Origin: Amphiscolops sp. MND2022
Taxonomy: Eukaryota
Direction of reading: 5' to 3'
NCBI GenBank assembly: GCA_964187785.1
Contig: OZ076411.1
Span: 35,836,001-35,900,000 of the forward strand
Length of the DNA: 64,000 nucleotides
Positions 1 through 64,000 of the stretch are shown here, piece after piece. How positions within the stretch are numbered: the first letter of the stretch is position 1; the number at the start of each line of letters is the position of its first letter. Made by a program: the position numbers and the translations under genes. The notes beneath the pieces were generated by a model, which was not told the origin of the DNA, searched no databases, and saw only the letters and a list, made by a program, of their open reading frames with translations.

Positions 1-915
1 GTTCAGAAAAGAATCACAAACTGAGTGGCATATCTAGACCAGTTTGAGCTCTGGCGAAACGTATTACCGCTGACTACTGCTTTACTGAAAAGTACACCCC
101 CTATCCAACGAAAAAGATTGTAATTACCACTGCTACCGTTTTGACAGATCACCGTTCTGACATCACTCCGTTTTGACATCAGGTTTTGGAAACGGTAATT
201 GCTGCAAAAACGCGCAACATAAAGATGAATATTTTTTATCCTGTCTCAATAAAAACGATTTCAATTGGCCTTATAGCGTTCAAAATTTGCCTTCAAAATG
301 TTTGAAAGTGAGAAATCAGAGCAGTGCTCTGGTTTCTTATCACCGTTATCGAACAAAGTTTTTTTCTGGCGCTTTGAATAGTGTTTGAACCGTTAATATT
401 ATCGCTGTATTTAACATTCTAAAACAATTTTTTTTTCACCGAAAGAAAACTTCAAAATTTTACACAAGAACCTTAGACTTGAGCTGGTTTTCCCTCAAGT
501 AAAAGAAGTGACTTTTTTTCTGATTTTCAGCGAAAGGCTGGAAAATCTATTAGCCATCCCCAGTCTTCACGGCCATGTTCAGTCTCAATTGCCTGGTTGA
601 TACCTTGACGGCTCGAACTTTGTCAATCTGACACTGTAAGAATGGTGTCGAGTCTGAATTTTCCGGTTGAAATACAGGCGTTTCGACAGTCTCCAACTGT
701 TTTCCAGCTAATACCGCGCTCCTGAGGAGACTCTAAGTCATTTCTTCTTCGTCCCCGTATGCGCAGACGACTTTTATTTTAAACAACAAATTAGTCTCGG
801 TTTCGTGCTCAATCACCAAAGCCGAATTCAACCTGTAAACGTTAAAAAACCGCTCGAAACGCCACCTAACATTCTTCTAACCAGTGTCCAAAGTCAATTG
901 TTGATAAGCCACAAC

Positions 916-1124
916 TGTATTCTAAGGATCTAGGCTAAGAGAAAGGGAATTGTTAAAAGAGATAGATCTATGTTTATATGACTGATCTGTAACAAAACAA
1001 ATGTATCAATGTATGTATGGTATAGGAGTCTATTTAGTGTTTGTTGGTAAACAACTCCTAGCTTCTAGACTGCTGGTATCCGAATATACGGTAGAGGTCA
1101 AGCCGGTATGAACCGAATATGACA
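916..1124 (-). repeat. 3' LTR of element 1
   Basis: tgtattctaagg...gaatatgaca; about 7 substitutions and 1 indel against 6561-6770 by eye. Confidence 0.95.
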
Positions 1125-1141
1125 TTTCCCCCTCTCTCTTC
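1125..1141 (-). promoter_or_regulatory. Polypurine tract of element 1
   Basis: Plus strand tttccccctctctcttc reads GAAGAGAGAGGGGGAAA on the minus strand, directly abutting the LTR. Confidence 0.9.
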
Positions 1142-1287
1142 TCAGTTCTGGCTTGATGGTCCTGGGGGTGTATTTTCTTCGGGAAGGAAATCGGATGACT
1201 TCTGGACCTTCTCGGGTAGAGGTGTTCCTTTGGGCCTGTTCCACGAGCTTCCTGTAATATACATATAATTTATTACACTCGGTTGTT

Positions 1288-4200
1288 TTAACCCCAAAAG
1301 TTTCCGGTATAAGGTATGCTACCGTATCTATTCGGTTTTTTACTATTTCGATTTGATCGCCTTCTTTGGTTTTCTAAATTCTCACCCGTCATTTCTCCGT
1401 CGAAGTAGATTTGTAGGGCGTCTTCTTCCGGACTAGTTCGGATCGGTACAAAGCTTCCGTTGCGTTCAGAGGTATCGTATACCTTTGTTGGTGTTCCGGT
1501 TTCTTCCGGCATCTCTTCATCGTCGTCGTCATCTTCATCGTCGGTCTCACTTTCCGGTTGTTTCGGGTTTTGTACAATTTTTAGTTTGCCGTTCAATATG
1601 TCCCTTAGGATCTCGTCCCATCGGCCATATTTTCCGTTTAAGCCCCTCAAGCAGTGTCTGTTTTTTGGGTTTATCTCTTCGCTTGTATTGATTGCCGGTT
1701 CTTTTCTGGCTTTTCCTTCGGTCTGAAACAATGGTCCCGAAATATATTTCCGGTTTATTATTTTTCCGGTATCGGTTTTTATGGTACTTTCGGTTCCGCT
1801 AACCGCGGTTTGTATTTTATTTTGGAATCTCCCTTCCAGTGCATTTTTGTTGTAATTTTTTTCAACGAACTTGAATGAATATCTAACCAAATTTTTCTTC
1901 TTTGGAGATTTTTGGCTTTCGGTGAGTTGTTTTTCCTCCAATTTTGTCCTTGCCATTACCATATGATTGGTGATCTCTCCTTCCGCATCGCGGCCCACAT
2001 AGATTGGTCTTTTGGATCTGGTTGTTGCTGAAATAGGCATTTCTGACCAATTAGATAGGTATCTTTTTCCGTCTTTAAGGATGTTCGTTAGTTCGGTTCT
2101 CGGTTTTCTACCGTGGTGTAGTTCAAACGGTGTTATTTTTAGACCGGTATGTATTGCAAATCGCATAACCCGTAACGCTCTGTTTACGCTATCCGTTATG
2201 CCTATTCCGTCTTACAAATTTGCTATTATTAGGTTTTTGAGCGTTTGTATTGCTCTTTCCACTGCTCCGTTTCCCGTATGCATTCGGGGTGTACAATATT
2301 CAATTTCGATGTTTCGATTTTTGCAAAATTCTTGGTATTCTTTCGAAATGGATGCTCCGCCTTTGTCTGATTTTATTTTCTCCGGTATTCCGTATAAATT
2401 AAAATTACTTGTTAAGAAGTTCATCACTTCTTTTGTTTCCGCTGATTTACAGATTTTTACGGTCGGCCATTTGCTAAATCTATCAACCGCAATCAGTATC
2501 TGTGTTTCGCCGTGTAAATGTTTATTGTGTAGTTTTCCGGTAAAATCGATTTGAATTTCTTGTCCCGGTTTGGATAGTTTTTTTAATTTTCCGTAATGTT
2601 CTTTTGGTAATTGATATTTAGGGTTTTTACCTGATGCGAGGCATGCTGTACAGTCTTGTACTTTATTTTCAATGTCCTTCTTTAAGTCCGGCCACCAGAA
2701 TATTTTTGCTTCGGACATCATCTTCGTTATTCCGGAGAGACCGAAGTGCAGTATCTCCAGTAATCGGCGTCTGAGGTCGATTGGGATTACTATTTGGTCG
2801 TCGACAAAGACCAGGCCCCATCTAATTGACAGCTTGTCGAAAACTGTCCGATATCCCTCCGGAATTGTTTTGCGGTCTTCTCTCCGCATGCTGGTTCTGA
2901 GTCGGGTCAGTTCCGGATCTATGGCGGTCTTCGCTATCATCGTTTTTAAGTCCATCATGAAGTCGAACTCGGCTTTCTTTATGTGGTCTTCGGTTATTTG
3001 TTTGTTTGCGGTGAGTTTGCCGACAATATGACTGTTTTGGATGTATTTAGCTTCTTTTCCATCCGTGATGTATTTGCTGATATCTACGATTGGTAGATTG
3101 TCGCCTCGCATGATTACACTGTCCTCTTCAGTTTCAGCGGTCTCTACCTCTCCTTCTTCTCGCATTTCTTCTTCTTCTCTGGGAATTACCAGGTGGTATC
3201 CACCTCCCAATCGATTGGCTCTCCGTAATAGCTCTGCGTCGATTTCGGCTATTTCTTCCCTACTTCTTCTGTTCGAGCGAGTTGGGACGAATACTGTCCG
3301 TTGGGTATGGTGGTCGTATCTACGTCGTAGAGTCCCGGGTCTTGATAGTGTGCTTCTTTGCTCCACTAGTCTGCTTGTCTCGAGGCTGTTGTTTCGTCTC
3401 CGTATGATATTTATAATCTCACGTGTGGCGCCCCAGTGATGGAAATTTTCTCGATCCATTTCGGTAAGTTCCGTATGTAAATCTGATTTAATTTTGTTTT
3501 GAACAAATTTTGAGTTTTCTTTCGGTAAGCAACTTGAGCTTGGCGTGCTAATATCGGACTGCCCGGATGTATTATTCTCACTTTGTTGAATTTTGTTCAC
3601 GCCGCAATGCTTCTCAAATGTTCTATTCGAATGTGATTGGTTGCGGATTTTCTCATTCTGTTTTTCGGATGTACCATTTTCAGTTTCAGTTTTGATTTTG
3701 CTGCTTTCTGATTGGTTGGCGAATAGTTGTCCGTATTTCAAATTCAATTCGGCTTGTTCGGTCAATATGTTAATTACGTATTCCTCATCGTAATTTTCTT
3801 CCGGTGTGGCTCCCCCTACCGGATTTCTGCTGAGATAATAGGTAAATTTTAAATTACTGCCTGCGATATGTTGTATTGATATATCAAAGTGCGTCAGGTG
3901 ATCTAACCACCTTGTCAATCTCGCGCTATATTGTTTTTTGCTTCGGTTTCTTTTTATGAGTGGTTCTAGTGCTTGGTGGTCGGTGTTTAGGTAAACTTTC
4001 TTCCGTACAGATAAAATCGGAATTTCTCTAATCCCCGCACCACTGCCAATAATTCCAATTCGCCGATTGAGTATTTCTTTTCGGTTTCATTCAAGTATCT
4101 GCTTCCGTATGCTATCGGTTTTGTATTTCCATCATCTTGTTTTTGCCAAAGCGTTATTCCCAGCCCGGTTGTGCTGGCGTCGGTTGTCACAATATTGTCT

Positions 4201-4800
4201 TTTTGTTTTGCGTAGTGTGCCAGGCATGGACCTTCGGCAAGCATTTGTTTTATTTGTTTTATTCGGTTAAAATCCGTTTCTTGTTCCGGTCCCCATTTCC
4301 AATGTTCGTTCTTTTTGATTAATTTTCTCAATCTATCGGTCCGTTCCGAAAGTTTCGGTAAATATTTCGCCATGTATTGTATTGCTCCGAGAAACGATTT
4401 TAATTCTTTTGTATTTTCCTGTGATTTTAATTTCAATATTGCTTCCACTTTTTCTTCGTTCGGTTTATTTCCATTTTCTTCAATTTCGTGTCCCAGCCAT
4501 TTTGTGCGGTTCATGAAGAATTCGGATTTCTTTTTACTTGCCCGGTACCCGGCTTTTTCTAGTTTATTCAGTATGTCAAATAACTTTTTCTCGTGGTCTT
4601 GTTTATTTCCTCGGGTTACTACGATAATATCGTCTAGCCAAGCAGGTGTGCAGTTCAGAGTGTGCGGTCGACTTTCTCTTGGAATATGGTGGGTATGTCG
4701 GCCAAACCGTAGAAACCTTTCTTAAACCGGTAGTATCCGCTGAATTTTCCTCCGGTTAATGCGAATACGCATTGTCTGCTGGTTTCTTCGGATAGTTTCA
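1288..4800 (-). pseudogene. pol: pol remnant of element 1 (RT C-terminus, RNase H, integrase, acidic C-terminal tail)
   Basis: ORFs 3987..4514 (LKSFLGAIQYM, TDASTTGLG, ELELLAV), 2212..3918 (LHFG...CTAC, IDFTG, DRFSKW, SDKG, GAVERAIQTLK) and 1288..2166 (TPFELHHGRKPR); frames interrupted. Confidence 0.92.
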
Positions 4801-4819
4801 TATGGCCGTACGCATAATC

Positions 4820-6508
4820 CTAGTCGATCTTTGAAATGAATAATTGTAGTGTTCGATCACGTGTTATTTCTACCGAAATTTGGTTTAACAATTCTTCCAT
4901 ATTCGGCATGTGTGGTCTCATTTTAATACAGCTGTCATTTAGTTTGCGTGAATCCAAAGCTCTTTTCACCGATTTATCGTTCTTCACAGTTATCACTACC
5001 GGTGATACAAAACAATCTTTGCCTACGTCTTTCACTTTTTCCAAGTGTCCGGATTTTATTAATTTTTCTAATTCCCGTCCTACATCTTCCTGTAGATGTA
5101 GTGGTATCGGTCTAGCCTTTTGTTTCACCGGATAATGTCCAAGTTTTAATTGGATGTTTATTTCGGTATTTTTGATTGTGTCGTTGTTCTCAAATAAGTC
5201 CGGAAATTTGTTGAATATTTTCCCGCGTTCTGATTGGTTGTTCTCGGCCAATTGTATTCTTCTGATTGTCAGTTTGAATTTCTTCATCCAATCCATACCG
5301 AGTAATGGTGTTATATCTGTTCTTTCGGTTATTAGGATTTCCATTTTCTGTTTATTATTCTCATGTTCGATGTTTACCGGTATTTTCCCACGGAATTTTA
5401 CTTCGTTTTTGTTTACATCTTGGTATCGGTTGGTTAATTTCTGAATTTCGATTGATTTCATAATTCTTTCGTCGGGTGACATAATTGAAATGGGTGATCC
5501 GGTGTCAATTATGAATTCTTTCTTTACCCCGTTAACTCGTACTACCGCTGTAAAGTGTTTGCTCATTTCGTTTATTTTCTTGATTTCTTTTATGTGGTGC
5601 ATGCTTTCATCTGATTTGCTTGTTGATTCGTCCGGTTCGTTCATTTCTTCTTCGGTTAGTCTTTTCACTGTGCGGTTGTTGTTGAATTTTTGTCTGCATG
5701 CTTTCGCGTAATAACCATTCTTTCCGCATTTGTTGCAGTTCGCTTCTAGTGCGGGACAATTATGTATCGGTGTCCAGTTTGGAGCATTGCAAAATCTGCA
5801 TGTACGGTTCCCGTAGTTTTTATTTTTTGGTCTAGTTGCGAATCGTTCCATTCTTTGTATTGGTTTTTTTATCATGTGTTTTTCTTTTGTTGATATCAAA
5901 GCTTCCGGTATTGTGTTCTTTTTATTCTTTTTCTCGTATGTATTTTGTTTTATCAGTTCGATTTTTTTCTTCAGTTCCAACGTTTTTTGTTTCATTATTT
6001 TGTCCCGTAATTTTTCATCGGTAATTGCGGTCATGTATTTTGATATCAACAATTCTTCGGCTGATGATATTGCATTAAAGTTGCACTCTTTTTCGATTTC
6101 AATTAGTCGTCTCCAGAGTTCCTCCGATGTCTCATCTTCGGTTTGCTTCGCCCAAAAGAATTCGCCTCAAATGTAGTAAGTGTTTCTTTTCGGCATGTAG
6201 AATTCGGTGAATAACCGGATTAGGTCCTTTACTTTTATACTGTCAGGTTCCGTTTTATATTCGGCCCTGGTTATTTGGTATAATGCTTCCGGTCCCACTC
6301 CCCATATGAAATCTTCTTGTACGGCTTGTTGTTTTCCGTTGCAATCGGTATCCGTAATGTTTTCTCATTTCAGTATATGGTTAATATCAATTTTGTGTTC
6401 CCGTTTACAAAACTGCCGGAACCTTTCAAGCCATTGTCTCGGTGTAAATAACGGGTTTCCGTCTGTGGCTTTTGTTTCTAGATTTGGGACGATATTTCTT
6501 TCAGCCAT
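4820..6508 (-). pseudogene. gag: gag-protease-RT start of element 1
   Basis: ATG at 6508 (MAERNIVPNL...) is interrupted by stops. ORF 4820..6052 has two degenerate CCHC knuckles (CRFCNAPNW..HNC, CNKCGKNGYYAKAC), protease IIDTGS and RT start (SPVVITVK...LDSRKLN). Confidence 0.88.
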
Positions 6509-6540
6509 TGTTTTCCGTTATAAAGGGTTATAAATTAAAA

Positions 6541-6557
6541 ATCGGCTGACTGCGCCA
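6541..6557 (-). promoter_or_regulatory. Primer-binding site of element 1, tRNA-Ser-like
   Basis: Minus strand TGGCGCAGTCAGCCGAT, 3 nt inside the 5' LTR. TGGCGCAGTC matches the complement of invertebrate tRNA-Ser 3' ends with a GCAGTCG acceptor stem. Confidence 0.75.
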
Positions 6558-6560
6558 TGT

Positions 6561-6770
6561 TGTATTCTAAGGATCTAGGCTAAGAGAAAAGGGAATTGTT
6601 AAAAGAGATAGATCTATGTTTATATGACTGATCTGTAACAAAACAACTGTATCAATTTATGTATGGTACAGGAGTCTACTTAGAGTTTGTTGGTAAACAA
6701 TTCCTAGCTTCTACACTGCTGGTATCCGAATATACGGTAGAGGTCAAGCCGGTATGAACCGAATATGACA
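6561..6770 (-). repeat. 5' LTR of element 1
   Basis: Direct repeat of 916-1124 with TG...CA termini. Confidence 0.95.
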
Positions 6771-7089
6771 CCGACAATTTTCCTATTTCTGAAAAATCCA
6801 TCGTCTGAAAGAACAATGCTCCTGAACAATCCACTTGCGAAAATGAGACGCTAATGCATTCATCGACTTGGCTGAAATGTAGATCTTAGCTGAAGTTTTG
6901 GCGAGTAGTTGTAAAAAGACGAAGGAGCCATTGGATACCTTAGTGTTTCGATAATACACAGCAGGAGCCATTGAAACTGGAATTGTTCACCACTGAGAAA
7001 AAGTTTGCTGCGAAACGCGCGCTCAGCAGCTCGTCCAAACTACTCTAAACAATTCGCTCTAAATTGACCTCGTGACTCTCTTAGGGTAG

Positions 7090-7830
7090 TAAATAACATT
7101 TCGATGTTTCATGTTTCGATGCAAAACATATGTCATACCCTGATAGTCTTTAGATAGTTACATACATCTTCATCAAGCAGTTGCACGAATAACATCGTCA
7201 TTAAGACGTTGACAGCTTGAAATTGTTGGTGCAGCAACAGTTTGCCATAGTCAAGCTTAGAACCGTTTGAGATTTTTAATTTCGGTTTAAGAACGGTGAG
7301 AATCTATATTACTTGTCTAACTACCAGAGCTCTCCACATTGAAGTTAAGTTTTTCATGGACACACGTTGTTTCGTAATGGGAATTGATAGCCTTACTGCC
7401 CATCAAAGTAACCCTTATACCCATCTCTTCAATGCTCTGACAACTGTACGAATTTCATTGCTCGCGAAAAGGTGTTCTTTCGAAACATTTCGACTTGGAC
7501 CGAAGGTTGACCGAAGGTTTCGTCAAAAAAGACGCGATATCGTTTCTGAATTTTTGAGCCAAACAGTCCACGGGGAGACTATCCACTTGTTTGTTTTCCG
7601 AGTTGAACTTCAAGAAGATAAGATATAGATAACGAAATCTTAAGTAATCTTCTATGCCTCACGTGTGGAGTTTTATACTGAAATTTTAGAATCGCAGGCC
7701 AAACCTTGGAATTAGGGTGATGGTTTTTTATTCCTGAAATCTATTCCTTCTCAAGGCCTTCGCGAAATTACTGGAGTAGCTGGAAATTGGACACGAAGGG
7801 TTAGACTCTAGAGTGACGTTTCCAAGCATC
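7090..7830 (+). pseudogene. BEL/Pao-type integrase fragment
   Basis: ORF 7296..7628 begins IYITCLTTRALHIEV..MDTRCFVMGI, resembling the BEL/Pao FTCLxTRAVHLEVxxxMDTxSF motif; the rest is decayed. Confidence 0.65.
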
Positions 7831-9199
7831 ATTTCCAAGCAAGATGTTTTATAATCAATTACCGCGCTACTTTGAAATCTTTTAATTCCAAAGAAAGACG
7901 AGACAATTTTAGGAGAGGGTTAGAGCGTTTTTGCGGCAAGGTGGGCGGTTTTAATGTTTTAACAACCAAAAATGTTTAAAAGTGAAACAAAGAATTATCA
8001 TTTTCGTGTTTTTTTAAAGTTTAATTGCTTTAAAAAAGTAGTTTTACCTTCAAAAAGGTTTCTCCATTGTTTTCTTGCAATTGTGTGTCAGTTTTGAAAA
8101 ACTTTGCTAGCCAGAATGCGATATCGTTTTTGTTTTTCTGTAAAATAAATCCCACCAGGTTGAAAGTTTGTATCTAAATGGTGTCGATCTTTCTAAACAT
8201 TCAAGTTGAACTACAAAAAGAAAAAGTGTTACATACAAAAACTGACATAATGTCCGACCTGCAATAAGTCTTATCATTCAAAGAGGAGAACGTTTGCATC
8301 TACCCGGTGTCGACATTTAGTAGCTCATCAAATTGAACAATAACAATTCCAATGCGTGTACTCCAACACAAAATGCGCTTTATCCAAACTGTCCTGATAC
8401 AATAACTGTTCTGCATGTGACTATGAAAGATGCGCTTTGTTCGAATTGTTGAAATTGCTTCTAAATTAGATCAGGTGTTGCTAACAACAAAACGGCGATC
8501 GAATTGAACTGCTTTTGAAATTTAGTATCTGTCCAAACAGAAAATTGTTCTTTGAAATAAAGAATTTATCGATACAAATTGGGCTATATGCAAATAATTG
8601 ATATTGTTTCTGAATTATTGTGGGTCTTTACGTTAACAAAAACACTCTTTCTCTGAAATTACTTATCTCGAAGTGTTCTCAGTGTTCTCAGTGTTCTTCC
8701 GATACGTTTAGTTTGTCAAATCATTGAGATCGGAATGTATCTGAAAACCTACTGCCAAAATCCCAAAGCCACTGACTGCACCTCTTGTTTGAAAAAATAT
8801 TTTGATTCATAAAATATTTATCGATTAATGTTCCGAATGTTTGATTGTCATGACAAATTGTAAATTTTACGAGGTTAAGATGTACCCATGTAAAACCACA
8901 AGCCGGGATAACCCAAATTGGGGTCCGCTGCTCGCTCGAAATACGAAAAGCCTGCTATGCTTCATCACTTTGGGTGACTCGGGATTCCTCCTTCATGGGT
9001 GACTCGCTCCTTAGTTGGCTTCAATCTAATTTATCCAGCAGACCGATAATGCATTCGTTTCCTCTTGCGTTTAGTGCATTAGAAGTGAACGACTGTGGTT
9101 GATCACGATTGTCGTCTATGGACGTATTTAACTGGACTGATCCTTAGAACGCGCTATTAAAGACTGAGAACTTTCATAGTAGCGAAATGAACATTAATT

Positions 9200-10188
9200 A
9201 ATGCTTAAGATGAAGCGTGAAATCAACTTTGCCATAGAGGCGATTCCTAATATAATCGGCAACAAACACCTGGAAAAATGTCCGTCAACATTTGGAAATG
9301 ATACTGGCGAGTAGATTAGATAAGTTTTAATAGCACGGTCAAACTGCGAAATGTAAAAACCACCTAGGCAGGAAAGCGTAGCATATTTTAAAATCCTACT
9401 TGAAAATTTAACCGTTTGTTTTGTTTAACTTCACACGATCTTGAGGAAACGAAAGATGGAGGCACCCTTCACTGTTGAGACAAGAAACGAATTGCCCCGT
9501 CATGGGCATGGAGTTAGACCGGACGTTTAACTCGTAACAATAAAGAAATTAGTTCGAACGGAGAAGTGCGGAAAATACCATACGGAGCACATCGGATTCC
9601 GAAATCTAATTCATTGTAGGAACAATCACACATTTTCGTTGGTTACGATGATGGCTGGTTGTTAGAATCACTATTTACATTCACAAATTATATCCTTTAG
9701 ACTGTTTCTTGTCGAGAAGTTTGATCAATTTTGCTTTTTTTGTTTCGCATCTTGAACTAAAAGGAGAACAGTTTGACTGGAAAACATTACGCAGAGCAGG
9801 CCTAATTTTTGAAACAACCAGACTAAACAACGAATGAAAAGTGGCAATTTAATCATGCTGTAATTATTAATCTACTGTTAACAGAATCCGCAATTGCCCC
9901 GAAAACAAAATACCGGACTATATATCCGACTTTACTCACAGTCTGGGAGAAATTGCTTGTGTTTCCAACGAGGCGCCACTTTCCGAACGTCTTTGAAATC
10001 TTCATCTGCATAAAAGGATTGACACTTTCCAGTCTCAAGAAACCAGACACCCATGTTGATGGATGCTTCTGAAGACTGAGAACAACTGAACGAGCACATT
10101 GCTTTCACACTTTTGTAGAACGTCTTTTGTTTGTTCATGTGGTCCGAGTTCCATTTTGTGAGGTCAGAATGTGTTTTTATATGATTCG
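9200..10188 (-). pseudogene. Highly decayed gypsy pol (RNase H/integrase) into which element 2 inserted; continues at ~28137-28500
   Basis: Minus-strand remnants resembling LTKxxxW...xxAFxxLK (HSDLTKWNSDHMNKQKTFYKSVK), a DAS-like RNase H motif, an integrase VDxFSR-like motif near 9280 and an FLG-like RT motif near 28350. Confidence 0.5.
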
Positions 10189-10312
10189 TGTCGCGCTATG
10201 ACTAACGCTCTAACGAATCACCAAAAGGCGCTTTCTATTATAAAAAATAACACTTGCAAAGAGAAACATAAAACTTGAACTAACGTTGTGTGGAGAGTGG
10301 AAAGTTGAAGTA

Positions 10313-10323
10313 AATATGGCGGC
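10313..10323 (+). promoter_or_regulatory. YY1-like motif in LTR U3
   Basis: AATATGGCGGC fits the AANATGGCGG consensus; single short motif. Confidence 0.3.
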
Positions 10324-10892
10324 GGCCATAACGCGGCGGCCTCGAAGTGGAGTAATAAGTAATGGAATACTACGGGAAAGGAATTGCACAAGTGAAAATT
10401 TCTATTTCTTACCGCGGATATTTGAATTTTAAAGCTGAGCTACCATTGGTAGCATGCAACACATGCCGGCCAGGCACTTCAACAGCTGTGCTGAACTGTT
10501 TTTATACCGCGCACACAGGCTGGAGATTCATTCTTTCCCGCCGGACGGCTGAGCTCAACTTACAGCTCTCTCTCTCTCTCTCTCTCTCCTCAACTTATCA
10601 ATTCCTCTACTTCTCTTACACTTACTCTCCCCCTTCTCCCCCTCGACTCTTACTCTCCACTTTCTCTTTGCTTACATTGCACTTGTCTTATCTCAGACTT
10701 ATAAAGTCAAACTTTCCTCCTTTTCTCCCTTCTCTCAAGCAAAAACTTATCTTTGCTTTTTCTCTATTCCCCAACAGAATTTTCTATCTTAGAAAATTCT
10801 CTTCAATTCAACTTGGTCTCCAGTTTGGTGAGTCGAAAATATCTTAGATTTTTTCTTTTAGAGGAGATTTTTTACTCTCCCTCTTTCTAACT

Positions 10893-11106
10893 AAATTATA
10901 TCTTAGAATAATTCCGCTGATTCAATTCTGCGGATTCTATTTTATAATAATTCCGTTGATACAATTCTGCGGTTGTTAAAATTATATCTTAAAATAATTC
11001 CGCTGATTCAATTCTGCGGAGTCTATCTTATAATAATTCCGTTGATACAATTCTGCGGTTGTTAATATTATATCTTAGAATAATTCCGCTGATTTAATTC
11101 TGCGGT
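10893..11106 (+). repeat. LTR-internal tandem repeat, 2.5 x 86 bp (five ~43-bp subunits); also at 27252-27465
   Basis: Recurring TAATTCCG(C/T)TGAT(T/A)(C/T)AATTCTGCGG core. Confidence 0.9.
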
Positions 11107-11776
11107 TTTCCCCTATTAACTCATTTGTCTTTACCATTCCCATATTCAAAAAGTCTTAATGCTATTCCTAAAAGAAGAGGAGTAGAGACTATAAAATTAA
11201 ATAGTGTTGTCTAAGTTATTACAACACCGAAACTGAATTTTTCGTAAAAAAACTTTCTTCGAACTAAAGGAAATTACTATGAATTTCCTTCGATGCTAAA
11301 TGTATTCATCAATTTGTGCCCTAGATTGAAATAGCTAAGATATTACTTCTGTTGCTGGTAAATAAATTTGGTGAGTTGACTGAATATTGTAAACAGTTGA
11401 ATAAAAACTGATATGTCTGAAGAATTTTATTATGTCCTGAAGTTCAGCTCTTTTATGTAATTCAACAAGTTTGCTAGCATATGCTTTTTTTTATAGTTCA
11501 GAGAGCTCATTTACATTCACTGCCTTGCACTTACTCACGCAAGTTCCTTTGTTCGCACGTACACGCAAGGCACTTTCTTTTCGGTATTACAAAAAATTAC
11601 GTTATTGAGACTTTTCTACTTGTTCTACTTCAATAAAACAACAGTTGTCTGAAAAGCACCTTGCAAAATGTTGTAACAGCTGAGCTGACTAATACGGATA
11701 ACAAATTTGGAATTCCCCTCTAAAAGAGGAAACTGTAAAATAGTAGAACTGAAATATATCCATGCGTGCGACAAAC

Positions 11777-11794
11777 TGGTGCGACCAGTGAGGC
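11777..11794 (+). promoter_or_regulatory. Primer-binding site of element 2
   Basis: TGGTGCGACCAGTGAGGC, 3 nt after the LTR. Cognate tRNA uncertain; the ..TGAGG end resembles elongator tRNA-Met complements. Confidence 0.75.
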
Positions 11795-12815
11795 TTCCTT
11801 TTTCTCTTACTATAGAGAAGTAAATGAGCAATCTGTTCGAATCCCTACTCTCAGAAGTTAGGGTTAACTACCTATTTCTCTTAATCTTACTTCTGATTTT
11901 CTTTTTTCTCCTACTGCCCCAATATGTGGCTTCTTTAGTCTATATAAATTATAGAACTGCTAGTAAATACTCTAATAGAATCTCTCCAGCTTAACAGCCT
12001 TTGGAAAGACTGTACTCTACTCAACTTAGTCTTCTCAATCCACGAAAAGGTTAGCGCTGATCTACTTTTACGGAAATGCTAGACTACATTCGGTCCTAAA
12101 CAAGAATGAAACTGCTCTCTAAAATGGAATCCAAACTTACAGTTGGGAAGTTCACTTGAGTCCAGACGGACCCTGAGAAAAAGCCCGCCTAGGTCTCCTC
12201 GGAGGCTGATTGAAAGCCGTGAGCCCAGTAGGTGTCCTGGAACCTGTGTAGCATTCCAAGTGGGAAACCTAGAATTCTTAGAATTCTAGTGATAGTACCC
12301 TAGTGTTTGCATGATAGTGATCTTGGCCCTGCGCTACTTAATCCTGAGGACGAGAGTGACTCCCTCTGTTTGCTACTTATACTACTTCTACATGAGCCAC
12401 TAAAAGGCTAGACTATCAAATCGAAGACCTATTGGACCGACTGTACTCTTTCAAAATTTCCTTTTGGCTTAATTCGGAGGATTGGTATACCCCGAACTAC
12501 CCTTTTTACGGTAATCGTAACACAAGTGGGATTTGTAAGTATCCCCTAAAATTTTGAAATTTCAGTAATAAATACGGGGAATGTGCCTACCCTGGGCTGA
12601 GATGCGCTAATTTCATTTTTACTAGCAGCGAATTACGGAGTATATGTTTTGTCAGACCTGCCTAATAATTATCACTGTTAGAATCATTGTACAAACAATT
12701 TTTACTTCCGCTCTTTGTAGTTACTCTCAAAAACCAGGAGTATCATACCTCATAGAGTCTTTGGCTTATTTTTCCTTACTTCATCTTCTATCTTTTATAA
12801 CCTCAATAGCTCACA

Positions 12816-14270
12816 ATGGCTGCGCAAAATTACTTGGCTTACCCAGACCTAGGCCGAGACCAATTCACAGGAACAGACCCAGATCAAGATCCTGAACAAT
12901 TCATACAGCTCATTGAAAAGAAGTTCCGGTTTTCTCATGGTGATACCCCAGCCAACGGACCAGCACTTGATGACTACAACTTCAGAAGAAAATCCTATTT
13001 TGCTACACTATTAAGAGGACCCGCAGCAGAGTGGTTCGAGACCAGCATCACAGACGCTAACACTTGGGCAGAAATCAGAGAGAGGTTCATAACGCGATTC
13101 GCAGATGGCAGAAACAAGTTTAGACACAGAATGGAAGCCGAACACGTCATCAGACGAGATGGAGAGGAAATAAAGAACTTCCTACACAGAATTAAAATAG
13201 TAGTCGGAAAAGGATGGCCAGATGATCTAGCCGGAGTCGCACAGAACAATAGAGACGCTGAAAGAGCAGCACAAGATAGACAAAGAAGACAGAGGTGCAT
13301 TGACTACTCACTGAGAGGCCTTCGACCCCCGAAACTGAGGGAAAAGGCACACGAATACTTAATGGATCATCCGAATGCAACTTGGGAGCAGTTCTCTCAA
13401 GCTGTAATAAACAAAGACCTTTCTTACACAGTAACTACCTCTCTCACCGGTGGAGAATCACACGCAGACCCACTTATCCAAGAATTGCGAGAAGACATCA
13501 AAGGAATCAAGCTACAAATCAAGGAACAGACGAACAACACTATCAATGCGATAGAGAAAACTGTTGATCCGAACGCAACAGGACGAAGAATGGCCACCAG
13601 GTTTTGCAGCTACTGCCGAACAAATGGGCATACGCCTAACTGGTGCAGAAAGAAGATGAGAGATGAAGAAATCAAGAAAGTTCAAAATGAATCCAACCCA
13701 GAGAGACGAATAACTTTCACCAATGATTACAACAAAAGAACTGGACCTGGACATGGTTCTAGATTCCAAACAAGACTACCCGATTCAGAAATCAGAAAAC
13801 ATATGGCTGTGGCACATCAACTAGCACTTGCTGGAGCCATGCAGTCAAACCCTGCCCGGAACCAATATGATATACCACAAAGAAGAAATTTCAACCCAGA
13901 ACGCCGACCTATGAATACAAGATTCAGTCCTGGTAACCAAAGATTTTCACAAGAAGGAAGAAGACCTTTTCTAAACAATTCTAACAATTCCAGAAGTGTT
14001 TCTCCTGGACCCCAAAGAGCAAGATCTCCGTTCAGCTTCAACAGAGACCAGCCTAGCTCTTTCAATCGCAACATACAACCTCTCCCACCAAGGAATAACT
14101 CCGTCTTTCAGAGACCGCAAAACAGAAACGAAAGACCTAACACCCCCACGCAGACTTATGAACAAAGATTCCCCAAAACAAACGACATGGGAAGGTCCAA
14201 CACAGTACAATTCCTTGAAACTGACTACTCTGTGAACTCGGTAGCCGACTTTCGCCCTTTAAACTACTAA
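12816..14270 (+). CDS. gag: Gag, 484 aa
   Basis: Retrotransposon-gag-like N-terminal region (LRGPAAEWF...W.EIRERFITRF), CCHC-like knuckle CSYCRTNGHTPNWC, R/N/P-rich tail. Confidence 0.93.
   Translation: MAAQNYLAYPDLGRDQFTGTDPDQDPEQFIQLIEKKFRFSHGDTPANGPALDDYNFRRKSYFATLLRGPAAEWFETSITDANTWAEIRERFITRFADGRNKFRHRMEAEHVIRRDGEEIKNFLHRIKIVVGKGWPDDLAGVAQNNRDAERAAQDRQRRQRCIDYSLRGLRPPKLREKAHEYLMDHPNATWEQFSQAVINKDLSYTVTTSLTGGESHADPLIQELREDIKGIKLQIKEQTNNTINAIEKTVDPNATGRRMATRFCSYCRTNGHTPNWCRKKMRDEEIKKVQNESNPERRITFTNDYNKRTGPGHGSRFQTRLPDSEIRKHMAVAHQLALAGAMQSNPARNQYDIPQRRNFNPERRPMNTRFSPGNQRFSQEGRRPFLNNSNNSRSVSPGPQRARSPFSFNRDQPSSFNRNIQPLPPRNNSVFQRPQNRNERPNTPTQTYEQRFPKTNDMGRSNTVQFLETDYSVNSVADFRPLNY
14258..14264 (+). 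promoter_or_regulatory. -1 ribosomal frameshift slippery site T TTA AAC
   Basis: Correctly phased in the gag frame two codons before the gag stop; the -1 frame is open from here into LLDTGA of pol. Confidence 0.85.
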
Positions 14271-14380
14271 GGTCTCCGAAAAACAAAAACAGCAGCAGTG
14301 CCCCGCTAAAATTTAGTCTTAACCTTTATTATTTCGCTGCCGGAGACTCACAAAAAGATAGTGGCTTAGAAATTGAATTT

Positions 14381-17300
14381 TTGCTTGACACTGGGGCGAC
14401 ATCCTCAATTATCAACTACAGAACCTTCAGAGAACTTTGTCAATTTCAACAAGACCTCGAACTCAACAGGAGCAACAACACAACTCGGAACTACTCTGGT
14501 CAAATCATCCCTATGATGGGATACATTTCGCTAAGTCTCTACTATGACTCCGATGGACAGCACAATTTCCCACTGACAGTTTGGATCACGGAGATGAAAA
14601 CGCAAAACCTGCTTGGAATGAACTTCTGCCAAGAGCAAGTCAACAAAATACATTTCGACCTTCCCGGCATAGAACTGAAAAGGCCTTTAAATACTTTCTG
14701 CTACGGAAGTCTTCAATTAAACAAAATTTACCCCTATGTATCACAAATCTTAACAGTCAAAATTCCTCACTCAATGTATATTGAACCAAAGACGACAAGA
14801 TGCTACAAGTTCGCTCCCGAAAACACGAAAAACTCCTTCCCCCCCGGATCCACGTTCCTACCCAATCGAAAAGCAGTCTCCACTGGACTCAATTTTATTA
14901 ACGTCCTATGTACGAGGTTCGAAAAGACTTTGCCAATCGTCATGGAAAACAACAAAAATCATACTATCACCTTGGTAAAGGGAACAATTGGATACTCAAT
15001 GCTCGACGTCTTGGACCAAGAAATCCCAAAATATCAGATTAGAAACCCTACAGAACTCGCCTATACCATTTTGAACGAAAATGAAGAATACAACGACTGT
15101 TTTCTACTACACTCAACTATACCCTCACAAGACTTGAGCGATTGCCTCAGGATAGAAGGAGGAAATTCAAAGACAATACTCAACAGGCCCGATCCAATCA
15201 TCATCTTTGTCCCTGCGGACCTGAAACCAAATAAGGGTTTTTCTAAAGAAATTCTAACTAACATACCCTCACTAAAGAACACTTGCTCTAAGCAAAGACC
15301 ACAGAAGGGAGAAACCATACCTTATTGGGACGAGACTTTGAAAAGATTCATTTATGTCCTAATCACAAAAACTAAAGCAAAAGACAAAATTGACCCACAA
15401 ATGCTGGTCCAATCCTTGGAAACGCTAAAGGCACATGCCAAAATGCACGGTATCAAGACGATCTCTATGTTACGAGAAGCCTCGGAATTAGAAGATTTCC
15501 AATGGCAAGATGTCACACACTTGATACAAGACGTTTTTGCCTATTCCGAAATACAACTACGAATCTTCACCAGAAACGAGCTAGACGTTTTCGCTATGAC
15601 CACAAGAGGAGACCCAGAATATGCGGTAGAAGACGAGATACAACAATTCTCAGAACAATTCCACCTCAAACACAGAGAGCTAGAAACAGATTTCACCAGC
15701 GATGCAAAGTCCTGCCAACCAACATGTGACGAACAATTCAAAATTTTCAGACCTAAAGAAGAAAATGAACGACTAATCGAATACTACCTACAATATCAGA
15801 ACAAGGAAGCAGTAAAATACATCAAGGAATTCGACTTTCGGTACTCCGACCTAACAGACGAAGAACTTGTCCTCCTGATAGACTTACTAATGGAAGCAAG
15901 AGATGTATACTCACAACATAAATTTGACGTTGGGAAAACCAAACAAAAATTTAATATTAAACTGGAACCCGGAGCAATACTAAAACGACAAAGACCCAGT
16001 AAAGTACCCTTACACTTAAGGGAAAGACTGGAGAAACTACTAACACAGCTTAAAGATGCAGATATCATCAGAGAAATGGGTGACGATGACGAAATGGGAT
16101 CTCTATTCGTGAATCCAATTATCTTACAACCCAAACACGATTATGTTAAACTGATCATAGACGCACGATATCTAAACTCGATTACTGATCTGACAAACTA
16201 CTCTTGGCCCTTAGAGCCCATCCAAACCATAATGACACTCATAAATGGATCAATCTTTTCTGTGAGTGATCTCTCATGCGCTTTTCACCAAGTACCACTA
16301 GACGAGCCTACACAGAAACTTACCAGCTTCATCATTGGCGGAAAACAATACACTTTCACCAGAGGATTCTATGGACTTAAAGGATTACCCAGCTTCTTCA
16401 GTCGTATGATGACAATCCACTTCGAACCCCTCATCAAGAAGAAACAAGCGATTACATACATCGACGATACGCTGATGCAAGCCAAAAGCAAACAAGAAAT
16501 GTTCACAGTAATCCAAGAATACCACAATTTACTACGAAAAGCCGGACTCAAAGCAGCACCCGACAAAACGCTTTTCTTCTTGAGGAAAGTCAAATTTCTT
16601 GGACACGTAATAACAGCAGAAGGAATACAACCAGTGGCAAAACGTGTTAAGGACCTCCATAATCTCAAATCACCAAAGACAAAAACCGAAGTCAAAAGTT
16701 TCCTTGGAGCACTCGGATTCTACAGCTGCTATATTAAAAATCTCCATGTTGATAGCAGACCATTTTACGAACTCACAAAGAAAGACACGAACTTCTGCTG
16801 GAATCAAGAACACGAAGACCTCTTCCAGGAAATAAAGAAACGAATCAGCGAAGACACAGTACTGGCAGTACCCTCAACGAAGTACCCCTTTCATATACAC
16901 GTCGATTCCTCTAACGTAGGGACAGGATGCATACTAATACAACAATTTCCCGAAGGGAAACGAATTATCTCCTTCAATTCACGAGTTTTTGCCAAAGAAG
17001 AACAAAAAATGTCAACCCTACATAGAGAACTGTGTGGCATCGTCTCCGCCCTTCAAACGTACGAACATTACATCATTGGATCCCCTTTCCCAATTTATCT
17101 ATACTGTGACCACAAACCCATTCTTTATCTTTGGGGACGAAAAGGACAAATCTCACCGCGATTCTTCAGGTATCAAGTAATTATATCCAAATTTCCAAAC
17201 CTGAGGATCATATGGACACCAGGAAGTAACTTAGCCTTCCCAGATATACTCAGTCGGAATGTCTCAATTGAAGAACATAAGACACATCAACTCAGCCACA

Positions 17301-19774
17301 AGATCCTACCAAATGACATACAATTCTTCGACGAACATGGAACACCGGTGCACTACAAGATAAAACATGAAGAAAATGAAGAAACTTCTAAGAACGACTT
17401 TTACCCTATTTTGTACGAGAAAGGAAACGAACGAAAAATCTTACATTTACAAAACGATGGAAATGACTTTACGGTCAACAACCTTTACGAAGAACCTGAT
17501 CTAACGAACATCGAATCTGCACAGGACTGTTTCGAGGCGGGGAAGACACTTGAAAAATACGAAGAACTACGAACCAGATCCGGCACACAAAACAGCACAC
17601 CCGATTTATCACAAAATACTTACAGTTCTCTCAACAGCGACACAGACGACGAAGCTCCCACGAAAAAAGAACCACAAGAAGTCAATGAAACCAACTACGA
17701 GATTAATACCGAAATCCTCTCAGAACCTGAAGAAGATACCCCCGAAACAGGCCAGGTAGTCAAAAACTTCAAAATCTCAGAAGCAATACCCCCAATACAA
17801 GAAAAATCAAAGAATCCAGCCCGCGATCTCGTCAACAAACTTGATAAACTATCCAAAGAAGTAGATCTCAACGTCACAACAATCTTACAAGAACAAATAA
17901 ACGACCCCGTGCTCAGGGTAGTCCGACAATGGGTGAGAACAGGAAACAAGCCTGCGCCAAAATCCCCAGAGCTACAGCACTCTAAAGGTCTTATGCGATA
18001 CTTCCAAGAGTTTGATAGACTAACAATAGAAGAGCCTGGAAACCTCCTTTGTTATAACGAACCTACAGATAGCCCTGAAGACGAAAATCTACGAATATGC
18101 TTACCTCTCTCTCTATTTCTTGCCTGTTTTCGAATGGGACATTACAATGACCTCGGAGGTCACATGGGAGCGGAAAAAACCTTCTTGAACGCCAAAAGAT
18201 TTTACTACTGGCCAGGGATGCACGACTGGATCTGCGCACTCACACAAGATTGTGTCAGCTGCCAGTCTAACAAATCCAAACAACGAAGAAACAACGAGGT
18301 CCCCCTAGAAGATTGCGAAACTGAAACTCAAGTATTCAGAACAATCCACATAGACCACAAAGGACCACTCAACCCTCCTAGTCGTGGAAACTCACATTGC
18401 CTCCTTATTATCGACGCCTTCTCACGCTACTTGATGGCATACCCTGTTAGGGACACAGGGGCACAATCGACAATCAACGCGATGGAAAAATGGATTATGC
18501 ACTACGGCATCCCGCAATCCATCATACATGACAGAGGAACAGCTTTTATGAACACGGAATTTGTCAATTGGACTAAAGAATTTGGCATCACCCTTAGACC
18601 AAGGACAGCACATTCACCTTGGACAAATGGCAAAGTAGAAACCCAAAATCAGCACATTGCACGATACTGGAGAAATTTCCTCAACGAATCTGGAAACAAT
18701 TGGGCTTTACTAGCAGCAAAATTTGCATTTGCTCATAACACCAGTGTCAACTATACCACTGGAAAGACACCATACGAAATAGTCTTCTGCAATAAACCAC
18801 AGATACCTATGAGCCTGAAGTTGGGTCTATACCGTAATAAAAATAAGAATTGCAGATCACAGTTCTGCAACGGACTGCCTCCTCACTGCCACAGCGAAAA
18901 CCAAGTTAAAAACGAACTGCTGAATGGACTATTAAGACCTCAACTATCTCAAAACCTGCTTGAAAGAGAGACCGCCTTCAAGAAAATCTATTCGTCCACT
19001 TACGAAAAATGCAGAAAACAAACAGCTCGATCTCATGCCTACAGAAACAGATTTAAACTAGGCAGCCATCTCAACATCGGACAAAAGGTTTTGTTAGAAA
19101 ACCATCGGAAAGACCTCTCCAAAAGTCAAAAACTTCAACAACTGCGATTAGGACCGTTTACGGTTACCAAGAGAATCACCAACACAACATACCAAATAAA
19201 AGACGATCAGAACCCCAAAAATCTCCGAACTGTCCATAGAAATCATTTAATAGAATACTTTCCCAAAGAGGAAACACTCCCCCCTCTTATAGAAGAATAC
19301 ACAACCCCCTACCGTGGAGACACGGATTTCTATAACAATTTTGTCAAAGGAAGAATAGAACGACTTAATGTTTCAGAACCACAGATACTCGGGGATCTCT
19401 GCATTTTACCAGTCCGAAACCAACAAAGACAGACCACCGCACAAAAACGAGTGAGAACTCCCCAGAGCACCGACTCTGGTATTATTTCCCCAGAAAATCA
19501 CCGGTTGGGAACACCAACAACTCCGGATCAGCCTACTACATCCCGTCCTCCTGGTTCAACTACTCCTATCCAAACACTGACGCAACAAATAACACCCGAA
19601 CCCTTGACTACCACACCGGCTACTTCGACCAAATCTTTGACACCCCTACAAGAACTCAGGCGAGCGGTTGCAAGTCACGTCGAAAGAAATCCCCGCTATC
19701 AGCGAGCACAACCCAACCAACCAGCACCACTGTCCATCCTTCGGCAAAAAACTCGAGTAGGCTACAAAGCCTAA
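14381..19774 (+). CDS. pol: Pol: protease, dUTPase-like spacer, macrodomain, RT, RNase H, integrase (translated as Gag-Pol from ~14260)
   Basis: LDTGA; RT LIIDARYLN, FHQVPL, FYGLKG, YIDD; RNase H VDSS, ELCGIV, CDHKP; integrase H..H/CVSC, IDHKGP, HDRGTAF, NGKVE; GPF motif. Confidence 0.97.
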   Translation: MLDTGATSSIINYRTFRELCQFQQDLELNRSNNTTRNYSGQIIPMMGYISLSLYYDSDGQHNFPLTVWITEMKTQNLLGMNFCQEQVNKIHFDLPGIELKRPLNTFCYGSLQLNKIYPYVSQILTVKIPHSMYIEPKTTRCYKFAPENTKNSFPPGSTFLPNRKAVSTGLNFINVLCTRFEKTLPIVMENNKNHTITLVKGTIGYSMLDVLDQEIPKYQIRNPTELAYTILNENEEYNDCFLLHSTIPSQDLSDCLRIEGGNSKTILNRPDPIIIFVPADLKPNKGFSKEILTNIPSLKNTCSKQRPQKGETIPYWDETLKRFIYVLITKTKAKDKIDPQMLVQSLETLKAHAKMHGIKTISMLREASELEDFQWQDVTHLIQDVFAYSEIQLRIFTRNELDVFAMTTRGDPEYAVEDEIQQFSEQFHLKHRELETDFTSDAKSCQPTCDEQFKIFRPKEENERLIEYYLQYQNKEAVKYIKEFDFRYSDLTDEELVLLIDLLMEARDVYSQHKFDVGKTKQKFNIKLEPGAILKRQRPSKVPLHLRERLEKLLTQLKDADIIREMGDDDEMGSLFVNPIILQPKHDYVKLIIDARYLNSITDLTNYSWPLEPIQTIMTLINGSIFSVSDLSCAFHQVPLDEPTQKLTSFIIGGKQYTFTRGFYGLKGLPSFFSRMMTIHFEPLIKKKQAITYIDDTLMQAKSKQEMFTVIQEYHNLLRKAGLKAAPDKTLFFLRKVKFLGHVITAEGIQPVAKRVKDLHNLKSPKTKTEVKSFLGALGFYSCYIKNLHVDSRPFYELTKKDTNFCWNQEHEDLFQEIKKRISEDTVLAVPSTKYPFHIHVDSSNVGTGCILIQQFPEGKRIISFNSRVFAKEEQKMSTLHRELCGIVSALQTYEHYIIGSPFPIYLYCDHKPILYLWGRKGQISPRFFRYQVIISKFPNLRIIWTPGSNLAFPDILSRNVSIEEHKTHQLSHKILPNDIQFFDEHGTPVHYKIKHEENEETSKNDFYPILYEKGNERKILHLQNDGNDFTVNNLYEEPDLTNIESAQDCFEAGKTLEKYEELRTRSGTQNSTPDLSQNTYSSLNSDTDDEAPTKKEPQEVNETNYEINTEILSEPEEDTPETGQVVKNFKISEAIPPIQEKSKNPARDLVNKLDKLSKEVDLNVTTILQEQINDPVLRVVRQWVRTGNKPAPKSPELQHSKGLMRYFQEFDRLTIEEPGNLLCYNEPTDSPEDENLRICLPLSLFLACFRMGHYNDLGGHMGAEKTFLNAKRFYYWPGMHDWICALTQDCVSCQSNKSKQRRNNEVPLEDCETETQVFRTIHIDHKGPLNPPSRGNSHCLLIIDAFSRYLMAYPVRDTGAQSTINAMEKWIMHYGIPQSIIHDRGTAFMNTEFVNWTKEFGITLRPRTAHSPWTNGKVETQNQHIARYWRNFLNESGNNWALLAAKFAFAHNTSVNYTTGKTPYEIVFCNKPQIPMSLKLGLYRNKNKNCRSQFCNGLPPHCHSENQVKNELLNGLLRPQLSQNLLERETAFKKIYSSTYEKCRKQTARSHAYRNRFKLGSHLNIGQKVLLENHRKDLSKSQKLQQLRLGPFTVTKRITNTTYQIKDDQNPKNLRTVHRNHLIEYFPKEETLPPLIEEYTTPYRGDTDFYNNFVKGRIERLNVSEPQILGDLCILPVRNQQRQTTAQKRVRTPQSTDSGIISPENHRLGTPTTPDQPTTSRPPGSTTPIQTLTQQITPEPLTTTPATSTKSLTPLQELRRAVASHVERNPRYQRAQPNQPAPLSILRQKTRVGYKA
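15188..15568 (+). other. TARG1/OARD1 (Poa1p-like) macrodomain embedded in Pol between PR and RT
   Basis: RFIYVLITKTKAKDKIDPQMLVQSLETLKAHAKMHGIKTISMLRE...FQWQDVTHLIQDVF..SEIQLRIF aligns by eye with TARG1 [45 protein letters not shown]...LQWENVSAMIEEVF..TDIKITV. Confidence 0.85.
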
Positions 19775-19782
19775 TCTGCATC

Positions 19783-20169
19783 ATGCCTTGTCATAAAGTT
19801 TACCTAAACCTACCATGGCAAGTTCCACGAGAACTCCAATCTTTAAACGTTCTACACGTTACAATCACAAAAATCTACTGGACCTACACAAACAAACTAG
19901 TTAGAATTTGCTTCTACTCCAACGACCCAGACCCGAGCCCCCACAAACAACCTACGCCCCGAAAATCAAATCTTCATGTTCACCCAGAATCAAAAACGTT
20001 TGCTCAACTATATCAACACCTAGCATACCATGCAGTCAACCATCACGACCCTATCCTAGAAGAACTCTTATCCTACATGCCTACCCTAATTCCTGACCTA
20101 CAACCTTCACCACCTAATACTCAGAAGGACCTATTCTGCTGCTCTACTATTTACTCACCTAGCTCCTAG
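19783..20169 (+). CDS. Accessory small protein A (128 aa), unknown function
   Basis: ATG 8 nt after the pol stop; shares a motif pattern with the ORFs at 21223-22173. Confidence 0.65.
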   Translation: MPCHKVYLNLPWQVPRELQSLNVLHVTITKIYWTYTNKLVRICFYSNDPDPSPHKQPTPRKSNLHVHPESKTFAQLYQHLAYHAVNHHDPILEELLSYMPTLIPDLQPSPPNTQKDLFCCSTIYSPSS

Positions 20170-20326
20170 CCGGCACATTTAACCTATTAACGATGTATTA
20201 CCATTAATTTACTTTACTTTAGTTTATCGATATTTTTTGTGCAATCCCGAACATGACTTACGAAAAGCCACAAACACAGAAGCATAGAAAAATAGTAATT
20301 TCCTGGAGATGAGAGGCGATGTACGC

Positions 20327-20977
20327 CTACTCAATCTCCAGGAACCCTCCTCGCTCCGCCAAGCGCCGCAGCTGAGCCGCCCGCTCTCCCATGGTCCACA
20401 AAGAATACAGACGGGACCACTGTCCCCTCTCGAAACTGGTCAGTTGCGAAAAGCCGTTTATGTAGGCTCGCAACTGGAAAATTATGATTTCACCAAGAGG
20501 GGACAATAGGGTCTGCTCCCAACGGGCCCCCAGGTTAGCCCGCATGAAACTAAATAATGAATTGGGACCGGGAGGCCCCGAGACAGAGAACCCTGGAGTC
20601 CCCCGAAGAGAACTGGTTAGAGACGCCCAGTTTTCCAGGCGGTTCACGTCTCGGCGGGTATAGAGCCCCATAAAGCTCTGCTCAGCCGGGTTCTCCAGCT
20701 CTCCCCGGGCAATAGTAGCAGGCGCTTGAGGCACAATACTGTCAGTCCTCGGGGCCACAACCGCCACGAACGACCCACCACTAGAGGACGGACCTGCTGA
20801 AGAAGCAGGGGACACAGAACTAACAGCAGTAGAGGACGGACCAGCTGCAGAAGAACTAGAAGATACAGTTGTCGGGCCATTCCCCGACTCTTCGTCGGTC
20901 GAGGACTCCTCGTAGTAGTCCGAAAAGTTCTGATTGTTGCTCATTCTAAACACAACATTGTGCTTATCAAAAGTCAT
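20327..20977 (-). CDS. Antisense accessory ORF (216 aa): acidic, Ser-rich N-half and globular-looking C-half
   Basis: ATG-initiated 651-bp ORF; no long sense-strand ORF overlaps it; local composition differs from the A/C-rich sense genes. Confidence 0.6.
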   Translation of the reverse strand: MTFDKHNVVFRMSNNQNFSDYYEESSTDEESGNGPTTVSSSSSAAGPSSTAVSSVSPASSAGPSSSGGSFVAVVAPRTDSIVPQAPATIARGELENPAEQSFMGLYTRRDVNRLENWASLTSSLRGTPGFSVSGPPGPNSLFSFMRANLGARWEQTLLSPLGEIIIFQLRAYINGFSQLTSFERGQWSRLYSLWTMGERAAQLRRLAERGGFLEIE

Positions 20978-21222
20978 GTAAACCTATATAAATACCTAGT
21001 AATAGAAATTTATAACACCTATTTATTTAATCATATACCTCACTATCACACAATACAGACCAATGTCGATTCTTTACTTTTCTGCATGCAACCATGTGCC
21101 CCAAAAAGGGTCGTGTTCATATGTTTCAAATACATAAATTCCCAAAGGCAATGAAATAACTGATGATTCCATTCTCAGATTTGCTATGTTTGAACAACAG
21201 TGAACACTGAAGTATCTCACAG

Positions 21223-21444
21223 ATGATCATAATCTTCAAAATTGACAACCGTCTTTCACAAATCACCGATATCCAGAAGGAACCCTCAACGCAAAACATC
21301 ATCATACAAGCATACGCAATAGCTGAAGAAGAAAGTGAAACCTACACTTGTGTGCCAGCATCACCCATCTACCCTCTACTGGAGAGCTTGCTATATAACA
21401 ACACCCCTACTGAAGTCTTCACTAGAGCCAAGTCAGTCATTTAA
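21223..21444 (+). CDS. Accessory small protein B (73 aa)
   Basis: ATG directly after ctcacag; stop overlaps the next start (TAATG). Confidence 0.55.
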   Translation: MIIIFKIDNRLSQITDIQKEPSTQNIIIQAYAIAEEESETYTCVPASPIYPLLESLLYNNTPTEVFTRAKSVI

Positions 21445-21839
21445 TGTCCTCTCCCGGAGTCGCCGTGTTCCGCGGAAATAATTACTACTTCCACACACAG
21501 TTTCAACCTCCTGTTCCTTGGACCCCCATACAACTCAAGGGCCAATACGAAATACAGTCAATCTTCTACGAGATCACTACCTCTGCAATTCAAGTGCGTA
21601 TACTCACACCAGAAGACAAAGAAGCTCTAGTCCTCTTCCCTATTCACTTCGGCTCCAAGGAATACGCTTACTTATTCCTATCGTTCAAGCAATATATACT
21701 CCAACACCCTGCAGTCCTCAAAGACAAGGCTTTCGACGACTTGGTTTACTTTATGGACATCACTCTCACCTCCAACCCCTTTGAAGAAGAAGTTAGAATC
21801 AAATACCTTCACAGCCTAGTCGACACTTATGATGTTTAA
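21444..21839 (+). CDS. Accessory small protein C (131 aa)
   Basis: TAATG-coupled to B, overlaps D by 11 nt; element-typical codon bias. Confidence 0.7.
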   Translation: MSSPGVAVFRGNNYYFHTQFQPPVPWTPIQLKGQYEIQSIFYEITTSAIQVRILTPEDKEALVLFPIHFGSKEYAYLFLSFKQYILQHPAVLKDKAFDDLVYFMDITLTSNPFEEEVRIKYLHSLVDTYDV

Positions 21840-22173
21840 GATTCAGCTCAAGTTTCTCTGGCGCCACCCTGAAACAAATACACTTCTCGAAATTCTCTCT
21901 ATCGCTTGGAAAGAAAACGCACCTTCACTACAAATCGAACTCCATAGCCTCCGACCACAAAACCCAGGACATTGGCTCATCCCAGTTGACACCAACTCCC
22001 AAGAGGCTACTGATCTCTCACTCGCACTAAAGGAATATAGGCAAATTGCCTATCTCGACCACATCCACCCTCTAACACTGTTCCTCCTCAACAAGCTCAT
22101 TGACTTCCTCGAATTGAGACGACGAAACAAAACCTCTCCCAGTCTACAATCAATCCGTGACAACTACAATTGA
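21829..22173 (+). CDS. Accessory small protein D (114 aa)
   Basis: Start overlaps the end of C; shares the A/B/C motif pattern. Confidence 0.7.
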   Translation: MMFKIQLKFLWRHPETNTLLEILSIAWKENAPSLQIELHSLRPQNPGHWLIPVDTNSQEATDLSLALKEYRQIAYLDHIHPLTLFLLNKLIDFLELRRRNKTSPSLQSIRDNYN

Positions 22174-22218
22174 ACTTTCAGCAATGGTTGAAGTTAGTCT
22201 CTTTTAACTTCCTATTTT

Positions 22219-22672
22219 GGCACTTTTTAACAGTAGTGAGGTTACTACTATAAAATTTTAACCTCCGCTTAGTGCTAGTGCCCACTAAGCTGCCGGTTTG
22301 ATATTACGGCTTGCCTTTTTACGGCCTTATAACGGATCCTCAATAATAAAATATACTAAAGCTTCAATAATTAACCTACTCTTCGGCACTTTTTTAACAG
22401 TAGTGAGGTTACTACTATAAAATTTTAACCTCCGCTTAGTGCTAGTGCCCACTAAGCTGTCGGTTTGATATTACGACTTGCCTTTTTACGGCCTTACTAC
22501 GAATCCTCCTCTCTGGAACACACACCTATTTCCCTGAAATAATAAAATACTTATCGTTCCCCTCGGCACGTTTTAACAGTAGTGAGGTTACTACTATAAA
22601 ATTTTAACCTCCGCTTAGTGTTGTGCCAGCTAAGCTGCCGGTTTGATATTACGGCTTGCCTCTTTACGGTCT
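22219..22672 (+). ncRNA. Three tandem ~110-nt structured RNA elements (starts 22219, 22385, 22565)
   Basis: Conserved hairpins, loop-to-distal complementarities and a compensatory C-G to T-A change in copy 2; separated by unconserved spacers. Confidence 0.7.
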
Positions 22673-22750
22673 CTACTAAACACTTAAACTGATTCTTTAA
22701 CAGGGAGCGATTACACGGTTGATTCAAAAACAGACTGAAGAATTTCAACA

Positions 22751-24898
22751 ATGAAATTATTTTTCTTACTCTTCTTATGCGCCAATTTCGCGCCCGTTGT
22801 GAACTCACAACGTTCAACGCCAAACCTCGCTAGCGTTGCTAAAAAATTGCGAGTAACTCATTTCGACTGCGGCGAAATGACACAAAATAAGCTCTACGCC
22901 TTGAATCAAGTAGAGCAATGCAATGTGGCCCCGGAAAACTTAGAAGTAAGTCGTGCTAGCGTGACGTTATACACTAAACACTTTCGTCGCACTATCAACG
23001 CTACTATGTGCCGTGTGAAACACCAGAGTGAAGAATGGCATTGTGGTCATAATGACCACTCCAGTATGTCAATCCTACACAACGGAATCACCAGCGATAT
23101 TTCCTTGTCACCCGAAACCTGTAAGGCCATGGGCGAAGGCAAAGAAGTCATGATCCATGGACAACCCCTCAAATTTAAGAAAGGAGTCAAACAAGTACAG
23201 ACGAGAAACGCCAAATACGGAAAAAGTTGGGATGGAGTACGTGACCCTGATACCCGTAATGAGTGCAAGACAGGCGGATGGATTAAACGCGAAACCTTCG
23301 AATCTCATATTCAAGACGTAGAATTATCAGTCAAAACCAGAGACGGGAAAATCCTCACACCCTTCCAGATGGTTCTCCCCTGCCCCCTGGAACAACTCGG
23401 CTGCGAAACCACGTCATTGGACCCGTACGCCTATACATGGGCAGAGCCAGATAACTGCGTGCTCGCAGTCCACAGAAAAGAAATAGTGAATATGATCAAA
23501 CATGGCTCTAACTACTATATAGTTAGCGGCAACGACTCCACTACCAAGTTCCTATTCGAAATATACAACAGGCCACAGAAATACTGCAACAAACCCGATG
23601 ATGTCTACCCTACCAATTACGAATCCCTCTACGTTTCGACCCAATTTGGTGGCTTCGACATGACTTCTGGCAGACGACTCGGCATCTCCATGGGAGAAAC
23701 CTCCAAACTTCAATATTACTCACCCAACGATGGTTCTGGTAATGGCAGACTCCACCTCTTCAGAGGCCCCAGCGACTCCAACCCCAACACACCACATTAT
23801 CTCAACATGGATTACGAACTCCACCAAGGAACCAAGTTAGATTATCTCTTCTTTGAGAGCACCCGCTTACTCGAAGCTTCAGAGATCCAGCTATTGAAAG
23901 CTCAATGTGAGCAAGAACGAACACAAATCCTTACCATCCTGATGTTATCCATGGAAAACCCACGACTCGCCGGATACATGCTCACGGGAAATCGCTCGAT
24001 GTTCCTGAACACAGATGGTAGCCTCGCATGGCTCTACCACTGCCCGGAATCCCACTCACCTCTTCACACGATGAACCAATGCTACGACCGCATACCAATC
24101 TTCTACAAGGGAGTGGTCGCCTTTGTAGACCCCATAACCCGACAAACATATCCTAACGCGAACGTACAAAACTGCACAGATCGTATTAAGAACCTCTTCC
24201 AACTGGACATGGAAGACAAAGACTCCTGGTTCACCCTTACACCTTCACCCGAACATCGGGACCGGCCTGCTATCTTCGGACCCAAAGACATCCAGCCAAT
24301 GATTACCAGATCTTTCCCAGGATCACAGGACGCGGGAATGTACACTCCCAAGCAACTCTCCGAGTTTTGGGACAACATCCTCATCAGCGCCGCATCACGT
24401 AATGCCCTCCAGAAGTTCTCAAGAGAGCTCATCATACCCTCCATGGCCCACAGCGGACCAGAATCCTTCGCGTATTACGCACCTCGTACAGATTTCTATG
24501 TCGACGGAATGATTTCACCCGACTACTTTAAAAATCAGTTCCTCGAAACATTCGGAAGTATATCTTATGTACTAGAACTCTGCGGAGCGTACTTTGGCGC
24601 TTTCCTTTTTATCAAGTTCGTCATAGATATCACGGTACTAGTCTTCCGCTACTTCGAACTTCGTCACCTTACGGGTAACACACTGAGCTTCACTAAAACC
24701 TTGCTCAGTGCTTCGTACAACCTTTTCTTTACCTCTGTTTTAACTTCCGTATTTACCCCGCGGGCCCCTTTCGAGGATAGCATTGAAGACAAAAGGGTAA
24801 AAACAGAAGACGAAGAAAAAGGAGTAGAACTCCAAATCCTAAAACAAAAAGAGGAATCACTATATCCCTCGGTACAGAGCTTTGTTGCTCCAATATGA
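22751..24898 (+). CDS. env: Envelope glycoprotein, class III-like (chuvirus G / herpes gB-like), 715 aa
   Basis: Signal peptide MKLFFLLFLCANFAPVVNS; FDC...LYALNQVEQC and C...HCG..HS cysteine pattern; sequons NAT, NDS, NRS, NCT; C-terminal hydrophobic TM segment (LELCGAYFGAFLFIKFVIDITVLVF). Confidence 0.85.
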   Translation: MKLFFLLFLCANFAPVVNSQRSTPNLASVAKKLRVTHFDCGEMTQNKLYALNQVEQCNVAPENLEVSRASVTLYTKHFRRTINATMCRVKHQSEEWHCGHNDHSSMSILHNGITSDISLSPETCKAMGEGKEVMIHGQPLKFKKGVKQVQTRNAKYGKSWDGVRDPDTRNECKTGGWIKRETFESHIQDVELSVKTRDGKILTPFQMVLPCPLEQLGCETTSLDPYAYTWAEPDNCVLAVHRKEIVNMIKHGSNYYIVSGNDSTTKFLFEIYNRPQKYCNKPDDVYPTNYESLYVSTQFGGFDMTSGRRLGISMGETSKLQYYSPNDGSGNGRLHLFRGPSDSNPNTPHYLNMDYELHQGTKLDYLFFESTRLLEASEIQLLKAQCEQERTQILTILMLSMENPRLAGYMLTGNRSMFLNTDGSLAWLYHCPESHSPLHTMNQCYDRIPIFYKGVVAFVDPITRQTYPNANVQNCTDRIKNLFQLDMEDKDSWFTLTPSPEHRDRPAIFGPKDIQPMITRSFPGSQDAGMYTPKQLSEFWDNILISAASRNALQKFSRELIIPSMAHSGPESFAYYAPRTDFYVDGMISPDYFKNQFLETFGSISYVLELCGAYFGAFLFIKFVIDITVLVFRYFELRHLTGNTLSFTKTLLSASYNLFFTSVLTSVFTPRAPFEDSIEDKRVKTEDEEKGVELQILKQKEESLYPSVQSFVAPI

Positions 24899-24929
24899 AT
24901 TATTATCTCATTTCGTAGTTTACGTTTAG

Positions 24930-25532
24930 AATTTAGAACCCTTATTCGACCTCCCAAACCTGGACGACGACATCCCTAACTCTATCTTAGAAGACGACTT
25001 GCAGATAGAACCCTTATCACCTTCTGACCTGCTGTCAACTGCTTCTCCCACAACTATTACCTTTCTCCTAGATCCCCCAGACTCAACAGTTCCTTCTCCG
25101 ATTCCAAGCGCCCTAACAACAACACCCTCTCCAACGACACCACTACAACTCCCCTTTCCGCTGTCATTTACAGAAGAGGTAGCGCCTATCCCATCAACTC
25201 AACATCCACCTCGATCGCCCCAACATCCACCCCGCTTCGGCGGAAAAGACATAAGACGGGCACTACCCAGGAAACACCAACAACAATGGAATGACAAAAT
25301 AACAGATGACACGCCACTGAAGAAACAACACAAGCGGGAGTACTTCACTAAACGAGCCAGACACGTTAAGAAACCCAGATTCAACACAGAGTTGAAATAC
25401 ACTCTCCTCCCACAATTCTCAACTTGGAAAATCGTTTTCTGGGATAACAAGAGACAAGAGTACACCATAGAGAACCCAGCCCTAAAGGGACAAAGACTAA
25501 CGGTCCCCCTAAGAGCCATCTCAGCACAATGA
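24930..25532 (+). CDS. Accessory ORF X: acidic N-terminus, Pro/Thr-rich middle, basic C-terminus; no ATG
   Basis: Frame open from 24930 (track calls a TTG start at 24999); its stop overlaps the next ATG (ATGA at 25529-25532). Confidence 0.55.
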   Translation, partial: NLEPLFDLPNLDDDIPNSILEDDLQIEPLSPSDLLSTASPTTITFLLDPPDSTVPSPIPSALTTTPSPTTPLQLPFPLSFTEEVAPIPSTQHPPRSPQHPPRFGGKDIRRALPRKHQQQWNDKITDDTPLKKQHKREYFTKRARHVKKPRFNTELKYTLLPQFSTWKIVFWDNKRQEYTIENPALKGQRLTVPLRAISAQ

Positions 25533-26431
25533 ATCGGAGGCTAAACCCAGACGCTATCCCCTTCATCCCAAAAAGCACTCCTTACTTCCCCAAAGCTAAC
25601 GACTGGCCACCTCTATCCAGGACAGAGAATAAAGATGACCTCGAGACACTCGAGGGAATCAAAAGATTGAACAAATGGATCGCTGAACTAGAAGTCTCAA
25701 CTAGCCCACAAAGTGAAAAGGTAACCCCGATCCTAAGGAAATCGTTCCCCATAACCGACATAAAACAGTCTAGAACAAAGCTTGCTAGTGAAATGAAACA
25801 ACTCCAAAACTTGGCAGAAGAAACGCGGACTAAATGTAATCACTTGGAACTCACAATATCCGATCTACAAGCGACAATCAAGTTTCAAGGCGCCCTACTC
25901 AACAAAACCAACGTATTAGACGCAAGAAGCGGTGAACCCATCCTTTGGCACATACCCGCTTTTTCCACACTATACAGAAAAGCAAAGACCTCCCCGAATG
26001 ATACGTTGAACAACATCAAAAATAGCTTCACTAGCCCTATCTACACTACCCACCTAACCGGCTGCAAAATATCCCTCAGACTATTCCCTTATGGCGCCAA
26101 CATCTTCCGCGGAACCCATTCCTCAATTTCTTGTGATCTACACCCCAGCGACTTCACTCTCCCACGAACGTGGCCTTTCGAGCAACAATTGATCGTCTCA
26201 ATCATAGACCAAAAAGACAAGAACAACAAATGGTCCATCTCCTTTCCCTATCCCTCCAAAACAGAAGAGTATGAAGACCCGCACAAGAACGACTACACAC
26301 TCCCAGGACTGATGAGAGAAGACTTCATCGCGCACACAAAACTCCTGGTAAACTTTAGAGAAGCCTTCCTAAACAATGACTCCGTCATAATCCAAATTCA
26401 ATTTGACAGACCTCTTTTTTCTAAACCCTAG
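25529..26431 (+). CDS. PAM2 motif + coiled coil + TRAF-C/MATH domain protein (300 aa), lacking RING and Zn fingers
   Basis: ILWHIPAFSTLY...SPIYT...GCKISLRLFPYG...GTHSSI...WPFEQQLIVSIIDQ...FI....FLNNDSVIIQIQF follows the TRAF-C consensus (LIWKI, SPPFYT, GYK.C.RLYLNG, GTHLS, WPF.QKV...LLDQ, Y..DDTIFI.V). N-terminal LNPDAIPFIP. Confidence 0.88.
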   Translation: MNRRLNPDAIPFIPKSTPYFPKANDWPPLSRTENKDDLETLEGIKRLNKWIAELEVSTSPQSEKVTPILRKSFPITDIKQSRTKLASEMKQLQNLAEETRTKCNHLELTISDLQATIKFQGALLNKTNVLDARSGEPILWHIPAFSTLYRKAKTSPNDTLNNIKNSFTSPIYTTHLTGCKISLRLFPYGANIFRGTHSSISCDLHPSDFTLPRTWPFEQQLIVSIIDQKDKNNKWSISFPYPSKTEEYEDPHKNDYTLPGLMREDFIAHTKLLVNFREAFLNNDSVIIQIQFDRPLFSKP

Positions 26432-26533
26432 TGCTAAAACATGTCCCCCTTCCCTCATGCTCTTTCACCTAATACCTCTTTCTTGACCTGACCCCAAATT
26501 TCTCTAGTAAAGTTGTTGCTTTTTCACCCTGCC

Positions 26534-26544
26534 AGGGGGGTGAG
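26534..26544 (+). promoter_or_regulatory. Polypurine tract of element 2
   Basis: AGGGGGGTGAG 1 nt before the 3' LTR. Confidence 0.85.
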
Positions 26545-26545
26545 C

Positions 26546-28132
26546 TGTCGCGCTATGACTAACGCTCTAACGAATCACCAAAAGGCGCTTTCTATTATAA
26601 AAAATAACACTTGCAAAGAGAAACATAAAACTTGAACTAACGTTGTGTGGAGAGTGGAAAGTTGAAGTAAATATGGCGGCGGCCATAACGCGGCGGCCTC
26701 GAAGTGGAGTAATAAGTAATGGAATACTACGGGAAAGGAATTGCACAAGTGAAAATTTCTATTTCTTACCGCGGATATTTGAATTTTAAAGCTGAGCTAC
26801 CATTGGTAGCATGCAACACATGCCGGCCAGGCACTTCAACAGCTGTGCTGAACTGTTTTTATACCGCGCACACAGGCTGGAGATTCATTCTTTCCCGCCG
26901 GACGGCTGAGCTCAACTTACAGCTCTCTCTCTCTCTCTCTCTCTCTCCTCAACTTATCAATTCCTCTACTTCTCTTACACTTACTCTCCCCCTTCTCCCC
27001 CTCGACTCTTACTCTCCACTTTCTCTTTGCTTACATTGCACTTGTCTTATCTCAGACTTATAAAGTCAAACTTTCCTCCTTTTCTCCCTTCTCTCAAGCA
27101 AAAACTTATCTTTGCTTTTTCTCTATTCCCCAACAGAATTTTCTATCTTAGAAAATTCTCTTCAATTCAACTTGGTCTCCAGTTTGGTGAGTCGAAAATA
27201 TCTTAGATTTTTTCTTTTAGAGGAGATTTTTTACTCTCCCTCTTTCTAACTAAATTATATCTTAGAATAATTCCGCTGATTCAATTCTGCGGATTCTATT
27301 TTATAATAATTCCGTTGATACAATTCTGCGGTTGTTAAAATTATATCTTAAAATAATTCCGCTGATTCAATTCTGCGGAGTCTATCTTATAATAATTCCG
27401 TTGATACAATTCTGCGGTTGTTAATATTATATCTTAGAATAATTCCGCTGATTTAATTCTGCGGTTTTCCCCTATTAACTCATTTGTCTTTACCATTCCC
27501 ATATTCAAAAAGTCTTAATGCTATTCCTAAAAGAAGAGGAGTAGAGACTATAAAATTAAATAGTGTTGTCTAAGTTATTACAACACCGAAACTGAATTTT
27601 TCGTAAAAAAACTTTCTTCGAACTAAAGGAAATTACTATGAATTTCCTTCGATGCTAAATGTATTCATCAATTTGTGCCCTAGATTGAAATAGCTAAGAT
27701 ATTACTTCTGTTGCTGGTAAATAAATTTGGTGAGTTGACTGAATATTGTAAACAGTTGAATAAAAACTGATATGTCTGAAGAATTTTATTATGTCCTGAA
27801 GTTCAGCTCTTTTATGTAATTCAACAAGTTTGCTAGCATATGCTTTTTTTTATAGTTCAGAGAGCTCATTTACATTCACTGCCTTGCACTTACTCACGCA
27901 AGTTCCTTTGTTCGCACGTACACGCAAGGCACTTTCTTTTCGGTATTACAAAAAATTACGTTATTGAGACTTTTCTACTTGTTCTACTTCAATAAAACAA
28001 CAGTTGTCTGAAAAGCACCTTGCAAAATGTTGTAACAGCTGAGCTGACTAATACGGATAACAAATTTGGAATTCCCCTCTAAAAGAGGAAACTGTAAAAT
28101 AGTAGAACTGAAATATATCCATGCGTGCGACA
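26546..28132 (+). repeat. 3' LTR of element 2
   Basis: Copy of 10189-11773 with 2 extra bp in the (CT)n tract. Confidence 0.97.
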
Positions 28133-28667
28133 TTCGGTTGGCCGATTACAGCAATTATCACTATAGTAAGAGCTACAAATAGAATACCAGCAACCAACTG
28201 CTGTATTCTAGCGGGCATTTTCCCGCAACGACGTATTTTTTTCAGAAAAAAATTCAAAAATTTGTTCTCTAAATTTGCAAAACCTCTGCAGCTTTAAGTT
28301 TGATGGAAAACAACTTATTTTTCAAATGGTGGGCGGAGAGCAATTGCCTAAGAAAGTGGTATATGAATTATCTTGGTGGAATATTGTTCCGAGAATTAAA
28401 ATTGTTTCCGAGGACAATATACCGAGAAAATTCGATAGAATTCAGCTGCATAGCCCCCATGTTGTACCGCAAAAATTAAAAGGCGTCAGAAGCTTGTGAA
28501 TTATGTAAAGTTCAGAAAACTTCCCAGATCAAGTACCTTTTCGAAACGTTTTCTTAACTCTCCGCCTCATTTCTGATACCTGATTGTTAAACAAGTTTGG
28601 TCATATTGACAGCACCACTACATGTATTGATTTTTGGGTGCATACCAAATTTTTGCTGGCGAATTCG

Positions 28668-28887
28668 TTACTTTGATGCTACCTAGGCCACCTGTAAAAC
28701 AGCCTGTCATATTTGGTATTGTTTTCCTCTTCTGCTTTTTTCCTGAGCACTGAGCAGTGATATCCATTTTGTGACATGTGTCACAAAATGGATATCACTG
28801 CTCAGTGCTCAGGAAAAAAGCAGAAGAGGAAAACAATACCAAATATGACAGGCTGTTTTACAGGTGGCCTAGGTAGCATCAAAGTAA
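28668..28887. repeat. Perfect 220-bp palindrome (109-bp arms, 2-nt centre)
   Basis: ttactttgatgctacc...ttttgtgaca TG tgtcacaaaa...ggtagcatcaaagtaa; no mismatch found by eye. Confidence 0.95.
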
Positions 28888-30858
28888 AGCACATATGTCA
28901 ACAAAGTAAAGCCATTTTTTGTATCCATATTCACTTGGAAGCGGTGGCAAAATATTTCACTTTGAATAATTTCTCTTGAGAGCTTTTCTCTGAAATTGCT
29001 TCACCTTTGTTTCCAGAAGCTGAAAAGATTCTGTCAGTCTGGAACCAGATTTCTATCGACTTTTGTTCATCCTGTGCGTATAGAGATTTTCACCAGAAGC
29101 TCAAGCAGATGATTTAAATTTCAAAAGCGTCAATTCAAGGCTTGCTATGATAGTTTCCGAGATCTATCAAACCGATTTAGAAACTAAAGATACTAGCGTG
29201 CAAAAACTATTGATCTGATACTTTTTCGTTTAGATACGATAAAGACGTCAACCGAGTCTGAGAAAAAGACCAACAGCATTAATTTTTCATCAATAATGGT
29301 ATTGAAATTTGGTCAGCGAGTACTCGTACAAAAACGATTGGGTATTCTTTGCAGTTTTATGTCATGTAGCATAAAACTCTAATCCCTTCTATTAACCTTC
29401 GTTAAACGTTGTTTGAAATTTTTTGCTACAAAAATTCAATAAGACGCCCGCTGAGCAGTGAGATATTTTCCGCCCCAAACTGTTCTACAACTACATAAAT
29501 TCGAACCTCAAGAATAGCCGAAGCACTAAAAAACGCAAAGAAGTTCGATGAAAAGAAGCTTTGATTCATCTTAGCCGATTTTAAAGGAAACACCTAATTC
29601 ATTATTTCCGCGCTAGCTGGCCCCTTGTTTTTTGGCACTATGCGACTTACCGAGAAAAGACAAAAATTTCAATAACATTTTTGAAAATAATTTTAGAAAA
29701 ACATTTTTTGCAATTTTTAGTTTTTGAGGTTTCCTGTGAAAGAAATGAGTTTCCCGAGCCTAGGGGGTGACTTCTTGGTTACTTTTGATCATATGGAACT
29801 GACGAGGGTTCCTATTGATTGTGGAAATTACCTCATTTCAATTTTTTAGACTCTGTGTATCTTTCCGAAACATTCATGTGGGTGGTCAAAGAGTACCTGC
29901 TTGCTTTTATAGCTGATTTCGGTTTGAGAAAAGTAGTTTGCGAGCTGAACTTTAGCGGAAAAAATTCTAAAACGGATTTTTTGTGATTCCTGTTGTGGAA
30001 CAAGTGGTTTCCTAGTCTCAGGCGTATTTCTTTAGGTAATTTTAGGAACTGATAAAATGCTGAAAGCTTGAAACTAGGTCCTTTACAATTTTATTGAAGT
30101 TGAGCGATGCCGGTTTGTTATATTGAACAGAGTTTCACCAGAAGTGTCAAAAATTGGAAATAGTTCCGAAATCGTTGGGGTCAGTTTGAGGAACTTTTCT
30201 AACATGAATCTACATATGTATCTTCGAAATCAAGCCTACTGGACACCGGGTTTAGTTGTTGTTGAACGTTTACACTATTCTAACCCACGAAGTAGCTGGA
30301 AACATTTTTCTTTGGAAGGTGTACCCCAAATCTAATGATTTTGCTTGGAGGTTTCGAATATTGAGTATTAGACAAATGAGGCCAAGATTTACGCTTTCAA
30401 GTTTTCGAAAATTGTGCAAATAAACTTGTCTGATATACCGGTAGCTACACGTTTCAATCCTGAGCCTATGGTAATTCTGATTGAAGTAAACTTTCCGAAA
30501 GTGTCTAAAATTGGGACTATGTTGTCAAAAATGAAGATAGTGCGGAAACGTTGACACTTTTGTTGTGAACACGATGAATTTCATCACTTTTATCCCTATT
30601 ACATTTTGAAGATCTTTTTGTTTCAACGCTCAGATCATTGGAAGTTCAAATCTTCAAAAACTTTCGTGGTTTGAACAACAATAGGGATTAGTATGTCAAA
30701 CAACGTGCTTTTTTGAAGTTTGATTGATTTTTGGGCGTTTATGAGGCCAATTCTTTCAAAAACATGCAGTAATCTTTTCAAAATTGCTCAATGGAGAAAC
30801 CCAAGTTAGTGAATTTTGAGTTTTTTAAACTTTTTGATGCAAGGAAGTAGCTCAAAAA

Positions 30859-33800
30859 TTCTACAAAAAACAGCCTAAATATCTTAAAAAACCTCGAAAA
30901 GCCTGCTTTGGACCTAGTTTTATCATCTGGTGCTTTTCGAAGCGTTTGTTTTACCGAAGTTTTCCAATCTCAAAAAAAATTTACTGAAATTGTCAGTAAT
31001 TGACAAAAATGTCGACATTTTCGACTTTTTGCGGTTACTTTTGAGCCATTTTTCAACCAAAGTCTGCAAATTATGAATTCAGTTTTTGTTGAACGTTTGC
31101 CAACATTCTGACTCCAAAACGATTCAAAAATTACACAAGTTGCACAAAACCGAAGATGTTGGATATTTTCCACTGCTTTGGAGTCATTCTGAAGTGTTAT
31201 TAAAGCAAAACGTTGTACCATTCTCTTCAAAACATGTAATGCATAGCTCGTTTTTCCGTTGTTAAGTTGATTGTATTGGAACTTAGAACGAAATCTCACA
31301 GAAATTGTACAGAAGTTGCATCAAAAACGACAAAAACTTCAATTTTTTTGACATTTCAGGGTCAATTTGATGCATTTTCTTTCACAAATTGAACTTATCT
31401 CGTGGCAAAAGCTAACCAAAACAACAAATTTGCGCATGCTTTAGGAGTTTCAACATTTTAGTGCACGAAGTCTTTCGATATTTTGACAAAAATTGAACAA
31501 AAAATAGTGAAAATTGAAAAAAAATCGTAATTTTGTCTTTTTTGATGTCAATTCCGGACAGTTTCCGTTTGAAAAACTGCATTTATCTCTTTGCTAAGCA
31601 TACTGGAAAAATTCTTTCCTTGTTGACCCGTTTCAACGTAACAAGTGGCGAAGTTTTTTGAGAAATTTGGAAAAAATGTATAAAACCTTTGAAAATCGGA
31701 AAATTTTGCGACTTCTTTCATTTTTGGTGTCAATTTGAGATATTTTCACATAGAAAGCTGCAGTAAACTCTTCGGAAAAGCCTACTCGACAAAATATTTT
31801 TTCTTTGTTGACCTTTATCAACGTTCCAATTGACGAAGTCTGTCGAAAATTTGGGAAAAATGCATAATACCATTGGAAATGAGAAAATTTTGGGATTTTT
31901 GTCCTTTTCGGTGTCAATATGAAACATTTTCACTCAAAACATTATCTCTTCAAAGAAATATTGGACATTCAATTTTTTCCTTGTTGACCCTTCAAATCAT
32001 TCCAATCCATGAAGTCTGTCGAAACTTTTACAAAAAATTCATAAAAACTTTGAAAAATGGAAAGTTTTGGATTTTGTCCTTTTCGGTGTCAATTTGAGAT
32101 ATTTCCACTTAGGAAATTGCAGTAAACTCTTCGGAAATGCCTACTCGACAATACATTCTTTCCTTATCGACCCTTTCAAACGTTACAGTTGACGAAGCCT
32201 TTCGTTCTACAAATTCTACAAAAAACAGCCCAAATATCCTAAAAAACCTCGAAAAGCCTGCTTTGGACCTAGTTTTATCATCTGATGCTTTTCGAAGCGT
32301 TTGTTTTACCGAAGTTTTCCAATCTCAAAAAAATTCACTGAAATTGTCAGTAATTGACAAAAATGTCGACATTTTCGACTTTTTGCGGTTACTTTTGAGC
32401 CATTTTTCAACCGAAGTCTGCAAGTTATGAATTCAGTTTTTGTTGAACGTTTGCCAACATTCTGACTCCAAAACGATTCAAAAATTACACAAGTTGCACA
32501 AAACCGAAGATGTTGGATATTTTCCACTGCTTTGGAGTCATTCTGAAGTGTTATTAAAGCAAAACGTTGTAACGTTCTCTTCAAAACATGTAATGCATAG
32601 CTCGTTTTTCCGTTGTTAAGTTGATTGTATTGGAACTTGGAACGAAATCTCACAGAAATTGTACAGAAGTTGCATCAAAAACGACAAAAACTTCAATTTT
32701 TTTTGACATTTCAGGGTCAATTTGATGCATTTTCTTTCACAAATTGAACTTATCTCGTGGCAAAAGCTAACCAAAACAACAAATTTGCGCATGCTTTAGG
32801 AGTTTCAACATTTTAGTGCACGAAGTCTTTCGATATTTTGACAAAAATTGAACAAAAAATAGTGAAAATTGAAAAAAAATCGTAATTTTGTCTTTTTTGA
32901 TGTCAATTCCGGACAGTTTCCGTTTGAAAAACTGCATTTATCTCTTTGCTAAGCATACTGGAAAAATTCTTTCCTTGTTGACCCGTTTCAACGTAACAAG
33001 TGGCGAAGTTTTTTGAGAAATTTGGAAAAAATGTATAAAACCTTTGAAAATCGGAAAATTTTGCGACTTCTTTCATTTTTGGTGTCAATTTGAGATATTT
33101 TCACATAGAAAGCTGCAGTAAACTCTTCGGAAAAGCCTACTCGACAAAATATTTTTTCTTTGTTGACCTTTATCAACGTTCCAATTGACGAAGTCTGTCG
33201 AAAATTTGGGAAAAATGCATAAAACCATTGGAAATGAGAAAATTTTGGGATTTTTGTCCTTTTCGGTGTCAATATGAAACATTTTCACTCAGAACATTAT
33301 CTCTTCAAAGAAATATTGGACATTCAATTTTTTCCTTGTTGACCCTTCAAATCATTCCAATCCATGAAGTCTGTCGAAACTTTTACAAAAAATTCATAAA
33401 AACTTTGAAAAATGGAAAGTTTTGGATTTTGTCCTTTTCGGTGTCAATTTGAGATATTTCCACTTAGGAAATTGCAGTAAATTCTTCGGAAATGCCTACT
33501 CGACAATACATTCTTTCCTTATCGACCCTTTTAAACGTTACAGTTGACGAAGCCTTTCGTTCTACAAATTCTACAAAAAACAGCCCAAATATCCTAAAAA
33601 ACCTCGAAAAGCCTGCTTTGGACCTAGTTTTATCATCTGATGCTTTTCGAAGCGTTTGTTTTACCGAAGTTTTCCAATCTCAAAAAAAATTCACTGAAAT
33701 TGTCAGTAATGTACAAAAATGTCGACATTTTCGACTTTTTGCGGTTACTTTTGAGCCATTTTTCACCCGAAGTCTGCAAGTTATGAATTCAGTTTTTGTT

Positions 33801-35382
33801 GAACGTTTGCCAACATTCTGACTCCAAAACGATTCAAAAATTACACAAGTTGCACAAAACCGAAGATGTTGGATATTTTCCACTGCTTTGGAGTCATTCT
33901 GAAGTGTTATTAAAGCAAAACGTTGTAACGGTCTCTTCAAAACATGCAATGCATAGCTCGTTTTTCCGTTGTTAAGTTGATTGTATTGGAACTTAGAACG
34001 AAATCTCACAGAAATTGTACAGAAGTTGCATCAAAAACGACAAAAACTTCAATTTTTTTGACATTTCAGGGTCAATTTGATGCATTTTCTTTCACAAATT
34101 GAACTTATCTCGTGGCAAAAGCTCACCAAAACAACAAATTTGCCCATGCTTTAGGAGTTTCGACATTTTAGTGCACGAAGTCTTTCGGTATTTTGACAAA
34201 AATTGAACAAAAAATAGTGAAAATTGAAAAAAATTCGTAATTTTGTCTTCTTTGATGTCAATTCCGGACAGTTTCCGTTTGAAAAACAGTATTTATCTCT
34301 TTGCTAAGCATACTGGAAAAATTCTTTCCTTGTTGACCCGTTTCAACGTAACAAGTGGCGAAGTTTTTCGAGAAATTTGGAAAAAATGTATAAAACCTTT
34401 GAAAATCGGAAAATTTTGCGACTTCTTTCATTTTTGGTGTCAATTTGAGATATTTTCACATAGAAAGCTGCAGTAAACTCTTCGGAAAAGCCTACTCGAC
34501 AAAATATTCTTTCTTTGTTGACCTTTATCAACGTTCCAATTGACGAAGTCTGTCGAAAATTTGGGAAAAATGCATAAAACCATTGGAAATGAGAAAAATT
34601 TTGGATTTTGTCCTTTTCGGTGTCAATTTGAGATATTTCCACTTAGGAAATTGCAGTAAACTCTTCGGAAATGCCTACTCGACAATACATTCTTTCCTTA
34701 TCGACTCTTTCAAACGTTACAGTTGACGAAGCCTTTCGTTCTACAAATTCTACAAAAAACAGCCCAAATATCCTAAAAAACCTCGGAAAGCCTGCTTTGG
34801 ACCTAGTATTATCATCTGGTGCTTTTCGAAGCGTTTGTTTTACCGAAGTTTTCCAATCTCAAAAAAAATTCACTGAAATTGTCAGTAATTGACAAAAATG
34901 TTGACATTTTCGACTTTTTGCGGTTACATTTGAGCCATTTTTCAACAGAAGTCTGCAAGTTATGAATTCAGTTTTTGTTGAACGTTTGCCAACATTCTGA
35001 ATCCAAAACGATTAAAAAATTACACAAGTTGCACAAAACCGAAGATGTTGGATATTTTCCACTGCTTTGGAGTCATTCTGAAGTGTTATTAAAGCAAAAC
35101 GTTGTAACGTTCTCTTCAAAACATGTAATGCATAGCTCGTTTTTCCGTTGTTAAGTTGATTGTATTGGAACTTGGAACGAAATCTCACAGAAATTGTACA
35201 GAAGTTGCATCAAAAACGACAAAAACTTCAATTTTTTTTGAAATTTCAGGGTCAATTTGATGCATTTTCTTTCACAAATTGAACTTATCTCGTGGCAAAA
35301 GCTTACCAAAACAACAAATTTGCCCATGATTTAGGAGTTTCAACATTTTAGTGCACGAAGTCTTTCGATATTTTGACAAAAT
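30859..35382. repeat. Satellite with a 1355-bp higher-order unit (starts 30859, 32214, 33569, 34748) made of diverged ~180-bp monomers
   Basis: Near-identical units; third unit is 176 bp shorter; fourth is truncated; internal motif ttgttgacc/ttatcgacc recurs about every 180 bp. Confidence 0.93.
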
Positions 35383-38300
35383 TTGATCCCACTGGTTCCT
35401 TCCCGTAGCGATTTGGCACTTGAAAGAATTTGAATTTGTAGTCCGAACGGACGTGTTGGCTAATTCGTAGGCATGAGTTTATCACTTTTTTGATAAAGTC
35501 TGATGACCAGGGGAATCGGAACGGTTGTCCATTGAGGTCAACTGGAGCGTTGTACCAGTTGATGGGACCGTATTCCCGTGGTAGAACAGCGGCTTTGGGC
35601 GAACGGGCACGGGCAACACCCATCATGTTCTCCTCCGCTTGTTGCTCGGTTTTGATGGTGATATATGCTTGGGGCATTTCACCACTAAGTGTCTCCGTAT
35701 CATCTGTTCATATTTCATGGGTGGGCTTCCTTGAAGGTAAGTAAAGATAGACACGCTAGGGACGCAGGCTTGGTTGGATAGCACAACAGTCCTAGAGGTC
35801 CAACGATTGGAATTAAGACAAGAGCCACTACTGGGACTAGATCTTCTACCTCGGCTAGCGTCAGGTCCGCTAGTTGCTGCGGCATTGGAAAGCCGGGATT
35901 CTCAAGAGGCAGTTGCGCATCTGAATCGTGTAGGGGTTGAGCTTGGTCCACTCCTACAAATAAGCCTGATGCATAGACCAGTGTTGAATAGGGCCAGTGT
36001 TGCACGGAAATTCTCATTCGGAACGGGAGCTCATTGTTATTGTGTCCGTTCTGGAGGAAGAGGATTTCTCCGCATCCAAGCAGGCTGGTCAGCTTTCCTT
36101 GGGCCTTAACAAATTTGTATAGAACTCTAACACTCCACTAGAGGTAACCAAGTCTACAACAATGGCTAGAGGACCAGCCACAAACTTGGTGGCCCAAGGG
36201 CTAGCGCAAGGGCTAACACCTCGTTCACTGAAGTTCCCCTTAGCACATCAGTAAGTTTTTGTATTTGTCCGTCGGTTAGGTTGAATTCGTCTGCAATGAC
36301 GTCCATGTGCCAGCCTAACCCAAAACTCGTTACCAGTGCATGGAAGGAAACGGACAATGTTCGGGCTGCAATTTCTAGGGTAACAGTGGCTAGGCGGTCA
36401 TTGTACCAGTCTCCGTACGTGGCCTCTTTGGCTTGCACCAGTTTATTGAGAGTCACGGCCTCGTGGGCCACGATGTGTCTTATACCCAGTGGCATTTTGA
36501 TGATTTCCGTGTTGTCGGCAAATTGAATCTGGGGAATGCTTCGTTCCACCTCGCGGTTAAGTGGCTATCTGCCTAGCTGGTCCCAGACTGCCGCGAGGTC
36601 TGTCGTAATGGTGGTGGGGTGTGCTTCACGCACTTGCCAGTTGTATCTGCGCATATTCTCGCGTTCTGTTATGGTTGCTTCTTGTCTAGTTCGGTTCCCC
36701 GTTTCGTCGAAGGTTAGCATGCCTAGACGCATTCCATGGTCATAATATATCACATCATCCCATGTCAGTTATGCATTGCCATCGCGTTCCACTGGTTGTG
36801 ACAGGCGTGATATTGCTGCCAAGTACGCATGTACTGAAACTGCAGCAGGGCGCAAGTCGGCTTTCACAACGCGCAAGTTAGGCGCACACAAATAGAATTC
36901 GATGCTGCGGGCACTGCAAACTTCTGTCAGTAAATAGACGATTTGTTGAAACATCCCTCCCCAGTACAGCATTCCAGGGGGAGAGACAAACAATGCCGGG
37001 ACCTTCAGGTGGGTACGTATCAATTCTCTCGCACACTCCATTGCAGTTGCTACTCGGTGCAACACTTCAACTACCTCATTCCTTGCCGCTTCGTTGGTTG
37101 ACATTTCGCGCAGTATACGGGGCAGGTTTTCTAGTAGACTTTTGCAGGCCATGTGGTCCATCAAGTTGGCAAAGATAATTCGCCTGGGTGGTGGTTCTCT
37201 CTGAGGGCCTTCGGGGTCTGGAGAGAACATGGCAATGGCCACCTCTGCCATTACGGGCAGTCGTGACAAAGGCATGGTCACGACCAGTACGTCGGGAATG
37301 ATGTTATCAAGTGGAAGGTCGCATGGGACCGTTCAATCAATCATCACGCAGTAGCGCGTGAGCTGGATTGCTTCTTTTGGAACTGGCTTTATTGCTTCCA
37401 GACTTCTGGGATACTGACCGTGGGTTTGCCAGGTTTCGCCAGGCCGTAGCGAGTATCTGGCGCTACATTGCTCGTGTAGATCATTCTGCATGGGACGAAG
37501 ATAGTTGTCATGAGCTGCTGTCAACCGTCTGACCACTCGTTGTTCCCATGCCGCCTCGCCGGTATCGAATATTGGACGAATATTGACAGCTTTTGCAGTT
37601 GAGCTTGGTTGGCGCCTGTTGGCGGCACCTTTTGGCGGTCACGGAACTGTTGCTCGTTCAATCGAGGGGCGACCTGCCAGATGCGATTAGCATCCCTTGT
37701 TACCACGGATCCTGACACGTTGTCCGATTGCGGATAGTACGGAGGGCCCGTGAACTTCTTTCCAGACTTTGCAGTCGAGGAGCTCGATGGCACAGAGTTG
37801 TCAGTACTCTCAGGCACGGAGGCGGGACTTGGAGCCTACCGCTCCATCACTTCACTCATGGCCATTTGAGGTTTGGGTACTCCTTGGTAGCCCACTCCTG
37901 GTGGCTTTTGAATCACCACAGAGCGCGGCACCCTATTTCGTTTTTCTGGCGGAGGACGGCTCGTTGGACAGTCACTGTTGCTAGCTGATTGAGTCAGCTC
38001 GTGTGGCGAGGCTCTCTTGCGACCAAGATCCTCGTCAGAGACGGGTAATAATCCTGGAATTGGCGAAGGAGCTCAATTTCTGGTCGCGCTGATACCAGGT
38101 GTGGTTGGGTCGGTGCTTAGACCTCGATTTTCCCTTGTAGTCAGGCAGCCTTCAGGTTGTCCTGTAGTTCCCAGGAGGTTCTGTAAACCTGGCATTTGCT
38201 TGGACAATGTCTCTACGAAATCTCTGGACTCTGGACTGCCTGAATTACGGCTGGCTCGATGGGAGTCCTGTGCGACATGTCAGGTGCAGTCATACCGGGG

Positions 38301-38800
38301 CGCGTGGAAGGTGGTGCAAAAGATTGTACGGATTGTACCCTAGCACTGGACATTAGACTAGAACTGGAGTTTTCTGGATCCAGTCGAGGGGTAGCACTAA
38401 GAATCATGTGCGGCGCATGGGCCGCGGGAGCACTGGCATAGGGCGCTACTTGGGTTGAGGGAGGTGTCACTGCTTGTGCACTTGGCAAGTACATCGGCTG
38501 AGTTCCCTATTGCGGGAGTACTTGCGCTTGAGGCTGAATCATTGGATGTGCTGGAGGCAAGGGCTGTGGCATTGGCACATTTGCGAGCGGAATTCGCAGG
38601 GTTGCCTCCTGCTCTAATGGCTGTCTGCACACTGGGACCTCTCACTGCAGTAGATCGGTCATCTAAGAAAGGGTGGGTTAGGTCACACCCATCCCATACT
38701 CCATTTCGACAGGTCATAGTGCGCTTATACCCTACCACATCGGCTACTATGGATACGGCTAGACTAGGTGAAGGTGGGCTGGGTCTCCAACTGCGCTAGG
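35383..38800 (-). pseudogene. Fragmented accessory ORF region of element 4, including an SGNH-fold-like segment (36769-37330)
   Basis: Several 100-170-aa minus-strand ORF pieces with protein-like composition downstream of pol. Confidence 0.45.
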
Positions 38801-39169
38801 AGAGCAGTGATTCCGGCCACAGCCGCTGGCGAACTGCCATTGCGCAGCCTCTCTTCAATGAACTGCACTTCATTAAACCTATAGTACTGATGCTGATTAG
38901 CGCTTTGTTAAAACCGGTTCCATAAGGGAACTCGTCAGAGGAAAACATGATTATGAGTAACGATAAACAAAATGCAAGAATGCTGAAGGCATCCTTGAGT
39001 GGGTCTAAATAAAGTGATTAATGACTAAGTTAGGTGAATAGCACAATAAAACCATCTAGAACAACCATAGTTCTCGGTTGGTTGCAACTTGGGAGATGGC
39101 AACTAGGTGGTCTAACACCTACTTCGATGCCTAGAATAGAAACATACACGCGATTGTGTAGTACTACGT

Positions 39170-40128
39170 GAATGTTTGTACTCGATACAGATTAGCTAAG
39201 GAGTATACTGGTCTTTCAGGGTCCAGTATGGGAAAGTGGACCTGAGAGACTCCTCTGTCCTCCAACCATGCCACGAGTTTCCTGAAGCATAGTAGGAAGT
39301 CATCGGCTATTAGCGGTGCACGCTGGTTTGGGCGCGTGATCAGCAGGTGTATCGTTTGGGCGGGTTTGTTGGTAATTGTGGGGGTCAGGGTAAGTATTTC
39401 TCCGACTTGTTCTTTGCACGTCTCCGACATTCCCGTAGCACGTAGCGCATCGATGCCGAACTCGTTTCCAAGTCCGCTGGACACGTCAGGGCGATGTGCC
39501 ATTCGGCTTGCAAAAAATCAGTAGTATCGTATGAGATATATTCCACAATGTCGGGAAGTAAACTACCTTGATACACTATCTCCCGACCGGGTCCGTTGTC
39601 CTGTGGTATGCACACACGTGGGGTGCGACCTTGCATCGCAGCTAGATCCTGCCACACAGAGCGTTGTAGTGCTTGGTTGTCTACGTTCGCTCGCACCCAT
39701 GTGTCCAGCGTGCTTAGTGCTGCCTTAACTTGCAGGGGTTCCTCAAAAGTATGAGTCCATTCGTCTAGCAGACGGATTCGCGGGTAATCAGTGAAACACG
39801 TAATGATTAGCTCCAAACACCAACGGAACTTCACCTTGCCTCGATACCAGTCTATCAGGTGGAAGCAGAGAATCAAGTTTTCCGTTGTGGAAGTCCTGAG
39901 ACTTTCTAAGCACAGTAGCAAATGTTGTGGATTCACCAATGCGTCAACGCGTGAGGCAGTTACCAAGGGCCACCAGTACGGGGCTGGGCTGTAGACACCA
40001 CCTAGTTCTACTTCCACTCCATACCGATCAAGCAACGAGTCAGCGGTGATGCATCTGGCCATTTGCACCGGTTCTCGTTCAAAATTAAATGGTCCAAACA
40101 CAATGCTGGGAGGTACCGGAGGTACCAC
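39170..40128 (-). pseudogene. Two tandem TARG1-like macrodomain units, the second frameshifted
   Basis: Unit 1: MARCITAD...WPLVTASR...LLLCLESLR...ELIITCF..IRLL. Unit 2: IALTCPADL...EQVGEILTL...IHLLITRPNQRAP...LLCFRKL...GVSQVHFP. Confidence 0.65.
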
Positions 40129-41293
40129 AGTCGCTAACGTAAACTCTAAGCCCTAGCCATCGCTGGTCCACTCTTTGAACTGGGGGCATGGTGCTTTTCC
40201 AACGCCCGGTACGGCGATCTGTTGCAAAATCGTCTCGGCTGGGTATTTTTCAGTCCGTTCTACCCCAGAGAAGGTTTTTTCTGCTCGAACGATGATGCCA
40301 AGAACTAGTTTGGCGTGTTGTCGTCACTCCTGGGGGGCTCCCTGAGCTCCAGTGGGAACATCCCGTTTTTCATTCATTGCCAGCACGCATACGCAACCGC
40401 GTAGGCTACATGTGCCACATTTCTATCTGGGCTGTCGTTTGCGTCTCAGCTGGTATCGGTTCTGAGATCCTATCTGAGTGTCCGGTTTTGGTTTTTGCAC
40501 TTTGGGCGCTGTTTTGCCCTGAGCTTTTTGCTGGTGGGTTTTCTTCCGAGGTCTCCCCCTCCCCCTTTTGATAGAAGGAGCGGTGGGTGGTGGTTGTGGT
40601 GACATTGCCGAGGGTATAGCCACTGAGGGTGAAGATGGACCTGAACAAGGCGCAGTAGAATCTTTGGCTTGATCGGGCCAAAGGGGATAAATGCTGAGGT
40701 AGTCAGTAAAGGCGGGTTGAGTCAGCAACGGCGCAGAGGTTCCCGTTAGGGATAGCTCCGATAGCTGCGGAGTATTATCTGACTGTGAAATTTGTAATGA
40801 GGGAGAGCACAATGACTCGTGATCGGAAAACAATTGTGGGAGGCAGCTGAGCATCGAGACATCCGATAAGGAATCGGGTGCCGATGGATAGTTCATTGCT
40901 TCTGGAGGGGGTTGGGTTTGAATTTGTTGTGGTGAATAGGTGGGGATGGGAAGCATCGCCCCCGACGTCTCTTCGTCTGTGTCGGACGTGAAGTAGTCGA
41001 ATTGTTGGTATTGTTGGCGGGTTCCTCCCGCGCGCAGCTTAGGCGTAGTCTAGTATCCATCCAGTGACGCTGACGAGAAGGTAACGAAGCATTCGAGGGC
41101 TCTGAAAGCAGTTGTTCAGTATTATAGGAAAGTTTTGAACAGTCATCATTTATGGGCTCTACAGAGTGTTCAGGCTCTGGGTCGATTACTACGGCAATGT
41201 GGCCAGTGTCGAGAGGGGTAGCGACAAATTCTAGGGGCCACTGGTATGAGGTTTGAGACGCTCGAAGTGGACTTTTTGTCCGGTTTCAATGAT

Positions 41294-42715
41294 TTAAACG
41301 CGTCCGTCCTGCAGGGTGTGTACCACACGGTGTGGGCCACGCCAGGCTCGCATTAGTTTGGGGGAACCCTTCCGGGGAACAAATCGACAGAAAACCCAAA
41401 CCAAGTCGCCTTTTGTATAGGCTTTGGCCCGTATTGCGCGGTCATATTTAAGCTTCTGCTGCAATTGAGCTTGGTGTGTGTTTCTACGCACCAGGTCATG
41501 AATTTCCTGTTGGCGTGCCAACACATGGTCTACATACGCTTCGTGCGTAGGAAAAGACTGAGTGGCAAACTCAGGGTACAAGTACATGAAAGGTGTTGCC
41601 TTTTCCGTACCTCTGGTTAACATGTAGGGCGAGAACCCCGTGGTTGCATGGCGCGTGGAGTTGTAAGCACCGAAGACCTCATCCAGATGCTGATCCCAAT
41701 CGCGCATTCGTCGCGAACAAAAAACACGTAACAATGTAAGTAAAGTGCGGTTTTGGCGTTCCACTAAACCTTGCGTGCTTGGATAGCCAGCAGTGGAGGT
41801 CACCTTTGTGACCTGGGAGGCCTTCATGAACTCGTTGGAGACTTCCACCGTCAGATTCGAAGCATTGTCCGATTGCATCCGCGTGGGTGTGCCATGACGG
41901 GCAAACCCTTTCTGAAGTAGCAATCGAGAAGTGGTGATAGCGTCATACTCGTTATGACTGCATGGGATGGCTTCGGCGAATTTTGAAAAATGGTCGAATA
42001 TGACCAAGATTCTGGTATTACCGTCATCAGTGGGACAGAACTTCATGTGATCGTATTGTACCAACGCAATAGAGTATCCACTTTGAATGTTCTTGAGGTG
42101 GAAGCGTACATCCCCAGGCTTGTCTCGAACCTGTTGGCAAGTGAGACATTGGCTGACGTATTCGCCCACCGTGCGGCGAACTCCAGGCCAGGTGTGGCGT
42201 TCTTGTATTCACGCCACGACGTTACTAATGTCTTGATGTCCCATGGCATCAAGCGCACGAGAAAGGATCTCGTGTTGGTACAACTGAGGCATTACAATCA
42301 TGCAGGGTCGCTCGTGCAGCGGACGCTGTGATGGCGGATACTTCACACAGAGAACACCATTTGAGTTCAAGAACAGTAATTCCTTCTTCTGCTTGAAGTA
42401 GTTGCGAGCAAACGCACGTACATCTTCGGGAAAGAAGTCTTGGTCAATATTTTCACTGTGGACCAACTTTTTGAGTGCAGTGACATGGACGTCTCGGTTT
42501 TGTGCTAGCACAAGATCTTTGATGCCGTCGACAGTGTGGGTGTGCTCGTGCAGCTCAGTATTCACACTGCGAATGGCCATTACTGTCTGCTTGATATGGG
42601 AGGGAGCACTTTGTAGTGCCGCGCCCTCGGTGTTAGCCAAGTCATCGGTGGTTTGTGAAGCTACATTGGTTACGTGCGTGGGTAATAGGTAATCAAGTCG
42701 GGCTTCTTCGCTCAC
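41294..42715 (-). pseudogene. pol: Integrase of element 4
   Basis: MGH...CLTCQQ, QYDH, FDHFSKF, QSDN, QGLVERQNR, GP motif. Confidence 0.92.
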
Positions 42716-42856
42716 ATCTATCCAATCTTCCGGGTGATCGAACTAGAAATCGTCGTGGGCGTGTAGGATAGGAGATGGCAGTGGGGGCAGGGGAACCTGC
42801 AGTGCCTCCTTCTGTTTGACTCGTCGTTTGACTCGTTGTGTGCGGCGGATTACGCG

Positions 42857-45511
42857 CTATACCAGATGAGGGGGGTCTGGTTGCAGGTTTTTCAAGTGTG
42901 GAGGTAGCTCGGGATGATTGGGAATCACCCGTCCCTGCACGTCAAACCACGGTGCAGTGGGCAGCCGTTCGTACTCGTCTTGGGAGAGAGAATTCCAGCG
43001 TTCTGCAACTGGTGGCAGTTTTTCGAGCTGTTGTTCTCTCCATCGACAGTCATTGGTGCGTTTGGACAAACCATCGGCATTGCGATGTTTTGTTCGTGGT
43101 CGGTGTTCGACACGGAAATGGTACTTTTCCAGTGCCATGATCCATCTACCAATGAGGGCTTGGTCTGTAGAGTTTGTTTTTAGCCACGATAGCGCTTGAT
43201 TGTCCACTCTCAACGTGAACTTTCGTGGACATAAGTAGCTGTGGTTCTTCACAATGAAATGATATGCCGCGTACAATTCTAGCTTTGGCGCTCCGTATTT
43301 GGCTTGGGTGGCGGCAAGTTTTTTGCTGCCATACACCATGGGGCGTAGGCGTCTTTCTCCAGGTGGGCCTTGCCACTGATGAAGTATGCCTGAAATGGCA
43401 ACAACACTGGCATCGGTGTCCAGCACAAATTCACCTTCGGAATCCGGTTGCGCAAGAGCAGTGGCGTCAATGAGTGTTTGAAGGCCAGTTGCTGTTCAGA
43501 TCCCCATGCAAAAGTGGTTTTAATGCCGGTGATGGCATGCAAGGGAGCTACCAATTTGGCACGCCAAGGATTAAGCTCGCGGTAGTAATTGGCAAAGCCT
43601 AGAAAGCTTTGCATTTCCGTCTTGTTACGCGGAATATCCCAGTCGCGTAGCTTTGCGACAGTTTTGGGAACAGGCTTTATTCCTTCTGCGGACACGACAC
43701 GACCTAGGTACTTGATTTCGGACTTCATGAAGTCGCATTTTGCAACCTTCATTTTGAAACCAGCTTCACGCAAGTTTTCAAAAACTTCACGGAGACGTAC
43801 CATGTGGTCTTCCGCCGTTTCTGTGGCGAGGACGATGTCATCAATGTAGGCCATCACCATGCTACCTTCACGATTCACGATTTTGCGTAGCGCTCGGGCT
43901 ATCGCTCTTCGGAAGGTGGCAGAGGCGTTACACATGCCAAAGGGCATGCGTCGCCACTCAAACAGTCCCAGTTCACAGGCAAAGGCGGTTTTCTGGCGGT
44001 CGGCTTTTCGGACGGGACTTTGCCAGAAAACCCAAGCTAAGTCGATGTTGGTGTAGATTGTAGCTTTACCCAGCCTGGCGAGGCTCTCATTAATGCGAGG
44101 CAATGGATATGCATCCTTAACGGTGACGTCGTTTAAAGTGCGAAAGTCACAACAAAAGCGTAACTCGCCATTCTTTTTCTTGACCATAACTATCCCACTT
44201 GCTCAGGGTGACAAGGAGGGCTGAATCATGCCCAGTGCGAGCAAATTGCGTACCTCTTGATTGGCACGTTCTGCCTTCTCAGAGGGCATGCGTCTCGCAC
44301 CTTCGCGATGGGGCACTGCACCTGGTTCTACTTCGACAGGATGTTTGGCTATGGTGCATCGACCAATATCAGCTTTGTGTTTCATGAACAAATCGTCAAA
44401 TTCAGTTAGAATGTTTTCGAGCGAAGCGCTGGCCTTGGGACCCCATAGGTCCTGGACCTCCTTGAGCTGTGACTCAGGTCCCTGTACTGGAGCCATGAGT
44501 TCAAGATCCGTGCGCTTGCGTATTTCGCGATCTGAAAGACCTTCCTCGGTGGGGTCTGTTGAGGACAAAAACTCGATTTCAGAAGAAGAAGTTAACTGCG
44601 AATCAGTATCAGAAATCATCTCTTCATAAATTTTGTTTACAAACGCAAATTGGTCGTTATTGACCTCAGTTTGTTGGGTTGGTTGAAGTGTAGGCTGCTG
44701 TGGAATGGCCTGGTAGACCAGTGATACAGGGACTACGTTGCCCAGCCGGGTTCCTTTTCGTATCCGCTGTGGGTTGCTGGTCAGGTTTATCACGCTGATA
44801 AAAACATGGCCTGCATCACTGACAGTGGCAAGGCTGTCCTCTAAAAACAAAATTTTACGCAGCGATGCGTCAGCGATTGCCGCATTTAGTATCACATTTT
44901 GGAATATTAATGGTTCAAGTTCATTGGTGATGAGCTTAGCTTTGACAACCGTTCGTTCGAAGGGTTGTAGAACCTGGTCGCTGTCTAATGCGACGGGAGT
45001 AGCTACAGAAGCATCACCTACCTGTGCGCATGATGCCATACGGTTTCACAGGCGCTCGGACCACTATATTCATGGAGGTTAGATCCACGAGCACTTGATA
45101 GGCTCGGAGAAAGTTACGGCCCATTAGGAAATCTTCCACGTCCATGGCATCATCCATTACGACGAAATTGGTTTCAAGTTCGTTACCTTCCAGCGGATCT
45201 GCTCGGCCAAACCAAAGGCCATTTGATTTACCGTTGGTGGCATACAAGTCGATTCGGTACGGCTTCAATACGGTGCCTGTTTGAGCGGCTACGCGGTTGA
45301 AGGCTGAAAAAGTCAGGATGGACACACCTGAACCAGTGTCAACAAGTCCTCGCAATGGAATTGGTGCCGCCTTGGGCACAACAAAGAAGACAACGAGTGA
45401 AGCGCGCTCGTCTACTCGCGCCTCACCAGTGGGTTTTTGATGATTTATGTTGTAGCACTTGAGTTCTTGGCCCAAGCAGATGCCAAGGGAAAGACATTTC
45501 CTACTACGCAA
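42857..45511 (-). pseudogene. pol: Protease, spacer, RT and RNase H of element 4
   Basis: LVDTGSG; CDFRTLN, MPFG, YIDD; LDTDAS, KLELYA, VDNQAL; split over four frames. Confidence 0.93.
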
Positions 45512-48032
45512 GCTTCAAACATTACATCTATGCTATCCATGGTGGCACAGATAGGCACGGGAGAATAAGTTGTAAGGGTGTCAGAATCCCCCGTGACGTA
45601 CCATTCCTTGGGACAGGGTAGTTCCACGCGTTTGTACAAGAGTGATAGTTCGACCGAGAGTTTGGCCAATGTAAATGTCGGCCGGCGCAATTGTTCTGCT
45701 GCCAACATCAAGTGAATAGAAATCAGCGTTCGTCCTTGAGGGTCGAACGTGGTTGGTTCCAAGCAGGTTTGAACTTGCTTGGCACCGCAGGTAATAGTCA
45801 GGGGGGTGTAGAACGCGGGTGGTTCTGCTGGGTGTAGCATTAGCACACGATCATTTTCTAAAGGTACGGTTTTGGCAGCGACTCCAGTCGATTCTACTTC
45901 TGCCCAGCGATTGGAAGCAAGCTCCTCGTTCGGGATCACAAGGTTTCCAGTACACGGTGAATCCACGTGGTCAAATATCCCGCAATGAGCACACTGGCGG
46001 ATTCCAGGATAGTTTTCCAGAACGCCATCAGTTACGTCCTCGGCTGTGATTTTCACTCCCTCGGGTTCTGGGGCAGTCGCAGGTTTGCGAGTCTGGTCGC
46101 GATTAGGACAGTCTCGAGCAAAGTGTCCAGTTTGACCACAGTTGAAGCAAGCGCCTAGGGGAAGGCGTGCGGCGGGTGGTGCTGCTGCCGGATTTGTTGG
46201 AGCGTTGTTAGCGGGTGGGGGAGGTAGAACCCCCTGAGGAAGCACCATCTTGTTGGGTGCAAAAGGATGAGGCCTTGACCTCATAGCGTACCTGGGGTCA
46301 TACGGTGCGGACTTGGATGTAGTGCGCTGCAATTGTCGGGTTGTGAATCGTAAAGATTCTACCGTGGGAGGTTTGCTAACAGTGGTTTCAGATGCATAAA
46401 TAATGGATAGTTCTCTTCGCAAGATGGGATCACGAACGCCTTCAATGAAGCACTGCAGGATTTCTTAACGCTTTGTTGTGACGGTCTCCTCAGGAAAGCC
46501 TTGCTTCGTAGCCCTTCCAGCGCGTCCAAATACTCCAACCCGTCTTTCCCGTCAGATTGTTGCCGAGTGGTAAAGGCTTGGCGCACCTGCATGCGGTTGC
46601 CTCCAGTCCCAAATCGACTAGCTGGCAATTCGAATACTTTTTCCGGGGTGTCCCTTTCAGACTCGGCTTTACAGATAATGTAATTGCGAGCCTCACCTTC
46701 CAGTTGTCCGATGATGCTCCATGCTTTATCGTCAGGAGTCGCCTTGGCCTGTGTACGCTGTAAATAACGTCGCATCACGAGGATCCAACCATCGATGGAA
46801 TCTTCCTTGGACCTTCTGTAGACTCTAGGCCTAGCTTGGGTTTGGTCACCTCCAGCCAGCAGAGGAGCCAGTTCTTTGGACATGGTCTTAGAGATGGTGG
46901 CTGTGAATCGCAGCTGCTCTGGGGAGGTTACCTCTTCTCCCTCACTAGGGGCCGGAAAGTCGTCTCGACTACCTCTGGTGGCTTGCATGGACAACTCGCC
47001 GTTCGCAAGGATTGCCTGTAAGTATTCCTTCGCTCGCGGTTAAGATTGAGGTGGTTCCAACGTTTCTTACCCTGGCAGTGGTGTAGGCTTCATCCTCCGT
47101 ATTGCTAGAGTTTGAGAGAGCAATTGCCCTTGTGTCGGTCAGGTCTATGGTCGACGATGTGGTCGGCATGGGGTCTACTCCCTGATCCCGAGTTCAGGTC
47201 AGTGACGTCATCGATGGCATTGGCACAGCGCTGAGTGAGTTGGGTGTGCACACGTGCACCTTTGTGGTTTTCTTACCCATTGGTGGCGGTATAAACACCT
47301 TGGGTTCCGTTTTGGGGCTTGTTTTCAATGTTATTGGTGGGTTGGGGTGCGCATAGGCACCATCTTACTCGTGGATGCAACGGGTTCGGCAACCTCAGCT
47401 TGCTCAACCTCCGGAGCCACTGCATGGGATACTGCACCTAGAGTACGCATCTGGTCACTAAGGTCAGCCAGCCGTACTTCTATGCATAGTTCGCGTTGGA
47501 GGAGTAAGTCCTCCATTTCATTCAGGCGGTGACCCATGGCGTCCACCTTTGCGGCTTGCGCCGTGGTGTGTTGGGTTGCGCTCCTCAGGCTACATTTCAC
47601 GGAGTCCTGCATGGCTTCCAATTCTGCAGTCATGACTTTGTGTTGCTCATTGTATTCGGCACGAGTGTCTGCCAGGCGTTCTAAGGCTCGTTGGGCTTCG
47701 GCTTCTGCTTGCAGCATTGCGGTCCGCGCAGTGGCGGCCTCCTCAACAGCCCGGTATGCCGAAGACCTTCGCAACGAGGTGGTAGATACGGTACCGTCAC
47801 GATACGATGACGCGTTCTCACGAGTTAGTTCATCTTGCACATATAATGTTGGGGGGCGCGTCCTTTGCTTGCCAGAGGCCTTTGCTCGACAAGCCTCCAG
47901 ACGATACTTGGCATAGTTCATCACACCAAAGTAAGTCATGCCTTCCAGGATAGCATCGGTATCTTTACTAGCGGGGCTGTCGTTGTCCTTGGGTGTCCCT
48001 GTGCACCCAGCACGCACGGGGGTCACATCCAC
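45445..48032 (-). pseudogene. gag: gag region of element 4
   Basis: Coiled-coil-like ORF 47331..48032, capsid-like ORF 46359..46994 (SIDGWILVMRRYL), knuckle CFNCGQTGHFARDC in 45445..46422. Confidence 0.8.
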
Positions 48033-48607
48033 CGCCGTTTAGATGGAATTGGGCCAGAACCCAGCCGTTTGAGGCGACGCCAATTCGCCTCGGTTGTCTT
48101 GAATCCATCAACCGGTAGGGATAAGTTCTTCCGATACGGGTGAATTTAAGGCCATAGCGTTTTGCTCCTCTCAACGTTGTTGATCAACAGTAACGCTGTC
48201 GCTCATTGCTTCTGAAAAAGAGGAACCGGTTAATATTGATTCCGCAGATGGCCACTCTCTCAGGCTCGCCCGACTAATAGTGTCTGAACTTTCTCGTTGG
48301 GTCGAGCTTGTCTCTTGCGTTTCGCTCGGATCGGTAGCATCAGGCGCACTAGACTAGCTAGCTTCCACCGCGTTACGCGTGAACAGTCGGACTATGGTTG
48401 CCACACTCGCCCAAAACATGGTGCTTCAACCGTTGATCTGTGACACGGCGCAAGATGATACACCAATTTCTCTAGTTTTTAAGCTATTAGGCCGTACTGC
48501 CGTTCGTCCGTAGCAATTTCTGGAAGCGTTACCCGTGTGAGAGGCGCTCAATCTGAGTGTGGGTTGTCCTTAGCACGCTAAATTCGTTCCCAGAGGTCAC
48601 CGAAGAG

Positions 48608-49395
48608 TGTCAGACCTCCAGTCATCCCGGTGTGGACTTTTTCAATCACCGTACGCTTCGAGAAGGTCGAAATTGCTTCTAAGGGTTGTAGCAGGCTCAA
48701 AATTGCACACGTAGTAGGTTCCTACCCACAAACTCAGAAAACAAGCTGAGATCTGGGTTAGGCTGTCTATGAGACGATTGGGAAGGGTTCACAATAATTT
48801 TTGACTTTTCTCGAACAATGCCAAAAAAATACAAGTGGCTCGTGTCCGTCACCTAGGTGTCGAAATTGGCTCACATTTGACCAGGGAATCCTACACACAC
48901 GTAGGTACACGGAACTGACTACTGATTTGAGTCCCGATGCTTGTACACTACCTCACCTTGGTACAGACGTGTGGTACTCCTACGTAATAATAGGGGCCAA
49001 AATGCACTCTATTTGCTCACTATCTGGGCACTGGTTGCCAGCAGCAATCCGATTTTTTGGCTAGCAGTGTGCCAACTAGTATCGATTACGTTGGTGAGCG
49101 ACGATTTGTCCTAACTTTTCGGCTAAGGTGCTCGGGCACTCAAAAAAATTTTGAAAGATTTCCCTTTTTTGTACCCGTTTTTGTGCAAAGGGTTTTGTCA
49201 ATTTCTCAACGAATGCTGCACAACGAATTGGGTCAGGTGGCATGGCACTGGTTCTCGGGTTCGGCACAACCCTGGGTCCGGATATTGCATTTACTCGGAC
49301 ATACTGATTCTGTTCGAACTGTGATGGGCACCGTGGAAATTAGCGCATAGGCTACGATTTTCCGGTTCTGTGACGTTTCACGCACTTTTTTGACA
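48608..49395 (-). repeat. Putative 5' LTR of element 4
   Basis: TGTCA...TGACA inverted termini; on the minus strand it is followed after 5 nt by CGGTGACCTCTGGG (PBS-like with one mismatch at the TGG). No second copy in the window to confirm. Confidence 0.55.
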
Positions 49396-49563
49396 TTCCG
49401 TTTCTTTTTTTCCGCCTCGTGGTCTTTGCTTGCGCTCTCCCTCTATGATTTTGCGGGACTGGTACCTCGTGAACTCATGTTTGAGGGCCACGTCACTTTT
49501 GAACAAATTTTTCAGAAAACTGTCAAACTTCGAAAATTTTGTTGATCACAGGGTGCCGTTACA

Positions 49564-50027
49564 TCTAGCAGCTTTCCGTAACAAAATCGGAGAGAATGTA
49601 TTTCTTTTGAATGAGACTTTAAAAATTTATACGGTTTTTTCGAATCCCCTACCATTTTATCCAGCGGAAAGTAGGAGATGTGGTGTTGACAATTATAATT
49701 TACTTATTTTTATAGCTTGACAACAAGTACAAGCCAGTTTTATAAACTTAACTAGATTTGACTTTTTACTCAGCGAAAAAAGTGGGACAAATCTTCACTA
49801 TTAGGTAACTTTTTTCTCTGAGTGAAAAGTCAAATCTAGTTAAGTTTATAAAACTGGCTTGTACTTATTGTCAAACTATTAAAATAAGTAAATTATAATT
49901 GTCAACACCTCATCTCCTACTTTCCGCTGGATAAAACGGTAGGGGATTCAAAAAAACCGTTCAAATTTTTAAAGTCTCATTCAAAAGAAATACATTATCG
50001 CCGATTTTGTTACGGAAAGCTGCTAGA
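49564..50027. repeat. Foldback/MITE-like inverted repeat (218-bp arms, 28-bp spacer)
   Basis: tctagcagctttccgtaac... and ...gttacggaaagctgctaga with scattered mismatches. Confidence 0.9.
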
Positions 50028-50481
50028 AGTTTCCAACGTTGAATGGCGGGTAACAAAATAGGCTGTTGTGAGACACGATCCCAACATTACACACTCACTA
50101 GAAGTCCTCGGATAAACAATAGTTGATTATTTTCCGCCCATATTTCACAAGGGAAAGGAAAATATTTAAATCAAACGGTTTCTTTAACAAAATTTGCCAA
50201 GCAAGATAGTGGGACAAATCTTCACTATTAGGTAACTATCTTTTTCACCGGGATACTTAGAGTATACAACATAAAGCGGTCAGTACTCTACACTTTCGAC
50301 ACTGGACGGACCACCTGAGATTTTCCCTTTAAAATATCCCCTACGTTGTGAACGATAATTGAGCAAAAATTGGAACGTCAGCTATTGCAGAGATTACGAG
50401 CTCAGAATGCAAAAGTAGAATTGCAACACTTTTTGTATTTCATTAAAATGTCAAAAAAAATAAACATTGGTAGCAATGACA

Positions 50482-50711
50482 AAAGTGAAAATGTCGTGAA
50501 GCAACACAGGAAAATTCTGAACCACCGGATGAAAGACTTTTTCATATGGGTTCTAGGAGGAACTGTTATAATGGGGATGACAAAAACCATGATTTATAGA
50601 TCCTGGATTTTGTCATCCCCTTTATAACAGCTTCTCCTGGAACCCATATGGAAAAGTCTTTCATCCGGTAGTTCAGAATGTTCCTGTGTTGCTTCACGAC
50701 ATTTACACTTT
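50482..50711. repeat. Imperfect inverted repeat (~112-bp arms, ~6-nt loop), MITE-like
   Basis: aaagtgaaaatgtcgtgaagc... and ...gcttcacgacatttacacttt. Confidence 0.85.
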
Positions 50712-50724
50712 ACGAAAATTCTTC

Positions 50725-50776
50725 TTTCATCGCTTGGATAAATATAATTATAATTATATTTATCCAAGTGATGAAA
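50725..50776. repeat. 52-bp spacerless AT-rich palindrome with one mismatch
   Basis: tttcatcgcttggataaatataatta|taattatatttatccaagtgatgaaa. Confidence 0.9.
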
Positions 50777-52155
50777 AAAAATTCAAAACTATGTTTTAGC
50801 CTTATGTCATCAAATGACACTTTCAAAGAAAATCAAAACCAGTCGATAAACAGTACGTCGACCCTAAGAACTGCCAAACAAATACCCCCAAGTGTGGGCA
50901 GGTCTCATCAAGATCATCGCGAACACGAAACACATGGCTTTCTATTGGCTTCGAAAATCACACAAGCAATTTGCGGTTCAGTTTGGTTTTATTGGATGTT
51001 CAATTCTCTCTCCATATGAAGTTCAAAATTTACAATTTTGCAATTTATTCTGGACCGTTTTTGCAAAACTTTGGACTTGAAAAATGCTCTAGTCAAATTG
51101 CCCATAGCATTGATGGCAGCAGAGAAAGCCGACGCATTTTGATTCCTTCTTGACAACAAGAGCTCACTTCAAAAGCTGGTTGTCCTAAATTTTCTCAAGT
51201 TATTCTTTTTTGCGTTTTTGCATTTGCGACAGACCCAACTCTGCTTAGCTTTTGTCATGAAGTGTCGGAACAATGAAGCATCAACCGTTCAGCAAATCGT
51301 GTTGTTCTGAATAATCGTAACATGATTAATTTTTCGTTTCTAATTTATAGCTTTTGAAAGTTTCTGTCACAATTCTCAGCAGAACAAACCAAGGAGATTT
51401 AAGTCGAAGGAGCTAACTATCACTTCCTAAATGTTTGCAACCACCGCCTAAAATTTTTTTCTTCAGCAAAAGAGAATAAACAGATTGCTCTTCGAAACGT
51501 TCACGGCATTATTTGAGAAGCTGGGAGTCTTGGTATGATCAGAGATTCTTTTCAATGGGTAGGAACCCAGATTCTGTTTCCAACAAACGTACAAAAAACT
51601 GCAAACTTCGAAAACTTTTTTCCAGTGTGGGTAACTTGGGAACTGTTTTTGATATAAAACCGTCTCTGCTTAGTTTTTATTCATAGAAAACCCGATGAAT
51701 TGCCAGTAATCTCGAAAACAAAAAAACTGTGCACGAAAAATAAAAAACTCAAACGGGACCTTTATTTGAGACTGCTGAATAATTTTGTTCAAAAAACCTT
51801 GTTTTGAACGCAGTCAATGTAAACGCCGTGAAAAAAAGGCCATATATATCGAATGCACTTCGAATTTGAGTCTTTCTCTTACTCAAACCTCTGAGTCAAT
51901 GCTTGACAATCATGACTGGAAAAACCAGCATGAAAGAGCGATAAATTCAATCGCTTTGATAGAATTGTACACTGTAGAGTAGGAATGTTGTACAGCTAAT
52001 GGCAACCAGAACAGAATAGGTCCTATATCATTTGACATTTCAATTAACAAAAGTCTCAACGAACGACTACAGGACATGGTCAAGGAACACAATATCGAAC
52101 AGTTCACTCTACCACTAAAAATTGTCTCGCAATTAGTTTTGACGGCTTTGCTGGG

Positions 52156-53842
52156 CTGTTGGACGACCGTACAGCAAACGATGATGTTGCGGTAGGGGCG
52201 TCTAATTGTCTGTTTATCTCCTCATTCTGCGCAATTAGTCGCTCCATCATAGTTTTTAATGTAGCCATCTCACTTTGGAGGTGTTTAAACCTTTCCTATT
52301 AGCTTGTTGGAGATCAGATTCATTAGTCGGTGAGTTTCGTCCAGATTGGATTTGTTCATTTGACGACTTATCGTTATTTTCCATATTTGAATTCTGAGTA
52401 TTGGGAGGTTCAATTGTTACGTTTCACGAGGTAGACGCTATTATTTTTCCACTTCTTAGTATTCTAGGAGAACTGTTATTCATGTGATGTAATAGAGATT
52501 AACTTTGTGGATAAGAGTTGTATTGTTAAAATTGTATGAGAATCAGATACTAAGATGCAGTTTTACAGTTGACCAGCAGGTACGTATCGACAGGCGTGTG
52601 TGTGTTTCGCTTATCTCTCTAGTAGCCCCTCTCTTGGTAAGATTCAATTCTTACCATCGGCACGTCCTACTAGGTAAGTGCTAATTAGCACTTGGTCACG
52701 TGACCAGCCATTGTGTATGTCGCAAGAGGGCTACTAGCTAAAGATTGCGCGCCAATTCAATTTTGAATCAATTACCATGAATATATAATGAAATCACGCT
52801 GGTAATACGTATCAATCACCTTCTGAGTCATGATATGCACTGCAATTACATCAAATTGGTTTTAAAAAGAACAGGATCTCAATTTGCTCAAGTTTTAAAA
52901 AAAGCGATGTAGAAATGATGATTCTATAGCACTAGAATGTTTAAATTGCAGAATTCGACAAGTTTTGTTGTTTAGACATCGTTTTCACTAGTTAGTATGG
53001 CGGTAGATGGAGTTTAGATGAATGATTTCTAGTCTGTAGTTTGTATGACCAACTAGATGTGAAAACGATGGATCATGTAAACAAGGAAGGTCAATGTAGC
53101 TAATGAGAGAGGTTACATCGCTTTATCATCGTCAATTATATTCTCACTCGTATTGTGTAGACGATGAAAGATTTTCATCGTTTTGCCATCGTGTGCATGT
53201 TCGCGTTAAATTATCAAATCGTCGCCGATGTACAAACTTTGAAGCTTCTTCATCGGTTTGACATCGTTATTGGATCAGCCCCAAATTAAAGAAGTAAGAG
53301 GATTCATCAGTCTTACATCGTTACTCTAAATTCTCTTTTTCTCGTGGCTCTATGTGGTTGAACGATGTAATATAGATGAAACCTGTTAAACTTGTAATAA
53401 AACAAAAGTTTTAGCATGAACTTCATCGTTTTAGCATCTTTAATCTGTTATTGAGTGAAAAAAGGCTTGTCGCGTTAGTTCACTCTGAGGCAGGAGCTTC
53501 CTAGCGAGTGTCAGTCTCATCTTTTCCATGTGACTGCCCGGTTTGACCGGAAGACTGCTTTTTTCTTTTGCGACAAGACATCAATGACTTATGGCACCTT
53601 TTGTGATTAGCACGACCTTAAATTGCGCACATCGGAACTAGAATGCTCAGTGAGTAATTAAATAAACTACTCAATTCTAATGGGGGGAATGAGGGGATTA
53701 GGTACAAATAAAGTAGGGTTGCTCACAACCATAGTTCTTTTTATATGACATCATATTGCCCATATCTAAGTACATAAGACATATTAGTTACATTATAGAT
53801 TTTTAGTAGATTATATTTCCATTCCATCATGCTGGCATGACA
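52156..53842 (-). repeat. Copy A of a 1.69-kb direct repeat (LTR + leader + gag start of the element 5 family)
   Basis: Roughly 90% similar by eye to 61189-62876; both end in TGACA (TGTCA on the minus strand) and include the gag start MATSK/MATLKTMMERLIAQNEE. Confidence 0.9.
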
Positions 53843-54504
53843 CTCTAGGGGGATTTGGAAGGGAGAGCAGGAGCGAAATGTGCAGAGGATGATTGTCGCA
53901 GCGTGGGCTTTGACATGGTCTTTCGTTGGTCTTGGGGGGGGAATGGCCTTCGTTGGTTCTCAATGGTTGGATCCCTTCGTTGGTTCTGTCCCATGATTAT
54001 CTTCTCTGAGAAGGAGACATCGGTCATCGTTTGAGTATCTGAGGAACGAATGACACCGTCTGGGTCTGGGAGTCCAAGGGTGTACACTCAATTGACTGGG
54101 GTGGGGCCTATGTCGCCAATGCAAAATCAATCGATGCATCACCCATTAATGCCCGGTTATCCGCAGTGTGAGTCTTCTACTGTTCCACCGAGAAATAATT
54201 CAGTTTATCATCTGTAGCATCCAGTCATCGTCATGTGCTCTCTTTGTTGTTTCAGTCTACTCTCCTTGGCAACAAACCCTTGGATCTCTATCCTTGGGAT
54301 GGTACGACGGTTATTTGCGGAACGCAGTGCAAGAGGAGCTTGCTGTTGCCAGTAAGTACCATTTTATTTAGTCGTAGGATTGGTAGGGCGTCTGAATCAG
54401 TGAGTTGTTAGCGTCATAGAAGAGTCATCTGTTTTCCATCGTAGTAGGGACAGCGATGTAGAAAGGATGAATATTGTGATTTAGCTCCGCGAGGAAGTTA
54501 CGGA

Positions 54505-56121
54505 GTGGAGAGGCCGGCAGTGCAGACCATGGCGTCAGTGGCGTGTGGTCCTGAGGCTGAAGAGGCTCGACAGACTGTTTCCACGCAAACACGACGCGAG
54601 TTTGCGATTAGATCGTCGTCAATGAGTAGTGGAGAGCCAGAAGTTGCTGTCAAAGAGGAGTCCATGGAAGCAGGTGGATCAAGCACAGAAGCTGTTGTGG
54701 GCGTCTGTGGTGGTCCTGAGGTTGCTGTCACTGTCGTCGTACCAAAAGTGTCTGGCATTGATGGTCCAAGCGTCAGTGGCACTGCCCTTTCCATGAGAGG
54801 TCCAGTTTGGTCAGGTAACTAAACAGCTTCAACGATCATGTGATTCACCGTTTTTTCAAATTGTGTTTCGTTCATAATTTTTTACACTATTGTTTTGGGT
54901 TTTGCTATTCTTTTGTTTGTTTTTGATTTTTGATTTGATTTTTTCTTTTCAAGCACGTTTCTGTGCTGTTTTGAGCTTTTTTCTCAGTGTTTTCAGTGAA
55001 AATATCGTTTTTTCATCGTGTTACTTTTGTTTAAGCTAGAGTAGTTAAAACATCGTTCTCTTATCTGGGTAGTGAATACGGATGTAGTCACTGTCGTTTT
55101 ACGTTCTGTAGAGTTATTTCATCGTTTGATCGTCAGATTGTGTTTTCAGCCGCTAAGAACAGTATCCGTTCGATCTGGTTCCAGCACGAGTATGCCGGAT
55201 TGTCGCTGGGTTCGCACGAGATCACAGGTCATCAGAGGCTTATGTGCGTTGTCTTTTCTGCAAGTGCGACTTGAAGGTCGGGAGCCGCGACATCTCGACA
55301 TACTTAGAGCACTGTCGTGAAGTCATACACCACAAGCTAGCCTGTTTGGTGCGTTCCCGGCGTGGTTTGATACTGCGTCGACGGACAGGGGCGTTGATGG
55401 GTGCTTCGGAAGCGGCTGCATTGGAGGAAGAGCTGAGAGGCTTGTCGTTGCCGGAAGTGGAGGTGTGTCCGCCCTTCTCTGTCAGAGAAGTGTTTGCAGT
55501 CGAGGCAAGAGCCGACAGTATCTGGGATTCAGGTGTTTCCGAAGTGACTGATAACGAGCGGAGCTTGCAGCTCTTTTTGTGTTTTGTTCTGGACGCTTTG
55601 TACCGAGGTGGAGACGTCACGAGTCTCACCCAACTTTGGGATTCGGTTGCGACTATTGATGTATCATATCAGAGCCTGCTGGGCGGTGGTTGTCGAAAAG
55701 AAAATGTTGTCGTAAGGATATTTTACATGTGTTGCATGAGTTACATGTTTTTTCATTGCATGTGGCTGACTGGATCGCAAATTACTGGTGCGTCAAGTTA
55801 GAGGAACTCGTGCCTGTGGGAATCAGTTGTTCTGGGATGCCCTCACTAGGCAGATTGGTGGAGGGGGGAGATGGCCGTGGAAGTGTGTCGTTGGATCCAG
55901 TGCGTCTCGAGTCAGTCATGCAGGTGATCACTGACGCGGGATTATCTGTGCTTACGGGGCAAAAAATTCATGTCGTCATGAATTTCCTGTTGTCAAAATT
56001 ACGCGATTGCCTGACAGCTCCTGATCTGATGGCTTGTCCTGCATTAGTGCGTGTAAGTGTGGTTTGTTTTTTTTGTTTTAAAACCTACTTCGATTTTGAT
56101 TGGGGGGTTGTTTTTCGTTGA
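54505..56121 (+). pseudogene. Antisense, possibly spliced cargo gene in the 3' region of element 5 (low-complexity exon, CxxC...H...H motif)
   Basis: ORFs 54505..54822, 55244..55801 and 55690..56121; donor-like GTAACT (54815), GTAAGG (55712) and GTAAGT (56053). Confidence 0.45.
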
Positions 56122-56419
56122 AATCAGACTGATTCAAATTTACTCTGTTTAGCTTGGTTGCTTGTATCAGTGTATAGTAGCAGGAGAAATATCGCATTGG
56201 AAGACAGTTGCGGTGTTGGAAGAACTACGAGAGTCGTGGGAGAGTCTGGTCGCCCTTGTGGACAGTTTGGACCAGTTAAGCGGCAGTGTGGATCCAATGC
56301 GGATTTAACTGTTGGTTCTACAAGAGGCTGGCCTGTCATTCAAATTTCATGCGGTGGGATTGGTGTACACGCACGGTTATTATAATTTTTTGTGTATTCA
56401 GCGGTGAACACGGATCCGC

Positions 56420-59400
56420 ATGTCCGGATGTCAGTCAGGGTTTGTGTTTGAACGTACGCGTGTTAGGCAAATCCCGACAGAAGAGCGTTAACGACGGATA
56501 TTGTGTCAGGTTTACGCAACGGTACAGCAAACAAATAACGAGAGAATACGTCGATTGCGGTCAGAATATGTCTGAATCCGTTTGATGCAGGCAGTGGTCT
56601 GACTATGTCTACTTCCATCAAATCAAAAGGACCGTTTCACGGGTCGTATATTTTCTGCAACGGTGGACAGAGTTTGACTCGTTTGTAGATTTCGATCGCA
56701 TACAAGTTTCACAGCTTTCTATTGTTTTTTTGCGTTTTTTCAGCAAGGCTTGGAGAGTAGTAGCATTTACGTAGTTAATGTAACATCTTTTTAGAATCAG
56801 GGTGTCCCTGTACAGGGTTACTGTGTAAAGACCTGATTTTTCTAACGTCACTTGATCAGGTACGACGATTTGTATAGGGGACTCAAGGCCTGTATGATCA
56901 TAAAAGATACGGTACAGAACTCCGTTTACATTTTTGAGGCATTTTCAATTTTGTGAAGTTTTTGGAAAAACGTTGACATCAAGTTTACAGGGTGGGTCAA
57001 GGTAGTTTCTCCGGACAAAATTTTTAACATGAGTTGAATGTCACTATTTGTTTTTGAGTTAAGATTAGATCGACTCCCTATGAGGAGCTAACCTCCTTCG
57101 TCACTGGGGCTAGTAACGATTTTGACGGTGAATTTTGTGTTAACTGGAATTTGAGCATCAGTCATTAGTCGGTAAGTCTGAGGGCAGCTGGTGTGATCAT
57201 CCTCAGAGGCCTGTGGAGCTGGTTCTACCCAATTCATCGTGTTGTCATCGTCATTGGTTGTCACCGTCACGTCGAGTGTTTTTATCGGTTTGCCATCGTT
57301 GTGTGCCACTGTCTCAGAGTCGGTCACTTTCATCGGTTTTGCATTGTGTGACTTCTTCTGTCTCAGCTGTGTGCTCGGAGGGAAGTAGTCTGGTTCGTCT
57401 TCCTCCTGTTTTGGCGTCCTTGAGGCGATGTCAAATTCTATGTGGTGTACTGGATTGAAAAATGTTACTTTTAGATGAACACGTTCTTCAGGTCGAATTT
57501 CCACCCTAGAAAGGTAATCCGCTGCGGGATTCTCTACACCTGGTACAAGTGCTAAAATAAAATTAAACTGAAATGGCTGGTCACAAATATTCCAAAGCGA
57601 CGGTGGAATGTGTTTGATCTGAAACAAACGGGTGAGTGCCTTATTATCTGTCATTACAATTATAGGCTTCTTTGCACCCCAGAGAATGTGACCGAAATCG
57701 TCAAAAGCAAAATGCATAGCCAAGAGTTCCTTAGCATACATTGTCAATGACATCTGTCCACCCTGAAAATTCTTAAAGCCAAAAGCAACTGGGGCATACT
57801 TCTTTAAGCTAACCGATTGTGGTTCAGAATAGTCTTCTATCAGAAGAACATAGCCCGCTGCATGTTCACTCGCGTCACACATAATTACCAATTGTTTGTC
57901 CGGAAGAGGAAGTTTCAATGCCCGTTTAGTAGCCTTGAGTAAACCTTCGTTAATTTCAAAAATCACATCTTTGTGGCGTTGTTCTAATTGAAAGGTAATG
58001 TCTTTTTTAATTATCTCGTGGAGAACAGCTGTTTCTTCTGCCAGTCGGGGAATGTAGGACTTGTACAAATTGACAAATCTTAAGTACCACTGGAGAGCTT
58101 TGACTGAATTGAGGGGCTTTAATTTTTTCAAAAAATCCGTTACACGTTTTTTATAGGTGCGATACCAGTGCTAGAAATGGATTAGCCAAGGTATTCAATT
58201 TGTTGTTGGCTAAATTCACATTTACTCATGCTGAGTTTCAGACCAGCTTTGGACAATTGCTGAAAAACAATTCCTAAAATTTCAATCAATTCATCAGGTG
58301 TATTCGCTGCTATGCCGATGTCATCGACATAATGGGCACAGCGGTCCAAATACTCGCGGACCACGCTGGTGAAGGCTGAAAGAGAACGGTTAAGCCCTTG
58401 CGCTAATCTGAGGAAAGCGAAGGTACGAGATCCAAAGTTAAAGAACAAAAGTTGGATCGACTGCTCATCGGCCTTTGGAATGCAATGGTAGGCCTGGGAA
58501 CAATCAAGTTTACAGAAATAATTTTTCCCGGCCATGTGTTGAGCAGCGTCTCAACCAGTTGTTACTGGGTGGTTATGTTCGCCATAGTCGTTCTTGATGA
58601 GGTGGTTGATTCTCCGCAAGCGATTCGTCCCAATTGAAGTTCTGCAGGACCTTGACTCGTTCGTCATGAGAGCGAACAGCATCGAGCTTCTTCAGTTATC
58701 TGAGAGCCACAATCTCATCGAAAATGCGTCTTTTGATGTTGTTTAGTTTGTCTGGCTCACTACACGTCCCTGGCGTCGGATACCATTTTCTAGACTTCAT
58801 TTCCGGGTTCACAAAAAGTTGATTGATTCACGGCTGCTGCGTCTTCGGGGTGATCTGTGATCAACTTCAGGTGTTCGACCGGCCTTGGTGTGATGTTGGC
58901 TGCTTGGTGGGGTGTCGGTATTCTGAAGTTCGCCAGGTTGGTGTTTGCTTCAAGTGTGTACACGTGCTCATTGGGGTTGGTCACCTGAATCATCGTTTTT
59001 CATCGTCTAGGTCAACTACTGCCGGAAACACCAAGAGACACGTCTTGCGCATGAACGCTGGATTACATTCGACCGTGCCAGTTGTACGTGATATGTCCGC
59101 GTCACTGTGGACCTCAATCAGTACTTGATGGTGGGGAGGGATGGTCGTTCTGCAGCTGGAATACAAATCAATTAACCCAGTTTTGAACTTTTTATTCGTT
59201 TGTTGTCTCGCTTGCATTGACATCATGTGGTTAGGAAAATGAACTAAGTGGTTTTTTTTATATCAAGGTTGACTGAATACATTTCAAAAAAGGACATTCC
59301 GATCAGGATCGTTCCCATTGTCGGGAAGACTAAAAAGACTTCTTCAAAGACTTTTCCTGCTATTAAAAAGCGTAAAAGGACTTGTTTCCGAATGGGGACT

Positions 59401-59545
59401 AAATTGCCGTTGGCAATCTGAACTTTAAAGTTGGGGGGGGGGAGTTCATCTAATACTGCTTCCGGATGGGCAGCCGTGATTTTGCGCAATTCGGCATTTG
59501 AGAAAGCGCTTTGTACTGCTCCGGTGTCTAAAAGACCATGGTTTG
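56420..59545 (-). pseudogene. pol: pol remnant of element 5; integrase truncated after the second Asp
   Basis: LDTGA near 59520; YVDD in 58182..58535; RNase H in 57088..58131; NGVLYR, CETC, VDIVRPLP, IDVFSRY down to ~56420. Confidence 0.9.
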
Positions 59546-59899
59546 CGTAGGTATTAAACTAAAGGGGAACAAACAACATCTTATCATTTTCATTTAAAGA
59601 TAAAGTGGGACTAAGTACGTGAACTTGACAATTGGTTGCATGTTTTTTAGTTTTGGAACTACTACTCGTGTGTTTTGCATGTTTTTACTACTAAGCCGTT
59701 TTGTCGTATAGTCATCTGTGTGGAGTCGGTCCGTTGGTTGCAGATGTGGAGACATCTCTTTGGCATCGTGCGCAGGCCTCAATGCGTCGTCATCCCAGTT
59801 CATCTGTTGTTCATCGATTGAGTTTTCCAATGGAGTGAATCTGTTGTTGGTCTTCATCGACTTCATCAGTTGTTCATCGGGTTTCTGATTTCTTCGCAG

Positions 59900-61300
59900 A
59901 TAGATTCGGCTGCTTTGCGGGAATCACCAGAGGGCTGCCAGGACCTCTGATGATGGTTGTGAAGGACTGGTCGAGTCGAGTGAGTTGTTGAGTCTGATCG
60001 TAGGTGCGCACTTTGATTGTTCAAGGAGTGATATTGTGGCTGTACTGAAAATCATGTTTTTCTTTTGAGGACAAATCTTCGTTTCGTTGTCGTCTTGTAT
60101 TTCCAATTGGTTCATGGGTCGTTGTTGTTGTTTTAGTTCGCGTCGTCGCTCCTTGTTGTCTTGGTCATCGGTCCTTTTGTATGGTAATTGTCCATATGGT
60201 GTGCTCGTTAGCTTTGGAATTCTCTTTCTGCAATCCCTAGCTGAATGGCCAGTGTATCCACAAATCTGGCATACTAGTTTCGGGTTGTATTTTGTCATCT
60301 TGTCGTTTGGTTGTTTGTATGGCGTCTGGTTTGGTTATGCCATTAGCTTCGTCTCATTGTCGCCCTCGGCATTCATGTTTCCTGTGTCCGTGTTTACCAC
60401 AGTAGAAGCATTTGCCCTCAAAACGTTTAGTCTCTGGTTTGGGTTGGGCTTGGTCAGATCGTGTGAATTCCCGCTTTGTGGTATTATCAGACATCTGGCT
60501 AAATGGCTGGTCGATGTGGTTTGTTGGAGTACGTTCTGGTACTGGTATTTCCGGAGCAGGTGTGTTTTGATTTCTTCGGGGCTGCTGTCTTCTTTGTTAG
60601 CCATCGTCATTTCTTGTTGGATGTTCACTGGCAGTTTCCCGAATAAGAACATCTTGATGCACTTGTCTGCCTCGTTGCCATAAGCTTGTTTGGCAATCTT
60701 CTTGAGACCTTTTAGAAATTCTCCAATTGTCTGAGTGGTCGGGTCGTATTTGGCTTCGTCCCATTTATATCAGGCGACCTCTCGCATGTCTTCCTTTGCA
60801 AACTCTTTTCTGAATAATTGGAGGACATCTTGCAGTGTGGTGGTGGAATTGATTGCGATTGTTTGCCGAAAGTCGATGGCTTCGATGGCTTCGTCACGGA
60901 GTAGGCTTTAGAAAAAGTGGATTTTATCTTCTTCCGCGATTTTGGCGAATGGTCCGAAGTGGTTAAGTAACGGATGTTCGAATTCATTGTACTTGTCTTT
61001 CGTTCCGCGGAAGTTTGGTACATGCGTCTGAAGTAATTTCGTATTTGTTTTTTGTAATTTCCTGGGTAGGTATTGGATGGCGTTGAGCAGTGCAGACTCC
61101 GTTGTACTGCTAGGTGTATCTTCGTTGTCTTCTTCGTCTTCTTCATCCTGGAAGTGGTTGCGTTGGTTTCTGTGAGTCCTGTTGACTCCTGTTGGACGAC
61201 CGTACAGCAAACGATGATGTTTCAGTATGGGCGTCTAACTGTCTGTTTCTCTCTTCATTCTGCGCAATTAGTCTCTCCATCATAGTTTTCAATGTAGCCA
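59900..61300 (-). pseudogene. gag: gag remnant of element 5
   Basis: ATG near 61300; VPNFRGTKDKYNEFE capsid-like motif; knuckle CQICGYTGHSARDC. Confidence 0.85.
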
Positions 61301-62876
61301 TCTCACTTTGGAGGTGTTTAAACCTTTCCTATTAGCTTGTTGGAGATCAGATTCATTAGTCGGTGAGTTTCGTCTAGATTGGATTTGTTCATTTGACGAC
61401 TTATCGTTATTTTCCATAATTGAATTCTGAGTATTGGTAGGTTCAATTATTACGTTTCACGAGGTAGACGCTATTATTTTTCCACTTCTTAGTATTCTAG
61501 GAGAACTGTTATTCATGTGATGTAAAAGAGATTAACTTTGTGGATAAGAGTTGTATTGTTAAAATTGTATGAGAATCAGATACTAAGATGCAAATTTACA
61601 GTTGACCAGCAGGTACGTATCGACAGGCGTGTGTGTGTTTCGCTTATCTCTCTAGTAGCCCCTCTCTTGGTAAGATTCAATTCTTACCATCGGCACGTCC
61701 TACTAGGTAAGTGCTAATTAGCACTTGGTCACGTGACCAGCCATTGTGTATGTCGCAAGAGGGCTACTAGCTAAAGATTGCGCGCCAATTCAATTTGAAA
61801 TTAATTACCATGAATATATAATGAAATCACGCTGGTAATACGTAGCAATCACCTTCTGAGTCATGATATGCACTGCAAATACATCAAACTGTATTTAAAA
61901 AGAACAGGATCTCAATTTGGTCAAGTTTTAAAAAAAGCGATGTAGAAATGATGACTCTATAGCACTACAGTGTTTAAATTGCAGAATTCGACAAGTTTTG
62001 TCGTTTAGACATCGTTTTCACTAGATAGTTACGTTAGTATGGCGGTAGATGGAGTACAGATGAATGATTTCTAGTCTGTAGTTGGTATGACGAACTAGAT
62101 GTGAAAACGATGGATCATGTAAACGAGGAAGGTCAATTTAGCTAATGAGAGGATACATCGCTTTATCATCGTCAATTATATTCTCACTCGTATTGTGTAG
62201 ACGATGAAAGATTTTCATCGTTTTGCCATCGTGTGCATTTTCGCGTTAAATTATCAAATAGTCGCCGGTGTACAAACTATGAAGCTTCTTCATCGGTTTA
62301 ACATCGTTATTGGATCAGCCGCAAATCAAAAAAGTAAGAGGATTCATCAGTCTTGCATCGTTACTCTAAATTCTCATTTTCTCGTGGCTCTATGTGGTTG
62401 AACGATGTAGTATAGATGAAACCTGTTAAACTTGTAAAAAAACAAACGTTTTAGCTTGAATTTCATCGTTTTAGCATCTTTATTCTATTCTTGAGTGAAA
62501 TAAGGCTTGTCGCGTTAGTTTACTCTGAGGCAGGAGCTTCCTAGCGAGTGTCAGTCTCATTTTTGCCATGTGACTGCCCAGTTTGACCGAAAGACTGCTT
62601 TTTTCTTTTGCGACAAGACATCAATTAATTATGGCACCTTTGGTGATTAGCACGACCATAAATTGCGCACATCGGAACTAGAATGCTCAGTAAAGAATAA
62701 AATAAACTACTCAATTCTCATGGGGGAGTGAGGGGATTAGGTACAAATAACCTAGGGCTGCTCACAACCATAGCTCTTATTATTTGACATCATATTGCCC
62801 ATATCTAAGTACATAAGACATATTAATTACAATATAGATATTTAGTAGATTATTTTTCCATCATGCTGGGATGACA
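61189..62876 (-). repeat. Copy B of the 1.69-kb direct repeat (5' LTR + leader + gag start of element 5)
   Basis: See 52156-53842. The internal LTR boundary and PBS could not be fixed. Confidence 0.9.
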
Positions 62877-64000
62877 TGGGCCAATTTAACTGCGACGAAA
62901 TGCAGAGTATTCGGCGCAACAGAACTGTTTGTTGATTTTCTATTTCAAACAGCACAAACGTCATTCAACAGCGTGAACAAAAACTACTTGAGTTGAATAA
63001 TGAATTTAAGGTTTTTATATCTTACACAAATTTCTACCAGTTGTCTTTGATTCATCAATGTGCCGTTTAAATCTTAGCCTTTTCATCTAACTCTTGAATT
63101 GTTGGAGATTTTCCACAGTGAATTGAAGACGTTACCGCTGCTGAACATGGAATTCGAATGATAGTATCAAACGTACCAGAGAAATAGTGAGATCATCGTG
63201 CAAGTATTGCAGTTCAATGGCTTTACGAAGATCAGAGAATGTCCTTTGCACTCAGACAACTTTTTTGCGCTATCTAGTAATTGGTGATACTATGAAACTT
63301 CTTTTAGTCACCCACCGTGCGGTGATATTTTAGTGTGATTCTCGCTAGTTTTGGGCCAACCGGTTTTGTTCTACTCAGTCCTAACTTATGATGAATATCT
63401 TTTTCACCAAAAATTGTTTGATCATGACTCCTATTTTCCATGAAGTGTCACAAAAAACGTTTCTCATTCATTCGGCGATAGCTTCGTCTGCTACGTTCAA
63501 TGCGTCCAGCTAAACGCGTAGGACTATCAAAGAATGTCAGCCACGTTTCCTGGAGATGTCTGAAAGATTGAAATTTTATTTATATGCTTGTGTGATGTGT
63601 GGATTTTGAAATGATTCGGAAAGATTTGACTTCGCAGTTTTAAGCCTGCGCAAAGATTTCAATTGAAGGAGATAGAGACACAAAAAATGTCAAACAACAT
63701 ATGCTGTCAACACAGAAAGTGGTCGCGTACAAGTGACGCGAGCACAACACAACACAAGTTGCTTTCTTCTAATCGCACCGGAACAGCAAAACACCCTTTA
63801 CTATGGAATCGTTGGGACATTTGGTGATTGATTTCGATCGATATTTAGTTGCTCCTTCCCTAATGGTTCTCTAAATTTCGTCAACATCTGTTAAACATGA
63901 ACTCAAGGAATAGCCGTAAAACAAAAACGAATTGAATGTGTCGAATTATACAACATTGCAGCAAAGAATAACATGAATTCGGTTGTCAACTTTAACAAAA

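Follow-up and report, generated by a model that had tools for sequence, protein, structure and literature searches.

A likely errantivirus-like Ty3/gypsy family with env, a macrodomain in Pol and seven accessory genes in Amphiscolops sp.

We found that positions 10189-28132 of the window, the whole stretch of 64,000 nt from Amphiscolops sp. MND2022 that was analysed, form a complete LTR element of 17.9 kb. This region is probably an intact copy of a young, multi-copy and env-carrying Ty3/gypsy family (Metaviridae, errantivirus-like), expressed and using its accessory genes as proposed below. Its replication kit is complete, with LTRs, PBS, PPT, gag and a -1-frame pol ordered PR-RT-RH-IN, and it carries a conserved accessory set consisting of a Pol macrodomain, five small sense ORFs, an antisense gene, a TRAF-C-only protein and a tandem four-hairpin RNA. 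By analogy, env, the macrodomain, the seven extra genes and the folded RNA would give the element the layout of a complex retrovirus.

Element ends, gag and pol

The boundaries given in the original prediction are identical to the LTR ends we found, and the near-identical LTRs, the clean target-site duplication and the young age it described were all borne out. The 5’ LTR (10189-11773, 1585 bp) and the 3’ LTR (26546-28132, 1587 bp), both on the plus strand as are all stranded features below unless stated otherwise, have TG..CA ends (termini TGTCGC...GCGACA) and are flanked by the 4-bp duplication TTCG at 10185-10188 and 28133-28136. The LTR pair shows no mismatches and a single 2-bp indel, located inside a (CT)n microsatellite run, and the element is a very recent insertion. 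A putative PBS-like site starting with TGG (11777-11794) begins 3 nt past the 5’ LTR, and a polypurine tract (26532-26545) adjoins the 3’ LTR. Within the 5’ LTR we noted tandem repeats of 39, 47 and 86 nt (10893-11105) in addition to the (CT)n run, as well as an ORF (10362-10847) with a pN/pS-type ratio of 0.6-1.0, without the constraint seen in the seven accessory ORFs. Fragments of other transposons are abundant across the window.

All three major genes, predicted to be intact, were recovered as open frames. Gag (12816-14270, 484 aa, pN/pS 0.05) contains a Retrotrans_gag-like region and one CCHC zinc knuckle as identified by Pfam, and the pol reading frame, at -1 with respect to gag, is free of stops between about 14225 and 19774. 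A candidate site for programmed -1 frameshifting lies in the gag/pol overlap (14255-14264) and comprises two in-phase slippery heptamers, CCCUUUA and UUUAAAC, the latter present in the related lineages L001 and L002 and missing in L003 and L017. Pol is ordered protease, TARG1-type macrodomain, RT, RNase H, variable linker, integrase and Pro/Thr-rich tail; the integrase consists of H2C2, core and SH3/p58-C modules, with a Ty3-type C-terminus (Integrase_p58_C and SH3_Tf2-1, Pfam).

Accessory genes and the Pol macrodomain

Beyond gag, pol and env we identified seven extra ORFs, where at least seven had been predicted, one of them on the minus strand. In all seven the annotated frame has the lowest pN/pS among the six frames (0.02-0.42, compared with L001); purifying selection thus acts on each of them in its own frame, and we therefore regard them as real genes. 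Gag, pol, env and the small ORFs have values of 0.02-0.2, the antisense gene stands at 0.28 and the TRAF ORF at 0.33-0.42. The first ORF after pol, o128 (19783-20169, 128 aa, pN/pS 0.09), belongs to no known family and has a homologue in L003 with 46-48% identity. It is followed by the antisense gene m216 (20327-20977, minus strand), which has a TATA-like motif just upstream on the same strand and encodes an acidic, Ser/Gly/Pro-rich and disordered-looking N-terminal half and a C-terminal helical domain of about 115 aa. Next come o73 (21223-21444, pN/pS 0.02), with a weak positional homologue in L003 and a stop overlapping the next start (UAAUG), the orphan o131 (21444-21839), for which 1.8 billion proteins yielded 4 cluster representatives, and o114 (21829-22173), whose 11-nt overlap with o131 is also found for the counterpart in L003.

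Regarding the two genes after env, the accessory exon o177 (24930-25532) lacks a Met codon in every lineage, and in five lineages its frame starts right behind (Y)n-TTTAG, a 3’ splice-site motif, for which the search for a 5’ splice donor gave no convincing candidate. Its C-terminal 70 aa or so form a conserved basic domain, and its stop codon runs into the following ATG (AUGA). This ATG opens the TRAF-C-only protein (25529-26431, 300 aa), in which the predicted TRAF-C module was found by Pfam (MATH/TRAF-C, about 25943-26401) behind a helical middle part, without RING or zinc fingers. The predicted PAM2 motif stood in part: the N-terminus (about 25538-25576) is PAM2-like, at 12.6-14 bits below the Pfam threshold of 20. 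No homologues of known function were detectable for five of the accessory proteins, and no sequence or fold similarity to retroviral accessory proteins was detected.

The transcripts proposed here are inferred from sequence, as are their splice junctions, the frameshift and any translation of the small ORFs. Genomic RNA would give rise to Gag and, via -1 frameshifting, to Gag-Pol, while subgenomic or spliced RNAs would give access to the genes downstream of pol. The Met-less exon after env may be opened by a shared 3’ splice site, and the stop-start overlaps (UAAUG, AUGA and 11 nt), together with ATG-poor leaders, suggest reinitiation or leaky scanning.

An ADP-ribose module had been predicted as well, and here the domain was found and its activity became questionable. 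The OARD1/TARG1-type macrodomain lies between protease and RT (15131-15610, pN/pS 0.07), with a phmmer match to the PDB (E=4e-11) and a profile match to human OARD1 over the full domain (E=1e-31); DarG-type macrodomains match less strongly. The Gly-Cys-Gly loop, which is retained in relatives and in human OARD1, is replaced in the window lineage, and a Glu is found where the relatives carry Asp. Because this loop is lost, ADP-ribose binding or hydrolysis by the window copy is doubtful. Macrodomains are present inside the replicase polyproteins of positive-strand RNA viruses (corona-, alpha-, hepe- and rubiviruses). The window macrodomain is likewise embedded in a replicase polyprotein, although that of a reverse-transcribing element, and no report of such a domain between protease and RT was found in the literature searched.

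As to function, the macrodomain and the RING-less TRAF-C protein would most likely weaken antiviral ADP-ribosylation by the host as well as its TRAF-dependent innate signalling. Fast divergence and raised pN/pS are typical for host-interaction genes. Across lineages, no other part of Pol diverges as fast as the macrodomain, which shows 27-37% identity where the flanking parts reach 60-88%; in related lineages it keeps the canonical TARG1 motifs. The TRAF ORF has the highest pN/pS of the whole element. These observations speak against a purely structural or scaffold function of both proteins, for example in particle assembly or targeting, an explanation that we consider rather unlikely even though the window-lineage macrodomain has lost its glycine loop under still strong constraint and the TRAF-C ORF is missing in more distant relatives that retain env.

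The pre-env repeats, Env and copies of the family

The structured repeats predicted between pol and the 3’ LTR correspond to three tandem units upstream of env (22204-22727), each with a 97-nt core forming four hairpins with invariant loops (22229-22326, 22396-22493 and 22575-22671). Compensatory changes were found in 11-13 of 22 pairs, and 91% of cells are paired as compared with at most 55% in slid controls. Independent matches to the hairpin element precede env in L017 and also in L024, a contig from a coral metagenome. We propose that the folded RNA may act in cis on the handling of the transcript, for instance on its export, translation or packaging. Alternatively, the repeats could be a TATA-containing internal promoter or enhancer array acting at the DNA level for env and the downstream genes, in line with the invariant CTATAAAA in every unit, the enhancer-like tandem arrangement, the depletion of ATG ahead of env (1 in 577 nt, 8.6 expected) and the unexceptional plus-strand folding energy of single units (z -0.5 to -1.9). 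Covariation extends, however, to all four helices, including G-U pairs that are functional on the plus strand only, and the TATA-like run is located in a hairpin loop whose stem covaries, so that a DNA array in place of a folded RNA does not appear probable to us. The two roles are mutually compatible.

Env (22751-24898, 715 aa), for which a class III type had been predicted, is a class III fusion protein of the Monjiviricetes/gB type as judged from sequence profile and fold model. It comprises a signal peptide, an ectodomain with 9 invariant Cys, a C-terminal transmembrane helix and a tail, and matches PF24664 in Pfam (E=5e-31). A Foldseek search with the model, which is weak (mean pLDDT 52, TM-scores 0.1-0.3), gave chu-like virus glycoproteins as best matches (E=7e-20), and all top 50 fold matches in the PDB are herpesvirus gB. 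In total we found 280 Env homologues, 128 of which are members of the cluster at >90% identity, and relatives with 48-61% identity are present in the Cyphastrea coral metagenome Ga0126343. Such an Env would let particles enter new cells, for example those of the germ line, although infectivity, like the roles of the accessory genes, is something we infer. It is conceivable that the family is a purely intracellular retrotransposon with env and the accessory genes as passengers without a role in spread: env-less amplification is common among LTR elements, all copies are carried on contigs at host coverage (90-172x), and no relatives and no sign of a free virus were found among IMG/VR viral contigs. 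Passengers would be expected to decay, whereas env is among the most constrained genes of the element (pN/pS 0.04), at least 10 copies share an identical Env protein despite pol differences of 12-24%, and the 9 Cys, signal peptide and transmembrane helix are kept in 17 homologues with identities down to 38%. This conservation argues against passenger status, which we hold to be improbable.

Regarding further copies, identical Env and the same gene order were found at at least 10 loci of one assembly (sample ERZ25074608). Gene order is also retained in the subfamily L001 (83% identical) and in L003 and L017 from a different sample (Env 51-59% identical), and in part in L002 and L016. The copies are mosaics in their identity to one another, which points to recombination between co-replicating lineages. 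That the extra 6.6 kb arose by nested insertion or by a single gene capture, or result from chimeric assembly, is a possibility raised by an element length about twice that usual for gypsy and by a window packed with other transposon fragments. It deserves hardly any credence, because the same order and junctions recur at these independent loci and in diverged lineages of other samples, the copies are mosaics, neither internal LTRs nor a second target-site duplication were found inside the element, and selection acts on all ORFs of the segment.

Comparison with known elements

Complex retroviruses (delta-, lenti-, spuma- and betaretroviruses) possess genes such as tax/rex, tat/rev, HBZ and Rem/Rec. 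The resemblance of the window element is one of analogy only and concerns accessory genes 3’ of pol and around env, an antisense gene, a downstream coding exon that would need an upstream start and a structured cis RNA. In contrast to these viruses, the integrase C-terminus is of Ty3 type and Env belongs to class III instead of class I.

Closer counterparts are the env-carrying Ty3/gypsy ‘ancient errantiviruses’ with HSV/gB-type Env, described in non-insect metazoans, including cnidarians and other marine phyla (Chary & Hayashi, eLife 2026, PMC13524379), which share the gag-pol-env order, the gB-type class III Env and the multiple near-identical copies. Different from these, the window element has five genes and the RNA element between pol and env, two genes after env and a length of 17.9 kb; the main text of PMC13524379 does not contain the words accessory, TRAF, MATH or macro, and uses ‘additional ORF’ twice in a general sense. 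Burro, a group of giant gypsy-like planarian elements (Grohme et al. 2018; reviewed by Arkhipova & Yushenova 2019, PMC6431247), is likewise large, env-bearing and equipped with MATH_TRAF_C, which in Dugesia sits in a separate accessory ORF. Burro elements exceed 30 kb, however, and encode a single huge polyprotein in which env is placed in frame between gag and pol (PMC6431247), whereas the window element has its env downstream of pol as an ORF of its own, and its Pol insert is a macrodomain. Of the other host-like domains of Burro (BIR, BCL2-like, ankyrin and dUTPase motifs, PMC6431247), Pfam detected none in the window element. The glycoproteins of chuvirus type that retrotransposons of arthropods have captured (Dezordi et al. 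2020, PMC7642597; PMC10084718) belong to the same family PF24664, in agreement with the chu-like best fold matches of Env, but identity to chu-like proteins is only 13-18% and the window element represents a Ty3/gypsy family linked to corals.

The original prediction had considered the whole combination novel, which is too broad, as gB-type Env in metazoan gypsy elements (PMC13524379) and TRAF-C in giant Burro elements (PMC6431247) are already published. The literature searched offered no match for a macrodomain within Pol, nor for the antisense gene, the putatively spliced exon or an RNA element of this kind. Precedents for extra proteins as such are CERV of Cer1, a gypsy element of C. elegans (PMC10309623), and the ORF3s of rotifer LTR elements (PMC5408684), one of these proteins being needed for nuclear export of genomic RNA (PMC10309623; PMC5408684). 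No sequence relation of the accessory proteins to either was detected, and while Cer1 and the rotifer elements carry one extra ORF, the window element carries a cassette of seven together with the RNA element.

LTRs, gag and pol of the element

Direct-repeat search combined with local alignment placed the 5' LTR at 10189-11773 and the 3' LTR at 26546-28132, and the resulting element of 17,944 bp agrees exactly with the extent given in the original prediction. The LTR pair shows no mismatch over 1585 bp and differs only by a single 2-bp indel in a (CT)n run. Both LTRs start with TGTCGC and finish with GCGACA (TG..CA), and a TTCG target duplication is found at either side of the element, so that the near-identical LTRs and the clean duplication noted beforehand were both recovered. 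As neither LTR has acquired a substitution relative to the other, the insertion is very recent, and from typical invertebrate substitution rates we infer an age of at most a few hundred thousand years. A PBS-like sequence with TGG at its start is located 3 nt past the 5' LTR, and a purine run (PPT) directly adjoins the 3' LTR, which completes the set of features defining Ty3/gypsy LTR elements, i.e. direct TG..CA LTRs, a short target duplication, a PBS at the 5' LTR and a PPT at the 3' LTR. Regarding a tRNA gene matching the PBS, no tRNA gene was detected in the window or in 12 loci. An ORF inside the LTR was treated as non-coding (pN/pS 0.6-1.0 in comparison to L001, a locus with 83% nucleotide identity to the window). 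Tandem repeats are present in both LTRs (10893-11105 and 27252-27464; 39/47/86 nt) and at 13462-13661 of the related locus L003 (59 nt); despite large divergence they have the short motif CAATTCTGC in common, and they may represent enhancer-like units.

The gag ORF (12816-14270) gives a weak Retrotrans_gag match and contains one CCHC knuckle. The pol frame opens at about 14225 and extends to 19774 in the -1 frame relative to gag (1797-aa ORF, Pfam). In the overlap, CCCUUUAAAC comprises two in-phase slippery heptamers just ahead of the gag stop, and the heptamer UUUAAAC is retained in L001 and L002. According to the Pfam positions Pol starts with a protease, after which about 460 aa have no Pfam match; RT and RNase H follow and are separated by a variable linker (about 300 aa) from the integrase, which has zinc-binding, core and SH3/p58-C modules, and Pol ends in a Pro/Thr-rich tail. 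The order PR-RT-RNase H-IN with the integrase in last position is that of Ty3/gypsy elements, and the C-terminal integrase modules are of the Ty3/Tf type (PF22938, PF24626). Judged by its LTR features and pol domain order, the element is classified as Ty3/gypsy-type (Metaviridae).

Between protease and RT, Pol carries an insert matching human OARD1/TARG1 (O-acetyl-ADP-ribose deacetylase 1), with E=4e-11 for the single sequence and E=1e-31 for a five-lineage profile (residues 20-145 of 146); weaker profile matches were obtained to DarG-type and other macrodomains. As read from individual loci, the window, L001, L002, L003, L017 and L016 have the domain, whereas L004, L018 and L021, which are more distant, lack it, so that its gain took place within the family. 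Just two close clusters came from a word-based protein search with the macrodomain region alone. Between lineages the domain diverges more than any other part of Pol (27-37% identity vs 60-88% in the flanks), and within the lineage of the window it is constrained (pN/pS 0.07). A Lys column in an L-I-T-K stretch is invariant. L003, L016 and L017 retain an OARD1-like loop of the P-K-I-G-C-G-L-D type, i.e. the conserved Gly-rich loop with an acidic residue, whereas the window and L001 show L-R-E-A-S-E-L-E at this site, with A-S-E-L-E replacing G-C-G-L-D. On sequence grounds membership in the macrodomain fold is solid, and because the Gly-Cys-Gly loop is replaced, ADP-ribose binding or hydrolysis by the copy of the window is doubtful. 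Of the ADP-ribose module originally proposed, the macrodomain itself stands with a full-length TARG1/OARD1 match, while the canonical loop has been lost in this lineage.

Copies and gene order

The region between about 19.8 and 26.4 kb could in principle be a nested insertion, a one-off capture or a misassembly, cases that the original prediction had named together with a search for the same gene order elsewhere. The order recurs. L006 from ENA sample ERZ25074608 is 100% identical to the window, which thus corresponds to contig ctg184109 of that sample, and 10 loci of the ERZ25074608 assembly code for exactly the same Env protein in identical gene order; according to gene calls, at least three of these 10 have a split gag or pol, and the others seem intact or end at contig edges. 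In total we identified 280 Env homologues, with 128 members in the cluster at >90% identity. The order pol, small ORF, minus-strand ORF, two to three small ORFs, env and two post-env ORFs is found again in L001 (same sample, 83% nucleotide identity to the window) and, in sample ERZ26859043, in L003 and L017 (Env 56-59% and 51% identical, respectively). As the arrangement is conserved across lineages and in a second sample, nested insertion, one-off capture and misassembly are excluded. L003 itself (1-17516, suffix _c) was assembled as a 17.5-kb 'circular' contig in which the internal region is accompanied by a single LTR; this reflects either many copies collapsed into one or a 1-LTR circle.

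Comparison of the window with L008, L009 and L014 revealed abrupt shifts of identity along the element: 98.5% in gag, 76-88% in most of pol, 97-99% at 18.8-20.0 kb, 66-83% at 20.0-21.2 kb and 95-100% in the remainder. At least two co-existing lineages have contributed to the sibling copies, which are mosaics. This is expected for template switching between co-packaged RNAs, and gene conversion could also produce it. Sharp identity switches between sibling copies were likewise seen at 14000-21200 of the window when L011 was included in the comparison with L008, L009 and L014.

Env, accessory ORFs and the pre-env RNA

Downstream of pol, a third large ORF (env, 22751-24898, 715 aa) codes for a protein with signal peptide and C-terminal TM segment that matches PF24664 'Monjiviricetes fusion glycoprotein' (E=5e-31), the arrangement of env-carrying ('errantivirus-like') gypsy elements. 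The original assignment of Env to class III fusion glycoproteins is supported by Pfam and by fold search, on which it rests because sequence and profile searches of Env against PDB gave no match. The AlphaFold model, built with 17 homologues, is of low confidence overall (pLDDT 52), with residues 63-310 at 70-90. In Foldseek against PDB every one of the top 50 hits was a herpesvirus gB, with E-values reaching 7e-7 and a probability of 1.0 but TM-scores of just 0.12-0.17, and against BFVD glycoproteins of chu-like, xinmo-like and rhabdo-like viruses came first (E=7e-20 and above) and gB ranked after them. Env homologues as distant as 38% identity retain the same nine cysteines.

For the analysis of selection, synonymous and non-synonymous differences to L001 were counted in all six frames, and for every annotated ORF the lowest pN/pS fell in its own frame. 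Values were 0.05 for gag and 0.04 for both pol and env. Among the accessory ORFs we found 0.09 for o128 (19783-20169), 0.02 for o73 (21223-21444), 0.10 for o131 (21444-21839), 0.18 for both o114 (21829-22173) and o177 (24930-25532), 0.33-0.42 for the TRAF ORF (25529-26431) and 0.28 for the antisense ORF m216 (20327-20977, minus strand), whose plus-strand partner frame gave 0.50. Together with the order conserved across lineages, this substantiates the at least seven extra ORFs proposed.

m216 has an intact reading frame of 198-233 aa in all lineages examined, which does not hold for the plus-strand ORFs sometimes called there. Its homologues fall into six clusters with 53-92% identity and have in common a C-terminal domain of about 115 aa behind an acidic Ser/Gly/Pro-rich segment of variable length. 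The AlphaFold model of m216 (pLDDT 53) found no fold match at E<4. On the minus strand a TATA-like motif (20982-20995) precedes the conserved Met by about 40-50 nt, and past the stop no clear poly(A) signal could be recognised. Searches of o131, o177, o128, o114 and o73 against Pfam, NCBIfam and PDB profiles gave nothing meaningful, and an exhaustive search with o131 returned only 4 representatives, all family-internal.

The junctions between these ORFs are tight: o73 and o131 meet in UAAUG, o131 and o114 overlap by 11 nt, as do their counterparts in L003, and in every lineage AUGA combines the o177 stop with the ATG of the TRAF ORF. ATG triplets are scarce, with 5 vs 10 expected at 21223-22173 and 1 vs 8.6 expected at 22174-22750. 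Tight junctions and scarce ATGs suggest that reinitiation or leaky scanning may operate on polycistronic RNAs. An acceptor-like AG ahead of o73 was discarded, being not common to relatives.

o177 is conserved and contains a basic C-terminal domain of about 70 aa. In all five lineages it lacks a Met codon, and its frame opens directly after a pyrimidine tract ending in TTTAG. Because a frame without Met opens at such a 3' splice-site signature in all five, o177 is most likely the predicted downstream exon of a spliced mRNA with its start codon located upstream. A search for the 5' splice donor gave no site matching as many as 8 of 9 consensus positions. A candidate donor, GTAAGT at 22946, is in phase 0, lies 65 codons into env and would join in frame to 24930; in relatives it is conserved only as far as the Val-Ser codons require.

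The TRAF ORF (300 aa) matches the MATH/TRAF-C families PF22486 (E=9e-12) and PF21355 (E=1e-10) as well as the TRAF-C structures of TRAF5, TRAF4, TRAF3 and TRAF2 (E=2e-7 to 2e-4), in accordance with the TRAF-C module predicted. No RING or TRAF-type zinc finger was detected by Pfam in the 300 aa, and the predicted product is thus a TRAF-C-only protein. The proposed PAM2 module is putative: the first 16 residues are PAM2-like (L-N-P-x-A-x-P-F-I-P) and the motif is kept in L001 and partly in L017, but it is absent in L003, and PF07145 scores of 12.6 bits (window) and 14 bits (L001) stay below the cut-off of 20.

Different post-env ORFs were noted in more distant loci. L004 (Tara Oceans; Env 39-42% identical) has six tandem ORFs of 75-103 aa with overlapping stops and starts at 10573-12570, followed by a RING-finger ORF, i.e. 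a different accessory cassette in the same position. L021 (Env 41% identical) has three post-env ORFs of 338, 92 and 290 aa at 9741-12095. Part of this L021 region resembles the C-terminal domain of o177 (33% over 78 aa), and that domain is therefore older than the rest of the cassette.

Upstream of env, three tandem units with a 97-nt core extend over 22204-22727. At the nucleotide level no other part of the element is conserved as well as this core: identity is 94-95% in L001 (flanks 83%) and 88% in L003, whose synonymous sites are saturated, and in L002 the core alone is matched by blastn. The structured-RNA repeats of the original prediction were supported: aligned copies support four hairpins, and in the first alignment compensatory changes were found in 11 of 22 pairs, with 91% of cells paired compared to at most 55% with slid partners and none of 500 shuffles reaching the observed value. 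A covariance model had all its matches on the plus strand immediately ahead of env, among them L017 and L024 (Cyphastrea metagenome contig), neither of which was used for model building. When these two were added 13 of 22 pairs covaried, in an alignment fitted to the model, which favours the structure. Two loops, ACUACUAUAAAAUUUU and GUUUGAUAUUA, do not vary. Single units fold with unremarkable energy, and Rfam 15 gave no match at E<=1 over 10100-28200. The repeats are most likely a cis element for export, translation or packaging. Less probably, CTATAAAA in an RNA loop may have a promoter role at the DNA level.

Known relatives, interpretation and hosts

According to its main text, one study describes env-bearing Ty3/gypsy elements with gB-type Env as widespread in metazoans, cnidarians included (PMC13524379); accessory, TRAF, MATH and macro are absent from that text, and 'additional ORF' appears twice in a general sense. 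The giant env-bearing gypsy elements of planarians, Burro, contain MATH_TRAF_C and other host-like domains (PMC6431247). In Burro, however, one giant polyprotein includes env, in frame and flanked by gag and pol, as well as BIR, BCL2 and ankyrin motifs, whereas the window has distinct ORFs for gag, pol and env, and Pfam found no BIR, BCL2 or ankyrin match. Rotifer LTR elements (PMC5408684) and C. elegans Cer1 (PMC10309623) provide examples of one additional ORF, which in one case codes for an RNA-export factor, and arthropod retrotransposons have captured chuvirus-type glycoproteins (PMC7642597; PMC10084718). Of the novelty initially claimed, a gB-type Env in gypsy elements and TRAF-C in Burro are thus already published, while no description of a macrodomain in an LTR-retroelement Pol was found in the literature searched.

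The anatomy of the element is richer than first described, and the proposal of a recently active element with complex organisation is well founded; the functional labels of the modules and any infectivity are putative. Complex regulation of genes, together with accessory 'immune-evasion' genes, is considered characteristic of vertebrate retroviruses. The likeness to complex retroviruses in antisense gene, downstream exon and cis RNA is one of analogy; none of the accessory proteins resembles a retroviral one. It is conceivable, though we consider it rather unlikely, that a cnidarian Metaviridae lineage independently evolved the organisation of complex retroviruses, with a spliced Met-less exon for a basic protein, coupled ORFs, an antisense gene, a response-element RNA and defence antagonists. 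The stop-start-coupled small ORFs and the antisense gene would belong to such an organisation, and the tandem four-hairpin RNA would serve as response element for RNA export or translation. Macrodomains are otherwise known in replicases of positive-strand RNA viruses, and the one in Pol would counter antiviral ADP-ribosylation. The TRAF pathway is central to cnidarian innate immunity, and a RING-less TRAF-C protein with a PABP-binding motif would act as a decoy against host defence. Irrespective of that reading, the family shows that an invertebrate Ty3/gypsy lineage, probably in corals, possesses a comparable toolkit kept under selection, comprising the macrodomain and the TRAF-C protein putatively aimed at the TRAF pathway. 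This opens the study of how retroelements acquire viral complexity, which cis RNA signals they use, and of PARP/ADP-ribosylation and TRAF signalling as antiviral pathways in early-branching animals. For annotation it is a warning that long 'cargo' stretches of LTR elements can be conserved genes.

No relative of the element is present in IMG/VR. JGI metagenomes yielded six relatives, three of them from the two samples Ga0126342 and Ga0126343, the latter a Cyphastrea sp. 2 coral metagenome (preprint), and a more distant relative was found in a Tara Oceans sample. Given these relatives, the family probably lives in anthozoans.

The entire window is transposon-rich. Adjoining the element, Ty3/gypsy-type pol pieces (protease, RNase H, integrase) are spread over several ORFs of a degraded element at 1288-6052 (minus strand). 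A GC-rich region (about 50%) at 36769-48032 (minus strand), in which CCHC gag, RT and integrase matches are split among some twelve ORFs, represents another LTR-type element, older and fragmented, and an isolated RT-RNase H fragment lies at 57088-58131 (minus strand).

Follow-up and report, generated by a model that had tools for sequence, protein, structure and literature searches.

Tandem pseudoknotted RNA units upstream of env in an Amphiscolops Ty3/gypsy-type retroelement: a possible nuclear-export signal

Introduction

Which role could a folded RNA play when it is repeated three times just ahead of an env gene? This question is raised by a stretch of 64,000 nucleotides from Amphiscolops sp. 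MND2022 (assembly GCA_964187785.1, contig OZ076411.1, positions 35,836,001 to 35,900,000), hereafter the window. An LTR element in it carries three folded units of ~107 nt upstream of env, within 22219-22670. A sequence-only reading had described three copies of a double-pseudoknot-like fold just 5′ of env, with covariation, and had listed an IRES, an exoribonuclease-resistant RNA, a packaging signal, a ribozyme and a splice acceptor as candidate roles. Our analysis shows that the array is a real, selected and previously uncatalogued RNA module; most likely it is a trafficking signal whose functional kind is known but whose setting is new.

The host element and its copies

The array is part of a young Ty3/gypsy-type LTR element of 17.9 kb (10189-28132, forward strand, as are the features below unless stated) in which LTRs, a target duplication, gag, the PR-RT-RH-IN order and an env-like ORF are all present. 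The 5′ LTR (10189-11773, TG...CA) is 99.9% identical to the 3′ LTR (26546-28132) and the 4-bp target duplication reads TTCG. Within the 1.6-kb LTR, tandem repeats of 39-47 nt (10890-11107 and 27250-27466) differ in number among subfamilies. The gag gene (12810-14270) and the pol gene (14225-19774), with protease, RT, RNase H and integrase in Ty3/gypsy order, form one block (12810-19774). Env (22751-24898) is predicted to be a Monjiviricetes-type fusion glycoprotein of 715 aa (Pfam PF24664, E 5e-31).

Upstream, the array adjoins an accessory ORF of 117 codons from stop to stop (21820-22173). An ORF completed by splicing (24930-25532; 200 aa plus three) lies 3′ of env and joins an acidic and proline-rich N-terminal half to a basic C-terminal half, the latter conserved in five copies from different subfamilies. 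Neither ORF matches a known family, and the Atlas protein searches with two accessory proteins gave no usable match. A TRAF/MATH-domain ORF (25448-26431) also lies 3′ of env, and several small ORFs complete the coding content of the element.

At least 15 copies in the genome are identical over unit 1 (40 scored of 140 candidates). Env relatives in this genome share, over the first 200 residues, about 91-100%, 66%, 50% (family B) or 44% (family C) identity, and the env relatives P0006, P0013 and P0011 find nothing above about 72% there. Three loci were recovered from metagenomes: L105 (41% env identity) is without an array, and L103 and L104 include little or no upstream DNA.

Architecture of the RNA units

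Each unit comprises a clasp (A), an H-type pseudoknot (B/C) and the hairpins D, E and F, arranged in the order A - B - C - B′ - A-rich linker - C′ - D - A′ - D′ - E - F. A-rich loops are usual in H-type pseudoknots. In unit 1 (22219-22325) the clasp strand GGCACT (22219-22224) pairs with AGTGCC in the loop of stem D, which starts at 22267. Stem B (AGTAGT 22232-22237 / ACTACT 22244-22249) encloses loop C, whose GAGGTT (22238-22243) is complementary to AACCTC (22260-22265). Stem E (GCCG 22292-22295 / CGGC 22307-22310) carries the conserved and near-invariant loop GTTTGATATTA, which contains the self-complementary UGAUAUUA, two G-U pairs included. All helices proposed from the sequence alone were found in place; the small hairpin F (GCC/GGC, 22313-22325) was absent from that list.

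The other two units differ from unit 1 in ways that had in part been anticipated. Unit 2 (22385-22492) shows the compensatory change GTCG/CGAC, which turns the C-G at pair 2 of stem E into U-A. In unit 3 (22565-22670) the clasp reads GGCACG/TGTGCC with a G-U at its sixth pair, as had been noted, but two inner pairs of stem D are also lost, leaving this stem shorter, and hairpin F contains a further G-U.

In 50,000 dinucleotide shuffles of copy 1, the pseudoknot occurred 10 times, the pseudoknot with the hairpin once and all three features never; the descriptor is post hoc, being drawn from the observation itself, and the real copies pass it 3/3. The pseudoknot descriptor matches three places in the 64-kb window, all of them array positions. 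The nested folding energy of the units is unremarkable (z -0.5 to -1.6), as expected of a calculation in which pseudoknots go unscored.

The fold has no counterpart in the collections that were searched. An Rfam scan with E up to 10 returned no credible match and four weak ones (E 5-8), so that none of the ribozyme, IRES or xrRNA families envisaged at the outset was matched; at the gathering score there was no ribozyme in L024, L036, L044 or L046. The viral contigs searched matched neither the motif nor env relatives, and a full-text search of open-access literature found no description of the array RNA. We also considered a TATA box, as each unit has TATAAAA and family C has TATAAAT; this reading leaves the paired changes unexplained.

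Covariation and evolution of the fold

A first alignment was built from 23 of 36 distinct units, the other 13 being near-duplicates. Seven of its 22 pairs vary on both sides and 95.3% of the cells pair; none of 500 shuffles equalled this, and slid controls reached at most two pairs. The larger tally covers 232 units from 105 of 109 loci, with indel-bearing units dropped and a few loci that are probable duplicates. As the loci are related by ancestry, locus counts are not counts of independent events. Two-sided changes common to at least two loci are found at pseudoknot pairs 3, 4 and 5, at D pairs 3 and 5 and at E pair 2, whose U-A form occurs in 48/105 loci. Clasp pair 3 covaries as well (GGTAC/GTACC in 28 units). 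Counting the clasp, two-sided changes are seen at seven pairs. Stem B showed no two-sided change common to loci in the same 232 units.

Pairing is preserved in a larger fraction of the shared variants (18/48) than of the singletons (7/45; Fisher p=0.02), and the CG-rich stem E holds many of the shared pairing breaks. We consider a selected RNA fold, as the sequence-only reading had proposed, to be supported by these patterns.

The pseudoknot covariation derives from a single diverged subfamily with 66% env identity, which also refines the picture of the unit. In this subfamily a single GGCAC precedes the array, GTGCC is confined to the last unit, and three tight cores have one clasp and one F hairpin in common. 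The repeated core is therefore B/C-D-E, with the second pseudoknot as an outer closure. A double pseudoknot per copy holds in the window; in the 66% subfamily it gives way to one clasp per array. Unit number varies from 1 to 5 among copies.

The removable intron

The array and env are both enclosed by an intron of 2,737 nt (22193-24929). The preceding exon ends with three codons, ATG GTT GAA (22184-22192), which without splicing open a 7-codon ORF. The 5′ splice site GTTAGT (22193-22198) lies 26 nt upstream of unit 1 and the acceptor AG is at 24928-24929. Once spliced, the ATG at 22184 supplies a start to the otherwise start-less ORF at 24930.

The evidence for splicing comes from one retrocopy and from conserved sites. 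A genomic copy at L087/L236 shows an exact GT-AG join of the exon end at 22192 to the sequence after TTTAG at 24929. It is 5′-truncated and adjoins a non-autonomous element, and a genome-wide pattern search found this one exact spliced copy (L087). Among 26 junction matches with one mismatch, none of the nine checked is a splice junction. The GTTAGT donor is conserved in autonomous and non-autonomous elements (97 contexts, with eight loci missed by the anchor), the sequence after the TTTAG acceptor is also found in three other subfamilies, and the design of donor exon, acceptor and ORF recurs in the 66% subfamily. The acceptor is present in 11/11 autonomous reads, eight of them from the window's subfamily, and lost in 29/29 non-autonomous reads, a count in which some places appear twice and which reflects one ancestral event. 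On this basis, the intron 22193-24929 can be spliced out.

A similar arrangement is seen just past the primer site (11824-11862), where an ATG and 11 codons precede a donor-like GAA|GTTAGG, a design as in the exon at 22184. This leader site is 89% conserved in the non-autonomous element; a search for copies spliced there, run without a positive control, found none.

A non-autonomous family that keeps the array

A search with the upstream ORF gave about 45 matches that are limited to the end of the ORF and represent members of a non-autonomous LTR family. The family has about 45 or more copies of about 6.5-6.8 kb which are without gag and pol and retain env in scraps. Their order is LTR, primer site, a leader of about 130-150 nt, a remnant of the pol tail, a 182-aa ORF, the array, env scraps and LTR; the leader is lost from about 150 nt past the LTR onwards, and of the upstream accessory ORF just the decayed end is retained. 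The LTR pairs are 98.6-99.8% identical (L071, L072 and L074; 99.7-99.8% in L071 and L074), and both copies checked, L071 (1304-8063) and L074 (859-7393), are flanked by 4-bp target duplications. The family includes recent true insertions. A single internal cassette is found between LTRs of different helper subfamilies.

Units are present in 40/40 non-autonomous loci, with 1-4 units each; 20 of these were chosen via the array and 20 via the upstream-ORF remnant, independently of the array. Among further loci chosen via the 182-aa ORF, 7/9 have units (two of them weak) and the other two are truncated or rearranged. In the 32 non-autonomous loci with at least two units, and hence a spacer, each part was compared with its best match among 37 autonomous loci; the median identities are 0.97 (core), 0.78 (spacer), 0.86 (upstream sequence) and 0.86 (start of env). 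Comparison with four helpers gave the same pattern. Inside the family the excess is modest, with a slight peak along the element (array 0.92-0.93 vs 0.83-0.88 for other parts).

Exchange with helpers contributes to this similarity. In 5/32 non-autonomous loci the spacers reach 90% identity or more to a helper, and L175 and L178 are recombinants which combine a non-autonomous 5′ half with a whole env frame, the crossover lying near the array. Both findings indicate that helper exchange also refreshes the array. Nevertheless, selection on the fold despite a broken env suggests that the array acts in cis on the RNA that gets copied.

The 182-aa ORF itself is still open, with a weak MATH match (E 0.0035) and its closest autonomous homologue, at 51%, in the 66% subfamily. 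Its distant homologues (22-27%) are often paired, one on each strand with 2-3 kb between them (G000 C2:9950303-9953272 and similar).

AUG content ahead of env

From the donor to the start of env, 558 nt contain no AUG against 8.2 expected, and CAT is equally absent. The same tendency is seen in the spacers, with one AUG against 11.1 expected in 15 autonomous types and three against 10.1 in 13 non-autonomous types. Pre-env leaders of the sister families are similarly poor in AUG, with none in 1,093 nt in family C and one or two in about 600 nt in family B. The depletion implies that ribosomes probably scan this region on the env mRNA, which does not in itself make the fold an IRES. It also means that the env mRNA probably carries the array.

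Function of the array

Among the possible functions, we favour a cis-acting nuclear-export signal for intron-retaining RNA, similar to the MTE of musD or the RRE of HIV, and give this reading a probability of roughly 0.4. The position within a removable intron in the 3′ half of the element, the probable presence on env mRNA and the variable number of copies all fit an export element. Each unit would fold as a compact protein-binding module in which the clasp A closes the pseudoknot B/C and the hairpins D and E. The unit would be bound by an export factor of the host or by a protein of the element itself, and the 1-5 copies would act additively. Full-length RNA, and probably env mRNA too, would escape nuclear retention via the array, and the spliced mRNA for the downstream ORF, being without it, would have no need of it. 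Non-autonomous RNA would take the same route to the particles of its helpers.

A close rival, in our view somewhat less likely, is a packaging or dimerisation signal by which Gag, through its nucleocapsid, would pick intron-retaining RNA for particles. Retroviral psi is found immediately 3′ of a splice donor, is missing from spliced RNA and is kept in non-autonomous derivatives. The array also lies 3′ of a donor, and its retention in env-broken copies (40/40 and 7/9 loci) and its place in the intron lend support to this part of the earlier proposal, as they do to export. Moreover, the non-autonomous copies have lost gag and the leader past about 150 nt, where such signals are usually found; spliced copies are nearly absent (one exact, and none at the leader donor-like site, where the positive control is missing); and the self-complementary sequence in loop E could serve dimerisation. 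On the other hand, psi is normally in the 5′ leader and the array is 10 kb downstream. The non-autonomous copies keep the LTR, the primer site and a conserved leader of 130-150 nt able to hold a signal. AUG depletion suggests that the array is also present on env mRNA, a location more in keeping with export than with packaging.

The export reading can be extended to a complete switch, which we find rather improbable as a whole. The basic C-terminal half makes the protein of the spliced ORF a candidate Rev-like partner. Splicing of the env intron would yield this basic protein, which would bind the tandem pseudoknots and export intron-retaining RNAs; sister families would have evolved different folds at the same site, and the non-autonomous parasite would have kept the array and lost the acceptor.

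It is distinctly improbable that the array serves the translation of env, either as a scanning-type IRES or as an aid to re-initiation. Such a role would accord with arrays in AUG-poor pre-env leaders in all three families, but apparent selection keeps the array where env is broken, and the leader of L105 is free of AUG (0 in 356 nt) without having an array. IGR (type 6) IRESs, one of the kinds first suggested for this locus, place a 3′ pseudoknot directly before the open frame and start at a non-AUG codon. Although the array shares nested pseudoknots and an intergenic place before a structural gene with the dicistrovirus examples, it differs in its tandem copies, in the absence of an Rfam IRES match and in having no 3′ pseudoknot at the first codon: the 3′-most element of the unit is hairpin F, and no 3′ pseudoknot abuts the open frame. 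Between unit 3 and the env AUG, in-frame stops at 22685 and 22736 rule out an IGR-type start into env from that unit. An env frame that stays open across the last unit is seen in the 66% subfamily, a feature that is not conserved.

We are very doubtful that the units are exoribonuclease-resistant RNAs which leave a 3′ RNA, either subgenomic or non-coding. Some xrRNAs of RNA viruses occur in tandem, and the units resemble them in being compact, tandem and pseudoknotted, with a 5′ strand paired into a downstream loop. However, no Rfam family matched, the clasp of the 66% subfamily is not repeated per unit, and there is no evident benefit in cis to non-autonomous copies.

Similarly remote is a regulator of splicing, in which the fold would damp the adjacent donor or conceal the YAG acceptors where stem B begins. 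The donor is 26 nt away and a YAG stands ahead of stem B in 229/232 units, but the AG is itself paired within stem B and the T variant lengthens this stem. The pyrimidine tract varies and TTTTAACAG, the acceptor motif that the sequence-only reading had noted in each of the three copies, is found as such in 101/232 units. Furthermore, the array is retained although the acceptor after env was lost.

A new self-cleaving ribozyme is scarcely credible. The compact double-pseudoknot-like fold with invariant unpaired bases would be appropriate, and a stem whose 6-nt loop is fully paired, together with an A-rich linker, recalls P1 of pistol. However, the helix order of HDV-like and pistol cores is unlike that of the array, the likeness to these and to twister being one of compact pseudoknots, and no ribozyme family matched in Rfam with E up to 10. 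A ribozyme here would cleave the genomic RNA at 1-5 places, but young copies that run from LTR to LTR bear the array, and the retrotransposon ribozymes described in PMC6765202 liberate the ends of elements. Equally hard to maintain is a tandem repeat with no current function, homogenised by template switching: unit number does vary from 1 to 5 and helpers and non-autonomous copies do exchange sequence, but cores are alike while neighbouring spacers have diverged, and the two-sided changes at seven pairs disfavour it.

Sister families and distant relatives

Families B and C have their own, different tandem folds at the same pre-env place. In family C (L046:2501-3230) about five tandem units occupy a 1.1-kb AUG-free stretch before env, and the motif has 605 matches. 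Paired changes are seen here as well, with ACACGG/CCGTGT vs AGACGG/CCGTCT, and with ACACG/CGTGT, GCACG/CGTGC and ATACG/CGTAT in the last hairpin; the units of family C have no Rfam match. Family B (L044:3050-3500) has three hairpin-rich units which each end in GGTTAGCAAGCTACC, and the similar GGTTAGCAAG occurs once before env in family C. Model R2 of the window-type fold found no match in families B and C or in L105. The window-type fold (A) and that of family C have ATAAA and CG-G...A-CG features in common, and families B and C show a donor-like GTTAG at or after the ends of units. Convergence could be tested on two such tandem folds, which look unrelated and occupy the same place in sister families.

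Relation to known systems

The array is best compared with retroelement export elements (MTE, RTE, CTE and RRE). Like these it is located on intron-retaining RNA and removed by splicing, and a conserved tertiary RNA structure is likewise supported here by covariation; it has no Rfam match to a described element. Closest among them are the MTE of musD and the RTE of IAP, both from mouse LTR retrotransposons. The MTE is described as one element of ~400 nt beside the 3′ LTR, whereas the array, set against this description, is built of 1-5 copies of a ~107-nt unit and lies ahead of env in a gypsy-type element.

As outlined in PMC5767303, the HIV-1 RRE lies within env and is used by RNA that is unspliced or singly spliced. 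In C. elegans, export of the genomic RNA of the LTR retrotransposon Cer1 requires CERV, which is produced from a spliced mRNA of that element (PMC10309623); the main text of that paper does not use 'response element', 'cis-acting' or 'stem-loop'. In our element, the product of the spliced mRNA has a basic region that is conserved, and we regard this protein as a candidate partner only. The RRE is one branched stem, in contrast to the tandem pseudoknots of the array, and our protein has no family match.

Most descriptions of structured export or packaging signals concern vertebrate retroviruses and mouse LTR elements. To these the array adds, from a gypsy-type element with env, a compact module that covariation supports and no Rfam family matches; the non-autonomous family points to a cis role in the route of the RNA to copying. 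Since the unit is small and naturally varied, it is amenable to probing, structure solution and reporter assays.

Further features of the window

Several minor observations concern the surroundings of the array. Two accessory ORFs of no known family (21426-22173) overlap by ATGATGTTTAA, a possible case of stop-restart coupling, and are ~50% conserved in the 66% subfamily. Between pol and env, an antisense ORF of 218 codons (20327-20983, reverse strand) has a 37% homologue in the 66% subfamily. Outside the element, a tandem array (30856-35521) consists of units of ~1,355 nt built from ~183-nt subrepeats. Finally, a second pair of long direct repeats (52156-53822 and 61189-62861), ~9 kb apart and 92-96% identical, probably belongs to another LTR element.

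Follow-up and report, generated by a model that had tools for sequence, protein, structure and literature searches.

A young, intact Ty3/gypsy-type endogenous retrovirus carries a RING-less TRAF-domain accessory gene as its last ORF

The window, that is, the whole 64-kb stretch of DNA that was analysed, contains a young, intact endogenous retrovirus of the envelope-carrying Ty3/gypsy type (errantivirus-like, Metaviridae), whose last ORF, located between env and the polypurine tract, encodes a TRAF reduced to the TRAF-N coiled coil and the TRAF-C/MATH domain. This TRAF-domain gene (25529..26431, 300 aa) is intact, belongs genuinely to the retrovirus lineage and has long been retained there as an accessory gene. 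As the most probable role of its product we tentatively propose a dominant-negative-like interference with TRAF-dependent signalling. All coordinates refer to the forward strand unless otherwise stated.

The 17.9-kb element (10189-28132) is flanked by a TTCG target-site duplication read from the sequence (5' copy, 10185..10188; 3' copy, 28133-28136) and bounded by LTRs with TG...CA ends (5' LTR, 10189..11773; 3' LTR, 26546..28132), which were delimited by blastn of both ends and by reading of their termini. The LTR pair aligned over 1587 columns with no mismatches and a single gap of 2 nt (99.87% by blastn), and an 86-nt tandem repeat lies inside the 5' copy (10893-11105). A putative primer-binding site, assigned by position alone, starts with TGG 3 nt past the 5' LTR (11777..11794), and a polypurine tract, AGGGGGGTGAG (26534..26544), was read directly 5' of the 3' LTR; with these, the features of Metaviridae (TG..CA LTRs, target-site duplication, putative primer-binding site and polypurine tract) are all present.

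From 5' to 3' the element carries gag, pol, several small ORFs, env, a Met-less ORF and the MATH ORF. The intact gag (12816..14270, 484 aa) matched Pfam Retrotrans_gag at an E-value of 1e-4, slightly below the cut-off. The pol frame (14225..19774), also intact and of PR-RT-RNaseH-IN type, opens at 14225 in the -1 frame relative to gag, overlapping its 3' end, and encodes 1797 aa when counted from the listed start at 14381; it matched the Pfam profiles RVT_1, RT_RNaseH, Integrase_H2C2, rve and Integrase_p58_C, and more weakly gag-asp_proteas. The env-like gene (22751..24898, 715 aa), intact as well, is of the class III viral fusion glycoprotein type (PF24664 Monjiviricetes_fusion, E = 5e-31); 280 relatives were found in public assemblies and its dN/dS was 0.04, while its product, used as a phmmer query, gave no match in the PDB.

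The preliminary description of this DNA had reported a coiled coil followed by a full TRAF-C/MATH domain, and five kinds of evidence (Pfam, phmmer, AlphaFold2, Foldseek and a heptad test) agreed on that architecture. The Pfam profiles MATH_2 (E = 8.9e-12, profile positions 3-135 of 136) and TRAF-mep_MATH (E = 1.4e-10, positions 2-125 of 125) both matched above their curated cut-offs; since they are covered nearly end to end, the MATH domain is full length. Significant phmmer matches in the PDB were confined to the TRAF domains of TRAF5/4/3/2/1 (E = 1.8e-7 to 2e-3). An AlphaFold2 monomer model built from a 46-sequence alignment (mean pLDDT 77.8) consisted of a long helix (aa 75-125, pLDDT >90; 25751..25903) and then a beta sandwich (aa 131-293; 25919..26407). 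Used in Foldseek against the PDB, this model retrieved TRAF domains at ranks 1-44 (E = 2e-12 to 7e-10, TM on target 0.59-0.77), with TRAF6 and meprin below them; the alignments reached 235 columns and thus included the stalk helix, and the best structural matches among cellular proteins were TRAF4/5/3/1/2. The helix has the character of a TRAF-N-like coiled coil, as also seen in the BLASTP alignments: 67% of its heptad a/d positions were occupied by L, I, V or M, compared with 39 +/- 6% in shuffled sequences, and none of 2000 shuffles reached this value.

The RING/zinc-finger module is absent, as had been noted from the letters alone. Neither a RING nor a TRAF zinc finger was detected in the protein by Pfam at E-values up to 0.1, and no cysteine occurs before residue 104, whereas canonical TRAFs retrieved in the same search show zf-TRAF and RING. 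Among cellular TRAFs, TRAF1 is the sole member in which the N-terminal RING/zinc fingers are absent or partial. The scores against the Pfam MATH models also differed, at 42-46 bits for the element's protein and 130-157 bits for canonical TRAFs. The ORF is open from its ATG to the stop, with no internal stop and no intron required, consistent with its earlier listing as the intronless last ORF before the polypurine tract. An element-like codon bias had been ascribed to it; in base composition (A.35, C.29, G.16, T.21) the ORF agrees with pol and env and departs from the flanks.

Our favoured reading, interference with TRAF-dependent signalling, would follow from these parts. The coiled coil would form an oligomer, a trimer if it behaves like those of cellular TRAFs, and host proteins would be gripped by their short peptide tails in the MATH groove; lacking the RING/zinc-finger effector part, the protein would not signal by itself and could do no more than sequester its partners or link them to other factors, so that TRAF-dependent innate-immune or cell-death signalling may be disturbed in cells expressing the element. 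We infer this decoy role in immunity or apoptosis purely from the architecture.

The groove loop is altered and variable. The preliminary description had stated that the receptor-contacting Arg is kept within an RLF motif, and in the alignments R184-L-F186 indeed faces R-A-Y of TRAF5; R184 is invariant in the family, and the Tyr position is taken by Phe186, an R-L-F that is shared by a genuine Nematostella TRAF3. Likewise described as altered, the 'SSS' and 'SGCP' contact stretches face different residues here: the Ser triad is not kept, and the SGCP stretch is replaced by a family-conserved T-L-P-x-L. Since these positions differ, canonical TRAF-binding motifs may go unrecognised. The most variable stretch of the protein is a loop within the MATH domain (aa 241-261; aa identity 0.40, pN/pS 0.59) that sits opposite the TRAF 'SSS' region.

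Such a fast-evolving groove loop is what an arms race with a host factor would be expected to produce, and could also suit a ubiquitin-ligase substrate adaptor, in which a host restriction factor would be captured by the MATH groove and degraded through an E3 ligase recruited elsewhere on the protein, with MATH-domain substrate receptors and lentiviral accessory proteins as analogues. In several ligase systems it is a MATH domain that recognises the substrate, and the MLLE domain is also found in an E3 ligase, which the PAM2-like motif described below could in principle reach. However, no region of the protein has a pN/pS >1, Pfam revealed no domain that recruits a ligase (BTB, RING, SIAH-type or other), and in structure the protein is closest to stalk-bearing TRAF domains rather than to MATH domains of the SPOP/USP7 type. 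We therefore regard a ligase adaptor as improbable, and retain signalling interference as the preferred role.

Relatives of the element were found at seven loci of two assemblies (L001-L007). Pol, the small ORFs, env (PF24664), the Met-less ORF and MATH follow one another in this order in L001-L004 and L006, which are from assembly ERZ25074608, and in L007, from a different assembly, ERZ26859043; L005 keeps the 3' part of this order and has retained the MATH ORF, with pol missing and most of env deleted, and a further locus, L008, has a related MATH gene with neither pol nor env upstream. Across the seven related loci the identity of the MATH protein to the window copy ranged from 99% down to 29%. 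The pol/env/MATH identities were 99/99.9/99% for the closest relative, 87-92/94-96/57-67% for the next tier, 76/75/35% for the third and 60-66/55/29% for the most distant; that the three drop together fits vertical descent within the lineage.

In all of the lineages examined the MATH ORF is intact. Its pairwise dN/dS was 0.11-0.23, values to be read with saturated dS, and for the same element pairs its dN was 0.20-0.30, about 10 times the env dN of 0.027. The TRAF-domain gene is the fastest-evolving gene of the element, yet constrained, a pattern expected of a host-interface gene, and by these substitution rates it is under purifying selection and not neutral. The preliminary description had left the presence of the gene in other copies and its mode of evolution to be established, and both speak for its retention.

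These observations bear on the reading of the gene as a passenger, either part of a host gene that was picked up in a single transduction and brings the element no advantage, or a chimera created in assembly. Core retrotransposition of LTR elements needs no TRAF-domain protein, so the gene is dispensable for that machinery, and L005 holds it despite its missing pol and reduced env, as L008 does a related gene. Against this, the ORF has stayed intact and in position across two assemblies to 29% identity, at a dN/dS of 0.11-0.23, it has come to resemble the rest of the element in composition, and it is enclosed by a near-identical LTR pair that is flanked by a target duplication. A passenger is accordingly most improbable, the dN/dS and the conserved position in distant relatives largely refuting it as far as sequence comparison goes.

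The claim that the gene is a captured host TRAF held in part. BLASTP matched aa 37-294 to the entire TRAF domain of Nematostella TRAF3 (E = 7e-16, 25% identity) and aa 61-291 to a TRAF4-like protein of Rhopilema (E = 1e-14, 26% identity); both alignments run through the coiled coils of these TRAFs, and identity to canonical TRAFs was 20-26% overall. Because the homology to animal TRAFs spans the coiled coil as well as TRAF-C, a cellular TRAF ancestry of the gene is plausible. The capture is not recent: the gene has diverged in step with pol and env, reaching 29% identity in another assembly, which by this comparison makes the capture an old one. Nor could a donor be named, as the bootstrap values of sister groups in the NJ tree were just 26-56%: the sister relation to the Rhopilema TRAF received 26%, and a group of all divergent single-MATH proteins, including a protein of a large-DNA-virus-like contig, 56%.

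At the N-terminus of the protein, a sub-threshold PAM2-like motif (Pfam PF07145; aa 3-16, 25535..25576) was recognised. When the first 40 residues were searched, PF07145 was the sole Pfam match in five lineages (the window copy, L001, L002, L004, L005), while in L006 it ranked first among three; scores in these six lineages were 15-19.8 bits (E = 6e-4 to 0.02), compared with a cut-off of 20 bits. The residues L5, N6, P7, A9, P11, F12 and P14 are invariant in the family alignment, within an N-terminus that is overall just 53% identical among lineages, and aa 14-33 were modelled as disordered (AlphaFold2, pLDDT <50). The motif suggests another or additional partner of the TRAF-domain protein, and may provide a second docking site for an MLLE protein, e.g. 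poly(A)-binding protein.

Taken further, the motif would make the protein a post-transcriptional adaptor, docking on the MLLE domain of cytoplasmic poly(A)-binding protein while the trimeric TRAF domain holds Gag/RNP or host factors of mRNA decay or translation, thereby favouring translation, stability or packaging of the polyadenylated RNA of the element. This rather unlikely reading draws on the recurrence of the PAM2 match, on its coverage of the invariant residues in an otherwise variable N-terminus and on its place at the extreme, disordered N-terminus, the typical setting of a short linear motif. It has to be set against scores that all remained under the cut-off, when 2/10 control peptides gave unrelated matches by chance at E = 0.02-0.075, and against six motif sequences that are homologues and not independent trials; the protein of L007, a more distant relative, gave no PAM2 match, and a search of the PDB with the N-terminal peptide returned no match.

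Between env and the TRAF-domain gene lies an ORF, o177, of 200 codons from stop to stop (24930..25532; dN/dS 0.07-0.11) that lacks any Met codon and whose TGA overlaps the ATG of the MATH ORF (ATGA). Both the absence of Met codons and the ATGA overlap are shared by the window copy and L001-L006, and the C-terminal half of o177 is still recognisable in L006 and L007. A TTTAG following a T-rich tract (24925..24929), a candidate 3' splice acceptor, ends exactly where o177 opens and is invariant in six lineages, the surrounding spacer being otherwise variable. Given the Met-less ORF with its conserved ATGA overlap and the invariant TTTAG, a spliced subgenomic mRNA would be the probable source of expression, on which the Met-less ORF would be read first and the MATH ORF reached by termination-reinitiation at ATGA. 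An interpretation of the env-to-MATH spacer as an ATG-free leader was rejected, as it contains 2-7 ATGs in other frames.

Besides gag, pol, env and the TRAF-domain gene, the element carries at least five conserved ORFs. Three small ones lie between pol and env: o128 (19783..20169, 128 aa), an accessory ORF without a known domain that is present in L001-L004, L006 and L007 (aa identity 40-99%, dN/dS 0.05-0.13); o131 (21444..21839, 131 aa), conserved in L001-L004 (92-100%) and L006 (49%; dN/dS 0.03-0.07); and o114 (21829..22173, 114 aa), which overlaps the 3' end of o131 and is conserved in L001-L004 (78-100%), L006 (55%) and L007 (37%; dN/dS 0.06-0.08). An antisense ORF (20327..20977, reverse strand, 216 aa) is open in all lineages examined, with lengths of 211-233 aa in L002, L003, L004 and L006 and a pN/pS of 0.27-0.65, and had no Pfam match.

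TRAF cargo in LTR elements is already known, contrary to the preliminary statement that no LTR retrotransposon had been reported with it. The giant gypsy-like Burro/GYPSM1 elements of planarians carry MATH_TRAF_C (Jurka 2007; Grohme et al. 2018; Arkhipova & Yushenova 2019, PMC6431247), which in Dugesia tigrina forms a separate accessory ORF, and combine it with BIR, BCL2-like, ankyrin and SUMO-like motifs (PMC6431247). Compared by description, Burro resembles the present element as a gypsy-like LTR element with MATH_TRAF_C and a viral-type env, the relatives of the Burro env being mononegavirus fusion glycoproteins. The layout is different here: Burro exceeds 30 kb, whereas the present element has 17.9 kb; its MATH domain lies inside or upstream of an ORF1 polyprotein of ~5000 aa, in contrast to a stand-alone, 3'-terminal gene of 300 aa; and its env is in frame between gag and pol, whereas here the ORFs are separate and env follows pol. 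No BIR, BCL2 or other apoptosis-related domains were found by Pfam in the other ORFs of our element, and no ankyrin match either. The pairing of MATH_TRAF_C with BIR and BCL2-like motifs in Burro, together with the existence of RING-less or viral TRAF homologues, provides a precedent for the decoy reading, and the MATH_TRAF_C cargo of the planarian elements is not an isolated curiosity.

The metazoan env-carrying errantiviruses (Chary & Hayashi, eLife 2026, PMC13524379) share with the element the LTRs, gag, PR-RT-RH-IN, a class III (gB/G-like) env, the GAG-POL-ENV order and multi-copy, near-intact insertions; that survey sought three ORFs, TRAF/MATH being unmentioned, whereas in the present lineage these three are joined by six or more conserved ORFs, of which the TRAF-domain gene is one. 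Cellular TRAFs (TRAF1-6, Nematostella TRAF3 and Rhopilema TRAF4/5-like) have the coiled coil and TRAF-C in common with the element's protein, at 25-26% identity over the TRAF domain, and differ from this intronless, retroelement-encoded form in their RING/zinc fingers, in the SSS/SGCP residues and in the PAM2-like N-terminus found here. The best viral structural matches of the element's protein were megalocytivirus and giant-virus TRAF-like proteins (E = 2e-10 to 5e-5, 10-16% identity in structural alignments); they are likewise TRAF-domain proteins in a viral or mobile genome, but belong to DNA viruses. One megalocytivirus protein, ISKNV ORF111L, binds TRADD and induces apoptosis (PMC3352826); it keeps its RING.

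Complex retroviruses manipulate their hosts through accessory genes, and to our knowledge almost nothing is known of such genes outside vertebrates. More speculatively, and with low confidence, the lineage could represent undescribed 'complex' invertebrate retroviruses with gag, pol, a class III env and at least six accessory ORFs (one antisense), among them a trimeric RING-less TRAF with a PABP-docking PAM2 motif that would be translated by termination-reinitiation after a spliced Met-less ORF. We know of no virus or cell in which a RING-less TRAF domain is fused to a PAM2 motif; if true, this protein would do in invertebrates what the accessory genes with which complex retroviruses of vertebrates manipulate their hosts do there, and the Met-less ORF with its ATGA, the antisense ORF and the three small ORFs suggest an expression strategy as elaborate as theirs. 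Because the copy is intact and very young and the gene has kept its position through deep divergence while evolving fastest under constraint, it offers a usable entry into the dealings of invertebrate retroviruses with innate-immune and cell-death adaptors or with the mRNA machinery.

Outside the genes of the element, the remaining ORFs of the window were retroelement remnants only. An Rfam scan of the window gave no match, PHROGs, as expected, gave none either, and a scan of IMG/VR and JGI metagenome contigs for relatives yielded no viral contig and one weak fragment. A CFAP100-like host exon was observed in the flank of the element, its best named matches being from gastropods (41-52%) and a coral (43%).

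An LTR retroelement with a 5' LTR (10189-11773, +) and a 3' LTR (26546-28132, +) spans 10189-28132 (+); its final gene is the MATH ORF (25529-26431, +), an uninterrupted ATG-to-stop reading frame of 300 codons. Both LTRs have TG...CA ends and align over 1587 columns with no mismatches and one 2-nt gap, and a TTCG duplication is found on both sides of the element. The 5' LTR is followed by a putative primer-binding site starting with TGG, and the 3' LTR is preceded by a polypurine tract; the MATH ORF is the final gene before this tract, as the preliminary description had placed it. The element carries gag (12816-14270, +), pol (PR, RT, RNase H and integrase; opening at 14225, in the -1 frame and overlapping the gag end, and ending at 19774, +) and an env-like gene (22751-24898, +; Pfam Monjiviricetes_fusion, E 5e-31). 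No stop or frameshift was found in any element gene of the window copy, the gag/pol frame change being the usual overlapping arrangement. The coding strand of the MATH ORF is A-rich and G-poor, like pol and env and unlike the flanks, in line with the element-like codon bias first noticed. Each LTR also contains 2.5 copies of an 86-nt tandem repeat (10893-11105 and 27252-27464), and the 3' LTR a (CT)12.5 microsatellite (26923-26947), probably the source of the single 2-nt gap.

The 300-aa product matched Pfam MATH_2 (E 8.9e-12, profile positions 3-135 of 136) and TRAF-mep_MATH (E 1.4e-10, 2-125 of 125), both over the curated cut-offs, and its only significant PDB matches by phmmer were the TRAF domains of TRAF5, TRAF4, TRAF3, TRAF2 and TRAF1. 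An AlphaFold2 model (mean pLDDT 77.8) built from 46 aligned sequences, both family members and canonical TRAFs, predicted a beta sandwich and two helices, a shorter one at aa 35-57 and a long one at aa 75-125 (pLDDT >90). In a Foldseek search of the PDB with this model, TRAF4/5/3/1/2 TRAF domains occupied ranks 1-44 (E 2e-12 to 7e-10), followed by TRAF6 and meprin; the alignments extended up to 235 columns and therefore included the stalk helix. L, I, V or M filled 67% of the a/d heptad positions of the long helix, versus 39 +/- 6% in shuffled sequences, none of 2000 shuffles reaching 67%. These analyses agree on the proposed coiled coil followed by a full TRAF-C/MATH domain. No RING or TRAF zinc finger was detected in the product by Pfam, and no cysteine lies N-terminal to the coiled coil, as expected for a protein described as lacking the RING/zinc-finger module. 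Because this module is absent, the product falls outside the full TRAF-family definition: TRAF-domain-like working is predicted, but it is not a canonical TRAF. The earlier residue remarks also held, since R184-L-F186 aligned with R-A-Y of TRAF5 (Nematostella TRAF3 also has R-L-F at this site) and different residues were found opposite the TRAF "SSS" and "SGCP" stretches.

From 5.8 billion proteins, 12 relatives of the product were retrieved, each representing 1-32 member sequences, the near-full-length ones ranging from 99% down to 57% identity; further, more distant relatives came from a profile search against 1.84 billion cluster representatives. Genomic context was taken for eight element-family MATH proteins (loci L001-L008). 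Six loci, five from ENA assembly ERZ25074608 (L001, L002, L003, L004 and L006) and one from another assembly, ERZ26859043 (L007), showed the order pol, small ORFs, PF24664 env, a homologue of the methionine-less ORF that separates env from MATH in the window, and MATH, the homologue lying immediately 5' of MATH in all six. In L005 the env end, the methionine-less ORF and MATH were kept, pol and most of env having been lost by deletion. Amino acid identities to the window for pol, env and MATH dropped in parallel, from 99, 99.9 and 99% in L003, through 87-92, 94-96 and 57-67% in L001, L002 and L004, and 76, 75 and 35% in L006, to 60-66, 55 and 29% in L007. The MATH ORF was intact in L001, L002, L004, L005 and L007 despite breaks or losses in pol or env, which comprised, besides the L005 deletion, two pol frame changes and one in-frame env stop in L001, one pol frame change each in L002 and L004, and at least one in L007. 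The MATH gene thus belongs, as a conserved accessory gene, to a lineage of env-bearing gypsy-type endogenous retroviruses, and it is present in other copies of the family. The eighth locus, L008, has a related MATH gene (P0044, of the L007-type group) without pol or env, whose 5' end lies inside one copy of a 2.3-kb direct repeat (8006-10293 and 13886-16167, 98% identical); L008 may represent a copy that has been rearranged or domesticated, or else a non-autonomous derivative.

Pairwise Nei-Gojobori dN/dS of the MATH ORFs among diverged copies was 0.11-0.23, with synonymous sites mostly saturated (least saturated pair: dS 0.47, omega 0.23); the gene is thus neither confined to this copy nor evolving neutrally. 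For the same element pairs, env showed dN 0.027 and omega 0.04, the small ORFs and the methionine-less ORF omega <=0.13, and MATH dN 0.20-0.30 and omega 0.14-0.20, indicating that MATH, though constrained, is the fastest-evolving protein of the element. Within it, variability peaks at the aa 241-261 loop, which aligns with the TRAF "SSS" region (aa identity 0.40, pN/pS 0.59), and constraint is strongest in the last strands, aa 262-293 (pN/pS 0.13).

Three small sense ORFs lie between pol and env (19783-20169, 21444-21839 and 21829-22173, all +; the last two overlap by 11 nt), have no recognisable domain and are kept in related loci with dN/dS 0.03-0.13. In the gap between them, an antisense ORF of 216 aa (20327-20977, -) is open at the same position in L002, L003, L004 and L006 (211-233 aa), with 99% identity to the window in L003 and 36-75% in the other three, where pN/pS was 0.27-0.65; it has no Pfam match and may be an antisense gene of the element. 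Between the small ORFs and the env start lies a direct duplication of 138 nt (22204-22508) whose copies are 90% identical.

The methionine-less ORF (24930-25532, +) has 200 codons in the window and 192-227 over the window and L001-L006, contains no Met codon in any of these seven sequences, and in all seven its TGA overlaps the MATH start codon as ATGA. It is under purifying selection (omega 0.07-0.11) and has no Pfam domain; its first half is Pro/Ser/Thr-rich and its C-terminal half strongly basic. An invariant TTTAG, preceded by a T-rich tract within an otherwise variable spacer, ends exactly where this ORF opens and may be a splice acceptor. Together, these features suggest that splicing at TTTAG would join an upstream exon whose start codon would begin translation of the methionine-less ORF, and that the MATH ORF would be reached by termination-reinitiation.

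Invariant positions of the MATH-protein N-terminus are confined to the first 14-16 residues and include, in the family alignment, L5, N6, P7, A9, P11, F12 and P14. PAM2 is the motif by which proteins dock onto the MLLE domain of poly(A)-binding protein (PABP). When the N-terminal peptide of each lineage was scanned alone against Pfam (40 residues; 70 for L006), PAM2 (PF07145) was the sole match in the window, L001, L002, L004 and L005 and the best of three in L006, with E 6e-4 to 0.02 and 15-19.8 bits over these six lineages, below the cut-off of 20; the L007 peptide gave no PF07145 match, and among ten element-derived control peptides there were two unrelated Pfam matches (E 0.021 and 0.075). 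Given the control matches, the absence in L007 and the scores under the cut-off, this sub-threshold PAM2-like motif is suggestive rather than established. A PABP-linked post-transcriptional role, the main alternative for the protein's function, is unlikely; a mechanism as a decoy, the role first proposed, or as an adaptor is plausible and is put forward tentatively. The first interpretation as a whole is supported in part.

Capture from a host TRAF, the origin first proposed, is consistent with BLASTP alignments spanning the coiled coil and TRAF-C of RING/zf-TRAF-bearing cellular proteins, namely Nematostella TRAF3 (residues 305-533 with aa 37-294, 25% identity, E 7e-16) and a Rhopilema esculentum TRAF4-like protein (aa 61-291, 26%, E 1e-14), but the phylogeny names no donor. 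In a neighbour-joining tree of 132 MATH domains (171 columns), bootstrap values were 95% for the window family, 100% for the L006 family, 92% for the two joined and 90% for the L007 group, whereas a wider group of all divergent single-MATH proteins reached 56% and its link to the Rhopilema TRAF 26%; naming a cellular donor on these deep links was rejected. The wider group takes in a protein from a dense, intronless, large-DNA-virus-like contig that carries HSP70, kinases, a BIR-RING protein and three MATH genes, and so may reflect a long-branch artefact. It is the conserved gene order, not the tree, that supports one origin within the retroelement lineage. For a flanking host exon in the window, the closest named relatives were gastropod and coral proteins (41-52% identity).

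Env-carrying Ty3/gypsy elements with class III env are known across Metazoa, and their survey makes no mention of TRAF or MATH (PMC13524379). The statement that no LTR retrotransposon with this cargo had been reported is nevertheless incorrect, since planarian giant gypsy elements (Burro/GYPSM1) have a published MATH_TRAF_C domain, which shares their ORF1 polyprotein with BIR, BCL2-like and ankyrin motifs and in a Dugesia tigrina element forms a separate upstream accessory ORF; Burro/GYPSM1-type env is also similar to mononegavirus glycoproteins (PMC6431247). The window element differs from Burro in size and gene order, in its stand-alone, 3'-terminal MATH without BIR and BCL2 partners, and in the PAM2-like N-terminus of its MATH protein. 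The best viral structural matches of the product were megalocytivirus and giant-virus TRAF-like proteins; the megalocytivirus homologue ISKNV ORF111L has a RING (PMC3352826).

A related single-MATH protein, P0084, lies in a dense, intronless gene array (L013 1-17785 and L014 1-17089) whose other members include HSP70, protein kinases, a BIR-plus-RING (IAP-like) gene and a further two MATH genes (three in all), present in a JGI and an ENA metagenome on contigs of up to 194 kb; it looks like a large DNA virus with several TRAF-like genes. Five proteins from other ENA metagenome assemblies (P0015, P0018, P0021, P0024 and P0027; L009-L011) come from intronless ORFs that encode 4 to 13 MATH domains in tandem (one also has an N-terminal RING) and outscore canonical TRAFs against the family profile, chiefly through the summed scores of their many domains.

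Elsewhere the window is mostly occupied by other retroelement remnants (1288-6052, -; 36769-48032, -; 55244-61146), which share only 23-30% identity with the element's pol. They include a gypsy-type PR/IN stretch (at the 5' end), a GC-rich block of about 51% GC in which many short ORFs carry zinc-knuckle gag, RT and integrase pieces, and RT-RNase H fragments near 57-58 kb. Just 3' of the element, a tandem array (30856-33982) comprises three copies of a period of about 1355 bp, 97-98% identical and with internal sub-repeats.
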